Shown: in pieces, positions 1 through 64,000 of the stretch
How the letters are laid out: every line of letters begins with the position of its first letter
Numbering within the stretch: position 1 is the stretch's first letter
Source: Penicillus capitatus
Lineage: Eukaryota > Plantae > Chlorophyta
Direction: 5' to 3'
Assembly (NCBI GenBank): GCA_965649825.1
Contig: OZ287699.1
Coordinates: 772,377 to 836,376 of the forward strand
DNA length: 64,000 nt
Position numbers and translations under genes: made by a program
The notes under the pieces: generated by a model
What the model was told of the DNA's origin: nothing
The model's database searches: none
The model's input: only the letters and a program-made list of their open reading frames with translations

Positions 1-178
1 TCGGTGCATGACGGCGCAAGTGACCATGCCTCGTTCCAGCACACAGTGTTGAAGACATTTCAGCGAACAAACAAACCCTCACGGATCTTAATCCGTCGGC
101 GTCGATTGTAAGATGGATAAACGCATTCATCGAAGGCATTTGTGACGGGACCATCGAACGACGACATTATTCGCTGAC

Positions 179-1509
179 ATGAATCCTCTCGTGCCAGTGT
201 TTGGGGCCGCTGCGGCGGTTTTGAGCTTTTACGTTGGAATACAGAACCGTTACTTCGCTCCTGACGCTTGTGCGCGTCTTGGAGTGGCACTCAATGAAAG
301 CCTCGTCGGACAACCCTTAGGGACTCGATTGCTGGCGGAGAATATCTGTGCACATCTGGCGGAGAAGTTCCCTCGACGGCCTCTCGTGTTGTCACTACAT
401 GGTGCGCCTGGTGTCGGAAAAACGTACAGCCATGTTATAAGCAAGACAAAGGATGATCCGTTTTCGGATGCCATCGGAACAACGTAGGTGCTCAAGCCAT
501 GTACGGGCACATCGGTGGACGCGATACCACGGTTCGATCCGTGATGCGATCGCTACACACGATCAAGAGAGCCTCACAAAAATGGGTGCCGCTTGTTAAG
601 GAAGCAGGCACTCTTGGTGAAAGCGTCATTGGAAATCCTCTCAAGTGTCCAGGAAGCGGTTGTCCTGCCTACAAAGTGATCTACGGTGAGTGCATGCATA
701 TGGACTGAGAAGTGGCTGGAGAGGTGGCTGGTGTCAATGCAAGGTGTGGATTATATCTCGATGGATCGAACACATCAAAACAGTTTAATTCGAAACTCCA
801 TTTTGAAACACGCCAAGAAGTATCCCGAAAGTCTGATCGTCATCGAGGAGTATGACAAACTCAGCTGTGACACTCGAGCCATGATACGACAGATTCTGCA
901 TCATCCCGAGGTTGACCACGGATGACTGCTGGCTGACAGCGACGATGTGTCATGATGTGACAGGTGGCCAATGTGTCATTGAGCAAGTCCATTGTGCTCT
1001 TGGAAGCGAATCAAGGAATGTTTCCCATTCAGGAACTGCTGATGGATGCTAAGAAACGCGAAGACGTGTCGCCCTATGTGGCACATCATACTCTGAAGGA
1101 ACATATGTATGGTATCTGGACCCAGGCTGGCTGCGAAACTCCTGTCGATGCTGTGCGATTTGGAAACATCATTGACTGCTTCCTACCCTTCTTTCCACTG
1201 GAACGATCGCATATCCGAGAGCTGATCGAGATGAGTCTGGAATCGGCACGGCAGCTGATCTCAAAGGGGTCCCTTCAATGGGACGCCGATTTTATTGAGT
1301 ATTATGTGAACCAAGTGCATTTCGATGGCGCCTATGCGGTGGATGGTGCCATCGATGCAGGACTGGCATACAAGAAAGTCTATGACCTCCTTAGACTGCA
1401 CGAGAAGGATCCACGTGCTCAGAATTGCCGACACGACGAGCTGTACTACGTCCTGATCGTCGACGATGACAACGTCGAGATGCACGTCCGGTGTTTGCGC
1501 AAGAAATGA
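179..1509 (+). CDS. Torsin-family AAA+ ATPase (multi-exon)
   Basis: N-terminal hydrophobic segment; LVLSLHGAPGVGKT (Walker A); LIVIEEYDKL (Walker B); IDCFLPFFPLERSHI resembles torsin IDYFVPFLPLE. Pieces in ORFs 179-487, 686-925 and 964-1509. Confidence 0.75.
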
Positions 1510-1661
1510 AGCAAAGGTCCGTCATCTTGTTTTGGGACAGGAAAGCACGTTTACACCCGAAATTCATTTGCTTGTAGCAACGAAATGCTTTTCACCAAAG
1601 AGGGATGGATAAGATATCATTCAAGTAGAGCAGATGTGTGTACATGACAAAGATATGAAAT

Positions 1662-2463
1662 CTAGAGAAGCTTATCCCTCAGTCTGAGTCTGTAGTCCAG
1701 CAATGAGCGACCATCAGAGAACTGAATATGCTTCCCCGGTTTACGCATTCGCATCCCTGCACACTTTTCAAACTCCGTGCAGCCAACCACGTAGCCACAG
1801 CGTGCGCAGAGGATCCCGTTATTGGCAATCCAACCTTCTGCCATTACCTTATCACGACCGCCACGATACACAACTTTCTCGCCCAGTGTTGCCATACCCA
1901 ATCTCACCAGGTAACTGTCCATCCAGACATACATGAGGCCGTGTGTTCTGAGAAACATACATTGGAGGGGCTTACCCAATGGTTTTAGCAGGACGTGGTA
2001 GGGTTCTCTTCTGGTGAGGATCGCAACGACCTGCTCTCTCTTTCCAGTTCCAAGGGAAATAGAGCTGATCGCCTGTCATCATCATCACATCGGTGCCACA
2101 TCTGTATATAGATAGATGACGGACCAATCTGAGAAAAGGGTAGACGTGAGAGCACAGGGCAAGGATCTGAATTAAGTAGACGTTGAATGTTCTGCTGACA
2201 TCTTCTAACAGCATCTACAGACCTAACCAACAATCATGCCTATCTCCTTCTGTAGTGCCAGCTACGGAATTTCGATGAAACGCGGTGGCATCTCGATTGG
2301 CATAACGCCGGTGGTGCTTCGCGGATTCTACATCACACAGACAATGTGAAATCGTCGATTAGCGGATACGCCGCGTTACAAATTGTGTCGTCGTCGTCGT
2401 CGCCGCCTTTGGAAAGGGTCGACGCAGCACTACGACGTCGTAGGCATTCACGTCGAGCTCCAT
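1662..2463 (-). CDS. Small protein with a Tify/Jas-TPL-binding-like (IDM1-type) Cys/His domain
   Basis: GILCARCGYVVGCTEFEKCAGMRMRKPGKHIQFSDGRSLLD matches the GI-C--C-----FE-HAG...P...I...DGRSL pattern. Start (ATG at 2463) and exon structure are tentative. Confidence 0.6.
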
Positions 2464-2680
2464 CTTGAGCAGCGGGTTCTTGTTGGAAGCAGACGCGTCC
2501 GTTAGACCGCGGCCAATTTGGCCGTCGCGTTTCTCACTCGGCGCAGCGCATTTATCCTATGCAGAATGGACTGACTGTCTTGTGTATGTTTTTGGAAACA
2601 TAGAACGGTTCACATGAAACCCCTCCTCAACATACTCTCCCTGGAACGTCTGACTTAGACTATACACATGCGAGGCGTTA

Positions 2681-3016
2681 TCACACAACGCTACCACCGA
2701 CGGGCGTTACACTGAAAAAGGAACGTCGCGCAGCTCTTCGTCCCGGCACTGAACCTAGACAGGCAGAGGCGGCTGCGTCGAGAGAAGCGCGGACGGCGAG
2801 CAATAGCGAGAGAAGGGGTTGCGAGTTTGACGGAGACGACGTAACGCGCCTGAAACGACACTGAACGTGATAACACGTTTCGCGATTTGACCGGTCGGTG
2901 TCTCTCACCTGAGCGAACCACGTCGTTTCGCGTTGATAGACACGGACAACGACCCCTTCGTTCTCTGCTTCGCCGGGTGCTGTTGTAAAATTCACGTATT
3001 CGCCCAGGATATCCAT
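2681..3016 (-). CDS. Possible small spliced hypothetical protein
   Basis: MDILGEYVNFTTAPGEAENEGVVVRVYQRETTWFAQ followed by GTGAG donor; no family recognised. Confidence 0.2.
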   Translation of the reverse strand: MDILGEYVNFTTAPGEAENEGVVVRVYQRETTWFAQVRDTDRSNRETCYHVQCRFRRVTSSPSNSQPLLSLLLAVRASLDAAASACLGSVPGRRAARRSFFSVTPVGGSVV

Positions 3017-3378
3017 GTCGGTTGAGAGCAGTAGCGAATGTATGGATCAGCCGCGTCGATCGGCAATGAGGTATACCCGAAGCCGTCACATCAGCGTATG
3101 ATAGTGCTGGTTCACAATCGTAATGATACGCAGAAGCTACCGCGTATCCAATCCCTCTTCTAAGGTCGAACATACAGACACCATGGATGACCGACCGCAT
3201 TCCACGATCTCCTGAATCATCGCTGATCCAAGCAGTTAATCTCTTCTGAGTGAGTGAGTCCTTCACAGCCTCCACAACAAACAACGAAACAAGACGCATA
3301 TCCAGGCAGATCGCTGTCTTCAAAACGCATGCATCCAACGAAAACGGCAAAGAGAAAATCCAGGCGTGGTCTTCTTCA

Positions 3379-4179
3379 TCATGCATATCTGTCCAGCTTC
3401 ACGCCCAAACGACGGCCCTCCAATTCGGAGTCATTCAAAACCTCAATGGCTTTGTGTGCTGCCTCAGGCGTTTCAAAACGTACTGTACCCCATCCCTAAG
3501 CATCCACCACCCCTCTTGGCACCCTTCTGTCACATCATGGACGTCGGTTTACTCTGGATCGTCCATCTCTACCCAACACGATGTTCGCATGGGCAGCTCC
3601 GCCGACTTTTTGGTTGAAAAAATCTTTCAGTTCACGCCAGGTAAACTTATAAGGAATGCCGTGAACCACAATCTATGACGCACAAGGATCGCCCCACACG
3701 TCCCTCTCGATGTGCAACGATCGTCACCTGGCATTTTCCAGCGTCGGCAGATTCGTTGCGTGTCTCACGGGCATGATCAATTTGATAGTTCTTCACATCT
3801 CTGTCCTCACGATCTTCACGAACCATCAATGGACGTCCATTCAAATCCACTCCATTCAATTCCTGCACTGCTTTGTATGCCTAGATCCGCAGATTCTCCC
3901 TCTTCATTTCTGGGTGCTATGCACATGCGCCAGCTCACCTCTTCGGGACTCTCAAATTCGACGATTCCCCATCCCCTTGAACGTCCTAAGCATAGCAGCC
4001 GTACATCAAGAGGGGCAGCCTGGCGTCGTGCAACCATCTTCCGTCCGCATGACGTTGGCATAGACGACTTGACCACATTCACGAAACTTATCCTTCAAGT
4101 CTTGCCAGGAGGTTCGCCAGGCCAAATTCCCGACGTAACAACGCTTGCCAATAATGAGCTTGTCTTCGTCGTCGCTCAT
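3379..4179 (-). CDS. GBP1: Two-RRM G-strand/telomere-binding protein (Gbp1-like)
   Basis: MSDDEDKLIIGKRCYVGNLAWRTSWQDLKDKFRECG; GRSRGWGIVEFESPEE; GRPLMVREDRED; second RRM ends GWGTVRFETPEAAHKAIEVLNDSELEGRRLGVKLDRYA*. Confidence 0.85.
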
Positions 4180-4728
4180 CCTGTCGACAGTTTTTCAGTC
4201 AAGTGGACGAAACGACACGGCAAAGTTTCACGCCGACACGAAACACGTCGATGTGCCAGAATGAAAATATAAACAGTGCGACGCGAAGGCATACGTGATC
4301 AGGAAGGAGCCGACGCCCAGAAGAACGACGCTACGGTGTCGAATACGCCGTCGGCATTTATATACGCACCTTTGATAAGTGGTCACTGAGCGTTCAGACT
4401 TGCTTTATCGTTTTCGCACTCGTGCTGCACAATGCCGTTCCCGATTATAATCGTTCGACGGTATAGAACGTGGGCGCAGGAGCCTGTGGTACACTAGCTG
4501 CTGGCCATCCTCGACGGGACGACGTCACATCATACGAAGGAGCATGACTTCATTCAAACGACGACGTCGGCAAAGAGAACGCAATGAGACTTCAAATCCG
4601 GTAGAGATAGGCTTCAATCTTGGACGTCCAAAACGTGAAGAACTCTCACGCATTGTGTCCAAACATAATACGGACAAAACGAGAAGGAACGAACAAAACT
4701 CTTGATCTTCTCAGACGGCCACACATCA

Positions 4729-5546
4729 TCAGACATCCATCGGTCCCTTACCTGTGAACTTCACCTGTTTGCCACACAACGCATCGCACTTCGGTGACTC
4801 GAGTCCACGATTCTTACCGAGACTGGATTTGTGTTCTGGCCGATTCTGCGGGAATTGAAATTGACGCTTTCGCGTCCGGGATTGACCTGGATAGATGCAC
4901 GAGTATGCAAATTGGATAACCATGTCACACTTTCTCATACTTTTTCGGGATAGACACCATCTTTGGGATGCAAGTATTGCACTTCACCCGATGGGAAAAC
5001 GCGATAGAAGCATGCATCTGTCTTGAACTTTGTTCGCAGTTGGGTTGTCAGAGCCAAGCACTGCTCCTTGCGTGCCAGTTTCAGCAAATTGGGACCTGTC
5101 CAACTATCCTTTTGCATTTCACCCAGATCAGGTGAACGGTGTGACCTTTGCGCATGATGGCAGCACCACCTGTAGGCATCTCAAAGATCTGTTCTTTTTT
5201 GCCCTCCCACGTAATCACGTAGAACTCTTCTACCTTCAACGCAACTTCGATCCGATTGGCAAGGGATGGATGATCCTACTTGAGCTTTTCGAAGAAGACC
5301 GCCAGTACTGCCACCGAAAATAGGAGAGGGCGTGGATGGGTCAAGCTTAGGCGGAGTCCATGGAGCTGGTTCGGCTGCCTGGGGTTTCGACGGCTTCGCG
5401 GCTTCTGACGCTTCGGCGCGGACGACGAGTCTCGCGACGTTCTTTCGAAGCGTGACGGGATGTGCGTCGAGTTGCGTGGTGCGGTGTGACGTATGTCGTC
5501 CCGCACGGGCGGCACTGCTCGAAAAATGTGTCAAACTCGACGCCAT
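4729..5546 (-). CDS. psaD: Photosystem I reaction centre subunit II precursor
   Basis: Ser/Arg/Ala-rich transit peptide; [28 protein letters not shown]; [15 protein letters not shown]; [12 protein letters not shown]; [11 protein letters not shown]. Confidence 0.97.
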
Positions 5547-5692
5547 CGTGATCGAAAGGGAAAATCGATGCGGCGACGAAGCGGTCCGGCAGAAACGAAC
5601 AAACGCAAAACGATCTTACCGCGAAATCTCGAACACGTGGAAACGACCATTTTAACGCCCATTATCATCGGTCCTTCTGCACGTCGACGGTG

Positions 5693-6631
5693 ATGGGTAT
5701 CGAAGAAGAGCTCGCCAAATTCCAGTCCGAAATTGCCTCGGGGCCGAACTACTATGTCCAGTCACCCACTTACACTCAAGTCCTCAACGCCTCTGTCTAC
5801 GAAGAGGGTAGAATGTTTGAAGACAGAGTCTTGGAGCGACACCACAGGTCCATACACTTGTGGACCCAGTGATGGGCACGACAATGGACAACGTGGGTTT
5901 CTATCCTTACCCACAAGGTGAGCACGATGGGTGCTGTCAGCCGTTCATCATACAATGGGAGTGCTCAGGTGTTCCGGCTCCTCCTTCGATGGCACCTCCC
6001 CCTCAATTGGCGCCGCCTCAGACACACAAAGTACTAAAGAGTCGAAAGAGACAGTTGGATGTGACGAATGCCATTCCTCGACAAGCAGCAGGTGATGGTT
6101 CTGCCTGGAATGCGATGCGAGATGGATCTGTCTACTAGGCGTCAAATGGTTGGATCCAAATCTCAAAGAATGGCCAGAGAATGACTATCGCATCTTTGTT
6201 GGAGACTTGGGGAATGAAGTGAATGATGATATGCTGACGAAAGCGTTCTCATCCTTCAATTCATTCAACAAAGCAAAGGTCAGCTCAGTCCCTCGTCCTC
6301 GCCGACCATACGATTCAAACAGAGATGGATGTCTGTAGGTGATTCGATGTCACCGAACGGGGAAATCTAGGGGATATGGATTTGTGAGCTTCGGGGAAGC
6401 TATTGATTTTGCAACGGCTCTGAAAGAAAAGCAAGGGAGTTACATCGGGAATAGGTTTCTCCACATCCCATCATCTCATACCTCGTCAGGGTGTTCAATG
6501 TTAGACCCTGCAAATTGCGCAAGAGTATATGGAAGGAGAAGAATGATCCGAACCCACTAAAGAAATTCAAGAAGAAGGCTGACAAAAAAGGAAGTGGAGG
6601 TCGTATTGCTGGAAGCATCTTACATAAGTGA
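5693..6631 (+). CDS. RBM42: RNA-binding protein 42-like (single RRM)
   Basis: DPNLKEWPENDYRIFVGDLGNEVNDDMLTKAF; RTGKSRGYGFVSF; QGSYIGNR; Lys-rich C-terminus. Confidence 0.88.
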
Positions 6632-6662
6632 CAGCTCTATCGTCTTCTTCCAATGTACGGTT

Positions 6663-8283
6663 CTATTCTTGTTTGTCTTTCTCATGGAACTTGTCCTTTG
6701 CATGGATCAAGAGTGCCATGAGGACGATCAGCCACGTCGCTATCAGCAGATTAATTGAGAAATAGAAATTTGCATTGGCGGATTCGGTTTGCACCCATTC
6801 GTGCCACATCGCTGGCTCCAGAACGCACAGCAATGACCCCGTCACGATCATGAACCACCACCACTCAACCGTCTCCAGAACTCCTTGGTGGGAAAACAAC
6901 AACACCTAAGGGCACCAGCAACGTGTTATGGCTAAAGACAGACGCATGTGACAGGCAGACGGTGATGAGTGCATAGTCAGCAACTGTGGGGTAGGGTTTG
7001 AATATAGCATGTGTCATTGCCTGGAGCATGATGATAAAGAGTGGCGATCGCGAGTAGACGATGCAGAATGGTATGAGGAATATGGCACTGGCCGAATGGA
7101 AGACAACGAGAAAGAAAGGACGATAGAATGGGAACATCTCTGTGAAGAAATACCACCATAAGCCGAGATTGGGCGTCAGATCTGTCGCCTACACGTAACG
7201 AAGAGGGCACTTCATCATCGTCCTGCTGTTGGACAGACTTTGAGGACGAATCCATACGACTCTGTCATCCAATGTCGACCGTGTGGACTGATATCTTCAT
7301 AGACAGGCGTCAAGATATCTGCACAGACAACACACATTGCCAAAGTCACAGAAGGTCGCACTACTGTGATCATGTGATGTGACATCTGAGATCAAGGGGA
7401 TCCACGCATCCATCCGATGATCTGGAAACTGGTTTAGATAAGCGTGTGACAGAATGGATAATCCCATCAAAGAGAAACAGAGCCATGCCATAAAGGCAAC
7501 GCCATCGTACCATTGTTTTCTGCTCTTTTGGGTAACCATCAACATGATGGGAAGCTACATGAAGTCCATACATACAATCGTTGTGGAACCCACGTCTTAT
7601 TCGGGTTCGGGGTCTTACTGCGAACAGGATGGGATGCAAGCCAATGTAAATGGCGCCAGACAACGCACAGGCTGCTAATATGATGCGATGTGACAGAGCG
7701 CCGTAGACGGAGAGGATGACAAGGAGATTCTCAATACTCCCAACACAACAGCCGACACTGCTCATAATTGTAAAGGGATTCAACAGATAGATACTCGATA
7801 GGGACACTGCATAACAGATGATGCCTTCAGACGAGATCTCCTCCTACTCGTCTGCCTACCTACCTGTTGTGCTCAGGCGTTTCTGCACGTGTGTCAGAAT
7901 CCATGCGGCCAATAAATCTGCCAAAACGAAAGGCACCGTACAAAATGTATCGCGTGGACTCGTATAGGAGAGCAGAGGCAGGAGCAGAGGAGCTCCATGA
8001 TAAGACCACCCCTCATAAGGACTCTTCCCCTGTCCCATCAAAAACAGAGCTGAACATTGCAGACGTGACGTCTGCTCTGTCAGCCAGGGTTCTCAGACGA
8101 TGCTTGCCTTCGCGAATGCGATCCAGACTATGAACTGGAGAAGCGACCTCCGCCCGCCTGACGTCAGTGATCAAGAGCGTATCGACATGTCCTGTCTTAC
8201 GTCGTTATGCGAGATGCCATCGAGGACATTGCCAATGAGAGGCGCAAGGAGAGAGCGAGGAGTGTCTGTCGGACGTCAGGCAT
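6663..8283 (-). CDS. PIGU: GPI transamidase subunit PIG-U
   Basis: RAEVASPVHSLDRIRE/ALFLMGQGKSPYEG; YLLNPFTIMSSVG; LTPNLGLWWYFFTEMF; IFKPYPTVAD; ANANFYFS. Many short introns. Confidence 0.9.
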
Positions 8284-8343
8284 TTCGGCTGGAGACACGT
8301 GTGATGACTGACGGGCCAGAGATGGATGATGTGACATCTCGGG

Positions 8344-9090
8344 TCATGTCCATGCGAAAGACTCAGGACGAATGTGGCGACGTCGACGTCTGATAGTGAA
8401 ATTGATGTGACAGGTACTTTGAGTGCTCTGTTTATGGAATCTGATCTCTACAAAGCGAAGCAAACGACATGTGGATTGGAATAGATGATTAGAGACTCTC
8501 TCCCTCGCGAAGAACATCTTTTTGCTACAAGTACCCACCTCGTCGCATCTTAAATGAAGCCAGTCATGTGCGCACAACAACATCTGCAGAGACAGGTCAT
8601 AAGCAAATCCCCGACATGTCAACACCGAAAGTCATATCACCCTTCAATTCTCCAACCCCCGTCCAGTCAAACACAGAATCCAGTTAGACGAGTTTAGCGA
8701 TTATTACTGTCGCTCAGCAGAAGTGTTGCTGTCTGCAGAATGAGAAGGTCTGCCAGATGGATGCTCTCTTGGATACGGAGATCTCTTCTCACCCAGCAAG
8801 GCATGGCGCACATGTGCCGTCATTCACCAGAGATGTTCTCTTTCACATGGAATGGCACTTAAACCAATGACATGATGTCTCTGCAATGGACCAACTGCAT
8901 AATAATGTGATATCCACTCTTGAAAGATTTCTGTCCAGAACAACGATGACTTTGATCCAGAATGTCACTCTGCTGTCTCTTTAGGCACACACGGTCGAGC
9001 TTCTTCGGCGCCCTTTTTCAAATGTCTCTCGAGTGTTCGCCTAAACGTTAGGGCACCCCGAAAAAGAGAAATGCAGAAGAATATAAGACG
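8344..9090 (-). CDS. Possible separate hypothetical gene between PIGU and the DDB1-like gene
   Basis: Protein-like fragments (LCAHDWLHLRCDEVG; signal-peptide-like MKPRQRLIFFCISLF) but no coherent gene model. Confidence 0.2.
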
Positions 9091-9189
9091 CTGTCGTGGC
9101 TTCATTCAGTGGTGAAGAATACATAGCTTATGTTAAACCATTTCTAACAGCTTGCTGGAAGAATAAGCGAAAAAAGAAAAGGTGCTAAT

Positions 9190-12100
9190 TCATGAAAAAC
9201 AAAATGTGAGGTAGGAAGCGTGCTGTTCGTCATCGTACTCTTGACATTGTTCCATGTGTGGTCTCTCATCCGTTGCGGACTCCCGATTCGTGCCGATGAG
9301 CCTTTTGTGAAGTTTAGGTGAAACGTCTGACGACATCTGTGCCACGCAGTATATCGTTCCGAGCTCACTCGAAACCACAAAGGTGTGACCATCCTCCTCC
9401 TCCTCTCCTGCAGACCATAATGACTTCAGGGCACAGAAAGACAATGACTTACGATGATGATCCTCGAAGAGGCATTGGACGTATTCGCTCACTCCATTCA
9501 ACGCATCCGTTGATCTCAAAGCTGTGAGATGTGTTTTGAGAGGGATTGCCAGACCCTCTTTGAGATTCTTCTCAGATGATGCTGGGGCTTCCAGGGTGGA
9601 AGTGAAGAAGATGACATTGCCACGGTTGTCAATTGCAGCAATTCTGCCATCACGATTCATGTGAATATCGACGATGCCTCTCGCGTGTTTGCCAGATCCC
9701 ACATGCTATGGCACAGAAACAGGCAGATGAATAGATCACTCCACTGTGTATGCAGCATCTCACTTCGAGTTTGTCGGGGAATGACGGCGTCTGCGGATGC
9801 GTGAATTTATAAAGGATGACGGAGTTAAAGTCATCCCCGGTGGCGACAGTACTGCGACAAACATGAATAGCTGTTGCCGGATCGCGAATCGGCAACCAGT
9901 TTGGGCTTTTCTCCCATCGACCATTATGAATGTGATAGGGGACGAGTCGTGAACCAACTCCCACCATCAAGACGCTCTCATTAAACGGAGCTAGACAGCT
10001 GACTGGATCCGGCAGGCGGCGAAATGCCAGTTGACTCATTCGACTTTGTAATCCATGATCCTCTTCTGAGATCTTTATGCGTAAGAGTCGCAGTGTCCCT
10101 CGCTCCACAGCTTCGAGGGATACATCAGAACATGTCTCTTTTCCTGTCCCGACGGCAAGGAGAATGGTATCGGCTGTGAAAACTGGCCAGGATGGCAAAA
10201 GATCTCCTTCTGGGCAACGAGGAGTGGACACATCTGAGGGACAGGAGGTAAATGAACGGCAACATGTCAATGCTGCAGCCATGCCTCGCACTGTTTTCAT
10301 ATAGTTTCGAATTCTGAAGTCTGAGCGCTCTGCTGCACTTATATCCTCTCTGTCCCTGTCACTACACACATGACAATCCTATCCTCACAACGACCACACA
10401 ACCGAACGCACTTTCTCGTGGTTTCCGATAAAGGGAGATCCGCTGCGGTCGTCGAGGACGATCCAGAGGTCGACCACAGCGAAGCGGCCGAAACAAACTC
10501 CTCTGGCTTTGCTTTGTAACAGAGATGCAGTGTTCTCTGTCTTATGTCGATAAGATAGATCCCTGATAGCTTGGAGATGCCAAGTATTTGATGTCGACGA
10601 GGAAGCTGAATAAGTTTCTCGATGGGCTGATCTGTTGTAATCGACTGAATCTGCCGAGGTATATTTGCCATATGAAGCATCCCATTCACATCTGCATACA
10701 CAAAGAGATAACGCATGCGCTCTCCATTGCAACAGTACTCCAAGATCTCTGGCAATTCAATCGCACTCTTCTTTTCATCTTCTCTCCAGAGCATCAAATC
10801 TGAAGCAGTTGTCAGAACTGTGCAGCATTTGATGTGTGACGGAAGATTGATCTGCTTTATGGTTCCGATCTGGCAGCAGCAGGTTATGGATGTCGAGGGA
10901 CGAGGCACGTTCATTCTTAAAAGGAAACTGCGATTGGAGTAAGCCAAAACGAGATCTGGTCGGATCTGCTCCAGATGGACAGGTAATACGCCAACCTGCA
11001 TCATTCTTCTCATGGAGGCGCCCTTCCATCCTTCATGTACACTGTATTCCCCCAGCACTCCATTTCTGAATCCCACCAACAAACAAGGCGTACATTGTTT
11101 GTCCGAATGTCCCATCACGACAATGCTTTCTGGAACAGGGAGCTCCTGCCTGTCAAAGCGCGTTGCATCAAGTGCAGAGCATTCTATATTTAGTTGAGAT
11201 CCGTCGTAAAGATCTTCTCCTTTGATTGACCACAGATGCCAACAGGATTTCTTGCTGGTACATAAGAGGAAGACTTCGATGGACGAGGAATATGTTCCCA
11301 TGATGCACAACATCTTTCCTGTTGTTCCATCGACGGTTAAGATCATACACGAGGGATGCATGTCTTCTGTTTCTGCTGACAAGAGTGTTTTCAGCCGCAC
11401 TGTGGAGCGGCTGCGTTTTCTTGGCTGATGGCTCAATCCATGTTGCAAGACGTCTTCAAGCTCTAGCAGAATCAGCGATGATGTTGTGCTGCTGAACAAA
11501 CACACAGCCTCGTCAAAGGCTGCTGCGCACATGATGTGTTCTAGTCTGGTGTTTTTCTCTGGTTTGCGTCCCCAGAAGGTGAGATCGAGGAAACCTCGAG
11601 GCGTCAACGACGATCCATCGTGGCCATTTGGCAGATCTCGCTGTGCCGTAGAGTACCAAATACTCTCCGGTCCTTCGCTCCCTGATGTCGTCGATTTCTC
11701 TGAGAATTTCAACACGGAACTCAGTTGCTGGGCATTGAAATTGCTGAACGACCTAAAAGCACAACAGATGTCTAAACACAACAAGACTGCTTGCTCTGAA
11801 GTCAATACAGTTACCATCTTCGTGGAGTCGCCTCACAGTCCATCTCGTCGGTAGCTAGACTCGAACTGGAGATGTGTTTGTTGTGCAGAGATGGCTTTTC
11901 TGTTTTGTTATCCTCGGACATTCTCATTGCACAGAGGGCCACTCTTGATGGTGTGACCTGTACGAAGAAACTGTGATTGAGTGCAGCACAATGGATCGTC
12001 GGTTCGTTCCTGAGAATTCCCATCAAATGCGTTCCATCAATAAAAACGCCATCTGCACAGCAGCAGCAACAGCATTTCAGATAAAATAAAAGCAGAGGGC

Positions 12101-13940
12101 ATACACAGAGTAGTAACCTTTGAAAATAAGAATGCGTGTTTCGTCAAGAAAGGATGCCACGATGAACTCTCGGGACTGCAGACGATTTGAGGGTCGGATT
12201 TTCCACAGACGCGTGAGACACTTAAATTGCGGACTGAGACAGAGATCTTCTGTCATGATGCCAGAGCTCATGATCTTGACAGATGCAGCGCTCTCATCTG
12301 GTGATGCGGTATAGAAAACACGTCCCGTTTCATTGTCTGCGTTTCGTCGGATGAGCAGGTCTCGGATCGATCCAGAATTCTCCAGAATTTGTGTTCTCTG
12401 ATACTGAATGTCGCTTCCTTTATGCAGGGGAGACAATAAGAAGTGATCAAGATTGAACGAATAGAAAAACAGATTCCCACGTGGCAAACAACAAAGCCGG
12501 TGCCCCGGTGAAAGGCAAGGCGTTCCGTGCACGACCCCCTTCAAAAGTGTCCTCCATTCCGTATGCGACTGGGAACGCTGGAAAGTCACGTGGATCGTCT
12601 TGATCACTCCATCATCCAGACAGAGTCTCAAGGATGCCTTTCGCCACATGTCATCCAGACACTTTTCCTCCTGTCTGATTCCATAGTCGAAGGAGAGGAT
12701 TCGATGAAGTGCATTTTCATGTAGATGGCCTCGAGGTTTCTCTGATGCCAATGACACGTCCTCTCCACAACACGAATGCCTTTCGAATAGGAACTCCCTC
12801 ACAAGCTGCACAGGAACTCTGTTGTGGTGAACAGGTCCAGCCGCCGGCCACATCATAGCAATGTGCTTCACTTCCAACTCTTTGGTCTTCCTCTCGGAGT
12901 ACAGAACATGAAAATCCAAGATACAAACTGCTCTTCTGCATACCAGCATTGCCCCTGAAGCTCAGGAGATATGTGCGAGAGCTTCAAGTTGGAGGAAAGT
13001 ACCAAAAGGGTGTTGTGGAATGGGAAGAAGCGCACGCGGAGGACCATGGTCCTGATTCCATACGCCAAAGTCCTTATTCCAGACACTACTAATGGGTATA
13101 GGCATCGTCAATGTCAAATCGATAGCGCTTTTGCATAAGGCCTCATCGTCTCCTCTGTGGCAGTCATAGATGCACACGAGGTGGTCCTCTTCGGTTCTAC
13201 ACTCAGAACCAACCGTCGACGTGATGAACGTGTCTCTCGAGCGAAGTGTGTTCGCTCACTTGATCAAGAAAGAAAGATAATGCGATTTCGTGGCAGGATT
13301 GCGTGCAAAGAAACGCACAGAGAGAATAGACATTATAGAAGAGGGTAATCTGCCACACCGTACATGGCCACTTGGATAACGAATGACAGCAAATTGCCGA
13401 GAGCTGTCGGAGGCAACAACCATATCTCCAGTTTCCTCACAGACACTGAGATACGTTGCATTTGGCACCATATCTACACAGCCCATCCCATTCGAGGTCG
13501 ATGGATCGTCGATGATGGATGCGGCGAACGCACTTTTTAGACAGGATTGCATGATCGGAATGAAAAGCTGTCGGTCGTGATCGTAACGCAACACGATGAC
13601 GCAGTCTTGGGAAGTAAGCATGGCTAACAGATCGTTGTCCTGAGGATGGATGTGTACAGTATGGTGTGGCTCGAGTTACACGGAGTGTCACTTTTTGAAT
13701 GGTTCCCTGCGCGGGATGGAGAGTCTTGATAACGTGTGCCCTTTCCGTGAGTGTTTGTTGACGGCAGTAGTTAAGCCAATGGCGTTCTCCCGTCGGAGTC
13801 TCATGGAATTCCAAGTTGCGACACTCGAGAAGACAGTCTTTGAGAAGAACGACATTGACGCCGTGACTCTCCCAGAAATGGCCGAAGCAAACATCCAAAA
13901 CCGCGCCACTGTGAATCAATTTACGACAGCAATGCACCAT
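9190..13940 (-). CDS. Large DDB1/CPSF160/SF3B3-family triple beta-propeller protein (plant RSE1-like CPSF-A family)
   Basis: N-terminus CCRKLIHSGAVLDVCFGHF...VVLLKDCLLE; LENSGSIRD; LWKIR...FIVASFLDETRIL; LMVGVGSRL; VATGDDFNSVILY. Long ORFs 12077-12949, 10339-11817, 9650-10369, 9190-9702. Confidence 0.72.
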
Positions 13941-14125
13941 CACGTTCGGTATGTGTATAAGTCGTGTCCAACAAAACCACAACGATTCGCGCAATCTAAA
14001 CACGGCACTTCGTGATGTGACGGACAGACACACACACAGACGTACACACAACCATGGTCCATTCAAAGGCGCTCATTGCTGCCAAACAAGAGACACAGGT
14101 ATCGTTGGTACGGCATGACGTGCGA

Positions 14126-15023
14126 TCAATCGATGTACTGCGACACCCAGCGAAATCCATCGGCATAGCCCATCTTACGCACCTACCGCACGTACACACG
14201 CTTAGGTGCAAGAGTTGAGATGGATAGGATGTGACGTACGACACTGCACATGAAGATCTCGATCGGTCTGATGTTCTTCTCCAGTGTCACCTTTCCTTTC
14301 CCCGTCGTGTAGTTTGTGAGGCCAAGCATGTGTCGTACGTCATCCTCGGAACAGGCATGAGGCAAATCGATCTTGTTTCCCAGTATCAAGAAGGGAATGT
14401 CGGAGAGCGATTCGTCAGATAACAACGCATCCAGTTCTTTCTTTGACTCGGGGAGACGCTCGCGATCGGCGACGTCTACCAAGAACACAATGGCATCGAC
14501 CTGAACGTCACATCATGATTGCGGTGGAGGGAAAGGCACTGTGCAAGGCACCTTAGCAAAATAGTCTTTCCAAAGACGACGTGCTATTTCATGACCGCCC
14601 AAATCGAAAGCTTTGAAGTTAATGCCAGCCATTTGAAGCTCCTAAGCAAAGAAACCCACGACCCATGATGTGACGGACGTCCCCAACGGCACCTCGGACG
14701 TGGGATGCTGCGTGGGTTGGTGTTGTTGTAGACGATCATCCTTTAACATATGCATCAGCGTTGTTTTTCCTGCATTGTCCAGTCCCTGCAACAAGACAAG
14801 TGTTCATGCACGTAGCACGCACACACGCGACTGTCAAAGAGCGATACTAAGAAGAGGATTTTTGCATTCTTGTTGTAGAGTCCTAAATAATTCAAGACAC
14901 TGTAGAACCTGAACAGCAACAGGAATGCGTTCGCCGCCAAAGTATCATCCGCCGCCGTCGAAAGGCGGCGGCAGAAGTCGAGGAGATCGCTGAGGGAAGA
15001 GATTACCAGTTGAGAATGAACAT
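14126..15023 (-). CDS. SAR1: COPII small GTPase Sar1
   Basis: [36 protein letters not shown]; [20 protein letters not shown]; [10 protein letters not shown]; [15 protein letters not shown]. Confidence 0.96.
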
Positions 15024-15330
15024 CTTTCAGGAGCGTGATGCTTCGAATCCGCCGTTCCGAACTTGGAAAGCCGTCTTCAACGCGAGACGCCAAAGATGTG
15101 GAATTTATCAACGATGATATGACGTTTGCATTCATACCCGTCGTCGAAGTGCCAACATTGCCCACACGGACTGCGCCATGAGCATGTACACCACTGGTGA
15201 TCGGCACCATATCGAGTCGTCAGTGGCCATTCATCGACAAGACACAGATCGCTTGGAATAAGATCGGTAGGAGCGGCGTTTCTGTGCTGCTGCATGTCTT
15301 AATGATGGTGCATGTAGTGATTAGCGCGAA

Positions 15331-16231
15331 ATGGGCAGCAGATTCAGCTTGTTCAACAACGAAGACGTTGATATGTCACCCGTTTTGCGAAAGCGGAATG
15401 AATATGCCGATATCGATGCGATGTCCGCTGCGGCGGTGAAGAAAGAACTGAAACAACACGGCCTCGAAGTCGACGCGTTGCTCCGAGAGAAGTTGAAGGA
15501 GCTGCGCCAGACCGAAGTCAGCGCCGCTGCACGTCGTTCGGGCACGACACCTATGGGTACACTCTTAAACAACGCCTTTAATCTTTGACCTGCTCTGTTT
15601 GAAGACACGGAAGCGGCGACGGCCCCTGTTTCCTCACCCCTTGCCCTTCCCGTCCCCATTGTCCAACCCAAAGCAGATGGACCGCTTACGCGTTCGCAAC
15701 TGACGGGTAAGGATACTCTGTCGTGATCTGTCATGATGATATGTGTTTGGTGGACAGAGTCGGCGATGGCGAAACGTCGCGCGCGCAAAACGCCTGCGGT
15801 TCGAAAAACGACGATGAAGAGGAAAACGCCCGCGACGAAGAAGATGGCGACCAAGAGTGTGCGCAAGAGGTCAGGCCAACGCCGAGTGCGATCGGGTGCG
15901 AAACGGAATCGTACACAAAGCGGAAAGGCGCCTGCCGCAGAAGGTAGCCTCAGGCCAGCGATGCACGCTGCCAAACTCCATCGTGCTTTGCCCAGGGTAT
16001 GATGAAGAGAATGATGAGACTGACTACGACGTGGAGATGATCATGGACATTCGACTGGATGAGAAATCCGGCAAAGCAAAGCGTCAGTTCTTGATTCGTT
16101 GGACTGGCTATGGAGTCGAAGACGATCAATGGATCGACGAAACCATGTTAGCTCTGCCGATCGACGAGTACAAGCATTCTGATGTCGTTAAGACAAAGCT
16201 CCAAGCCGACGATGTGACGGGGTCGATTTGA
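15331..16231 (+). CDS. Chromodomain protein with SAP-like N-terminus and Lys/Arg-rich linker
   Basis: C-terminal YDVEMIMDIRL...FLIRWTGYGVEDDQW chromodomain; N-terminal MSAAAVKKELKQHGL resembles a SAP helix. Three GT-AG introns join the pieces in frame. Confidence 0.75.
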
Positions 16232-16348
16232 GATGTTCGATGTTCGTCCATCTGTATGTATAAGATGACGTGGACGTTTATTTTTAAGAGATACATGTGC
16301 GAAGCAGTAATCTTGTTTTCTGCATTGTTTTACAAGAGGTGTCTGTCT

Positions 16349-18256
16349 CTAAGCCGTCTGTTGCATGTCGAGAGCGGCATCCAGACGTAGAACCTGTGTT
16401 TCCAAGTTGTGTAAATTGACAAGGACAGCTTCGCTCTTAAGACTGAAATCCGGAACAGAGATCAAACGCGATGTCACCCGATGATCTGATGCATGGTCAT
16501 CATGATGAAAGGCGTGCGAATAGTGTGACCTTGGAAAAGACGTGTGTCAAAGCATGGCTGGTTGCCTGCGAAGAAGATGTGTGGTGTCTCTTCCAGGACA
16601 AAGGGATCGCTTTGGTCGAAAGGAAAGCAGGTCAGTGTATCTGGACAGGTCGGTGCTAGATGCCGATACTTCAGACACAGTTCCATCGCTTCCACTCCGC
16701 TTCCGAAATCCGAGTGCCTTGAAACAACAGAGACCCATTGTCCTGACGGTCGACATATCGGTACGAGATTACAGAAGGATGTCATCGACGTTCTGTCCAG
16801 ATGTGCCCATAATACGAACGCCATCGAGAGTGAAATCGTGAGGATTGGTCACTCTATTGAGATGCTTTTCTTTGCTCGCCTGAGGAAAGAAACACCTGAG
16901 CCAGACGAACGTTGCTGTTCATGGGTGCTTGACAATAATGGAGAAGTCGACTTGTGTAGAGGTTGCTGAGGTAGAAAGCAGGAAGCTAGATCATGTAGAC
17001 CTGGCATCACATCGACAGGCACAGTTGGTACAATTTCGTTTAAGAAACCATCCACGTCGCTGCACAGAATCCTGCATTCGTCCTTCTGTACCAAAAAATG
17101 GCGACCTGACAAGATGGGCTCCAATGCACGGAGTTGCTGACGCGAATTGGGTGATCCGGTTGCCAGATCTTTATTTTTGCCAATCAGTTCTCCACAGACA
17201 ACCACACGAACGATACCTGCCCAAGGTACGATCAGCATAGCAACAGAGCACATGGTGCTATGCAAACGCGAAGGAATCTCTTCAGCCTCTCCAAATGATC
17301 CAACAAGGTATTCGGCAAGCATATCCAATGCCAGACGGTTTTGTGGACGGATGGTCGCCAGATTCAAACCCGATAACAACAGAAGGTAGACATCCGATTC
17401 CCTCGATCTTTCAGGAAGCGGCAGTTGTGGAGCAATCTCTAGTATACTATGCATCTCTGTAAAGTCCAAGGTTGTTGCGTGATTCTTGCCTGGACAACAG
17501 ACGTCTGTCACTTCAAATCTCCCATTGGCCAATTGTCGACCCTTCACAGCGACACACATTCCTGGAGAGGAATGAGAAAATGTAGACGATCGCGTCGAAC
17601 TGCTGTGAGCACCTGAGACGAGTTGGTTGACAGGCAACGCAGTTCCAGTGAGTTCCGTACGGGTGCCGTCATCTTCGATGAACAGGAGATCGTCATCATG
17701 CACACGATTCTTATTGATCTGCAGCTCTTTCTCTTCGACCCTCTTCGAAAGATACTTGTCCAAAACTTGCGGCTTTAATTTCATGCTTTTGAAAAGAATT
17801 CCGCAGAGCACGACGTCTGTCGATCCCCGTTCCTTGATCCCCAAAATCTTGCATGCTGTCCTCGACAGAGCATGGAGACTCGAAAACGATACGGTATTGC
17901 CTACTGGGTATCTCTGGCCATTTGTGCTGAGCACTCTCTACCAGATGAGGCTTCAATTCATGAAACCGACAGAAATACGTTTGTGCAAATTGTCGTTCAA
18001 AACCAGACTCGGTCAAGATGAAACGCTCGTTCTGTGCACTTAGCTCTTTATGTTTTGCACGCAGTAGAGCGAAGAAGGACCTTGTCTGTGTAGTCGACTG
18101 TAGGCCGTGGCGGATGATTCTCTTGAGCGCCATTCGATCGATCGAAATCTCGCGGGAGTTGTACACCGAGTCGCCTTTAGAAGACGCTGCCTCGTCGAGA
18201 ACGGCAAGATGACGAGGCGTGGGGTACTCGAGTTCTTTCAGGGCTTCCGGATCCAT
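16349..18256 (-). CDS. POLD2: DNA polymerase delta small subunit
   Basis: RQFAQTYFCR; GILFKSMKLKP; LFIEDDGTR; VDVMPGLHDLASCFLPQQPLH; HLAPTCPDTL; PHIFFAGNQ; LISVPDF...LVNL. Confidence 0.95.
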
Positions 18257-18389
18257 GGTGACGTACGTTTATCTGTCTCTATGTTGGGATGGATACGATC
18301 GTAGTCTGTACAAACGCATACGGTCGTCTAATCGAAACCAATCGTATTTGTGCCATTGCCGCTGTCGCATTCGACGTTGCTGTTTTGGG

Positions 18390-18787
18390 ATGTCGAAAAA
18401 AGAGAGCGCCATCGATTTGAGCAAACTCATCGACAAAGGTGTCCACGTCAAGCTCAGTGGAGGTCGAGAAGGTTATTGACCTCTTCTTTGAATGCCGGCG
18501 TCGAAGTTTTGCGTTTTAGTGACGGGTATTCTCAAAGGGTACGACCAGCTAATGAATCTCGTGGTGGACGACACCACAGAGTACTTGCGAGGCATGGGTC
18601 GCTTCACAAAATGATGTGACATGTTTCATGGGATTGTCACACAGATCCGGAAGATCCGTTGAAGATTACAGACGATACGCGGAAACTGGGACTCGTCGTG
18701 TGTCGTGGTCCCTCCGTTATGCTCGTCTCTCCCACCACTGGTGCAGAGCAAATCAACTACAATCCCTTCCATGGGGAACAGGGATAG
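18390..18787 (+). CDS. LSM7: U6 snRNA-associated Sm-like protein LSm7
   Basis: MSKKESAIDLSKLIDKGVHVKLSGGRE; GILKGYDQLMNLVVD; RKLGLVVCRGPSVMLVSP. Confidence 0.95.
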
Positions 18788-19310
18788 CACGGCGAATGTT
18801 GTGTAATGCTGTCAATCACCCTCCATGTACCATTTCTTCGCGTAGGCGACAACAGCGTGCGACGCAGCACGAATATCATTGCACCAAGAAGACAACCGTC
18901 GAAAAATTCAAAATCGTCGCACCCATTTGTCGAGATTTCGTGTATTCCTTCAGACAACAGAGCGTCCGAGACCGTCGATAAGAGAGATTTGGACGCCGGG
19001 TATGTGCTTGGCAGCGTTGGCGAGTCCTTATAGGCTATCTGAGCTGCGCTTGATGTTTGTCACGGCGACGACAGGACTTCAGTTCTTTTCGAGTCCATCT
19101 ACGGCCGAGATGAAGCGGCTTCCGAACATGTAGAGGACCCTGGCGGAAGATGAGAGATATCGTCGACGAGATCGTCGATAATCGATCAATCAGATTGGCG
19201 TTGCGGAATTCGCCGAACGCAAGTAGCAGCATTTGGATCGGAAAACATTTGCGTTTCGACAAATCGACCGTTTACGACAAGGATACTGACGTCATGTCCG
19301 TCAGCCAGAT

Positions 19311-19561
19311 AACAAGATCGTGATGTGACAATGTCTCCCCGATCCAAATCCTGTTTGAGTGGTTAAAAAGCGCGATCAACAGAACGGAATATCGTAATGG
19401 TAACGGTGATAAATAGACAGTCGATGATGGGATCGATAGCGTCAATCGACGGCGATGATGGGATCGATAGCGTCAATCGACGGCGATGATGGGATCGATA
19501 GCGTCAATCGACGGCGATGATGGGATCGATAGCGTCAATCGACGGCGATGATGGGATCGAT
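19311..19561 (+). repeat. Left member of diverged inverted repeat pair (partner 34817-35048)
   Basis: aacaagatcgtgatgtgacaatgtctcc...gatcaacagaacggaatatcgta...gacagtcgatga aligns with the reverse complement of 34930-35048 (roughly 70-75% by eye). Confidence 0.8.
19423..19561. repeat. 31-bp minisatellite, ~4.5 exact copies (GATGATGGGATCGATAGCGTCAATCGACGGC)
   Basis: Units start at 19423, 19454, 19485, 19516 and 19547 (partial); no spacers. Confidence 0.97.
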
Positions 19562-20714
19562 CTGGAGCATGCTCAAATGATGAGTATTTATCGATGAATC
19601 TGACAATCCAACTCGAAAACAGATCATCGAAGCAGTGATAAGCGTCCACAGAAGAAATCGTAGATAGAAAACCAACTCTACGACTGGCATCGCCGCAATA
19701 GAGGCGCGATTTGATGTCAAGCGATGGCAGCTTATGGATGCCATCGACGCCGATCGATTCCATCGATCCACGTCCCGATCGTCTGCCCAACCATTGGAGA
19801 ACTAATGTGGAGTTCAACTGACGTCATTTAGGGCGATCGATCGCGTTTTAAGTAGAGTTTTATCTCTGTCGATTTTGCTTGATGGAAAGATCAGTCTCCA
19901 GCTTTTCGAATCTACAAAAGAAACGGAGCTACCTTTAGCGAAGATCGATTTTTTGGCTTAAATCAAGATGCGCAGCGCCGCTGTGACTTGGGATGAAAAT
20001 TTGATGCGACCCGACGAATCGATTAAGTTAACGACATAAGCATAGACATTGCGTTTTTAGAAAAGAAGACATCTGTTTCGTTCCGATCGCAACTGCGTCT
20101 CACCTGTAGAATCAATCCTTTAGTGCCTCATTCGAAATTACAAGCTAGAGTAACATTCTACTCGATTTGATTGTAATGTAAGAAACTGCTCATCTTGGCG
20201 CGTGTCCATCAGAAGACAGTTTTCGCTTGAATGCGCATGCACACTCAACAGAGAGAACGGGCTGTGATGATGGTACGTTCATTCATCGCAGCCATCAAAG
20301 CACGGATATTAATAACTAACCGCAGAGATTTATATGGTTTCGAGACGATCACAAGAAGAATCAACTCTCGAGCATGTTTGAAAAGTTCCACCACTCCAAC
20401 TTCCAGACAGCCATCGACCAGAAGTTAGAACAGGCATCGTTCCGGAAAGCATAGAAACCGATTGCTAAAATCGGACAAATGCACCGATGTGTCGACTAGG
20501 GATCTCTGATAGAGTAGTTCATCACCTGCGGCAGAGACATGGATTCTGAGAAGACCGTCGGGTATTGTGTCTTCAGCCTTTCCAGTACTCTACAGCCGTA
20601 GCAACGCAGAACGAAGGATTACTAGCTGTTATTTGTCTGCAACTATACTGATTCGCATACGAAGCATATACGGTTGGAAGGCAGGACGTTGGGACGCCAG
20701 AGCACCAACCATCC

Positions 20715-21949
20715 ATGCAAAGGCATCCGATTATCACGATGCGTTCCTGCACGGAACTCTCGGCGGAGTTCGTGCTGTCCGGCACAGATACTTCCGTCGC
20801 CAATGCTCTGAGGCGCATCATGATTGGCGAGATACCGACGATCGCGATCGAACTCGTCGAAATCGAGACCAACACGACCGTGCTGACGGACGACTTCCTG
20901 GCACATCGACTGGGACTCATCCCCCTGTCCTCTCTGCGTCGACATCCTCCGTCCCTGCGACGTGGGTTCTGATGGGACGTCTCTGTTCAGAGGCCGCCAA
21001 GATGGTGGGCGCCTACGACAACGCCGAGGAAGACATCGACGAGATCGAGCTGTTTCTGGACGTGCACTGCACGGAGGAAGAGCGAACGGTGCGGTCATGA
21101 GCATCGCTGCATCGCTGCACGGGGATGCTGTTCGCAGATGCTGGTCACATCGAAGGACTTGTCCGTGGGGACGCCCAACGTCGACGTGGTCCCCATCGGC
21201 CATCCGGGGTTCTGCTTCGACGACATAGCGAACATCCCGGTCACCGTCGTCAAACTGAGACAGGGACAGTCGCTCAAACTGAGGGCCATCGCCGTGAAGG
21301 TTCGCTCTCTTGTGAACTCCATGCATCGCCCGTGATCAGGTTTCTGCGCGAGACCAGGGAATCGGGAGAGACCACAGCAAGTGGAGCCCCGTCTCCGCCG
21401 CTTCCTTCACGAACATGCCCGAGATTGCCTTCAACGAATACGTCCTGGCCGGATGGTCCCCACAGCGCAAGATCGAGCTGTTCGAGGAGCTGGCCGAGTG
21501 CTTTCCGGTCGGGCGAAACCCCTTCTGCCTCGACCTGCCGGCCAAAAAGGTCGGTTCTCTCTGCCACACCCACCCGCCGACAAGTGCAGACCGACTGCCG
21601 CAGATGATTCTCAAGCCGGAGCTGTACAACTTTGACGACGCGCACGTTGCCGTGCTGGAGAAGCACGGGGTCCCGGACCTCTTCAAGATACAGTCGGTGC
21701 CGGGCACCTTCATCTTCAAAGTGCGTGTCCGCGATCAGATGCCGACGCGTTGCGATCTTCCTGTGCCGCACGCAGCTGGAGACGACCGGCGTGCTCGACG
21801 CCGCCGAAGTGCTGATGCAGTCCATCGACATCCTGGCGTCGAAGCTGAAGGACATTCGGCGAGCGATCAAGGCGGAGGCGCAGGGGAGCGACGGTGTTCC
21901 GATGCAGATGGACGAGGGACTTCAGGGCGGATACGACGACGGATACTGA
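20715..21949 (+). CDS. RPB3: RNA polymerase II subunit RPB3 (copy 1)
   Basis: AEFVLSGTDTSVANALRRIMIGEIPTIAIELVEIETNTTVLTDDFLAHRLGLIPL; VKLRQGQSLKLRAIAVKG; DHSKWSPV; FIFK/LETTGVLDAAEV. Confidence 0.9.
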
Positions 21950-22065
21950 CGCGTGTAGACGACGTCGCGTTCGATTCCCGCTGCCGCAGACAGACAGAGA
22001 GTCGGCTCTCAAAACATTACTCAGTGTGCGAACAGAGAGGTGTCCGTCGGAACGCAGGCGTGCGT

Positions 22066-23039
22066 CTAAGATCCCATGAAAACGCAGTCCGGGAACTGCA
22101 GTCTCGCGTCGTCCAGTGAGCGGCCCTGCTCTTCGTCTTGCCAGAAGTTGATCACCTGCGTGGCCCGGTTCAGCAGCAGGATCTGGGCATAGCGACAGAA
22201 GCGTCAGTGCGCAGTCGTTCGGCTCGGCGCGTCACTCGCCTGATCCGTTTCGTCGATCCACGCGTTCTCGCTCAGCCTCTGCCGGAGCTCCTCCCAGGCA
22301 TCGGTCCTCGGCCAGATGAAGTACTCCGTCAGCGGAATGCGCTTTCTCTACACGCACAAGGTCGCTTGGTCACAAGGAATGGACGGCGTTCGGATCGCTT
22401 GCGTTTCCGAAGATCTGGTCCACGGCGAACGCGATGTACTTGTCCAGCCACAGGAAGCTCAGCGCGAAGCCCTTCGGGCATCCGGATGGCGGGTCCTGAT
22501 CGGTGTCGGCCGAGATCTCTGCCTCCTCCTCGTCGTCGGCATCCGTCTCCTCCTCCTCCTCCTCGTCCAGCAGCGCCTCCATCGCTTCGCTGGGATCCGC
22601 GGCTTCGTCCTCGTCTCCGCCGAGGTCGGCTCCGAACCCCATCACCTCGTCGTCGTCGAGGTCGTCATCGTCGTCTCCGTAAAGATCCTCGTCGATGTAC
22701 TGGACAGGCGAGAGCGATCGCAGCGAGTACGGGGCGAGATCGCCGTACGGAGAATCGAAGGACCGAGCGCCTTGGCTGTCGAGGGATCGTTCTCCGACGG
22801 CGATGGGAGATGAGGCATCCCGGAGCAAGGGACGCCGATCGCGGCCACTCCGGTACCCTTCTCGATGCAGCGACCTGTCGGATCACACCACGTCGGGGCG
22901 GAAGAACGACTTCGGTGGCTGCGCCGACAGCCTCGACAAGCGGGCGACCGGGCGACCGAACGCAGTCGCTGACCTTCGACGGCCGGACGCCGCGAAGCAC
23001 GGGCACCGTGCGAACGGACGCGTTGACGAGCGGACCCAT
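22066..23039 (-). CDS. PSRP3: Plastid-specific 30S ribosomal protein 3 (Ycf65) precursor with acidic extension (copy 1)
   Basis: [20 protein letters not shown] / [22 protein letters not shown]...W / [15 protein letters not shown] is the PSRP-3/Ycf65 signature; Arg/Ser-rich transit-like N-terminus; start tentative. Confidence 0.88.
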
Positions 23040-23159
23040 GACCGAATCGATTTACACTCCGGAACAGGGCGATGCGTAACAAACTACTCTCAGTGAAAGA
23101 CCGAGCGACGGCAGTGATGTGACCGACGTCCGCGGTGCCGCATCGCCCGACCTCGCGAT

Positions 23160-23571
23160 CTAGGACGTGAAGAACCCTCCGCTCTCGTTTCGAGCGTAGC
23201 CCTGGAGCCACATGCGCCGACGTCCCGTCTGCAGAGTGGGGCGAACGGCTGCACCGGGTTGCGCTCGACCGGAGGATTCCGATCTCTCGGGTACCGAGAT
23301 GCGTCCACCCTCACCACTCGCAGGGTGCTCTGGTAGGAGACGTCGTCGCCGCTGGCCAGTCTCTGCAGCGCCTGTCGATGCGCCTCCTCGTCCGCGGACG
23401 CCTCGTGCGCGATCCACTGCAGCGGAACGCACGTCGACGTCCCGATGCGATGATCCACACGTGCCTCGCCCCTTCCCGCATGGCGCTGGGTCGCACGGTA
23501 GTTCTTCACCTGTCGGGACGGATCGCGCCCGTGCGACGCGCTTCGATTCGAACCTGCTGCCGGACGTCCAT
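23160..23571 (-). CDS. Unknown ~77 aa four-exon protein (copy 1)
   Basis: Three phase-0 introns (GT-AG, GC-AG, GT-AG) give MDVRQQ-VKNYRATQRHAGRGE-WIAHEASADEEAHRQALQRLASGDDVSYQSTLRV-TGRRRMWLQGYARNESGGFFTS*. Confidence 0.5.
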
Positions 23572-23874
23572 GCCGATCGATGCGTCGCCGCCGAACGATC
23601 CGCGTCCTGGAAATGGATCGACGATGACGCGACAGTCTCATTTCGTCGGTCTCGGCGTCCTTGATCGTCCATTACGAAGGGCGACAACTGTTTCGTCCTT
23701 CTCCATCGAGCGCGAACTCTCGTCTCGCCGATCGTTTATTTTCAGAGCGCGGCAGTCTGCGTTCGAACCCAATCGACCGCTGTCCGCATTCGTTGTCTTT
23801 GTTCGGCGTCTCCCTGCTCGTCTTCCTTCCCGTCTGGCGTTGTCGGTGCGTTTGTTCGTTCGCGTCCGAGTTCG

Positions 23875-26800
23875 ATGTCGGGCAGAGGAGGCGGAGGACG
23901 CGGTGGCTATGGAGGTAGGCTCGCACGCCTTCGCGCTCGGCGGCACACGCGTCTCGGCACCAACTGACGAACGCCGAAGGCGAACCGCGTCCTTCTGACG
24001 GTGGACGGATCTGTTGTAGGTCGTGGCAGGGACCGTGGCAGGGACCGCGGAAGAGGTCGCTTCGGCGGAAGAGGAGGAGGTGCGCCGTTCGCGCCGTCGC
24101 TCGTGCTGCTTCCTCACCGTTGTCTCGCGTTGAAGGTCGCGGCGACTTCCGCGCCGTGCCGGAGGCCGAAGGGCGTCGCCAGGTCGAGCAGATCGCGTCG
24201 TCTTTTCGCATCGAACAGCCGTGCATCTCGGTAGGCAACCCCGCTGCCGCATCGCCGCGATCCGAAGGCGTGTGCCTCGCAGGAGAGCATCGACAGTCCG
24301 GAGGCGCCGTCCTATCCGCCGGGCACCATCGGCACGCAGGCCCAGCTCGCGGCGAACTACTTCCAGCTGAACTGTCGGCTGAACAGCGCCTTCCAGTACA
24401 ACGTGACGATCGGTGAGGCACCTCGACGCCGGACGAGCTGCAGCGCGTGTGCGTGCGACAGAGTGCGAGTTCAATCAGGGACTGGAGCACCTGCTGCTCG
24501 CGGAGCTGGCCAGGAGGGAGGAATGGCCTCCGGGGTGGATCTTCGACGGCAAGAACGCCCTCTACACGGCCGGGCAGATCATATCGACCGACGAGCGCGA
24601 GGAGACCGTCGAGCTGGAGCAGGGTCCTAGGTCTCGCCAGTACAAGATCAAGCTGACCCAGACGACCGTGGTGCGCATGAGCCACCTGACGGAGTACGTC
24701 CAGCGCAGCCGAGCCGAGTTTCCGGCAGAACCCGTCCGCGTGCTGGAGATCCTGCTGTCCCACGCCGCGTCCCTGATGCCGGACAGGGTCCTCCACAGGA
24801 AGAGCGTCTTCGTCGACGCGCAGGCCAACAAGCGCGACATCGGACACGGAGCCGAGGTTCGATCCGCTCCGCCGCGATCGGATCCGTGGGCGATTGCTGC
24901 TGCTGCAGGCGTGGCTGGGGTACCACCAGAGCATCCGTCCCTGCCAGAACGGACTGTTCCTGAACATCGACAGCGCGTGCGCCCCGTTCTACAAGCCGAT
25001 GCTCGTCTCCGAGTTCATCGCCGAGATCCTCGGCCAGCAGCACGTCCCGCGAGAGCTCACCAACCAGCAGAAGTCGATCGTCAGAGGCGTCATGAAGAAC
25101 CTGACGGTGACGCCCTCTCTCGCCCGCGCGCCGCGCGGAGACGGGCGGCCGCTCTAGGTGAGTCTGGTGCGCGGGAGGATGCGGAAGAAGGTCGTCGGGC
25201 TGCTGGATCCGCCGACGCGCCTCAGCTTCGAGCACAGGGAGCACGGAGAGATCACCGTCGCCGAGTACTACGGGAGGATGGACTGTCCCCTCCACTACCC
25301 CGAGCTTCCCTGCCTGGACTGCTCGAGGGGCAGAAAGGTCTGCTTCCTGCCTCCGGAGTACGCACGGTAACGCCGAGCACCCGCCGCCGGTCGCTTGCTG
25401 ACGTCGACGGCCGCTTCCCCGCAGGATCGCCCACGCCCAGTTCGTGAACAAGATCACGGAGCGCCACCAGGAGCAGATGATCCGCTTCGCCGCCCAGAGG
25501 CCCGACGAGAAGGAGCGCTACCTGAACGGCCTGATCAGGGAGGACGCCGACATCAACCGGATGCAGAAGGTCCCGGACTTCCAGCTCTCGGCGCTGGAGC
25601 CCGCCATGAAGCAGATCCGCGGCCGCGTCCTCCCGTCCCCCTTCCTGTCCTACAAGGAGCCGGCCTGCTTCGACGTCGGCACCGAGGGGCAGTGGAACCT
25701 CGGGGGGATGACGATGAACTTCTTCAAGGCGAAGAAGCTCAAGTCCTGGGCGCTGCTCTCGCTGGCGCAGGAGCGCTACATCAACAGGCCCGGCGAGAAC
25801 GGCATCCAGTCGTTCCTGCACGAGCTCTACGAGGCCCTGAGGGCGCACACGGTCATCCCGTCCTCGGTCGACCTGTCGAGGCCGCCGATCGTCTACACCA
25901 GCGACTCCAACTTCATCCAGGACATGGAGCAGGCCAAGGCGCGGGCGCGTGATGCCTACGGCAGGGATCCGGACATCATCCTCTGTCTCATCCCCAGGAG
26001 AAGTGCGTGCTCTCATCCGCGCTGCCCCGATGGGACGCCTTCTGTGCCTCCGCAGATACGCGCCTGTACAAGATCGTCAAGCGGACGTCGGACGTCCACG
26101 TCGGCATTCCGACGCAGTGCTTCGCGGGGGACAAGTCCGGAGTCGGCGACAATCGGCCTCCCAGGGGACGCATGCAGTACTGCGCCAACCTGGCGCTCAA
26201 GATCAACGTGAAGGTATCCCCCTTCCCCTCTGCTCTCTCCGCAGAACGCACAGATCGATGCTCCGTAGGTGGGCGGCACCAACTCGGTCCTGCTGGGGAC
26301 GACGCAGTGCGGACTGCCCATGGTGCACCAGCGCCGACCCTACATCGTGCTGGGGGCGGACGTGTCGCACGCCTCGCCCGGATCGCATCTCTCGTCGATC
26401 GCCGCCGTGGTGGGCAGCGTCGATCCCATGGCGTCCCGCTACTCCAGCCGCATCACGTCGCAGCCGCCGCGCGAGGAGATCATCATCGACATGAAGGAGT
26501 CCGTCAAGGGACTCCTGCGCGACTTCTACGAGCACAACCACCAGAAGAAGCCGGAGTCCATCGTCGTGTTCCGGGACGGCGTGTCGGAGGGCTTCTTCAG
26601 CCGGGTGCTGACGCACGAGTACAGGGCCATCCGCGAGGCCTGCGGCGAGATGGGCGATCCGGCGGCGGACTACGCGCCGCCCATCACCTACATCATCATC
26701 CAGAAGAGGCACCACACGCGTCTGTTTCCGAAGGGGCAGAACGTCGCCCACCGGAGCGGGAACGTGAAGCCCGGGACGGTGGTGGACTCGGAGATCACCA

Positions 26801-27129
26801 GTCCCTACGGCCACGACTTCTTTCTCTGCTCCCAGGCGGGAATCCAGGGAACCGTGCGCCCGGCGCACTACCACGTGCTGGTGGACGAGAACAGATTCGG
26901 TTCGGACGCCATCCAGGTCATGTGCTACTGGATGTGCTACATGCAGTGCAGATGCACGAAGCCGATCTCGGTGCCGGCTCCGGCGAACTACGCCCATCTG
27001 GCGGCGCTGCGTGCGAGGCTGATCGCGGGCGAGGAGACGGACGACGAGACGAGCAGCATCGCATCGGGATCCGGGCCGTCGGCCGGACCCGCTTTCGGAG
27101 CTTCCCAGGCCAAGATGTACTACGTCTGA
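23875..27129 (+). CDS. AGO: Eukaryotic Argonaute, slicer-competent (copy 1)
   Basis: RGG-rich N-terminus; ANYF; FDGKNALYT; WLGYHQSIRP...LNID; PAZ-like ITVAEYY...YPELPCL...FLPPE; PIWI: PTQCF, NLALKINVK/MGGTN, GADVSH, PREE, FRDGVSEG, QKRHHTRLF, GTVRPAHYHVL, PAPANYAHLAA. Confidence 0.97.
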
Positions 27130-28368
27130 TGCCCGTGCGTCGGCGGCATCTATCGATCGGCCTTTTTGACAGGACTTATTGATCCTGTTCTCCTCGGTAC
27201 CTTTTTTTCGTGTTCTCGGCGCAGCTCTAGTCGCGGAAATCATCGACGACGTGCACTTATCTCTTGGCCGATGTGCTGTTGAGAGTCTTTGACTTCGATA
27301 GTGAGGGGGATGGATACCAGTCGGATGGATGGCGATGTCATTTGTCAACGTACTGTTTTTTGGCGATTTTCGATCGTGGGCAAGCAGAAGGGTGTTCTTA
27401 AAAGGGAGAGGGAAATGAATGGAGTGTTTAAGAAATGAGATATCTATCGGGAGTCGTCTAAGTGTGTTTGTATCGTGGGAACATTTGGCCTGTAGCAATA
27501 CACGAAATAAGGAAGGCGATACTCGAAGAAAGGATTTATACCGTCCTGAAAGTTGGGGCGGTAAGAGACAGGACGCGTCGAATTTCTGATTCGCACTGAC
27601 ACCGACATCTACTTGCTGCTTCTTCCTCCTAGAGGAACGGAGTCCAGCATTTCTATCTTCTGCGACGGCACAATGTCGGCGTTTTTCTGATGGTGCAGGA
27701 AGTGTGGGGGTTCGAATCGACTTCGAATCGTTGACGTCTGCTACGTTGTGCAGAGATTGTCGACAAGCAGAATATGACATCGAACGATGAACGAAACAAC
27801 AGCGGCTTCAAGTGGACGATGCGACCCTCTGTCTGGTTGTCCCTATGCGGCGAGCGTCTCTTTCGACGGTCATTCGCCGAAGGAAAGGCGGAATGAACCC
27901 CGTAGAAAGGTTGTTGACGATAGAGTCATTTCTTGAAGTCGATGTGCGCAGCATATCAATTTCTGTCGACTGATTGCCAAACAAGAGGACAGATGTGCGT
28001 TCAATTCCGAAAAGGTCGATTCGGACGGATGATAACATGTTGTCAAAAGTGACTAATACAATGGTATGACATGGATCAGATACTCTGTGTCCTGAAAGCA
28101 AGTCACGTTCGAGTTATTTTACGAGTTTCCAAAGGGTCTGCAATTTTGAATGACCTTCATTGTCAAATTGTTTGGCATAATATTCTCCCCTTGTCATCTG
28201 ATCAACAGACTCTGCTGCCTGATCTGTATCGTTTCAGTCGAACAGATCTCCAACAGAGTATTGTAAACAGCTAGAAGCCGCACGGTCACGCAGAACTGTT
28301 GTGGAGAGGATAAACGAATTGATCGAGCGCCTCAGTGCAAATCCTCTCTTTATGAGTTTAAGAATCGA

Positions 28369-28520
28369 ACAAACACTTCTCAAATGCATGGTAGTGTTGA
28401 AAGACAACAATGTTTTAACTCAGCATTCGCGTAAAATACTCTTCTTGGTTGCAAGAAATATGCAACGCAGTCGGACTTAATTAAGTACGACATGCCATCC
28501 GTTTGTTGAAGGATCTTTCG
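28369..28520 (+). pseudogene. Remnant of the PBG1 3' end / CtpA 3' end junction (third copy)
   Basis: acaaacacttctcaaatgcatgg...gttttaactcagcattcgc...ttaagtacgacatgccatccgtttgttga matches 48527-48586 plus 48763-48790 and the reverse complement of 36128-36260. Confidence 0.8.
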
Positions 28521-28769
28521 GCCATCAAAGCAATCAATTGTCTAGTCTATCCAATTCTAATTTGGTATTGATCAATGATTTTCCTTCGAGGGTAAATGGT
28601 TGCGATGCCTCTGGCTCTTTTGGGAGCTGGATCCACTTTGTCAGGGTAGAAGAGCACTTGGTGGATTCTTCATCTTTGATGTAATCTAGGTGATGTGGAG
28701 CTTTCATCTGTTAGTGGACGTGTGGACTGGTGCACGTATCAGGTCACATCACGTTTCGCTCATCGTTGA

Positions 28770-28991
28770 GTGATGTCAATCGTCGACAGGAAATGGAGTG
28801 AAAGGGATCTGAAGGGGCATGAGAAGGCCGCAATCGCCTTCATGTTCTTCAATTTCCTCCTTTCCTTCAGTGGGACGTTTTTGGCAGTAAGGGCCCTGCA
28901 GGACGTGCGATCGAAGCAGAAGGAGGAGTACAATCGGTTGTCCGTCATCTTAGACAATCTGCAGTTCGAACCAGACAGTGATAGACTCTAG
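28770..28991 (+). CDS. Possible 73 aa single-pass membrane protein
   Basis: Intronless ORF with one hydrophobic helix (AAIAFMFFNFLLSFSGTFLAV) then a charged helical tail; no family recognised. Confidence 0.3.
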   Translation: MMSIVDRKWSERDLKGHEKAAIAFMFFNFLLSFSGTFLAVRALQDVRSKQKEEYNRLSVILDNLQFEPDSDRL

Positions 28992-29139
28992 TGCTCTTCG
29001 TAAAAATTCGCCGTTTATTATCCTTCTTCTGAAGCTCCTCCACCTGAGATTCCTCAATCTCCTCACACTTGGATATGACAATCGACGACGTGGGCTTTCC
29101 ACTCTCCTCGTTTCCTGTGGACAGAGTCATCCATATCTC

Positions 29140-30330
29140 TCATGGTGCGACATCAATCACCTTGTGCTTCGATCCTCGCCAACAGATCCATCCCATGTAG
29201 CACTTTGCCAAAAACAGATCTCTGCGTACAGAAAAATGAGACACAAAGGGGTCACCGGAAGAAACCTTCTGATCAAACTCCGGCAAAGGATTGAACGAGA
29301 GCATGAAGACTGCGATTCCCCGATTGGGATCGATACTCAGCAGACCTGGACCAACATGCTTCAATCCCATGCGTTCTGCCTGCGTAACAGAATCCAGACG
29401 TAAACCAGAAAGGGCACCATCGACAGATCGTACCTTTAAAGTCTCTTCATAAAAGCTATCGTCTTCGTTCGCGGCTCTGTCTATCAGTCCGAACTCTGCA
29501 TACCGAGCAGGGTACACATTTCCAAACCGGGCGTTTTCAAGATCGTCCTCCTCTGCATAGAGACCATGCATCGTCAACCCGCTATGCTTGACTCCGGCTC
29601 TTACGGCTCTCTAAATCTTGGCGTCCATTCACAAAAGACAGAGAATTCTGCACAGCTTCCGGAGCCTCCTTGCCAAACAGGCTATAGATCAGGATTCCAG
29701 CATCTTTGCTGTCACTTTTTATGTCGACCTATGCCTGCAATCGCACGATATTGCGTCAGGGCTTCATCGGATATCGATCAGACCCACTGAGTGATCGTCG
29801 TATCTAAGATATCCTCCTCCAACAGATGATCAAAGCTTTCGTATCCCATAAATCTCTTCACCTATGCAAGTGTGAGACGCTTGGAATCGTCTATCTCCTT
29901 CGAAGCATCCATCCATCCATGAACCAGTAGGACCTAAAGTATGGAGGGAGAGTAAAAGCCGGCCGGATGGCTGCAATACGACCATCGATATCGACTTCTT
30001 CGTCCGAAGTCCCGGAGAGGTGAGATGTGTTATCGATCGAAAGGTCAAGCTGCCTGAGATACACCTCCAACTTAAGAGACTTCTTCGAGAAGCTCTTGGC
30101 AACGTGACGTTCCACTGTCACCTCATCCGTATCCAGTATGCATTGTATTCGATCCTGAAGCTTAGACCGCGCTAGTATTGCTCCGAACTGTCTAAACCTT
30201 CTTCTTGCGAATCGTTCCTGACGATACAGTTTTTAGTAGGGCGTAAGCCTGTATCCGTAACCCTCTCAGAACCGATCGTCCTTGACGTTTCAGATAAAGA
30301 CTGCGTAGGGAGTGCGAGAGCGCAAATGGC
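29140..30330 (-). CDS. Hypothetical gene or decayed gene, unknown family
   Basis: Protein-like ORFs 29140-29577 and 29891-30121 plus intermediate fragments; no clean gene model. Confidence 0.25.
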
Positions 30331-32764
30331 ATTTCGAACTTCGCAGGGACAGAGTCAAAGGGAATCGCGCACTAACTGATCGATTAATCGCGTAAGCGAC
30401 ACGAAATCGACACGACAAGCACGACCGTCGTTGTACCGAAAATCGAACTATCGATTTCTAATCGGTGTACTTTGCGTTTACCGAATACCAGAGGGCCGGT
30501 CTTTGATCAATCGATTGCGAAAAACATCAAGATCGATTGCAATCTGGAGACCGGCCGGCGATCGCACTTCTATCGAAACTTGATTATGATCAGGTATGAC
30601 TAGTAGCTCATTCAGAAGGCATAGCGATTTCGATCGCGTAGTCAGAAATCGATCGAAGCGCGCTCTTCGTGGTTGAAAATGCGATGTACTGATCGTGGGT
30701 TTTGAAGTGTCAGGAAGACGGCTTTCTTCGTAACAGCGACAGTCATTGTAGAGATGCTATACGAACATTAATATATCCGTATGTTTCTTTCGTTTGCATG
30801 TCCCAAGTCTTCTTTGCCACAGAACGTTGTCTAAGACGTAATATATGCGAATGTGTCTTGTTTAACCTTGTTCCAATCTTTTAGCTTTTGTTGTGCAAGC
30901 TTAGCGCAGTTAGGACGTATACCAGCGACAACAAGTTCGTACTGCGTCTGCCTGTTCTTCTAATACTCGCTCATGGTTTCGATCAGGTATGCGCTTTCGC
31001 AGACCACTTTGATCGAATCCGATTGCAGATCGTGACTACACGATTTCGAATCAGAGACATCTGAGGTTTCGTACCAGTTTGTTGTACAATTGATCAGGGT
31101 CTAATGAGTCAATCGAAAATGGGAAACTCGAGACGATTGGCGTGTCGTGATCGGTTAGCCATAGAACAACTCTTGATCTGTTTGTTCACTTGTTGTTGAT
31201 CGATTTGGACCCACTCAATATCGATTCATCGCATTCTTGATTGAATCGAGCGTCCTCCAATGTTTTCGTCTAATCGTCTAAACAGTTTCGATTACACCGA
31301 ATTAGATGTCAAGAAAATCATTGCGACTAGCTGAACAATCTCATGACTAACAAGAAAACTATCGATTAACTCCGACACGGAAACTAATTCATCATAATTT
31401 TTCGTGTCCTTAAAAGACATCCATGGTGCTTATGATTTTGCAGACGCATTTCGACTTCATTAATATCTACTTCAATCTTGTCATCTTTATCTTTGGAATC
31501 ATCTAGAGTTTTGCGCATCGCAACTAGTATGTCTCATATCGTCTTCATTGTCTTCTAAAACATGCCTTCAATTCTATTCAACCGATCGTCGACGATTTAT
31601 GTCTGTCTTTTGACTTATTCTAAATCTTGGGTTGTTTCTTTAAAGACAATGTTCATACTATCGAGAATAACAGCTCGGCTCCCTCCCTCACCCTTTTTCG
31701 TTTAACTTGTTCTCTAACCTATTGATTTGTTCTTTGATCACCGACATCGAGTTAAAAGTCGCATCATCCACTGTTAATGTAAGCCTGGATGAAGCAGTGA
31801 AATCAACGGGAGCACTTGGACCATTATCGACGATAGAAAAGCAGGTAAATGTGAAAACAGTAAAGTATGAAAACTATACATGGTTCGTCAAAGAACTTTA
31901 CACATTTGGTGAAAGTATGGGTCACGTCCAATTCGTAAAGTTTCACATCCGGTCATATATCGATGAAACAATTCGTGCATCGTGTAGGAATTCTATGTTT
32001 CTTCTTAAAGCTTTAACGACGTCCCCTGACTGATGCGGTAGTTCATTCTTCTTCATGAATTTATATCTTACGAGAATGCCTGCAATACGATAAGACGATG
32101 AGCGTCAATAAATACCCGCAGTATAGATCGTGTCGGGCACGATTCAATTGCGATCTCCCGTCGATATTCGAGCGATCATCCACGTCGCCAACGACTTTCA
32201 AGGTCTTCTACCCATGCGAACAAGCCAACCTCTAGTTTCCCCTTCTTGCTTCAGCGATGCGACACCGCTGTCAGGTGTAAGGTAGGCTTAGATGCCTTTT
32301 GAAAAACGCCGCTATTAGGTATAACAGAGGACACAGCAATGACCTTTCTGTCCAACTTTGCCGGGTGTTTCGACCGATTACCATTAGCACCCGTACATAT
32401 GTTCAAACGTTCAGCCGATCACGGCTGCCGGAGAGCCTATCAACATCGTTGAGTCGAGTGGTAGTTGATAGCGCCTCTATGTCTCCAAGTGCCATGGTAC
32501 CTCGATGCCTCGTTCGCAAGGCGGAAATCGAAGCGGTGGATGGGAAGTTCGATTGGAGGCTCCCGATGTGATGGATCGTTTCGAAGCAGCACTTCCAGAT
32601 GTGACATGGTGATTCTGAGTACTTGAAGCGAGAACTGTTGTTCGTATTCGCCATTAGTTAAGTGTTACTATCGCCGCGAATTTTCTCCCGTCACTTGCTT
32701 CCCGAGCAGGGGTCCGGCCCAGAGGTCGGTCTACAGAGATACCGTGGTTTGCACTTAGTGACAC

Positions 32765-34082
32765 GTGCCTGTTGCCCTGTCTCATTTGCTTTTTTTTGGA
32801 TTCAGTGGTCCCTTATTCCGTTTGGCACCGGTTGTTTCCAATCTCTCTGCCATCCGATCTCTTGCGTTTTTCTTCTTTTCTGTCCTATTCATGTGGGTCT
32901 CTTCTCATATAGTGGACGACGCCGTTGTCAAGAACCTCAGATGCACACGTGAAACATTTAATGTTCATTCGGCCATAGATAAGACAACCTCTCTCTCGTA
33001 CGACAATCATGCACAACATATGGGTACATTGACAGAGGAAATCGGCATTCCGGCAGCATCGTACGAAAGAGCTCATTCTATACAGAAACAATTTCTCGGT
33101 GCGTACCGCGCAGAGTTGTCCAAATCTCTACGGCAAGATGTCTCGTCTTTCTATATAGGCTGCCTAAAACTGGATTTGTGAGCATCGAGATAATGATGCA
33201 GCCCAACCGATTCCGGAAGCAACATTGAGGCCTCTCTATGGCCGAAGACGTATCAAGCACGCGTTGTTGCACGACCCGAACTTATTCAGCATTTGGTAGA
33301 CATGGGTTTCAACGAGGAACATGTATGTCCGCAGTGCTATAGTTGGATACTCTACTAGTGACGTGCCACAGGCACGTGATCCTTTCGAGAGGACGTAGAA
33401 TAACATGGAATTATCAGTGTCCATACTTTTACACCAATCTCATGTCCGTGCAAATCAGCGAGAAATACCATCGACATTGTCTCCAGCGCGTGAGAATCCT
33501 GCCGATCCAAACGATCGTAGAGAAGCCACAGGGGAAGCTTCCGTACGAACAATCATGAAACAAGATCTCGGTGAAGACGTCCTGAAGAAGAATGTGTCCA
33601 TGAATATCCACCCTGTCCGTGTTCGCATCCTTTCTTCTATTGTTTCGGACGAAGAAGACGACGATGCTGTGCATTCTCCTCCAGATTTGGAGTGGACACA
33701 TGTCGATACAGACGAGGCTGAAGAGATACCAGACGAGCTGCCGTCTTCCGAAGTCAATGTGAACTTCGTTGGCGATGGAGACGAAGAGATCATCGTTCGT
33801 GGGGGTGACCGCGGTCAAGCTGACGTTGCATCTCGCGGATTCGTCGTTTGATGACGTCTGTGAGTAAGGACGACTGTATCAGGCGAACTGAATGGCGTTT
33901 TCTTGGAAGATATTGAACGAGACGTGGGTGGCGATGGAGATTCCACGAGCTCTGGGGAATTGTTTCTTCAACTGCGACGACTGTTGGAAGGATTTGGCCC
34001 AAAACTGCTGGATAGAAGATCCGATGGAGGCGATGGAGATGCAGCTGCGTTTCTGCGAAGATTGCGTGAGCTCTTGAGTTAG
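32765..34082 (+). pseudogene. UBA-domain protein with acidic tail, interrupted by in-frame TAG
   Basis: PELIQHLVDMGFNEEH / intron 33323-33371 / ARDPFERT*NNMELSVSILL is a UBA motif with TAG at 33396-33398; followed by a D/E-rich region ending FLRRLRELLS*. Confidence 0.55.
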
Positions 34083-34816
34083 TTGGGAAGAAGCCGTTAG
34101 CCTAAAGATCCCTATGGAGTTAGACCTAGTAAAGAAAGGCAAGACCAAAACTGATTTCAGATAGAATGCATCGCGCCTTTGGCGTTCTTGGGGTATAGAC
34201 GGTTTTAACAAACTGTTTAGACTATACACAGTGAATTGGAGTTTTGTGGGATGCACATCGATTCAGACGTTTTGAGGATTTTCGAGAATCGATACTGAAT
34301 TTGCGATATTCACATATGGAATGTAATCGGTGGTGGGTTTGTACAGAACTTCGAGAACGCATCTCCGTCCGTTGCAAGGGAGAAGCATCTATCAGCCAAT
34401 GATATCAGAGTCTTCTAAGAATTAATGCTGCCGTGATCCGAACAGGTTTAGTGTTTCGCTTTCAGAACGCTCGTTTACAAACAGCTGCATCCGTTTGACA
34501 TCGCAGAATTGTTCTTCCTAGTCGACAAGAGCCACGCCACAGTCGCTGCTGGGATCGATGGCACTGACGTTGTCATGCTCCTTAGTTAGTGGAGTGTAGG
34601 TTTTAAAAAAAGACACGCCTGGCTAGATGTTCTGCACCGTGTGGATCTGATCGGAGTAGAAGGTGACGGGAATCTTCAGACAAACTCGCCGCGGTCGCGC
34701 AAGCGCTCAGCGACGGACGGAGGAAACAACGCCGAGTCAATACAGAGACTACAGGTAGCGTGCATCGTCAGCCTTTATACCCGTGGTTGCCCGCGGCCTG
34801 ACGTCACGTCGCGAAA

Positions 34817-34949
34817 CCGATCTCATCGACTGTCGCCGTCGATCGATCCTGCCGATCTCATCGACTGTCGCCGTCGATCGATCCTGCCGATCTCATCGAC
34901 TGTCGCCGTCGATCGATCCTGCCGATCTCATCGACTGTCGCCGTCGATC
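34817..34949. repeat. 35-bp minisatellite, ~3.8 exact copies (CCGATCTCATCGACTGTCGCCGTCGATCGATCCTG)
   Basis: Units start at 34817, 34852, 34887 and 34922 (partial); no spacers. Confidence 0.97.
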
Positions 34950-35048
34950 ATCGCTGACAGTACGATTTTCAGTTCTGTTGATCATTTGCTTGTAAATTAC
35001 GCAGACAAGATTCGGATCGAGGAGTCATTGTAACATCGAGATCTTGTT
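34817..35048 (-). repeat. Right member of diverged inverted repeat pair (partner 19311-19561)
   Basis: Reverse complement aacaagatctcgatgttacaatgactcc...gatcaacagaactgaaaatcgta...gacagtcgatga aligns with 19311-19445. Confidence 0.8.
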
Positions 35049-36234
35049 TAACGATTGACTTGTCAAAAAAGCGTTGCCGAGTTCTAATCTTGCTACTCTC
35101 TGTTTAGACGAATTCTGCAACGCTGATCTGATCGAGCGCCTCTCGACGACCCCGACAACGATATCTCACGCTACTGCCAGCGTTTGTTTCAGGACCGGTA
35201 AGAGCTGAATCTCCGCTGAAGGCGGACCCGAACAGAACAAAAGTCCTGCCTGTCGCCATGACAGAAGTTTCACGCGCAGAAATCCTTCAAATGCTCGCCG
35301 ACGTATTTAACACGTTTCCGGTGCGGAATCTCCCGATGAAGCAGTCGAGTAGCAACACGACAGTCACTTTAGACATCGCACGATTCGTAGGCACCATCCG
35401 ATTGCTGCGATCACAAGCAGCTTCAGAATCCTTTCAGATCACGATACCTCGTCCGATAGTTAGTTCCATTATTTGCTCTAAAGACAGACACAAAGCTTTC
35501 AATTCTCCCTTCACACGCAATGACAACTCCATAGATCAGCAACTATCTACTGCGTACAAAACTGCGCATGGAATCGCCTGTCCACAGCACATAAACCTTG
35601 TCCTTTGGTTGATTAACCGACCGTGATCGAAAGGCAATCGTCTGTATCGGATGCCAATAGAACCTGTTAACTTTGATCAGAGATGTGCTTCCAGCTAAAG
35701 TCCGCCAACCGTCTGTCGTTGAGCGAGGGGAACTCCTTCTGATCGAAGCTTTATCGTTTTCGCTTGGAGAGGGCGTACTTTCGTCGCCAAACGCGGACAC
35801 ACATCGCGCAACACATCGGAGACCACAGTGATCTTGCGAATCCGCGTGATGGATACCGTTTCTGGCAGGCGATCGATCTGATTCGCCACGAACATCGGTG
35901 GATTGACAAAACTTCAAGACGAGATATAATATCCGAAAAACAACACTGGTTTCGCGACTACTTGGTTCTTTGAGATAGACACGACTGTCGTATTTTCCTG
36001 AGCCATCAAGGACTTTCTCGATCGGACAACATGCATAAGCAGCGATTCTCTCCAGATAACGATGTCGTTGACAAATGTAACTGCTCTGATGCGCGACAGT
36101 TGTTGACTGTGTTGCAGTTATGTCGTCCTTAACAGATGGCATATCGTACTTAAGTCCTCCTGTGTTTCATGATTTTTGTAACTGACTCGACTGTTAAAAT
36201 GCGAATGCTGAGTTAAACGTGTTATCTGTCAACA

Positions 36235-37296
36235 TCACCAAGCATTTGGGGAGTGCTTTGTCGGATGGACAAATTTCTCGTAGTCCCACTTCAGCTCAAG
36301 AGCAAATGGATCACTCACTTCGACACCTATCACATCATTCCATGCATGATCGGAACAGAACGCGTACAGCGTCGACCAGCTGCCGTGCAGACGGCGATCT
36401 GGCACTTGTTTAGGAAACGCGCGTCCCGATAGCAACCCGAAGCAAGACACGTTTTAACGAGCTTGATGGTCTCATCTTTTGTGAGGTCTGGACGATAATG
36501 CTCTCGAAGGAGTGGCCTCATAAGGTGATGTCCAAACCCTACAACGTAGTATCACTGCAATCGGAGAAATCACGTTTAGACATTGTTGCACCTGTTGTGA
36601 TGTGATCGTCAACATAATGTGTGCCAATCATGCCGACCGTTCCCAGAAAAGACTTTCCTTCTTGCCACCCTCCGACGATGACACTATTCCATAGCGGATC
36701 GAAATCGTTGCGCCGGTTGTAAAGCACACGGCAGAGAATGGAATGCACTTCAGAGGGCGTTAACTGAATTCCATCATCGGCGCAGTAGTCATCCATAGCG
36801 AAGTCTTCCAACAGCTCGCAGATGTAGTCGTAGTCGGATACTTCTCCACCAGCACCAATGAGACATGACTCATTGACCTTATGTAAACGCTGAACATTCT
36901 TGTAACGCATGGTATGGCCATAACAAGCTAAACAACACTCCATCTATCCCATTCAAAGACAGATCTCGGATTTGTGATACCCAGTGTATCGGCGGCCAAT
37001 ACCACTCCTTCAGCAAACTTTACTGCCATGACGGTGGAGCCCATCACGACTGGATATCTACAGAAACAATGTGATCTTCGTCTCTATTTACGGCAGAAGG
37101 ACTGTGTGTTCTCTCTGTTGTTTTTTGGAGCTCCATCGGGAGCCAGTGTGAAAGGAGCTGCTCCGTTTTTGGGAAAGAGAGTGGGATAGACGTCTCTCGG
37201 AACTTTATCCAACGGATGCCTCTCCGGAATACCGGCCACACTTCCGTTGACGTTTAATCCCAGTGCCGCTGGGTGACTGGGCGAACGCGCATACAT
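36235..37296 (-). CDS. PBG1: 20S proteasome subunit beta-7 (PSMB4/PRE4-like)
   Basis: YPVVMGSTVMAVKFAEGVVLAADTL; YGHTMRYKNVQRL; IGAGGEVSDY; VLYNRRNDFDPLWNSVIVGG; FLGTVGMIGTH; YRDAR; LKWDY. Confidence 0.95.
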
Positions 37297-37444
37297 CTAT
37301 CTCTCGAATAACGTACGACACGACGTATCCAACTTCGCACGTTCGCTCATACCACTATCAATATCTCAACTACTTCTCTGTTTTCGCACTCACTCGCGTG
37401 TGCATTCATCTGCTTGTTTCTTTGTTCATTAGAACAACGAAGTC

Positions 37445-39719
37445 ATGGAGTCGGGCTTCGTTGCCGTCGGAGCTGCGGCTGTCGCGTACTATGTCTATAA
37501 GCAGACACGCAGGGACTCGCCAGTCTCGACGGTCGAAACGCACCGACACGTCGAACAGGCTCCACGAAACTGGACAGGGGAACTGTATCTTTTTGCCGAG
37601 GCCTTGCGGTCTCACTCTTTCTGGCAGCATCTCACACTTATGTCCATCTATATGTTACAGATATCTCTACTTGGAGTATATCACACACTGGCAGACGGCA
37701 GATTTGTTCATTGGACTCTTTTATTTGGCCCGGCAAGGCATTCGAGATTATCCTGCAGCCGAAGTGGTGACCAACGGAAAGCGTGTTCATCCCAAAGGCC
37801 TGGAAAGACCTGCTGCCATTGAACTCAAAGTGTGACTGTCGCTTATGACTTAGTATCATCTCAGCTCTCATTTATATAGAATAAGTTCGAGATCATGTAT
37901 CGTTTATTGATTTACAGTCAGAAGCTTAGAAACACCTCCGTGGAAATCCCCATTGAAGAATGGGTGGATCTAGAGCTCAGTAAGGATACTGATGGATAAG
38001 TGGTTTTTGCCAAGGGTGGTGTCGTGGAGGTGCGACTGATTTTGTAGTTTATCGACCAAAAGCCTCCGTTCTGTGTCCTGCCTACATCATTGTACGAGAT
38101 CCCATTCTGCATTCCTTTGTTCTGGCCATTCGGGGTACCCATACCACCAGAGACATCTTCACCTCTCTGTCAGGAGCGGCGAAGCCTCATCATTACGTGG
38201 ATCAACATGGGCTGGTATTGGGGTATTCCCATTTTGGTATGCTGGCTGGAGCTCGGTGGATCTTTAAGCACTGCAAAGACGTCCTTCTTGCTGCGCATGA
38301 AGCACAACCAGATTATAAGCTGCTGGTTACGGGACACTCGATGGGTGGCGGAGCTGCAGCGATGTTGACCATGATGTTCCGGGAACAGCTTTCGCACTTC
38401 TGCGATGCTGAGTGCTACACCTTTGCCTGTCCTGGCTGCATGACTCTCGAACTTGCAGAATCTTGTGCTCCCTATGTCAACACCCTCATCTACGGTATGT
38501 GTGTCGCCTATTTTGGCAATCTGTGATGAGTATCAGATCAACAGGTACAGATGTGGTGCCGACCATCAGTCCTGGCGCTGGCGATCTGTTGAGGGAAGAA
38601 GTGGAAAAGTCTTCATGGGTCACATCCTTCAAGCAAGACATCAGGTCTGTCCAGTGCCTTCGTTCCATTGACGAGAATCGCCAAATCGCGGCAGGTCTTC
38701 TCCCTTCGTGCAGACAATTGAAAGTCGAGTGAAGGGTATGTATCGATCGGCATCCTCATGGACGCTGCGTCAAGCAAAGACAGTGTCGAATCTAACAACG
38801 AGTTGTGTCCGGCCACGAGACTATCACACGAGCCTGTCAATGAGCAACCTACAGGAGGCGCAATTATCGACGAGTCTCACTGATGAGTGCTCGAAGGACA
38901 CCGATCAAGAAAACAACGCCGAGATTGATAGAGAACGGGAAAAGACAGCTAGCTGCAGCAGCCAACAGAGACCCGCTCTTTCTTCAAGGACCGATGTGAA
39001 TGCAAAAGGCTCTCTTGTATCGGACATGTGGTCCAAACTCTCTTATTTCTCCTGGAATCGCAGAATTTCAGATGTCAGTTCAGCCAGCAACAGTAACCTC
39101 TCTTTTGTCTCTCTCGGTGACATGTATTGAGCAATAAGAGCAGGATGTGCTACCGTGGAGGATGCAGAGGAAGATGTAGAGGGCGTCTTCAATGCGCAAG
39201 GCATTGAAGGTACGAGTGGCGGCTCTTATTGGATCACATGTATGATCCATGTACATTGCGGTGTATAGACGATGGAGAATGCGAAGAGAGAGAAGCCTCG
39301 ACATCCAATTGTACTCAATCCAATCCAAAACGATTGCTCTATCCGGCAGGAAAGATCTATCACCTTGTGCCAGAGTATATTCTGAAGGCCGATTCTTCAC
39401 CTGAAGAGCACCGTGATGTCGCATCGGAAGCAACGTCATCCTCGGAGCGCGAATCCTGGTTACACAATACGATCCGTGGGATTCTTTTTCTAAAGGCGGT
39501 GTTCTGTTCAGGTACCATCCCTCTGGCCAGAATGACGTGGACAATGAAGACAGCGCTTTTGTCCTCTTTTCGGAGATTCCGCATCAGGCATACGGCAGGA
39601 TACGTGTATGTCGGTCAATGGTGATGGATCATTTTGTTCCTCGGTACAAGACTGCTCTACGTTCGACAATCCAAGAGCTCCATTCAGCATTGGAGGGATC
39701 CACAATTCATGATATCTAA
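37445..39719 (+). CDS. Class-3 lipase (alpha/beta hydrolase, DAG-lipase-like)
   Basis: LLVTGHSMGGGAAAML (GxSxG); CYTFACPGCMTLELA; DVVPTIS; LYPAGKIYHLV; MVMDHFVPRY. Confidence 0.85.
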
Positions 39720-39847
39720 CTCTCGTGGCAGTGCCCTCAACTCCATACCCGTGTCTTCGAATGCTGCTGGACACTATTCAACATAGAAATTGAAATAGAG
39801 CGACGGTTCTGAGGCGTAAGATGTTAGTAGAGAGACGTCCATGCAAA

Positions 39848-41696
39848 CTACATGTGTAATCTGACAGAAACGGCGCGCTTATGAGCTTCTAATGTCTCGA
39901 CCTCAGCCATCTTCTCCACAATGGGACCTAAACGCTCAAGTCCAGTTCGACTGAGCCTCTGCACAGTGATCTTCTTTAGGAACGAATCCAGGGAGACCCC
40001 ACTGTACATCCGAGCGCAACCATAAGTCGGCAAGACGTGATTTGTGCCTGGAACAACAATATGAACACGAGAACAGCTTCATCAGAAGCAGCTGTGTCAT
40101 ACCGCTCGCATAGTCCCCAACGCTTTCGGGCGTATATCTGCCTAGGAAAACGGATCCCGCATTCATAATTCCTGGGATGTACGAATCAGCATCCTGCGTG
40201 TTGATGATTAGGTGCTCAGGAGCATAGGCGTTGGAAAATTCGAGTGCTTCAGCTCTATCTTGAACTCGAATAATCTTGGAGTTCTCCAAGGATTTCTTTG
40301 TCATAGCAGCACGGGGCAATGTCGCCAGTTGTTCGTCAATGGCCGTTTGCAAGGCATCCAGATCCACAGAAGGTAATGCAACGAGGACGACTTGCGAATC
40401 TGGCCCATGCTCTGCCTGTCCCCAAACACATTGATGTGGAGATGGTCACATGGGTGTCACCTGCGACAGCAGATCACAGGCCACATGTGTCACATCAGCA
40501 TCTCCATCTGCGATGACGAGGACTTCTGAAGGCCCTGCTGGCATATCAATGGAGACGAGTGCTTCACTGTTTTGAAGATACATCTTGGCTGCTGTAACGT
40601 ATTGATTACCTGGCCCGAAGAGTTTGTCCACCTTTGGACACGATTCGGTTCCCCAGGCCATAGCCCCAACAGCCTAGAGGGTGACATTTGGTTGAGACAG
40701 CCGGAGAAAGCATAGAGTGTTCACTTGTGCACCGCCGGCTTTGAGAACGTGCGTTGCACCTGCCAGTTTTGCACAGTACAGGACTTCTGCAGCTATGGTG
40801 CCATCCAACGCAGGCGGCGTTGCCAAAACAATGGTCCGACATCCTGCAGTTTGCAAAGACGACGATGCCCGATTCTTGCTAGAGTCTTGACCAGTTACCT
40901 GCAATTTTGGCAGGGACTGTTAGCATGAGAGCACTGGATGGTAAAACAGCTGTTCCGCCGGGCACATAGACTCCCACAGATTCTAGAAGATGATGAGATG
41001 TGGACGGCAATGCGTGACAAGGGACATCACCAATAGGCCGGGAAATGCGTTGACAAGTGACGCCCGGCATCGTCTCCACTTCCAGTGTCGGGCTGTTTTG
41101 AGCTTCATGAAATTTCTTGATATTTGCGTATGCCACGTGAAAGGCATACTGCAGGTCGCTCTCCAATTCTGGTATCTCGAGCTCCTGCAGTCCTGATCTC
41201 TATTAGCTTTCTGTCAGGGATCAGATACTTCTCCGCACTTCGATTGGACAGCAAACCCAATCCAGAAGGACAGAATCAAATTTCTTTGTGTATGTCTTTA
41301 CTGCATGATCTCCATTTCGACGGACATCTTCCACGATCGGTCCCACCTGTATTCCGTTTTTGGCCAAACGAGAGGTAGTCACACTACCGTGCGCATAATC
41401 GCCGGGAAATCCTGTCGTGGTCTTTGGCACAAGTCTCGTCGCATTTCGGCCGTTAGGGATGTGAACGGGAACGACTTGAGAGCGACACTCTCTTTTCCGG
41501 AGATAGCTTCACAGCGATCCATTCGCCGTTGCGATCTAAGTCGTTCCCGACGTCGTCTCAAAGGCCCTCCACGGGACGCGTGGCTCCGAGAACACGATTC
41601 CAATCGCAGCGACGCATGCAGTACGCGAGGGATCATTTCGACCGTTCTCACCGTCGCTTTCTTCGGCTGACTGTGTTTGAAACGACATCGAGCCAT
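39848..41696 (-). CDS. hisD: Histidinol dehydrogenase, plastid precursor
   Basis: [19 protein letters not shown]; [13 protein letters not shown]; [15 protein letters not shown]; QAEHGPDS; YAPEHLII; ESVGDYASG. Confidence 0.96.
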
Positions 41697-41885
41697 CCAA
41701 CACTGCCTCGTGACACTCTGAAGAGACAGTCTCGTTTACGTCCTCAAATCGCAAACACTCATACAACACGCGCCTCGCCATTTGATTTGCTCTATAAAAC
41801 CTCGAATTCGTTTGTGCCGAACAACATAACACTCAGAATCCCTCTTGACAACGCGACGCCTTGTCGAACAATTTCAGAACGCGAG

Positions 41886-43091
41886 ATGGCAATTCAAGTG
41901 CGCCGCCTCGGTTTTGAAGCACCATTAGAAAACGCGGACGACTGAAGGCATCATCGGCTGCTTACTATGATGACAGAGTATTGCGGGAGCTGTTTACGAG
42001 CGGAACCAGTGTTGCTGTTGCTTCTGCTGCAACGAATCCGATTGGTAAGAAATGTTCGAGAAGAGACGCGAAATTGATATGGTGCCGTGTTGTGTAGAGG
42101 TCATTAAGGTCCGGCAACAACTCGCTGGATTGACACTCGCAGACGGTTCCCGGGCTCCTGGACTGGTTGCGCCAATGCAATATAAACGCGCCGTCGAAGC
42201 ACTCCGTTTTGTGTTGTAGGTAACGACTGGTACAAGATTGATTCAAAATGAGGGGGTAGTGGCATTGGGACGTGGGTTAAGTGCTAGCATCACGCGTGCG
42301 TCTGTCTATGGAAGTGCGTCAGAATGGATGGCGGCAGTGATGCATGTTGAGATGATGTGACGTTTAGGCGCACGTCTGGGATTATACAGTCCTCTGAAAC
42401 GCGCCCTTGGCGCAGACGGAGATCAATCTGCCATTCTCAAGAAAGCTGCGGCAGGGATTGGGAGCGGATCCATAGCAGCAGCCATCTCCAATCCAATCGA
42501 CCTCATTAAAGTGCCCGTCACATCAACAGTCATGTCCACGGTGGGAGAGATCTGTTTTGTTCCTACAGACACGTCAAATGTCTCCAATGGGTGGAGGGAG
42601 AAATTACTTCGCTGTTCTGAAAGAAGTTCTGGCAACAGAAGGCGTTTCAGGCCTGTGGCAAGGGACCAGTCCCGGTATGATGCGTGCTGCCGTGTTGACA
42701 GCTTCACAGATGGCGACCTACGATGAAGTCAAGCGCAGCATCATTCGTACTTTCCATTGGGGAGACGATGCGCGAACACACTTTGCGACCAGCATGTTGA
42801 CGGGGCTCGTTTGTACGACAGCAACCTCCCCGGTGGATGTGCTGAAGACCAAGATGTTCGTGAACGGGGGACAATATTCTTCAACATTGGCCTGTGCTCG
42901 AGAGCTCTTTATGGCCGAAGGACTCAGGGGGTTCTTTAAAGGTAAGCTTCCCATTCTCCAGACGTCACATCATCTCACATGAGCGATATCTAGGATGGAC
43001 CGCTAATTACATTCGTGTGGGACCAAACACGACCATCACTTTCCTCGTGTTGGAACAATTAAGGGTGTGGGCCGGTCTCGGAAACGTCTAG
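41886..43091 (+). CDS. Mitochondrial carrier (UCP/dicarboxylate/oxoglutarate-like)
   Basis: Px[DE]xxK motifs: TNPI/EVIKVR, SNPIDLIK, SPVDVLKTK; RAAVLTASQMATYD; KG/WTANYIRVGP. 5' end uncertain. Confidence 0.88.
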
Positions 43092-43556
43092 ATTATTTGA
43101 AGCCACATGGCTGCCTTGCATGATTCCTATTGGGATTCGAGTTTTGACTCATCGAACTTCACTCAAGGAATCACATACGCACAGCATTTAATCTTTACCG
43201 TTTCTAGTTAGAGCACCCAAAGCGGGTTTGATATGAAAGTACTCTCGTTCCTAATTACCCTCTTTCTCTCTTTCTAGATCTGTGCTGAAGTCTTGGCGGT
43301 CTTTGCTGGCTTTTATCACATTTAAATCGTCTTATTATTGTTGTTAATCTGATATCTGTTATTGTTCTTCTCAATCTGATTTCTCCTGTTCTGCTTCTAC
43401 TCTTAATGGGAACATGCACAGTGATCCGGCAAAGACGAGTCCATATCTGATACCACAATCCAAAGATTTCGTTGGAAATTACGAATGATGGCATAAACGG
43501 TTCAGTTGTGCAATAACACTGCAAGGCATGGATAAAAAAGTTGGGAAAAGTTCTAT

Positions 43557-45852
43557 GTGTCATGCAACAACAACACCGTCACTGTGAAAGCAAGGTTGTT
43601 CATTCAGAGGGTATTTATTCTAATATGGTTTGCCAACGACGATCTATCCGCCTGCGAGATGAGGCGCGCGTGTATACAGTTCTCGAATCTCCGCTTTGCG
43701 ACAGAACGCTCACCTGTGCTGGCATCGCGTGGGATGGTGGCGAGCACGCAGCCTTTGGCGTCCGAGGCAGGATTACGCATCTTGCGCCAAGGAGGCAACG
43801 CAGCAGATGCAGGCAAGACTCACACTTCGATCACCTCTGAAGCGAACTTCTCTGCGCTTAGCCGTGGCCATGGCTGCCGCTCTGAATGTCACGCAACCTT
43901 GGTCGACGGGTAAGGAAAGATCGTTGTGCAAAACCTTGCATCAAAGATGGATCTCAGGAATTGGAGGAGATGCTTGTGCATTGTACTACAACAGCTCAAG
44001 CAGAAAGGTTGAGAGTTTGAGTGGATTTGGACGATCGGGTGCCGCCTTTACCCGCGAACGCGTGATCGCTGATGGCTTTCAGAACTGTGCAATCCCTGCA
44101 GAGCACGGGTCTGTTGACAAACCAAATGCTCAGAGCAGTTACAAGTGGACTGTAGTTTGGCCGTCATGGTTCCTGGCGCTGTTCAGCTTTTTGACGACGT
44201 TTTGACGCACTGGGGACAGCTATCTTTCAAAGAGGTCTTACAGGATCGATTTCGCCATCAAATCAAGGAATCTGTCGCTGTCAGGTATTGGCTCCGGCCA
44301 TCGAGTTATGCGAGCACGGATTTCCAGTGGCCCCAATGTCCGCCGGTGGATGGAAAAAGGACTTCCATCGACTCAAGGCACGTGGATATTTGGCATAATG
44401 GCGCAAGGAGAAATGCAGATGTGCCTGCAGGGAGAAGGTTGTTCGTGCTACAAGACATCATCTGGTGAACCACCTTTTCCAGGAAAAAGGATGAAGAACT
44501 TGGATCTGGGTCACACTTTTCGACGCATCAGTGAAATGGGCGCCAGAAAAGGGTTTTACGAAGGAGAGATCGCCGAGGCCATCGTTGCAGCGGTGAAGCA
44601 ATTTGGCGGTGTGCTGACGCTCGATGATCTCAAGGCCATCGAATCTGCCCAACCTGTGACACCAACACACACAGCCTACAGAGGCTATCGTGTGTGGGAA
44701 GTGCCTCCTCCTAGTCAGGTAAGCAATCACCATCTAGTGCACCGCACCGCACCGCACCGCCCTACACCTGTTCGTACCTGTCAGGGGATCGTTGTCCTGG
44801 CCGCCCTGAATCATCTGGAAGAGCTGTTGCCGAATGCTTCCTCTGCCACGTGGGGATCGGACCATGTGCTCCATGCACAGATCGAGGCACTGCGTCTGGC
44901 TTTCTTTGATGCTTTGCAGTTCAACGCAGATCCAACGACGACAGAGGTTCCCATCGAGAGTCTGGTCGACAAGGAAGAAGCAGCAAAGCTCAGAGTCACA
45001 CATAGGCTATCTCGACAGGTCGGTCACTCATTTACAACATTCCTGTTAATTAGTCATGATGGTTGGCAGGCTTCAAGTTTGAAACGACGTGCGAATGCTG
45101 GAGATGAAGATGGCATCAAGGATTCGAACACTGTATATTTCTGCGCTGTCGATGCCGACGGAAATGCGTGCTCCTTCATCAACTCCATCTTTGAGGCATT
45201 TGGCACAGGTATTGTACCCGCAGGATGTGGATTTGCCTTGAACAACAGGTCATCACCCTTCTACGTGTTTGCATCTGTCTCACGTTGTCTGTAGAGGATG
45301 TTGCTTTTGCATGTCGGATGCTCATCCAAACTCCATCGGACCATCGAAGCGTCCCTATAATACGATCATACCTGGGATGTGTACTGACGATGAAGGGCAG
45401 CTATTCTGTGCATTTGGTGTCATGGGTGGATTCATGCAGCCTCAGGGTCAACTCCAAGTCTCATCCAGCATTCTGTCGTGCGCGATTGGATGTCATGCTG
45501 TGCAGGTGCTGACGGATCTGATTGATTTCAAGATGGATCCTCAAGCGGCATTGGACGCACCGCGATTCTGCATCACAGGCATCCATTCTTCATTGGGGCC
45601 TAAAACGGTGGAAGAAAGCAGGTGCCAAGACAATCTTCATGATTGGAGACATCTCAAATTTGTGTTCGTAGGGTGAGCATTGAGAATGGTTTCGACAACG
45701 AGGCTATCGAGAAACTGAAAGAGAGAGGCCATAGGGTGACACAAGATCTAAGCTGTTTTTATGGACACGGTCAAATCATTCTCCGCCGTTCCGAAGGCGT
45801 CCTGTGGGGTGGTACAGATCCTCGTGGAGACGGAGTAGTCATGGGATTCTGA
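43557..45852 (+). CDS. GGT: Gamma-glutamyltranspeptidase / glutathione hydrolase
   Basis: RSPVLASRGMVASTQPLASEAG; GGNAADA; SNTVYFCAVDADGNACSFINS (catalytic Thr); KRPYNTIIPGM; FGVMGGFMQPQG; GGTDPRGDG. Start uncertain. Confidence 0.95.
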
Positions 45853-46626
45853 TCGCTTTTTCGTGGTTTGCTCAGTCTTTTTCAAACAGTATCCAGAACG
45901 AAATCCTCTTAAAATTTTCCGATCTATGTTGATCTATGTTGGCTCACCCCTGCGACGCGTTTTGGGGTCGCCACCGTAGCGTTGCTGACACGAAAAAGGA
46001 ACGGGATGTACAACTAAATCGAACAAGTTTTTGCAGGGTAGCCAGCGTCACGTCAGGTATATCGCGAAATAACACCATTCCTTAATGCGCCTTTCCCTGT
46101 GCACTCGAACGCTCTGTGGAGCGCAAATCCTCAATACCGTCATCGGGCGACTCATCTGAGTTCATATTGGCAGAACTGATCAAGGGCTTTACTCAAGTTT
46201 GATCGTGCAGAGAAGGAATCCCTCCGCCAATGATTGCGCCATCGATATACACGGCAGCAAGCGTCACGACTAGAAGAATCTCAGCTATGACTCCTATTCG
46301 TAGCTTTCATTCGCATCCCGATTCCGACTTCGACACCGTTTTGTGTAAACACCACTCGATTTGTCCTCGGAATCTCGGTGTTTGGAGCTCTACAATATAC
46401 TTCTCACGTGGAAGCTATCAGTTTACGGTTTCTTCTTGACAGCACAAAGGTAGTCTCGCCGAACACTTCTTCATACTCGACGACCCACTTTTCCTTTCTT
46501 AGAGAACACTTATGCACAGTCAAAGCGTATCCGTAACGCGTCAACAACACACATTCGACGAGAGTTCTTAGTAACTGCTATGTGTCGATCTTCGATAAAA
46601 GATGTTTCCTCATCTTTGTCGCTGTC

Positions 46627-47497
46627 AACGTCGGCCAGACAGCCGAGTCCGGACCGGTTGAAGGACCGCGCTGGGAAACTCCGTCGGCAGTGCGCAATCA
46701 CATAGCAAGACGAAACGACAGAACAGTTCTCACGTTAAATACCTTGGACCCTGGAACGTCACACAATTATGTAAGCCTCTCGTCTTCTTTACGACAAGGG
46801 CGCAGCCACCGAATTGTCTGATGGCGTGGCGCCACGCGAACGGTTTGCGCGATGCAGCGACCTCTCGCCAAATGGCCCAAGGCGGAGACTGAGGCACTCT
46901 TCACACGGGCGCACCCGCCTTCACGCTGATGCACACTCCGAGGCATTCTGTTTCACCGTTCTGCTGCTTCCCGTTGCGGCTCTGACACTGACAGAATGAG
47001 CGGCGGACAACACAGGAAAAGCGCAGCGGAAGTCTTGTGTCTTGCGCTGTCCAAGGCACGGTCTTCGGTCTCTTCCGAGGCAGCGAGTTCAATCCTCCCC
47101 TGGCGCTGGGCAGCGCTCAGCGACGGTCTCTCGGTCGCGCATCACTCTGGTTGGCGAGTCGGTTCTGCCAAAGGCACTCGGGCGGAGCAGCGCTCAGCAA
47201 CGCTTCGGCGAGTCAGTCCTGTTCGGCACTCGTGCCGGGCAGTGCTCGGTAACACACATGGGTGGACGGCGCAGAGAAACGGGAGACAGACTGCGCCGTG
47301 AGTCGGCGAAAACCAAGCTCTCGTCGCCCGCTCCGAAACCATGTGAACGTCGGCCAGACAGCCAAGTTCGGACCGGATGGCGAACCGTGCAAGGAAACTC
47401 CGTCCGCAAATGTATAATTACATAGTTAAACGAATACAACAGAACAGTTGCCGTGTAAACACTCAGAATGACGTCAGCCCTTCTGTCACGCACTCGT
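46627..47497. repeat. Diverged ~155 bp direct repeat pair (46627-46783 and 47346-47497)
   Basis: Both start aacgtcggccagacagcc-ag-t-cggaccgg and continue ggaaactccgtc...acatag...acagaacagtt...acgtca...ctcgtc. Confidence 0.75.
47019..47112 (+). ncRNA. tRNA-like / Pol III B-box element (possible SINE head)
   Basis: GCGAG-TTCAATC-CTCCC T-arm with B-box; agcgcag / ctggcgct terminal pairing; tccaaggc resembles a tRNA-Leu D-loop end; the rest is non-canonical. Confidence 0.3.
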
Positions 47498-47873
47498 CGA
47501 ACGAACGGGTTGGGAAGCGGTCACGACGAAGGTTTATCGCTTACACAAGACTGTCAACAACTGAATAATCGAGGTTAAATACCCGAGAAACGAACTAACA
47601 AGTCACATCAAGTCTTCCTGGGCCACTCGTTGGTCTACTGCGCGGAGGTGGGCATTACGTAACTGTGACACCTTCCTCATACCATCGTCTGCATGATGAG
47701 CCTCTCGCGCAACGAGCGTCACAATACCCAACAGCGCAGACCAAAAATTCCGGAGCGCGCAGCCCTGAAGTCCTGTGCGCGCACTGCAGCCAACTCGACA
47801 ACGGAGAGGATAACGCCACGGAGCCCTTCCCCTCAGGCGCGCGCTGCCAGGGAGCGAATGACGCAACCTTCTG

Positions 47874-47943
47874 TGTCCCCGTGGGGAATTGAGCCCGACC
47901 CTGCTGGCAAAGCCAAGTATGCTTTCCGCTACACCACGGAGAC
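47874..47943 (-). pseudogene. Degenerate tRNA (Gln-TTG-like) or tRNA-derived SINE head
   Basis: Reverse complement GTCTCCG TG GTGT AGCGGAAA GCAT A CTTGGCTTTGCCAGC AGGG TCGGG CTCAATT CCCCA CGGGGAC A. Acceptor and D stems pair; anticodon loop short by ~2 nt; T54C; 70 nt. Confidence 0.6.
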
Positions 47944-48253
47944 GTTCTGGATGAGGGATGATGCGTGTATGATGTGCACATGTGTGTGTCGACGATTCTC
48001 TCGGATCGTAGAACATCAGCTTCTTCAGACAAAAAAGCCCGAGGCGCCGAAGTCCGCCCACGTTTAAAGCAGTATGGGTATAAAGTGAATTCAAGTCTCG
48101 TGCTGAAATCGGACACTCGCAACTGCGTTTCTCACGAACAGATCGGCGAGCACGAGTCGTCATGGGGACGTATGCAGGGAAGTCGGGCGACAGAGTGGCT
48201 TTTAGAAAACCGGAAGGACTCGAAGAGCAAAGCTTAGGAAGAGTGACGAATAG

Positions 48254-48613
48254 ATGCGACCCAAACTGATACTCCATAGCACTGCCGTACAGCTTCCTAT
48301 TGGTCTAAAAGACCATCGACCTCGTCAGAGAGTTTCTTTGCCGACTCTATTGCTATCGGGATACGCTTTTCCCGACAAGTGTCAGATCGCTGTCTGCACT
48401 GCAGTCGGTCAGTGCTGTATTCAATCTGTTTCGATCATGCATGGAAATGGTGTGATAACTGTCGAAGTGAGGAAGCCGTCTGCCTTCGAGCTAAAATGGG
48501 AGTACAAGAAACTTCTCCACCAGACAAAGCACTTCTCAAATGCGTGGTGATGTCAAGGACTACTTGTTTAACTCGGCATTCGCATTACAACAGTTGTCTC
48601 GGTTGCAAAGAAT
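48254..48613 (+). pseudogene. Inverted, decayed duplicate of the last PBG1 exons plus 3' UTR
   Basis: KCQIAVCTAVG...ELKWEYKKLLHQTKHFSNAW* vs the intact KCQIAVCTAAG...ELKWDYEKFVHPTKHSPNAW*; intron sequence and gtttaactc-gcattcgcatt UTR also retained. Confidence 0.88.
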
Positions 48614-48762
48614 CCTCTCGCTCTTTCGGCGTCACTAGTATACAGCTTGTGCAGCAATAAGACAAATAATCAATGCCCTCACACATTTCACTCGGAGATG
48701 CATGCTCCAGGAATTCTCCATGACAAATAAGAATGAGAATGTTGAATGAAGTACAGCTGGGC

Positions 48763-50594
48763 TTAAGTACGACGCGCCATCTGTTTGTTGAGGAATCTCT
48801 CAGCTGTTAAGAAACAATCATCTAATTCCAATTCGGCATCGATCAATGATTTTCTTTCTAGGACAGATGGGCCTTCGATACCTCGGCCCTCTCCCCTGGG
48901 AGCCGGACCCACTTTGTCAGGGAAGCAACCAATGTCCGGCGTAATTCCTGCGCAAGATCCATCCAGGTGACAGAAGTGAAGGGTAGACAAACCTTTCTGG
49001 TCGATGTCTGTGTAGTCGGGCGTCTGGTAGCGAGCAACAGTGACAAACAGAGCAGAACCATCCTGAAGTTCGAAGACATTCTGAATCTTGCCCTTGCCAA
49101 ATGTGCGGTCTCCTGTGCATTTAGCCAACACATGCATCGTGTTTAGGACGAGGGTATTGGATGATCACGTACCGATGATTTCAGCACGGTGATTGTCACG
49201 CAGAGCACCGGCGAGAATTTCGGAGGCTGAAGCAGAGTCTTCATTAACCAGCACCACCAATGGTTTGTCTGTTTCGGAACTGCCATCCATCAAGTTTATG
49301 TCCTGCTGGGCCACGGCATTGCGTCCTGTTACATGAAAGACGCTGGCTGGACCATCCAGCCAGATCCTCGCAATGTCCAAGCCTGCCTGGACAAGACCAC
49401 CTGGGTTGCTGCGCAGATCCAACACAAAAGCATCCACTCCATCATCTTCCAAATCGGCAACAGCCGTGTGTACGGCCTAGAATGCATGCCAAGAATAGAA
49501 GACTGTCGACAGAACTGCTTCGAGATTTGTTGCCTGTGAAGCTTTGTTGCTGAAGTTTGTGAGTTTAATGTATCCAAGATTCGCACCAGCTTCTTCGATC
49601 TTGCTATAGTATACTGGATTGAGTTCCACCACCTCTCGCTTCATCTGTACGCTCTTGTATTTAATCTTCGGCTTTTCTTCGACTCTGGCCGGGACGCCAG
49701 GAATACCATCCGTTCTGCGAGCGAGCTTAACGGAGACGGTCGTTCCGTTCTTGCCTCTCAAAGACATGGCCGCTTCTTTCCCATCCAATCCACGTGTTGA
49801 TCTACCGTTAATGCTTACCACCTGTCCTCATTTCCATGAACCTCTGGAAACGCTCAGCATAACATCCATTACCTCGTCTCCCGGTAGCACCCCGGCCTTC
49901 TCTGCTGGACTGCCCTGCAGCGGTGCCAGAACGACGATTTTTCCGCTGGAAGGATCCGAAGCGATGAGCAGTCCAACTCCTTGCACTTCGCCGGATGAGC
50001 TCATCCGGAAGGAGGCGTAGTCTCTACAAACACCACCACCTTGCTTCCAAAGATTGGCTGGTCAGATGGCAAGCATCCAGACGGAACGTACTCTGGCAGG
50101 ACGAGTCGGGTATAGGGATCGTCCAAGTCTTTCAGCATGCCTTCGATGCTCTGGTAAGCAGTATCGGCATCTTCCGCGTTGTACGCTTCCATCAAGTAAG
50201 TGCGGAGGTCTTGACGCCAACTATCGCCTGTCTCGTCGACAAAGACTTTATCGACGACATCCCACGCCTCCACGAGAGTCTTCTGCACGGCGAAGACTTC
50301 TGGATTGTTAGATGCCGGAAAGCGCTGAATCTCGGCCATGGCTGGACCCGAACAGAACAGCAGTCCTGCCGTCGCTGTGGCAAACGTCACAGTGCAGAGA
50401 GCCTTCAAAGACTCGCCGACGCTATTTAACACATGTCCGGTTCCCGAATCTCTCTTTTCGGTGGCCTCAAAACACGCTGGTGTCTGACCGGATGCACGAA
50501 TCCTCGACGAATGGGTGCGAGGAATTGAATGCCGTGACGGTCGTCTTCTCAGTGGGCCGAATTGCGCGTTCTGTGGAAACGTACAGCGTCGCAT
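48763..50594 (-). CDS. ctpA: Photosystem II D1 C-terminal processing protease
   Basis: MLKDLDDPYTR; GVGLLI; PDZ region GSPAEKAGVLPGDE; FVLDLRSNPGG; VLVNEDSASASEILAGAL; TFGKGKIQ; VTVARYQTP. Confidence 0.95.
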
Positions 50595-52200
50595 GTTGTT
50601 GTCGTCTACGCGGAAGGAATGGGATGAAGGGGTGATTGACAGCATTACAGACAGCAGACTCTCGTTTTGAGAAGGGCATTTCTCACGACGCTGCGTTGCT
50701 TCTACTACTGCTTGGTAAATGCGTACAGGTGGGGATCCTTGGAATTCAATGGAAGGATGCTGCCTGAATACATTCTGACCAAACATGTGGAAACATCTCG
50801 ACAAAGATGGGAAAGTGTCGATCTAACGTCGATGAGATTTGCGTTTGTTTATCTGCCTGTCTACTAACTCGAAAATAACTTGACATCTGCTTTATCGTAA
50901 CAAGGCAAGGGTCATTATGGACTGCTGTATAACAAGAAGCCAGAAGACTCTTTGATAATCGTCCGAATCTTCTTTTGCATACATACCCTAAATGGGACAG
51001 GATCGAACCGAAGCAACGAATGCACTCGTTATTGGACGATCGGCAGAACTTCTTTCACTCTAGATTAACGGACTCAAAAGTTCGGCGTTGTTAGCAAAGA
51101 TCTTGCATTAGGAAAATAAAAAAGAACATACTTAGTGACAGGAACTCAACATCTGAAATGTAGGCGAATTCATGCGAAATGAGATGCCTTTGTTGTTATG
51201 AATAGCGAAGGAAAGATGCCACATGGTCGGAAGAGAGGGAAAGAAGATGCAACGACCATCGATTCAGCAGTGGTATCTCTATGACATTTCCAAGCTCTTT
51301 CTTCTCTGCACATGAATGCAGGTCTACAGAGAGAAAATTGACGAATGGTCTTTGTTCAGAAATCGATAGAAGTTGTTGTTGTTAAATTAGCACAACTGGA
51401 GAAAGAACCCGTACAAAAAGAAATGTCCAGCAGGTTTTCAACGTTCGCAGACAGAGGGGGCACCATCAACAGCTTCTGAGCATTCATGGACGACAGCACT
51501 TCCGAATTCAGTCGACGCCTCGCCCAGACCTGTTCATCAGGGACGAACGCGAAACGGGCATCCAGACAACGAAGACGAACGACTAAGAATTAATGTGGAC
51601 CGAGAAAAGTAAAAGAATGGCATCTACGGTGTGCCTGAGGACATCTGTGATTCGCAGCCAATCTTGACGACGACGCATGGTACTTATTCTAGGTAACAGA
51701 AGATGTTGCCATTATTGTTGTTTCTGAGCTTGAAAAGCTGTCAGTTGTGATAGATATGAAATGCTGAATCAAATGCCACACAGGAGTGAGATCTACGTTA
51801 ATTGATTTAAAGATCGGTCACTGATTCTGTCAGCTCTTCTTAGAAACATCATGAATGAATTCGAAAAGAAACAGACGGTGGAAAGCGCATCCAGATTCAA
51901 CGCCACGCAGTGCATTATTAAAAACAGTGTGAACTGAAAACGGAGCTTATTTCTAAAGCAGGACCTACTACGCAAAGTCAATCGATGCCTCCTATTCATA
52001 CATACGACGAGGTAAAGCCTCTGGACAACGAGATCGAAAATCAGATGCAGTCGATCACTGATAGGTAGGACTCATGAACGAATAAAAAGAAGAAATCCTT
52101 GCACGACAGATATGTATCACAGGTTGGGTGGGAGGCAGAGATCAAAATCACACACACATTCAGCGTTCATGCATGACGCTCGCAGCGGAGAACTGACTTT

Positions 52201-54061
52201 CTAGTGGAGATTGCTTCCTCTGATGGCCATGTCATTCGAAGAGATGCGCAGCTTCTTTCGGAGCATCACGCAGAGACTCTCCAGGACGAGGGACAGAGCC
52301 GTCTCGAAGGAGGCACCCATCTGCATGATGCTCATCCTTCCCTCCGGCAGCGAGGACACCATCTCCGCGTCCAGACCTCCAAGCTTTCTGTTCATGACCG
52401 GCATAGAGGGCGGCAACGTCTGCGATGCGATGCGTATCACGCCATCCACGAATGGCAAGGGAGCCGTCTTGTGCGCCGTGAACGCAACCACGCGTGCTCT
52501 CGACCTCAGTGCCTCCAGGGACAGCGCATTCACCTAGAGCAACACGCACGCACCATCCACGCTCAGTCCCACAAGATCAGGAAAAGGGGGCGTGGGATAC
52601 CGTGCTGTAGTAACTCGGTCCAGCCGCGACTACGAAGAGATCGCCGGTCGTCAGCGCAGGGGTGTTGGTATCTCCCACGAAGTAGGCCTTGAAACCCAGG
52701 TTGTGCAGATTGATGGCGAAGGCTTTCAGAACGAGTCCTTCTCGGCCGACGCCATAGCAGCAAATGCGATTGGCATCTCGAATCGCACGCGCCAGTCCTG
52801 TCACATCTCGAGGGTCGACAGACTGAAGAATTGTGGACAATTCATCGAGCACAGCTGACTGCACGTAGCCAAAGTCTTCATTCCTCCTGTCCTCCTGTCT
52901 TTCTCTCTTGTTCCCAATCATCATCGGTGCATCAATGTTGTCGGAGTCGAAAGTGCTTGATTCCTCGGAACGAGGTTCGCTTTGCTGCAGACATGCATTC
53001 GCCGTCAGCGTCATACGGCGCCGCCGGGATCGCACCTTGATTGGATCACGCTTGTATCGTGCGAGTCTGTTCTTCAGCCACACAGACACCTGCAGCTCCG
53101 TCACCGGACCTGCCTCCTGCACAGCCCGAAACAGCTCTGGCGTTGCCTTGGTGTATCCTGCAGCAGCACGGCATCCGTTCGGTCGACTGCGTGTCAGATG
53201 GCGAGGATCGGCGTGCCTGTTCGAAAGTGTTGCTCCAGATGATGAAGCTGCGTGTTGTTCGGCTTCCATCTGTTCTTGGGCGCCGTGCCGCACGAGTCTT
53301 CGCTCCGACGCTGAGGTGAGGCGCGCTGTGATGTCATCTCTTCCTTGACGACAGGCTCATTCCACGACGCGCTGCGAATCGCAAGAGATGGCTCGAACAG
53401 TCCCGCGCCACATCGATGGGTGGGATGCTCCATCTGCTGCGGTTGGCTCGATAGTGTCGGCGGCAGCGTCTTCGACACGTGGAAGGCGTCGGACGGCAAT
53501 GACCTGTCGAAGTCTGTGATCAGCAGTCGGTTCGATGCGGCCACGTGCAGCTGCTGCAGACTCCCCACGGACGCCTGGGCTTCCTGGTGCAGACTCGCCG
53601 CCGTTGTCAAGTAATCCCTGAGAACATCCATCGATGGGAGATTGGGAGAATCGAATGACGGACTTTGTGAATGTCCTCGCCGAGGCGGGATCGAGTGAGT
53701 CGGTCAGGTCGTCGTAGATGCGGTCTCCTGACATGGGAGGGGGCGAGCTTCCACTGCTGGCGTTCTGAAAGGGACATTGCGTCGTCAAGGGCTGACTGTA
53801 CAGTCCTGGACACTCGTCAAAGAATCCACACCCCTCGGCCATCGGCGTCGTCTGGAACTCGTGCGCCTGAAGATTTCCGAATGCGGGGGAAAGCGGATAG
53901 CTCTGGCTGTAGCACAAAGGACCGCCTCCACTCGTGAGCTGCGTCGTCGAAGCGGAATCGGTCGAAAGATCGTTCGGAACGAATGGCGCAAGAAAGCTCT
54001 CCTGCGTGCACAGCGCCAGGTCTTCTGGGGAGATATGCACGTCGATTAATCCCGTGTCCAT
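52201..54061 (-). CDS. WOX-like homeodomain fused to SIS (3-hexulose-6-phosphate isomerase-like) domain
   Basis: Acidic S/P/T-rich N-terminus; KNRWKPNNTQLHHLEQHFRTG/YTKATPELFRAVQEAGPVTELQVSVWLKNRLARYKR; then CYGVGREGLVLKAFAINLHNLG...VGDTNTP...GDLFVV and QMGASFETAL...SNLH*. Helices 2-3 and the SIS N-half share ORF 52577-53293. Confidence 0.85.
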
Positions 54062-54930
54062 GCTTCAACGACCGGTTCTTCCTGAAACAACGACGACGCC
54101 GTCAGGGAGGGGTCTTCCGCCCGTTGTGTTACGAGGTGCCGCGGAATGGCGATGGTTGAAGCGTGGGATGGTAAAGACGAGCTGTCGATGGACCGTCAAA
54201 GGACTAGCTTGGAAGTGATGGCCTCGGTAGCGATGAGACCAATAGAGACGCAGAGAGCGAGGAAGGTCCAACCGTCGACGCAGATGTTTAGACGCAGGTA
54301 ATGGCACGAAGACCCTTTTTGGAGACGGGATAAGGTGCTGTCAATATCTCGGCGGCAGCCGCACGGCGTTTTGGCTCTCCGTCAGGTACGAATGGCGGTT
54401 AGACGAAGGCGCCAACGAGGTCGAGGCGACAACCGCGATGGACTGCAGGTGTCCTGAACACGCAGTCGGGTGTCGATGCCATGCAGTGTGCATGTAAGCT
54501 GCTGACGCGGATGCGGGCACGGTTAGGAAATGGCGAACGACGGTGCGCCGTTGTGGATCGCGAGGGACAGGACTGAGGCATTTCTGGCCTCATGTCTGTG
54601 AGACGACTCTCGATAGATATCTCATTTCTTAAACACTCCATTCATTTCCCTCTCCCTTTTAAGAACACCCTTCTGCTTGCCCACGATCGAAAATCGCCAA
54701 AAAACAGTACGTTGACAAATGACATCGCCATCCTTCCGACTGGTATCCATCCCCCTCACTATCGAAGTCAAAGACTCTCAACAGCACATCGGCCAAGATA
54801 TAAGTGCACGTCGTCGATGATTTCCGCGACTAGAGCTGCGCCGAGAACACGAAAAAAAGGTACCGAGGAGAACAGGATCAATAAGTCCTGTCAAAAAGGC
54901 CGATCGATAGATGCCGCCGACGCACGGGCA

Positions 54931-57900
54931 TCAGACGTAGTACATCTTGGCCTGTGAAGCTCCGAAAGCGGGTCCGGCCGACGGCCCGGATCCCGATGCG
55001 ATGCTGCTCGTCTCGTCGTCCGTCTCCTCGCCCGCGATCAGCCTCGCACGCAGCGCCGCCAGATGGGCGTAGTTCGCCGGAGCCGGCACCGAGATCGGCT
55101 TCGTGCATCTGCACTGCATGTAGCACATCCAGTAGCACATGACCTGGATGGCGTCCGAACCGAATCTGTTCTCGTCCACCAGCACGTGGTAGTGCGCGGG
55201 GCGCACGGTTCCCTGGATTCCCGCCTGGGAGCAGAGAAAGAAGTCGTGGCCGTAGGGACTGGTGATCTCCGAGTCCACCACCGTCCCGGGCTTCACGTTC
55301 CCGCTCCGGTGGGCGACGTTCTGTCCCTTCGGAAACAGACGCGTGTGGTGCCTCTTCTGGATGATGATGTAGGTGATGGGCGGCGCGTAGTCCGCCGCCG
55401 GATCGCCCATCTCGCCGCAGGCCTCGCGGATGGCCCTGTACTCGTGCGTCAGCACCCGGCTGAAGAAGCCCTCCGACACGCCGTCCCGGAACACGACGAT
55501 GGACTCCGGCTTCTTCTGGTGGTTGTGCTCGTAGAAGTCGCGCAGGAGTCCCTTGACGGACTCCTTCATGTCGATGATGATCTCCTCGCGCGGCGGCTGT
55601 GACGTGATGCGGCTGGAGTAGCGGGACGCCATGGGATCGACGCTGCCCACCACGGCGGCGATCGACGAGAGATGCGAGCCGGGCGAGGCGTGCGACACGT
55701 CCGCCCCCAGGACGATGTAGGGTCGGCGCTGGTGCACCATGGGCAGTCCGCACTGCGTCGTCCCCAGCAGGACCGAGTTGGTGCCGCCCACCTACGGAGC
55801 ATCGATCCCTGCGTTCCGCGGAGAGGAGAGGGGAAGGGAAATACCTTCACGTTGATCTTGAGCGCCAGGTTGGCGCAGTACTGCATGCGTCCCCTCGGAG
55901 GCCGATTGTCGCCGACTCCGGACTTGTCCCCCGCGAAGCACTGCGTCGGAATGCCGACGTGGACGTCCGACGTCCGCTTGACGATCTTGTACAGGCGCGT
56001 ATCTGCGGAGGCACAGAAGGCGTCCGATCGGGGCCGCGCAGATGAGAGCGCGCACTTCTCCGGGGGATGAGACAGAGGATGATGTCCGGATCCCTGCCGT
56101 AGGCATCACGCGCCCGCGCCTTGGCCTGCTCCATGTCCTGGATGAAGTTGGAGTCGCTTGTGTAGACGATCGGCGGCCTCGACAGGTCGACCGAGGACGG
56201 GATGACCGTGTGCGCCCTCAGGGCCTCGTAGAGCTCGTGCAGGAACGACTGGATGCCGTTCTCGCCGGGCCTGTTGATGTAACGCTCCTGCGCCAGCGAC
56301 AGCAGCGCCCAGGACTTGAGCTTCTTCGCCTTGAAGAAGTTCATCGTCATCCCCCCGAGGTTCCACTGCCCCTCGGTGCCGACGTTGAAGCAGGCCGGCT
56401 CCTTGTAGGACAGGAAGGGCGACGGGAGGACGCGTCCGCGGATCTGCTTCATGGCGGGCTCCAGCGCCGAGAGCTGGAAGTCCGGGACCTTCTGCATCCG
56501 GTTGATGTCGGCGTCCTCCCTGATCAGGCCGTTCAGGTAGCGCTCCTTCTCGTCGGGCCTCTGGGCGGCGAAGCGGATCATCTGCTCCTGGTGGCGCTCC
56601 GTGATCTTGTTCACGAACTGGGCGTGGGCGATCCTGCGGGGAAGAGGCCGTCGACGTCAGCAAGCGACCGGCGGCGGGTGCTCGGCGTTACCGTGCGTAC
56701 TCCGGAGGCAGGAAGCAGACCTTTCTGCCCCTCGAGCAGTCCAGGCAGGGGAGCTCGGGGTAGTGGAGGGGACAGTCCATCCTCCCGTAGTACTCGGCGA
56801 CGGTGATCTCTCCGTGCTCCCTGTGCTCGAAGCTGAGGCGCGTCGGCGGATCCAGCAGCCCGACGACCTTCTTCCGCATCCTCCCGCGCACCAGACTCAC
56901 CTAGAGCGGCCGCCCGTCTCCGCGCGGCGCGCGGGCGAGAGAGGGCGTCACCGTCAGGTTCTTCATGACGCCTCTGACGATCGACTTCTGCTGGTTGGTG
57001 AGCTCGCGCGGGACGTGCTGCTGGCCGAGGATCTCGGCGATGAACTCGGAGACGAGCATCGGCTTGTAGAACGGGGCGCACGCGCTGTCGATGTTCAGGA
57101 ACAGTCCGTTCTGGCAGGGACGGATGCTCTGGTGGTACCCCAGCCACGCCTGCAGCAGCAGCAATCGCTCACGGATCCGATCGCGGCGCAGCGGATCGAA
57201 CCTCGGCTCCGTGTCCGATGTCGCGCTTGTTGGCCTGCGCGTCGACGAAGACGCTCTTCCTGTGGAGGACCCTGTCCGGCATCAGGGACGCGGCGTGGGA
57301 CAGCAGGATCTCCAGCACGCGGACGGGCTCTGCCGGAAACTCGGCTCGGCTGCGCTGGACGTACTCCGTCAGGTGGCTCATGCGCACCACGGTCGTCTGG
57401 GTCAGCTTGATCTTGTACTGGCGAGACCTAGGACCCTGCTCCAGCTCGACGGTCTCCTCGCGCTCGTCGGTCGATATGATCTGCCCGGCCGTGTAGAGGG
57501 CGTTCTTGCCGTCGAAGATCCACCCCGGAGGCCACTCCTCCCTCCTGGCCAGCTCCGCGAGCAGCAGGTGCTCCAGTCCCTGATTGAACTCGCACTCTGT
57601 CGCACGCACACGCGCTGCAGCTCGTCCGGCGTCGAGGTGCCTCACCGATCGTCACGTTGTACTGGAAGGCGCTGTTCAGCCGACAGTCCAGCTGGAAGTA
57701 GTTCGCCGCGAGCTGGGCCTGCGTGCCGATGGTGCCCGGCGGATAGGACGGCGCGTCCGGACTGTCGATGCTCTCCTGCGAGGCACACGCCTTCGGATCG
57801 CGGCGATGCGGCAGCGGGGTTCCCTACCGAGATGCACGGCTGTCCGATGCGAAAAGACGACGCGATCTGTTCGACCTGGCGGCGCCCTTCGGCCTCCGGC

Positions 57901-58183
57901 ACGGCGCGGAAGTCGCCGCGACCTTCAACGCGAGACACCGGTGAGGGAGCAGCACGAGCGACGGCGCGAACGGCGCACCTCCTCCTCTTCCGCCGAAGCG
58001 GCCTCTTCCGCGGTCCCTGCCACGGTCCCTGCCGCGACCTACAACAGATCCGTCCACCGTCAGAACGACGCGGTTCGCCTTCGGCGTTCGGCAGTTGGTG
58101 CCGAGACGCGTGTGCCGCCGAGCGCGAAGGCGTGCGAGCCTACCTCCATAGCCACCGCGTCCTCCGCCTCCTCTGCCCGACAT
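54931..58183 (-). CDS. AGO: Eukaryotic Argonaute, slicer-competent (copy 2)
   Basis: PIWI ORF 54931-55791 translates identically to 26269-27129; few amino-acid differences elsewhere (e.g. ACFNVG vs ACFDVG). Confidence 0.97.
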
Positions 58184-58486
58184 CGAACTCGGACGCGAAC
58201 GAACAAACGCACCGACAACGCCGGACGGGAAGGAAGACGAGCAGGGAGACGCCGAACGGGGACAACGAATGCGGACAGCTGTCGATTGGGTTCGAACGCA
58301 GACTGCCGCGCTCGGAAAATAAACGATCGGCGAGACGAGAGTTCGCGCTCGATGGAGAAGGACGAAACAGTTGTCGCCCTTCGTAATGGACGATCAAGGA
58401 CGCCGAGACCGACGAAATGAGACTGTCGCGTCATCGTCGATCCATTTCCAGGACGCGGATCGTTCGACGGCGACGCATCGATCGGC

Positions 58487-58898
58487 ATGGACGTCCGGCA
58501 GCAGGTTCGAATCGAAGCGCATCGCACAGGCGCGATCCGTCCCGACAGGTGAAGAACTACCGTGCGACCCAGCGCCATGCGGGAAGGGGCGAGGCACGTG
58601 TGGATCATCGCATCGGGACGTCGACGTGCGTTCCGCTGCAGTGGGTCGCGCACGAGGCGTCCGTGGACGAGGAGGCGCATCGACAGGCGCTGCAGAGACT
58701 GGCCAACGGCGACGACGTCTCCTACCAGAGCACCCTGCGAGTGGTGAGGGTGGACGCATCTCGGTACCCGAGAGACCGGAATCCTCCGGTCGAGCGCAAC
58801 CCGGTGCAGCCGTTCACCCCTCTCTGCAGACGGGACGTCGGCGCATGTGGCTCCAGGGCTACGCTCGAAACGAGAGCGGAGGGTTCTTCACGTCCTAG
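58487..58898 (+). CDS. Unknown ~77 aa four-exon protein (copy 2)
   Basis: Same splice model as copy 1; differs at WVAH/WIAH, SVDE/SADE and LANG/LASG; ends GYARNESGGFFTS*. Confidence 0.5.
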
Positions 58899-59018
58899 AT
58901 CGCGAGGCCGGGCGATGCGGCACCGCGGACGTCGGTCACGTCACTGCCGTCGCTCGGTCTTTCACTGAGAGTGGTTTGTGACGCGTCGCCCTCTTCCGGA
59001 GTGTAAATCGATTTGGTC

Positions 59019-59989
59019 ATGGGTCCGCTCGTCAACGCGCCAATTCGCACGGTGCCCGTGCTTCGCGGCGTCCGGCCGTCGAAGGTCAGCGACTGCGTTC
59101 GGTCGCCCGGTCGCCCGCTTGTCGAGGCTGTCGGCGCAGCCACCGAAGTCGTTCTTCCGCCCCGACGTGGTGTGATCCGACAGGTCGCTGCATCGAGAAG
59201 GGTACCGGAGTGGCCGCGATCGGCGTCCCTTGCTCCGGGATGCCTCATCTCCCATCGGCGTCGGAGAACGATCCCTCGACAGCCAAGGCGCTCGGTCCTT
59301 CGATTCTCCGTACGGCGATCTCGCCCCGCACCTGCTGCGATCGCTCTCGCCTGTTCAGTACATCGACGAGGACCTGTACGGAGACGACGATGACGACCTC
59401 GACGACGACGAGGTGATGGGGTTCGGAACCGATCTCGGCGGAGACGAGGACGAAGCCGCGGATCCCAGCGAAGCGATGGAGGCGCTGCTGGACGAGGAGG
59501 AGGAGGAGACGGATGCCGACGACGAGGAGGAGGCAGAGATCTCGGCCGACACCGAACAGGACCCGCCATCCGGATGCCCGAAGGGCTTCGCGCTGAGCTT
59601 CCTGTGGCTGGACAAGTACATCGCGTTCGCCGTGGACCAGATCTTCGGAAACGCAAGCGATCCGAACGCCGTCCATTCCTTGTGACCAAGAGACCTTGTG
59701 CGTGTAGAGAAAGCGTATTCCGCTGACGGAGTACTTCATCTGGCCGAGAACCGATGCCTGGGAGGAGCTCCGGCAGAGACTGAGCGAGAACGCGTGGATC
59801 GACGAAACGGATCAGGCGAGTGACGCGTCGAGCCGAACGACTGCGCACTGACGCGTCTGTCGCTATGCCCAGATCCTGCTGCTGAACCGGGCCACGCAGG
59901 TGATCAACTTCTGGCAAGACGAAGAGCAGGGCCGCTCACTGGACGACGCGAGACTGCAGTTCCCGGACTGCGTTTTCATGGGATCTTAG
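59019..59989 (+). CDS. PSRP3: PSRP-3/Ycf65 precursor (copy 2)
   Basis: [48 protein letters not shown]; poly-Glu tract one codon shorter than in copy 1. Confidence 0.88.
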
Positions 59990-60105
59990 ACGCACGCCTG
60001 CGTTCCGACGGACACCTCTCTGTTCGCACACTGAGTAATGTTTTGAGAGCAGACTCTCTGTCTGTCTGCGGCCGCGGGAATCGAACGCGACGTCGTCTAC
60101 ACGCG

Positions 60106-61336
60106 TCAGTATCCGTCGTCGTATCCGCCCTGAAGTCCCTCGTCCATCTGCATCGGAACACCGTCGCTCCCCTGCGCCTCCGCCTTGATCGCTCGCCGAA
60201 TGTCCTTCAGCTTCGACGCCAGGATGTCGATGGACTGCATCAGCACTTCGGCGGCGTCGAGCACGCCGGTCGTCTCCAGCTGCGACACAGGAAGATCGCA
60301 ACGCGTCGGCATCTGATCGCGGACACCCACTTTGAAGATGAAGGTGCCCGGCACCGACTGTATCTTGAAGAGGTCCGGGACCCCGTGCTTCTCCAGCACG
60401 GCAACGTGCGCGTCGTCAAAGTTGTACAGCTCCGGCTTGAGAATCATCTGCGGCAGTCGGTCTGCACTTGTCGGCGGGTGGGTGTGGCAGAGAGAACCGA
60501 CCTTTTTGGCCGGCAGGTCGAGGCAGAAGGGGTTTCGCCCGACCGGAAAGCACTCGGCCAGCTCCTCGAACAGCTCGATCTTGCGCTGTGGGGACCATCC
60601 GGCCAGGACGTATTCGTTGAAGGCAATCTCAGGCATGTTCGTGAAGGAAGCGGCGGAGACGGGGCTCCACTTGCTGTGGTCTCTCCCGATTCCCTGGTCT
60701 CGCGCAGAAACCTGATCACGGGCGATGCAGGGAGTTCACAAGAGAGCGAACCTTCACGGCGATGGCCCTCAGTTTGAGCGACTGTCCCTGTCTCAGTTTG
60801 ACGACGGTGACCGGGATGTTCGCTATGTCGTCGAAGCAGAACCCCGGATGGCCGATGGGGACCACGTCGACGTTGGGCGTCCCCACGGACAAGTCCTTCG
60901 ATGTGACCAGCATCTGCGAACAGCATCCCCGTGCAGCGATGCAGGGATGCTCATGACCGCACCGTTCGCTCTTCCTCCGTGCAGTGCACGTCCAGAAACA
61001 GCTCGATCTCGTCGATGTCTTCCTCGGCGTTATCGTAGGCGCCCACCATCTTGGCGGCCTCTGAACAGAGACGTCCCATCAGAACCCACGTCGCAGGGAC
61101 GGAGGATGCCGACGCAGAGAGGACAGGGGGATGAGTCCCAGTCGATGTGCCAGGAAGTCGTCCGTCAGCACGGTCGTGTTGGTCTCGATTTCGACGAGTT
61201 CGATCGCGATCGTCGGTATCTCGCCAATCATGATGCGCCTCAGAGCATTGGCGACGGAAGCATCTGTGCCGGACAGCACGAACTCCGCCGAGAGTTCCGT
61301 GCAGGAACGCATCGTGATAATCGGATGCCTTTGCAT
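60106..61336 (-). CDS. RPB3: RNA polymerase II subunit RPB3 (copy 2)
   Basis: Same motifs as copy 1; head-to-head with the aldolase gene. Confidence 0.9.
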
Positions 61337-61527
61337 GGATGGTTGGTGCTCTGGCGTCCCAACGTTCTGCCTTCCAACCGTATATGCTTCGTATACGGTC
61401 CGCTCCACGTGGCACCCACTGTCCTGATCCCTTTTAAACAGACGGTCATCAAGGGGTGCAACCTTTGGTTCTCGCGTTTCTTCGTCTCTTTACGTTCTAC
61501 TGCATTGGCATACCTCTGTCGCGCAAG

Positions 61528-62862
61528 ATGGCAACGTCTCTTCTCGCTACAAGGAAAGCTGTATTTCTGCGCAGACCGCACGCACCAACACGTGCTCGTC
61601 TTGTTCGTCCTCAAAGAACGCGCGTTGTGACACGTGCCGGCGCTTATGACGATGAACTTGTTGCCACAGCAGTACGTCCCGTCACCGTGTCGGTGGACCG
61701 ATGGATCTTAAGCCTTGTACTCGTTGTGATGCTTAGAAACAGATCGCGTCTCCCGGTCGTGGCATCTTGGCGATGGATGAATCGAATGCGACATGCGGAA
61801 AGCGTCTTGCGTCGATTGGCGTCGACAATACCGAGCCGAACAGACGCACGTACCGCGAACTGCTGTTGACGACAGAGGGTCTCGGTCAATATATCTCCGG
61901 CGCGATTCTCTTCGAAGAAACGCTTTATCAATCGGCACGCGACGGAAAGCCGTTTGTCGACTGCTTGAAAGCACAAGGAATCGTACCGGGTATTAAAGTC
62001 GACAAAGGACTGTCGCCTTTGATTAACGCCAACGAAGAGAGCTGGTGTCAGGGACTGGACGGATTGGCGGCACGGTGATGATCATCATCTTTTGGGATCT
62101 TTATTAAAACAGTGATCTGTGTGATCTTAGATGTGCAGAGTATTACCAAGCAGGCGCACGCTTTGCTAAGTGGAGATCTGTTATTAGTATTCCATCGGGT
62201 CCTTCGATCATTGCCTTGCGCGATTGTGCCTATGGACTGGCACGTTATGCGGCCATTGCCCAATCTGCTGGCTTGGTCCCCATCGTCGAGCCAGAAGTGC
62301 TATTGGATGGCGATCATGACATTGACAGGACACTGGCTGTGGCTATGGACATCTGGGCCGAGACATTTAAGTATCTTGCCGACAACGGCGTTCTGTTCGA
62401 GGGCATGCTTCTCAAACCTTCCATGGTCACACCCGGAGCAGACAGCTCTAAGAAAGAATCGCCAGAACGCGTGGCGGAATATACTCTGCGGATGCTGAAG
62501 AGACGTGTCCCCCCTGCCGTACCCGGTAAGCAAGTCGTATTGATGAGTGAGAAGAGTGAGAGGATCTGAATATAGGCATTATGTTTTTGTCCGGTGGCCA
62601 ATCGGAACTCGAAGCGACATTGAATCTCAACGCGATGAACCAAGAGACCAATCCGTGGCATGTCTCTTTCTCCTATGCGCGTGCTCTGCAGAACTCTGTG
62701 CTGCAAACGTGGCAAGGGGATGAGGCGAATGAGAAACCGGCACAAGAAGCATTGCTCAAGCGTGCCAGAGCGAACAGCATGGCACAGCTTGGCAAGTATG
62801 ATCCCTCTGAAGAATCTGCCGAGGCCGCCGTCGGCATGTATGAGAAGGGATACCAATACTGA
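61528..62862 (+). CDS. FBA: Class I fructose-bisphosphate aldolase, plastid precursor
   Basis: Transit peptide [12 protein letters not shown]; GILAMDES; [13 protein letters not shown]; GIKVDKG; [11 protein letters not shown]; [10 protein letters not shown]; FLSGGQSE; SFSYARALQ; KGYQY*. Confidence 0.98.
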
Positions 62863-63102
62863 ACTGCACACACAATCCATGATGTGCCTTAAAAACATTC
62901 CTTCTATTTTTTCTCTCCTTCTCCCCCAAACTATGCTTGGCATGAACGGATTATGCATTGCTTCATTGTTGGGTCGGTGAGATGTGTGATTTCTTTATTA
63001 AAGTTGTTGGCGTTGTCGTTGTGTGAGGCATCAAACTCAGTTAAAGAAAGTAAATGAAGTCACAGAGATCATGACTTAAACGAACGAGGCGTCTGTGTCT
63101 TG

Positions 63103-63600
63103 CTATCCGCGCGTTCCTTCGTCTCTTCTTGCATGGAAGCCACTTGTTGAGCCGTCAATTTGATCCCTAGAGAACGATCGTACGACAGACATCACACAAA
63201 CAGGGATGTCCATGAGATCGATGTACGAAATTGTCCGTCTTTCCCCTGTTCGGATTGCACGACGAAGTCCCTCAGAAACCGCACCGCCTCTCGGGCTTCT
63301 TCGAGTTTCTCCTGTACGATCTTCTTGTCCTTTTCCTTTCGGTAAGCCTACGTGGTATACAGTAAAGGCAAAGAGTGAGATGGCAGTAATCCCTATCGCT
63401 ATTCTAGACGTAAGATCTGAGAAGATGCGCTTACTTCGTAGCGTCCGCGGACATTCTCCACGGCCTTGCTGATCATTTCTTTGTCTCCCTTGAATCCTTG
63501 GCACATCGCTTCTTATCAAGCAGGATAAGGCGAGCAAAAAGAGTGGACTCGTATGGATGACTCTCAGCAGAGACCGGTAGCTTGAACGTGCAGCAGACAT
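63103..63600 (-). CDS. LYR-motif mitochondrial protein (LYRM7/MZM1-like)
   Basis: MSAARSSYRSLLRV; FKGDKEMISKAVENVRGRY; KLEEAREAVRFLRDFVVQ. Confidence 0.7.
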   Translation of the reverse strand: MSAARSSYRSLLRVIHTSPLFLLALSCLIRSDVPRIQGRQRNDQQGRGECPRTLRSKRIFSDLTSRIAIGITAISLFAFTVYHVGLPKGKGQEDRTGETRRSPRGGAVSEGLRRAIRTGERRTISYIDLMDIPVCVMSVVRSFSRDQIDGSTSGFHARRDEGTRG

Positions 63601-63639
63601 CCGCCAATAACGCGAGACACAACGGATGATGAAAAGGGC

Positions 63640-63713
63640 TGCTTCCTCAGAGATTTGAACTCTGGACCTCCCGCTTACTAAACGGGTGCTCTAACCAACT
63701 GAGCTAAAGAAGC
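63640..63713 (-). tRNA. tRNA-Thr(AGT)
   Basis: GCTTCTT TA GCTC AGTTGGTTA GAGC A CCCGT TTAGTAA GCGGG AGGTC CAGAG TTCAAAT CTCTG AGGAAGC A: complete cloverleaf, anticodon AGT. Confidence 0.97.
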
Positions 63714-64000
63714 GCGCTGGTGTTCCAGTGCCCATCATCTACGGCATCGTGGATGAAAGCGAAGCCATGATGGAATGCTGCCAAAGACAACATTATCGTC
63801 CGCCTCTTACACGCGGAGTGAAAGAAAAGCGATGATGGCGACATCCACTTGATGTCACGTATTTCGATTTCTCGTGTTTTGTCGTCGACGTGCTACTTTT
63901 CTCTTTTTTCAACCTGCCACCGAAACGGCGTGGGTACCACGTCAGCAGGAAACGCAGAGCTGTGAATCGTTTTTGTTGCGTACCTATCTGCAGGTGGCGG

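Follow-up and report, generated by a model that had tools for sequence, protein, structure and literature searches.

The window analysed here, the whole stretch of 64,000 nucleotides, contains two inverted copies of a four-gene cassette, a genuine segmental duplication within the nuclear genome of an uncultured green alga (Chlorophyta). Taking the explanation as a whole, we consider it probable that the copies were homogenised by non-allelic gene conversion, that this conversion was GC-biased, and that the extra copies provide additional dosage or backup of a slicer-type Argonaute (AGO). The window is part of a metagenome-assembled chlorophyte contig (ENA ERZ25074695, ctg340523, 41x).

The 6.8-kb inverted duplication put forward in the original prediction was confirmed by a repeat search, BLAST and a global alignment. 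The repeat search gave four collinear inverted blocks tiling positions 20654-27459 against 54601-61397, and BLAST aligned the arms in a single HSP of 6,806 columns with 98 mismatches and 98.43% identity. The location and the near-identity had been recognised correctly, but the identity had been set slightly low (97-98%) and the coordinates 20657 and 61394 left one end 3 bp short (the real positions are 20654 and 61397). The spacer, expected at ~27 kb, measures 27,141 bp. In the global alignment both arm ends are sharp, the flanks being unalignable past either end, and three indels of 4, 3 and 2 bp separate the arms. They fall, respectively, in intron 5 of RPB3, in the acidic tract of PSRP-3, where one Glu codon is lost, and in intron 9 of AGO. 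The layout is as follows:

20654..27459, plus strand: arm 1, 6,806 bp, 63.2% GC; the derived copy, neither junction of which is present in the relatives
27460..54600: unique spacer, 27,141 bp, ~49% GC except at 52.3-54.6 kb
52300..54600, minus strand: GC-elevated halo outside arm 2, 57-61% GC, containing the homeobox gene
54601..61397, minus strand: arm 2, 6,797 bp, 63.2% GC; reverse complement of arm 1, its context conserved in the relatives L001 and L003
61398..64000, plus strand: class I fructose-bisphosphate aldolase gene, divergent from the RPB3 of arm 2

The two copies form a palindrome in the sense of inverted arms around a unique spacer. The spacer holds many intron-rich genes, including those for a proteasome subunit, histidinol dehydrogenase, a mitochondrial carrier, gamma-glutamyltranspeptidase and a homeobox protein; from our own reading of the ORFs, a C-terminal-processing-protease-like and a SIS-domain-like gene may be added. 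The homeobox gene, which appears WOX-like by its motifs, also follows AGO in L001 and L003. A third copy of the cassette, in the orientation of arm 1, starts outside the window, 8,708 bp past position 61397. It is truncated at its 5' side, where only the last exon of RPB3 remains, and it includes at least the 5' part of AGO.

Within the cassette, RPB3 is read forward, PSRP-3 and the FAP276 homologue in reverse, and AGO forward. The coordinates of the genes in the two arms are:

20715..21949, plus strand: RPB3 copy 1, 6 exons, 321 aa (spliced model)
22066..23039, minus strand: PSRP-3 copy 1, a Ycf65-type plastid ribosomal protein, 4 exons, 195 aa, with an acidic N-terminal tract
23160..23571, minus strand: FAP276 homologue copy 1, 4 exons, 90 aa, beginning MDVRQQVKN
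23572..23874: divergent intergenic region between the start codons of FAP276 and AGO, 303 bp, presumed to be a shared promoter
23875..27129, plus strand: Argonaute copy 1, 10 exons, 907 aa; RGG-rich N-terminus followed by N, L1, PAZ, MID and PIWI, with DEDH
54931..58183, minus strand: Argonaute copy 2, 907 aa, with 4 amino-acid differences, none of them in PIWI
58487..58898, plus strand: FAP276 homologue copy 2, intact
59019..59989, plus strand: PSRP-3 copy 2, intact, shorter by one Glu codon
60106..61336, minus strand: RPB3 copy 2, intact, differing from copy 1 by T26A only; faces the aldolase gene head-to-head

As had been claimed, both arms carry intact versions of all four genes once the short introns, most of them 42-58 bp long, are taken into account. 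Among the five cassette copies, all indels that are not multiples of three lie in introns or UTRs. Such indels led us to drop a PSRP-3 model with a long exon 1, in which they revealed an intron, and a 128-aa FAP276 model with an MRL start, in which they revealed a 5'UTR.

The identities proposed for RPB3 and PSRP-3 were upheld. RPB3 matches the Pfam domains RNA_pol_L and RNA_pol_A_bac, the RNA_pol_L dimerisation domain being split by the RpoA insert domain. Its best solved structure in the PDB search is subunit 3 of Arabidopsis Pol II/IV/V (NRPB3; E=1e-57, full length); RPAC1 (AC40) was rejected as an assignment, since it reached only 9e-32. The best named match of RPB3 is from Bryopsis (49%). 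The sequence that the arms share upstream of the RPB3 ATG, up to the arm start, is short, as predicted, but measures 61 bp and not ~58 bp, and the head-to-head arrangement with aldolase in arm 2 was found again. The N-terminus of this class I aldolase looks like a transit peptide. PSRP-3 matches PF04839 (E=8.7e-22) over the complete profile, 1-48.

The fourth gene, previously labelled unknown, is, by homology, a counterpart of FAP276, the ciliary doublet-microtubule inner protein of Chlamydomonas. BLASTP aligned the two over their full length with 46% identity (E=3e-22), and the family profile matches the PDB chains 6u42_6Q and 6ve7_W (E=3e-33). The similarity of these ~90-aa proteins spans from the start, MDLxQQVKN, to the end, GYIRNExGGFFTS, and the family has 29 representatives among 1.8 billion proteins.

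The 907-aa AGO model matches, in order, the Pfam domains ArgoN (3e-14), ArgoL1 (8e-15), PAZ (2e-9), ArgoMid (2.5e-4, below the gathering score) and Piwi (1.5e-92), which gives the order N - L1 - PAZ - (L2) - MID - PIWI. The full-length homologues carry the same domains. Full-length database matches reach only 35% identity. The motifs GADVSH, PREEII, RDGVSEG and YAHLAA align with GADVTH, HRQEII, RDGVSEG and YAHLVA of human AGO2, which we take to hold D597, E637, D669 and H807. The catalytic DEDH residues are identical in both arms, so the tetrad claimed for both AGOs stands. In MID, YKIVK..PTQC..LKINVK aligns with YAEVK..ATQC..LKINVK of human AGO2, presumably containing the 5'-phosphate pocket residues Y529, K533, Q548, K566 and K570. 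From these alignments the protein is predicted to be a cleavage-competent, slicer-type Argonaute of the AGO clade. As the original prediction said, the PIWI translations are the same; the two AGO proteins differ only by E60G, E72D, N95D and D459N. Scanning metagenome contigs with the PIWI region brought up no relatives. Over the GC-rich arms, public annotations call antisense ORFs as genes, and the AGO is therefore invisible to protein-database searches; look-ups of the arm 1 antisense ORFs and of the GGT ORF returned no records.

Between the arms, coding sequence diverges by 0.95%, introns by 2.65% and intergenic sequence by 2.3%; at silent sites pS is 0.029 (~3%). AGO shows 4 non-synonymous and 21 synonymous differences, a ratio that rejects neutral drift of one copy (P=1e-6), and because its dN/dS between the arms is 0.06, both copies are constrained. 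PSRP-3 shows 4 non-synonymous and 7 synonymous differences (dN/dS 0.16, P=0.04). Both copies of AGO, and PSRP-3 as well, are thus under purifying selection. The statement that the dosage of the silencing effector is doubled is probably an undercount, because the third copy, with at least the 5' part of AGO, sits 8.7 kb past arm 2; within one 52-kb neighbourhood there are at least two, probably three, apparently intact slicer-type AGO genes.

Two further contigs of the same assembly carry junctions between arms and flanks: ctg335408 (18x) has the left junction of arm 1 at the same base as the main contig, and ctg330753 (10x) has arm 2 with both flanks. The relative L003, at ~85% identity and from a different sample, was compared over ~10 kb either side of FAP276. 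It is collinear across arm 2, from 51336 to 69256 in window-equivalent coordinates, but with arm 1 it shares the repeat only, the match breaking off precisely at 27459 and 20654. In the more distant relative L001 the genes follow the same order, RPB3-PSRP3-FAP276-AGO-homeobox, in a cassette of ~48% GC.

Because these two contigs and that of L003 carry arm/flank junctions, an assembly artefact, in which the inverted repeat arose by mis-joining one locus from two haplotypes or strains, is very improbable. The assembly is metagenomic, with variant contigs of lower depth, and both of these appear to end a few hundred bp into a repeat copy: the 10x contig inside arm 3, as observed, and the 18x contig inside arm 2, as projected from its length. 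However, the arms differ by 1.6% whereas the flanks diverge by 0.2-0.5% between contigs, unique gene-bearing sequence borders the arms on all four sides, and the differences between the arms bear the mark of purifying selection. Beyond arm 1, the 18x contig may leave the path of the window, since protein look-ups for three spacer proteins found them on the main contig only.

At the four arm/flank junctions no target-site duplication, terminal repeat or microhomology was found, and Pfam detected no transposase-like or integrase domain in the plus-strand frames of the arm or in the ORFs flanking arm 1, in agreement with the original prediction. Sharp boundaries and a composition strongly atypical for the neighbourhood could suggest foreign GC-rich DNA, brought in by horizontal transfer or a mobile element and inserted more than once. 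Besides lacking transposon hallmarks at the junctions and in the frames and ORFs scanned, the cassette consists of core housekeeping genes with a short-intron structure as in L001, where the same four genes stand in the same order beside the homeobox gene at ~48% GC. We regard a foreign origin as scarcely credible.

Two histories had been offered for the repeat, a recent staggered-break inversion or a palindrome kept homogeneous by gene conversion. In the staggered-break model known from Drosophila, inversion breakpoints yield inverted duplications, and one ancestral junction per arm is predicted. Like such duplications, the algal copies are inverted, enclose a unique segment, end sharply and show no signs of a transposon. 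Unlike them, arm 2 has both junctions conserved in relatives (AGO/homeobox in L001 and L003, RPB3/aldolase in L003) and arm 1 has neither, a pattern that would weigh less if L003 shares the palindrome. The existence of a third copy also speaks against a staggered break, and this history is not favoured. Instead, arm 2 would be the cassette at the position where relatives have it. A second complete copy would have been set down inverted, 27 kb away, as arm 1, and a third, truncated copy beyond arm 2. Non-allelic conversion would then move variants between the copies, making those of the same lineage alike and positional counterparts less so.

On the main contig, arm 1 and arm 2 differ by 1.6-1.7%, whereas each differs from its positional counterpart on the variant contigs by 2.8-3.3%. 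Over positions 20654-23044, the 2.4 kb of variant arm 1 covered by the test, quartet-informative sites are split 16:4:1 in favour of grouping the paralogues (P=7e-5), although some of these sites are adjacent and may represent single events, and the two variant contigs (18x and 10x) perhaps come from different strains. Derived states common to both arms are present in both lineages (6 in the main, 8 in the variant). That the main contig's paralogous arms resemble one another more than the variant counterparts indicates gene conversion rather than a one-off staggered-break inversion, in support of the second of the two histories.

If there had been a single, fairly recent duplication, by copy-and-paste or by a staggered-break inversion, with no later exchange, the 1.6% divergence would simply be its age. 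The roughly uniform silent divergence, in introns as at synonymous sites, would fit such an event. The spacing of arm differences (mean ~67 bp) also gives no significant evidence of clustering or of discrete conversion tracts, the longest identical runs of ~300 bp being within chance. Moreover, the arm identity lies below the >99% of classical conversion-maintained palindromes, which means that arm-to-arm conversion is not very frequent. The 16:4:1 split and the derived states shared between the arms in both lineages nevertheless make a single duplication without exchange unlikely.

The 14-point GC excess of the arms over the rest of the window (49.4%) is the most striking feature of the locus. 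GC3 is 0.80-0.90 in the arms (0.90 in AGO), 0.48-0.60 in flank genes and 0.51-0.57 at the orthologous codons of L001; arm introns have 62-69% GC. The idea that the window is an unusually GC-poor part of a Micromonas-like genome whose typical GC content is that of the arms was rejected, as there were no Mamiellales matches. Under the conversion history, GC-biased conversion over a long period would have helped to push the cassette to 63% GC (GC3 0.8-0.9) in surroundings of ~49%. Derived AT-to-GC changes make up 23% of the variants found in a single copy versus 44% of those in at least two copies (Fisher P=0.012), but polarising with an outgroup 11-19% diverged inflates apparent AT-to-GC changes among widely shared variants.

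We infer that GC-biased conversion may have caused the excess, a reading made less certain by the halo outside arm 2. There, GC-rich DNA extends 2.3 kb beyond the arm, into the homeobox gene (GC3 0.60), both in this genome and in L003; the borders of the GC island are not exactly those of the repeat, and the island could predate the duplication. Conversion might then occur without being the cause of the GC content, the island being a local recombination hotspot or an older feature of the locus that was merely copied. Main and variant contigs likewise diverge more in the halo (1.2-2.2%) than in ordinary flanks (0-0.5%), and the sharp GC edges of arm 1 follow trivially from a GC-rich insertion. 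Still, there is a big step at the boundary of arm 2, from a GC3 of 0.90 in AGO to 0.60 in the adjoining gene, and L001 is not GC-rich, so the rise is lineage-specific. In primate X palindromes, those flanks that formerly belonged to an arm have the same kind of halo (PMC8981503). We find the copied-island explanation possible but rather doubtful. A stronger version of biased conversion, put forward tentatively and somewhat short of an even chance, is an old amplicon of at least three copies, in which conversion confined to the repeat drove silent sites from ~50% to ~90% GC while the rest of the chromosome stayed at ~49%.

The closest known systems are the primate sex-chromosome palindromes, i.e., P1-P8 of the human Y and 12 conserved X palindromes (PMC3723533, PMC8981503). 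In these as in the algal cassette, inverted arms that carry genes enclose a unique spacer, conversion takes place between the arms, the arms are richer in GC than the flanks, and AT-to-GC changes are preferred among spreading variants. In the primate X palindromes, however, arms have 46.3% GC against 41.2%, an excess of ~5 points and not 14 (PMC8981503). The algal arms are also far shorter, at 6.8 kb where the primate arms range from tens of kb to Mb, and their identity is lower (98.4% versus >99%), their genes serve housekeeping and silencing rather than testis functions, there are at least three copies, and the region has no sign of sex linkage or non-recombination. In Caenorhabditis elegans, long inverted repeats with homologous gene pairs are reported to be actively maintained, and they resemble the cassette as small autosomal inverted whole-gene duplications whose arms stay alike longer than expected (PMC1803023). 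Plastid inverted repeats, rDNA and histones, cited in PMC8981503 as conversion-homogenised, likewise combine concerted evolution with a rise in GC. Unlike these, the algal cassette is nuclear, protein-coding and low-copy.

Conversion-maintained palindromes are best known from the sex chromosomes of animals and plants. The cassette offers a clean, small and gene-dense case from a green alga, where GC content jumps by 14 points, and if the causal link is true, it would allow GC-biased gene conversion to be measured in a tractable system other than animals and yeast. As an old amplicon, it would represent, in the nuclear genome of a green alga, the most pronounced compositional shift described for a palindrome, and it would give a natural measure of how strong biased conversion is, one that happens to protect and multiply a slicer Argonaute. 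A practical lesson is that antisense public gene calls can hide such a gene from database searches. For algal RNA silencing, the locus would mean that an uncultured chlorophyte has no fewer than two intact slicer-type AGO genes, and probably three, within 52 kb, the extra copies of which may raise the dosage of the Argonaute or back it up.

The search for repeats in the window showed that arm 1 (20654-27459) and arm 2 (54601-61397) are tiled by four collinear inverted blocks. BLAST joined them in one alignment of 6,806 columns with 98.43% identity and 98 mismatches. In the global alignment, indels of 4, 3 and 2 bp were present, and similarity broke off at both ends. The spacer of 27,141 bp between the arms is unique and gene-bearing. 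The three comparisons bear out the inverted duplication described in the original prediction. As also proposed there, no target-site duplication or terminal repeat was found at the four arm junctions, which have no microhomology in common either, and no transposase-like domain was seen in the plus-strand frames of the arms or in the ORFs adjoining arm 1. A 31-bp minisatellite (~4.5 perfect copies, 19422-19576) lies 1.1 kb left of arm 1.

Spliced gene models were built from frame-specific Pfam matches, conservation with a related contig, and GT/GC-AG boundaries. The introns of this eukaryotic sequence are very short: most measure 42-58 bp, and two are longer (105 and 274 bp).

Genes of the cassette in arm 1
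20715-21949, + strand: RPB3, 321 aa; among solved structures, closest to Arabidopsis Pol II/IV/V subunit 3 (E=1e-57)
23039-22066, - strand: PSRP-3, 195 aa; PF04839, E=9e-22
23571-23160, - strand: FAP276 homologue, 90 aa; FAP276 profile and pairwise matches
23875-27129, + strand: Argonaute (AGO), 907 aa; RGG-rich N-terminus followed by ArgoN, L1, PAZ, MID and PIWI

RPAC1 was considered as the identity of the RPB3 gene and rejected, its structure match being weaker (9e-32 vs 1e-57). The gene originally listed as unknown is indeed present and intact in both arms, but it can be identified. An exhaustive search collected 29 small relatives of the 90-aa protein, and their profile matched Chlamydomonas FAP276 (PDB 6u42, 6ve7; E=3e-33), a ciliary doublet-microtubule inner protein; aligned directly with FAP276, the 90-aa protein shows 46% identity across the whole length (E=3e-22). 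The alignment of AGO with human AGO2 placed GADVSH, PREEII, RDGVSEG and YAHLAA in the DEDH motif columns, confirming the predicted tetrad, and the residues of the 5'-phosphate pocket are kept as well. The corresponding human motifs hold D597, E637, D669 and H807.

Full-length AGO matches reach only 35%, so the organism has no close annotated relative. The public gene calls in the GC-rich arms (54878-58386 and 20573-27780) are mostly antisense or out-of-frame ORFs, such as the 431-aa ORF at 57091-58386. For this reason, the protein collection lacks the AGO of this organism and that of L003, an ~85% identical relative from another sample (ERZ26696514, an 824-kb contig), and matches in the first homology search did not exceed 74%. 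The gene content indicates a chlorophyte, as RPB3 has its best named match in Bryopsis (49%), PSRP-3 is encoded in a nuclear cassette with introns, and there is a Chlamydomonas-type FAP276.

The FAP276 and AGO genes form a divergent pair with start codons 303 bp apart and a short common upstream region (23572-23874). At arm 2, RPB3 and aldolase are also divergent, and their upstream region (61337-61530) is crossed by the repeat boundary 61 bp away from the start codon of RPB3; therefore, the arm 1 copy of RPB3 may have an incomplete promoter.

In both arms, each of the four genes is intact, as predicted. The indels of frameshift size (4 and 2 bp) are both intronic, and with the 3-bp indel the acidic tract of PSRP-3 loses one Glu codon. 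The AGO proteins of the two arms are identical in PIWI, in line with the original reading, and their only differences are at residues 60, 72, 95 and 459.

Arm-to-arm coding differences
AGO: 4 non-synonymous, 21 synonymous; dN/dS 0.06; P=3e-10 vs neutrality, P=1e-6 vs one copy drifting
PSRP-3: 4 non-synonymous, 7 synonymous; dN/dS 0.16; P=0.04 vs one copy drifting
RPB3: 1 non-synonymous, 2 synonymous; too few differences for test power
FAP276: 3 non-synonymous, 1 synonymous; too few differences for test power

The ratios for AGO and PSRP-3 point to constraint. Coding sequence differs between the arms by 0.95%, introns by 2.65% and intergenic sequence by 2.3%. The low coding divergence together with the dN/dS of AGO indicates that its copies are two functional genes rather than a gene and a decaying copy.

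By exact match of an encoded ORF, the window is part of contig ctg340523_41x (1.58 Mb) of ENA ERZ25074695, here called the main contig, and the same gene occurs on a second contig of this assembly, ctg335408_18x. Two variant contigs of the same assembly and two relatives were used to examine the structure. The 18x contig ctg335408 is 99.6% identical to window 8311-19468 and has the left junction of arm 1 at the same base, and arm 2 is present with its two flanks on ctg330753_10x. L003 is collinear with the window from 51336 to 69256 (window-equivalent), running straight across arm 2, and it matches arm 1 inside the repeat only, stopping exactly at 27459 and 20654. In L001, a more distant relative with ~68% nucleotide identity in the AGO region, the gene order is RPB3, PSRP-3, FAP276, AGO and then the homeobox gene that also adjoins arm 2. 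The synteny comparison thus indicates that arm 2 lies in a conserved context and that arm 1 has new junctions on either side. As the left junction of arm 1 and the two junctions of arm 2 recur on variant contigs and the relatives keep the arm 2 context, an assembly artefact is very unlikely. The synteny of L003 ends at window 51336, and no match exists in window-equivalent 1-72862 for L003:1-2588, which has a CRAL_TRIO-like ORF. Among the loci from the main contig, L006 differs from the window at six positions in 3859-4807, and the stretches of L004 and L008 are identical to it.

Beyond the window, 8,708 bp past arm 2, lies the start of a third cassette copy, which has the orientation of arm 1.

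Third copy of the cassette
window-equivalent 70106-72862 (L008:17526-20282, ctg340523_41x), + strand: starts inside RPB3 intron 5, with the last RPB3 exon only

Its PSRP-3 and FAP276 are intact, and it reaches at least the AGO N-terminal region, where the available locus ends. Its identity is 97.3% with arm 2 and 96.7% with arm 1. The arm pair therefore belongs to a cluster of three or more copies whose orientation alternates, and the predicted doubling of AGO dosage is probably an undercount.

Exchange between the copies was tested on the 2.4 kb present in all four arms of the main and variant contigs. The main-contig arms differ from each other by 1.6-1.7% and from their positional counterparts by 2.8-3.3% each; the variant copies, whose 18x and 10x contigs may represent different strains, differ from each other by 2.3%. 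Parsimony-informative sites grouped the two arms of the main contig against those of the variants in 16 cases, by position in four, and in the third way in one (P=7e-5 against equal thirds), part of variant arm 1 being covered and some of the sites being adjacent and perhaps single events. When polarised with L003, derived states common to both arms numbered six in the main contig and eight in the variants. Divergence between main and variant contigs rises from 0-0.5% in ordinary flanks to ~1.6-3% inside the arms. These results, with the 16:4:1 split, are the signature of non-allelic exchange among the copies. Of the two origins originally offered, they support a palindrome homogenised by gene conversion. 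A single staggered-break inversion is unlikely in view of this signature, the third copy, and the conserved junctions of arm 2 beside the new ones of arm 1. Three spacer-encoded proteins (28773-36910) are on record on the main contig only and were not found on ctg335408_18x, which at 46.8 kb would span them if collinear with the window. The path of this contig past arm 1 is possibly a structural variant, e.g., recombination between the direct arms 1 and 3, or else the proteins themselves may differ.

The arms have a GC content of 63.2% vs 49.4% in the remainder of the window. In arm 1, the GC step coincides with the repeat boundary on the left and lies ~200 bp inside the boundary on the right; the AGO 3' UTR has ~49% GC.

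GC composition of the arms and of comparison sequences
GC3 of arm genes: AGO 0.90, PSRP-3 0.85, RPB3 0.83, FAP276 0.80
GC of arm introns: 62-69%
GC3 of orthologous codons in L001: 0.51-0.57
GC3 of window flank genes: 0.48-0.60

Since the arm introns are also GC-rich while the L001 codons and flank genes stay lower, the rise is regional and lineage-specific, and codon selection is not its cause. Two PSRP-3 introns (22402 and 22239, minus strand) are best fitted by predicted GC-AG boundaries with the donors GCAAGC and GCGAGT, which may be a by-product of GC drive.

Single-copy variants comprised 54 GC-to-AT and 16 AT-to-GC changes, which puts the mutational equilibrium at ~35% GC. Variants present in at least two copies were far more balanced (39 vs 31; Fisher P=0.012 vs single-copy variants), as GC-biased conversion predicts, although mis-polarisation with a diverged outgroup acts in the same direction. 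A serious rival is a pre-existing hotspot as the source of the GC-rich island: L003 has the same island, and in both genomes it is wider than the repeat, reaching ~2.3 kb past arm 2 into the homeobox gene with 57-61% GC (window 52300-54600; L003:3501-6000). We take this gene to be WOX-like from its motifs. This halo also has a higher divergence between main and variant contigs (1.2-2.2% vs 0-0.5% in other flanks). Primate X palindromes have similar GC halos, attributed to former arm sequence, but their arm GC excess (46.3 vs 41.2%) is far smaller than that seen here (PMC8981503). GC-biased conversion among the copies is the most likely main cause of the excess.

The observation of an inverted duplication is thus confirmed and extended, and the locus belongs to a known class, the small conversion-homogenised palindromic amplicons. 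Unusual are the host and the size of the compositional signature, and the cargo includes the core RNA-silencing effector.

Follow-up and report, generated by a model that had tools for sequence, protein, structure and literature searches.

An earlier note reported that the window (the whole 64,000-nucleotide stretch of Penicillus capitatus DNA that was analysed) encodes a homeodomain joined to a sugar isomerase (SIS) domain, and read the fusion as a convergent eukaryotic version of the bacterial RpiR regulators. The locus raises the questions of whether both domains belong to a single protein, from which families they derive, and what such a protein could do.

Gene model

A single gene of five exons occupies the minus strand from 54061 to 52201. 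It encodes a 545-aa protein which comprises, from N- to C-terminus, an S/P/T-rich region, a 61-residue homeodomain, a disordered basic linker and a SIS domain. The CDS starts with the ATG at 54061-54059 and ends with the TAG stop at 52203-52201 (minus strand), and the five-exon model is collinear with more than 20 homologues. The features are as follows (exon/intron boundaries are marked by slashes):

Exon 1, 53664..54061 (-): S/P/T-rich N-terminal region, residues 1-133, collinear with the N-termini of homologues P0001, P0002 and P0003
Intron 1, 53618..53663 (-): 46 nt, GT-AG (aaa/GTCCGT...TCTCAG/gga), placed by protein-level alignment only
Exon 2, 53217..53617 (-): rest of the N-terminal region (conserved LLEPSL motif), and homeodomain arm and helix 1 (RWKPNNTQLHHLEQHFRTG)
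Intron 2, 53158..53216 (-): 59 nt, GC-AG (cag/GCACGC...CTGCAG/gat)
Exon 3, 53036..53157 (-): homeodomain helices 2-3 (YTKATPELFRAVQEAGPVTELQVSVWLKNRLARYKRDPIK)
Intron 3 (probable), 52985..53035 (-): 51 nt, GT-AG, in frame, in the linker (aag/GTGCGA...CTGCAG/caa)
Exon 4, 52601..52984 (-): linker (conserved basic GNKRERQ and DF motifs) and first half of the SIS domain (GVGREG, VGDTNTP, GDL, AAGPSYYSTV)
Intron 4, 52534..52600 (-): 67 nt, GT-AG, within the SIS domain (acg/GTATCC...CTCTAG/gtg), where tblastn switches frame
Exon 5, 52201..52533 (-): second half of the SIS domain (AFTAHKTAPLP, MGASFE, ...RGSNLH) and stop
Homeodomain, 53042..53283 (-): residues 245-305, split by intron 2
Linker, 52877..53041 (-): residues 306-343, split by intron 3, predicted to be disordered
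SIS domain, 52204..52876 (-): residues 344-545, split by intron 4, PHI-like 'GREG/SAGPG' subfamily
SIS insertion, 52357..52413 (-): about 20-25 residues (PPSMPVMNRKLGGLDAEMVSSLPEG) relative to stand-alone enzymes, predicted to be disordered

The sequence statements of the earlier note, including the S/P/T-rich N-terminus, all held on re-examination. In particular, one stop-free ORF of 238 aa (52577..53293, minus strand) holds both homeodomain helices 2-3 (YTKATPELFRAVQEAGPVTELQVSVWLKNRLARYKR) and the first half of the SIS domain (ICCYGVGREGLVLKAF...VGDTNTP...GDLFVVAAGPSYYSTV), so that the fusion is independent of the splice model, as the note had argued. Introns 1 and 3, which we added to the earlier gene model, leave it unaffected. 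Intron 1 shifts the frame from the ORF opened at 54061 to the homeodomain ORF, giving ...RTFTK/DYLTT... (...SFTR/DCLAM... in P0001), and the N-terminus aligns collinearly with homologues once these 46 nt are taken out. The ATG at 53631 was ruled out as the start of the whole protein, since homologues are collinear from the ATG at 54061. Keeping intron 3 would add 17 aa (VRSRRRRMTLTANACLQ) to the linker, which are missing from every homologue aligned.

The earlier note had also proposed that a GC-AG intron (53158-53216) interrupts the homeodomain. Its removal gives ...HFRTG/YTKATPE..., and a contig from a relative (L003, 2257 nt) skips precisely this stretch. L003 is intron-less and transcript-like, with an uninterrupted ORF of 525 aa which spans the N-terminus, the homeodomain and the SIS domain. 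Its positions 24-268 match window positions 54048-53792 (blastn); at the nucleotide level, positions 518-759 match 53460-53216 and positions 756-858 match 53160-53058. As the alignment skips exactly these 59 nt, intron 2 is real. Further on, positions 922-1257 match 52934-52599, and intron 4 (52600-52534) is skipped. No GT donor for intron 2 was found upstream of the in-frame stop, and the Caulerpa homologue P0003 has, at the codon of this intron, a 20-aa insert that derives from read-through.

A second copy of the gene lies 24.5 kb away, outside the window beyond its right end; its CDS is intact and shows 4 nucleotide and 3 amino acid differences. The window's inverted repeat would place a mirror copy at about 28-29.5 kb, but none is present there. 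The surroundings of the locus are rich in repeats and form an inverted-duplication region which may be mis-assembled. A bacterial contaminant or an organellar origin was ruled out by the spliceosomal introns and by the Argonaute, DNA polymerase delta subunit and DDB1/CPSF1-like genes present in the window.

An atypical homeodomain

The Pfam Homeodomain profile (PF00046) matches the window protein at profile positions 2-57 of 57, with E=7e-4 and a score of 19.8 bits, below the gathering score of 22.9. The same profile matches 18 of the 24 family members (best E=4.7e-7). When a family-level profile was compared with PDB homeodomains, Bicoid came first (5e-7), followed by STENOFOLIA (9e-7) and WUSCHEL (6e-6). 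The homeodomain of the earlier note was thus recovered by profile search, below the Pfam gathering score for the single protein and more strongly for the family.

An AlphaFold model places three helices at homeodomain positions 10-21, 29-38 and 43-59 (pLDDT 82-93). This three-helix domain has R5, W48, N51 and the basic R55 at DNA-contact positions, in keeping with the homeodomain superfamily; R5, W48, K50, N51 and R55 are invariant in 16/16 family members. Arg53 is a frequent DNA backbone contact in homeodomains; the window protein has Leu, not Arg, at this position. Within the recognition helix (WLKNRLAR), Leu49, Lys50 and Leu53 are invariant in the family. Relative to Bicoid there is a single extra residue, in the turn between helices 2 and 3.

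The description of the domain as WOX-type in the earlier note stands only in part. With WOX homeodomains it shares the RWxPxxxQ..LE..F..G signature of the arm and helix 1 (RWKPNNTQLHHLEQHFRTG), including L16, E17, F20 and G23, as well as A54-R55, and WUSCHEL and STENOFOLIA take the second and third ranks in the PDB comparison. However, Bicoid ranks first, position 50 is Lys instead of Gln, and Leu49 and Leu53 replace the WFQN(H/R)(K/R)AR pattern. WOX homeodomains are longer (about 65-66 aa), as both the helix 1-2 loop and the helix 2-3 turn contain additional residues. The window homeodomain has 61 aa, without the 4-5-residue insertions that HMMER places in WUSCHEL and STENOFOLIA, and no WUS box was found in the window protein. 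To judge by its sequence, the domain is an atypical, WOX-like, Lys50 homeodomain, whose WOX affinity rests on the signature and the PDB ranking. WOX genes are present in mamiellophyte green algae, according to PMC2775110 and PMC3913392.

The linker that follows is predicted to be disordered (pLDDT below 50 over model residues 62-98). It contains K333, invariant in the family alignment, within a basic KR.R motif which is a candidate nuclear localisation signal.

The SIS domain and its relatives

The Pfam SIS profile (PF01380) yields E=6e-4 and 20.2 bits, below its gathering score of 25, and matches only 4 of the 24 family members. Despite this sub-threshold score, structure superposition reveals the SIS alpha/beta fold: the SIS part of the AlphaFold model superposes on YckF, MJ1247, AF1796 and 9LJ9 with TM 0.81-0.85 (Foldseek; 1VIV, 1M3S, 1VIM and 1JEO; E down to 4e-14). 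Sequence matches in the PDB are 9LJ9, 1JEO, 1M3S and 1VIM. Phosphohexuloisomerase (PHI) enzymes lead the structural matches and RpiR-type regulators come next, with full-length NanR and RccR aligning over more than 300 columns.

The NCBIfam model of PHI (TIGR03127, RuMP_HxlB) matches with E=7e-29 and 100.9 bits, below its equivalog cut-off of 160. The assignment to the HxlB/YckF family in the earlier note needs qualification: the domain is PHI-like, but it belongs to a distinct subfamily in which both phosphate loops are changed. The motifs GxGR, VG(D/E)..TP, GDL, MG..FE and ..NL(E) are shared with PHI, HxlB, YckF and MJ1247, whereas GRSG is replaced by GREG (GVGREG) and SGSGET by AAGPSYY (SAGPSYY in the subfamily comparison). 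Other differences are the homeodomain fusion and the insertion of 20-25 residues, which is modelled with pLDDT below 50 (model residues 232-250), forms an unaligned gap against 1JEO and 1M3S, and is conserved in sequence within the Bryopsidales clade. The window protein also lacks the R, H, H and E that are invariant in the enzymes, and so falls outside the PHI equivalog on three features (at least 160 bits, loops GxGRSG and SGSG(E/K/R)T, and all enzyme-invariant residues). The ancestry of the domain lies in the 'GREG/SAGPG' subfamily of PHI-like sugar-phosphate isomerases, for which we found no characterised example. As Ser is replaced by Glu in GRSG, and SGSGET by AAGPSYY, phosphosugar binding is not assured, even for the stand-alone members of this subfamily.

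The enzyme-invariant columns were defined from 48 stand-alone proteins (9 canonical PHI and 39 of GREG type) and consist of the R of MRL, the H of HLG, the E of MG..FE, and the H, N and E of RHxNLE. Four of them are replaced in the window protein (R by N399, H by N402, H by G541 and the C-terminal E by H545), while E512 and N543 are kept. Its SIS domain is thus probably non-catalytic and serves in binding or oligomerisation. Some of the four residues lost may have had a role in binding and not only in catalysis, and the losses fit a sensor or pseudoenzyme and, equally, a pure oligomerisation module. Similarly, up to four enzyme-invariant residues are lost in P0001, P0002, P0003 and P0009, the proteins closest to that of the window. 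All of them are present, including the R, the H, the E of MG..FE and RHTNLE, in Myrmecia P0022, Bryopsis P0017, P0016 and MMETSP P0030. The presumed catalytic Glu is retained in 18 of the 19 sampled members, the remaining one having Asp. Across the fusion family, whose members share just 26-66% overall identity with the window protein, GxGRE, D, AGP, FT, the E of MG..FE and the N of ..NL. are invariant.

The highest-scoring non-fusion relatives of the domain are stand-alone SIS proteins with the signature 'GREG/SAGPG.F/MGS.YE/RHTNLE'. They share the subfamily signature of the window domain but differ from the window protein in their size (about 185-250 aa), in having no homeodomain, and in keeping all enzyme-invariant residues. 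These proteins occur in algae (Ostreobium P0034, Acetabularia P0038) and in thousands of bacterial clusters, which are automatically labelled 'SIS domain-containing protein' or '6-phospho-3-hexuloisomerase'. Against TIGR03127, scores of the stand-alone GREG-type relatives range from 122 to 167 bits, most of them not exceeding the cut-off; P0051, which has GRER/SSGTG loops, scores 185 bits.

In the five bacterial loci examined, the subfamily gene lies among genes for ABC uptake and catabolism of sugars or polyols: FGGY, Dak or PfkB kinases (4/5), AP_endonuc_2 isomerases (5/5), dehydrogenases (3/5) and a SorC or DeoR regulator. No hexulose-phosphate synthase (OMPdecase-type HPS) adjoins it in any of the five. 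Gene content of this kind suggests that the ancestral ligand was a phosphorylated ketose or aldose. As the setting of the subfamily is polyol/sugar uptake and not the RuMP pathway, the 'hexuloisomerase' label of this large bacterial group is a probable mis-annotation. The land-plant SIS protein AT5G52190, for which PMC3493653 reports a transfer from alpha-proteobacteria, may belong to the same subfamily.

Distribution and origin of the fusion

A search across algal proteins, suggested by the earlier note, found the same pairing in several green-algal classes: Caulerpa (4 copies), Ostreobium (4), Bryopsis (2), Trebouxia, Myrmecia, Tetraselmis and one MMETSP alga carry a homeodomain together with a SIS domain. 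In an exhaustive search of 1.84 billion representatives, both domains occurred together in about 10 clusters formed at 50% identity. Purifying selection maintains the architecture in Bryopsidales, Trebouxiophyceae and Chlorodendrophyceae.

In a neighbour-joining tree (Kimura distances, some of them saturated), the fusion clade received 14% bootstrap support, or 42% without P0030, and the split from canonical PHI 65%; algal stand-alone forms branch beside the fusion clade with weak support. Given the low bootstrap values and the saturated distances, the tree only suggests a single origin of the fusion and an algal donor.

The earlier note knew of no described homeodomain-SIS protein, and our literature search agrees: we found no description of this architecture in work on algal or eukaryotic homeobox proteins with SIS, sugar isomerase or RpiR. 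Nor did term searches reveal any mention of it in the Caulerpa genome paper, in the classification of plant homeobox genes or in a WOX evolution paper. Precomputed Pfam annotations of the listed matches show one domain or none, never both. As each domain also lies just below its Pfam threshold, automated architecture surveys miss the fusion.

Proposed function and alternatives

We infer that an RpiR-like, ligand-controlled transcription factor is the best explanation of these data. On balance, we lean towards the gene encoding a nuclear transcription factor of an unnamed core-chlorophyte family, in which a homeodomain is controlled by the ligand of a former isomerase. Under this model, the homeodomain would bind DNA, Lys50 suggesting a TAATCC-like core, and the SIS domain would assemble the protein into a dimer or tetramer, as in SIS enzymes and RpiR regulators. 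A small phosphorylated metabolite derived from a sugar or polyol would bind in the retained pocket (GxGRE, D422, GP429-430, T454, E512 and N543), and its presence would alter oligomeric state or domain geometry, and hence DNA binding or activation. The switching logic would be that of bacterial RpiR, MurR and NanR, reached independently, and the SIS domain of the window's own clade would probably no longer be an enzyme.

Two alternatives concern the SIS domain itself. It could be a constitutive dimerisation or tetramerisation module, comparable to the leucine zipper of HD-ZIP proteins, with no small-molecule control. SIS enzymes and RpiR regulators do oligomerise through this domain, and the loss of four enzyme-invariant residues and the non-canonical state of both phosphate loops are in line with such a role; NanR, for example, appears as a dimer-tetramer in PMC12713135. 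However, the residues invariant in the family are loop and pocket motifs (GxGRE, D422, AGP, E512, N543), not just surface or interface positions, and selection for a scaffold alone is not expected to preserve these for so long; we consider this alternative unlikely. The protein could instead combine two functions, sugar-phosphate isomerase activity and DNA binding, as moonlighting or trigger enzymes do. This would suit the four proteins with a complete set of enzyme-invariant residues (P0022, P0017, P0016 and P0030), as well as the near-constant catalytic Glu, but not the window protein or the proteins nearest to it (P0001, P0002, P0003, P0009), whose losses reach four residues, among them the His and the C-terminal Glu of RHxNLE. 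Moreover, Ostreobium, which has the fusion, also has a stand-alone paralogue with all residues (P0034), and another is found in the ulvophyte Acetabularia (P0038), so that an enzymatic role need not sit in the fusion. Bifunctionality is, in our view, improbable.

A third alternative is that the gene model is an artefact of two adjacent genes, of mutually exclusive transcripts or of a pseudogene. The sole gene call on record for the contig, a prokaryote-style ORF of 230 aa (P0201), and the repeat-rich, possibly mis-assembled locus would be compatible with it. Against it, a single ORF runs without a stop through homeodomain helices 2-3 and half of the SIS domain, the architecture recurs in independent annotations of at least 7 species and on the intron-less L003, and the CDS is intact in both genomic copies. 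This reading is close to refuted.

The ligand-controlled transcription factor that we favour can be extended into a more specific proposal, which we regard as doubtful. The homeodomain-SIS (HD-SIS) family would then be a eukaryotic 'one-component' system, in which a phosphosugar of central carbon metabolism (e.g., a pentose-phosphate, Calvin-cycle or tetrulose phosphate) in the pocket of a former enzyme directly switches homeodomain DNA binding. It would have arisen once at the base of the core chlorophytes, from a WOX-like homeodomain and a bacterial-type PHI-like isomerase. It would then have multiplied in the siphonous Bryopsidales, in which a single giant cell has to keep its metabolism and its nuclear programmes in step; Caulerpa and Ostreobium have at least 4 copies apiece.

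To our knowledge, enzyme-derived sensor domains that directly control transcription factors are the rule in bacteria, with few eukaryotic cases. Direct metabolite control in eukaryotes is exemplified by nuclear receptors, the START domains of HD-ZIP proteins and the glucose-phosphate-sensing Mondo/ChREBP. If confirmed, the HD-SIS family would link gene expression in green algae to their sugar-phosphate pools in a simple and plausible way, would be a further class of plant-lineage homeobox genes (a review of which, PMC2775110, includes HD-ZIP among its classes), and might reveal the fate of WOX-like genes in core chlorophytes. There is also a practical lesson, as fusions whose domains lie just under Pfam thresholds escape automated surveys, and a side result of value is that the bacterial GREG-type SIS subfamily can be flagged as probably mis-annotated hexuloisomerases.

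Comparison with known systems

Besides PHI, the stand-alone SIS proteins and the WOX class, two known systems resemble the window protein. With the RpiR, MurR, NanR, HexR and RccR regulators, it shares an N-terminal DNA-binding domain of helix-turn-helix type and a C-terminal SIS domain. The SIS domains of the RpiR family have lost catalysis, bind phosphosugars and oligomerise. The window protein differs from RpiR and MurR in carrying a eukaryotic homeodomain instead of HTH_6 (PF01418), for which we detected no match at E up to 1, in having a SIS domain closer to PHI-like enzymes (TIGR03127, E=7e-29) than to RpiR SIS domains (E=9e-5), and in being encoded by a nuclear gene of a eukaryotic host. 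Direct descent from RpiR was ruled out on the first two of these grounds and, taken together, all three make the protein an analogue of RpiR that arose through an independent fusion, and not a member of that family. The earlier note's convergent eukaryotic version of RpiR can thus be retained as regards a eukaryotic nuclear gene, a single polypeptide, the RpiR domain order and an independent fusion, ligand control being the part that we put forward as best explanation.

HD-ZIP III/IV proteins (homeodomain and START, with or without MEKHLA) are a plant precedent for a homeodomain carrying a presumed small-molecule-binding domain. The window protein likewise pairs a plant-lineage homeodomain with such a domain, but the HD-ZIP partner is a lipid/sterol-type START fold accompanied by a leucine zipper, whereas that of the window protein is an enzyme-derived, Rossmann-like SIS fold without a zipper.

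Gene structure and splicing

Three long minus-strand ORFs, each in another frame, lie between window positions 54061 and 52201, and a shorter fourth follows them:

Minus-strand ORFs as read from the raw sequence
53357..54061, minus strand: begins at an ATG; S/P/T-rich N-terminus
53194..53631, minus strand: ORF with terminal ...NRWKPNNTQLHHLEQHFRTG
52577..53293, minus strand: stop-free YTKATPELFRAVQEAGPVTELQVSVWLKNRLARYKR ... ICCYGVGREGLVLKAF...VGDTNTP...GDLFVVAAGPSYYSTV
52201..52533, minus strand: fourth ORF, continuing NALSLEALRS...MGASFE...SNLH to a stop

The key point of the earlier note, that a single stop-free frame holds homeodomain helices 2-3 together with half of the SIS domain, can thus be read directly from the raw sequence. 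Four short introns are required to connect the ORFs into a product of 545 aa:

Introns of the homeodomain-SIS gene model
53663-53618, minus strand: intron 1, 46 nt, GT-AG
53216-53158, minus strand: intron 2 (the one proposed in the earlier note), 59 nt, GC-AG
53035-52985, minus strand: intron 3, 51 nt, GT-AG; in frame and only probable
52600-52534, minus strand: intron 4, 67 nt, GT-AG

All four introns are very short, and one has a GC donor. Homologues of 517-583 aa align collinearly with the resulting protein along its whole length, starting at Met1, and all of them lack the 17 residues that intron 3 would encode. One homologue, P0001, is encoded by an uninterrupted 525-aa ORF on a 2257-nt Logan contig from a relative (L003, SRR28002480) and is 68% identical to the window protein. 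Because neighbouring L003 positions align, at nucleotide level, to window 53216 and 53160 in one place and to 52599 and 52533 in another, this contig is intron-less exactly at modelled introns 2 and 4, as would be expected of a spliced mRNA sequence; the GC-AG intron is thereby confirmed, L003 being without the 53216-53158 stretch. The N-terminus, the homeodomain and the SIS domain all lie on this single contig. We regard it as highly improbable that the fusion is a gene-model artefact. The Caulerpa lentillifera homologue P0003 (g5967.t1) carries at residues about 276-295 a 20-residue insert (IVIFQTLSPNRPPECLCFLG) at an RTG|Y codon, which is exactly the codon interrupted by the GC-AG intron of the window. 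This insert is probably the same intron, left unspliced in the published gene model by the gene predictor, in which case the position and phase of intron 2 would be conserved between genera.

Distribution and descent of the fusion

The homeodomain-SIS fusion is not only borne out but shared by a conserved family. Among named organisms, Caulerpa lentillifera has the nearest relatives of the window protein, followed by Ostreobium and Bryopsis, which points to an ulvophyte source with a probable relationship to Bryopsidales. About ten clusters at 50% clustering combine both domains in an exhaustive search of 1.84 billion representatives.

Sources of two-domain proteins
Caulerpa lentillifera: P0002, P0003, P0200, P0031
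Ostreobium quekettii: P0004, P0012, P0019, P0021
Bryopsis sp.: P0009, P0017
Trebouxia spp.
Myrmecia bisecta
Tetraselmis striata
MMETSP transcript: P0030
Several metagenomic or SRA contigs

In a neighbour-joining tree, all fusion proteins form one clade, with weak bootstrap support, beside two stand-alone eukaryotic members with N-terminal extensions (P0034 of Ostreobium and P0038 of Acetabularia), which belong to the GREG-type SIS subfamily described below.

Two-domain proteins are named 'hypothetical protein' or 'Homeobox domain-containing protein' in their sources, and for the hits listed, precomputed Pfam annotation never gives both domains but at most one. In the public protein collection, the window locus is represented only by prokaryote-style single-ORF pieces of 230 aa (P0201, window 52577-53293, on a 1.58-Mb contig of ENA metagenome assembly ERZ25074695), 234 aa and 105 aa. 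Eukaryotic contigs of metagenome assemblies are being catalogued in fragments, which hides multi-exon, multi-domain proteins such as this one. Searches across 8.3 million papers, a collection that does not cover the whole literature, gave no account of an algal homeobox or homeodomain joined to SIS, to a sugar isomerase or to RpiR. The architecture was likewise missing when a classification of plant homeobox genes, the Caulerpa genome paper and an article on WOX evolution were searched for its terms.

The homeodomain

Pfam Homeodomain matches the window protein over the full length of the profile, under the gathering score (E = 7e-4), and matches 18 of 24 family members (best 4.7e-7). When a profile built from 16 family homeodomains is run against the PDB, the top matches are Bicoid (5e-7), STENOFOLIA (9e-7) and WUSCHEL (6e-6), and all remaining homeodomains score 2.5e-4 or worse. 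The AlphaFold model has three confident helices, and R5, W48, K50, N51 and R55 are invariant. The earlier assignment to the WOX type holds for the RWxPxxxQ arm and A54-R55. However, the insertions that define WOX are missing, so that HMMER opens gaps of 4-5 residues, Lys, the residue of Bicoid and Otx, occupies position 50 instead of Gln, and a search of the window protein for a WUS box found none; we therefore call the domain WOX-like, not WOX.

Upstream of the homeodomain (aa 190-215, about 53450-53380), a short G(L/M)(L/F)EPSL(T/A) motif is conserved in Bryopsidales paralogues (window, P0001-P0009) and not in Trebouxiophyceae or Tetraselmis; it could be a partner-binding motif.

The SIS domain and its bacterial relatives

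The closest PDB sequences to the SIS domain are 9LJ9 (a fusion of hexulose-phosphate synthase and 6-phospho-3-hexuloisomerase, PHI), MJ1247, YckF and AF1796. Its AlphaFold model superposes on the same four (TM 0.81-0.85), the next structural matches being the RpiR-family regulators NanR, MurR and RccR. The domain had been ascribed to HxlB, and it is indeed PHI-like (NCBIfam RuMP_HxlB, E = 7e-29), but its 100.9 bits fall below the cut-off of 160, and it is not a bona fide HxlB. Exhaustive profile search of the 1.84 billion representatives and motif tabulation place it in a distinct subfamily with G.GREG, SAGPG.F, MGS.YE and C-terminal RHTNLE, where canonical PHI has GRSG, SGSGET, MGS.FE and RHANLE. 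Bacterial members of this GREG subfamily are very numerous, forming more than 6,400 clusters at 90% identity; these clusters bear only automatic names and are auto-annotated as 6-phospho-3-hexuloisomerase. The Bryopsidales clade has a conserved SIS insertion of 20-25 residues (PPSMPVMNRKLGG...SSLPEG), predicted to be disordered.

Five bacterial loci from three phyla (Alphaproteobacteria, Chloroflexota, Deinococcota) were compared. In all five, the GREG-type gene lies inside or beside a sugar/polyol ABC-transporter operon, with an AP_endonuc_2 isomerase and a SorC or DeoR regulator; FGGY, Dak or PfkB kinases occur in four and short-chain or zinc dehydrogenases in three, while hexulose-phosphate synthase adjoins the gene in none of the five. 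Given this content, the ancestral ligand was probably a phosphorylated ketose or aldose, not demonstrably hexulose-6-phosphate, and the bacterial protein probably represents another ketose-phosphate isomerase, as yet uncharacterised.

Columns at least 85% conserved in 39 stand-alone GREG-type proteins were compared with 9 canonical PHI and 19 fusion proteins. The fusion family retains GxGR(E), G404, G411, D422, G429-P430, A443, T454, E512 and N543, E512 being the Glu of MG..FE, which we take to be the annotated proton acceptor. Among fusions, conservation is relaxed at four positions that do not vary in any of the 48 stand-alone proteins: the window protein has replaced every one (R to N399, H to N402, H to G541, C-terminal E to H545), and Myrmecia P0022, Bryopsis P0017, P0016 and P0030 retain all four. 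Kept and lost residues alike may include catalytic ones. A pocket scaffold that stays intact while some lineages lose enzyme-invariant residues is what one expects of an enzyme domain turning into a binding or regulatory module.

Genomic setting and second copy

Exon-sized ORFs and an Argonaute-like gene surround the locus:

Neighbouring genes in the window
10339-11817, minus strand: RSE1/DDB1/CPSF1 beta-propeller, exon-sized ORF (Pfam 2e-10)
16849-17934, minus strand: DNA polymerase delta subunit B OB-fold, exon-sized ORF (Pfam 3e-18)
44308-45294, plus strand: gamma-glutamyl transpeptidase, exon-sized ORF (Pfam 4e-43)
54934-55791, minus strand: Piwi domain of the Argonaute-like gene (E = 7.5e-79)
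55850-56614, minus strand: ArgoMid domain match of the Argonaute-like gene

Such gene content is ordinary for a eukaryotic nuclear genome and speaks for the contig being eukaryotic. The window also contains a large inverted repeat with high GC (60-66%), whose arms (20654-27459 and 54601-61397, about 6.8 kb each, 98-99% complementary, 27.1 kb apart) each carry an Argonaute-like gene; the start of the homeodomain-SIS gene lies 540 bp inward of the right arm's inner edge. The repeat could reflect a genuine inverted duplication of the segment, or be an artefact of how a metagenomic contig was assembled from long reads. An inverted second copy of the gene (L002; ctg340523_41x_l 800598-805290, about 75.1-79.8 kb in window coordinates) lies beyond the window on the same contig, about 24.5 kb away. 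It is 99.3% identical across 3.9 kb, including the upstream Argonaute-side flank, and its similarity stops about 860 bp past the stop codon, near window 51337. Its CDS is intact, with 4 nt and 3 aa differences (E21D, Y135F, T137N), all in the N-terminal region.

Proposed function

In a single polypeptide, a credible homeodomain of DNA-binding type is followed by a basic linker, predicted to be disordered, and by a conserved SIS fold. SIS domains oligomerise in SIS enzymes and RpiR regulators, and by analogy this one would oligomerise the protein. It would also bind a small sugar-phosphate-like metabolite, whose occupancy would tune DNA binding or activation; Lys50 suggests that the homeodomain would target TAATCC-like sites, and a KR.R motif with an invariant Lys in the linker is a possible nuclear localisation signal.

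Metabolite sensing is our working hypothesis. That the SIS domain serves as an oligomerisation module independent of any ligand is a less favoured but serious alternative. It is rather unlikely, from its residues, that the window protein is still an active enzyme as well as a regulator, a bifunctional reading that is more plausible for family members retaining every invariant residue.

The RpiR-like interpretation first offered is partly supported: the fusion and the analogy are sound, and under the sensing hypothesis the same logic would have been reached through an independent fusion, but the protein has no HTH_6 and is not an RpiR member. Among eukaryotes, the HD-ZIP START proteins come closest as a precedent for coupling a transcription factor to a ligand-binding domain.
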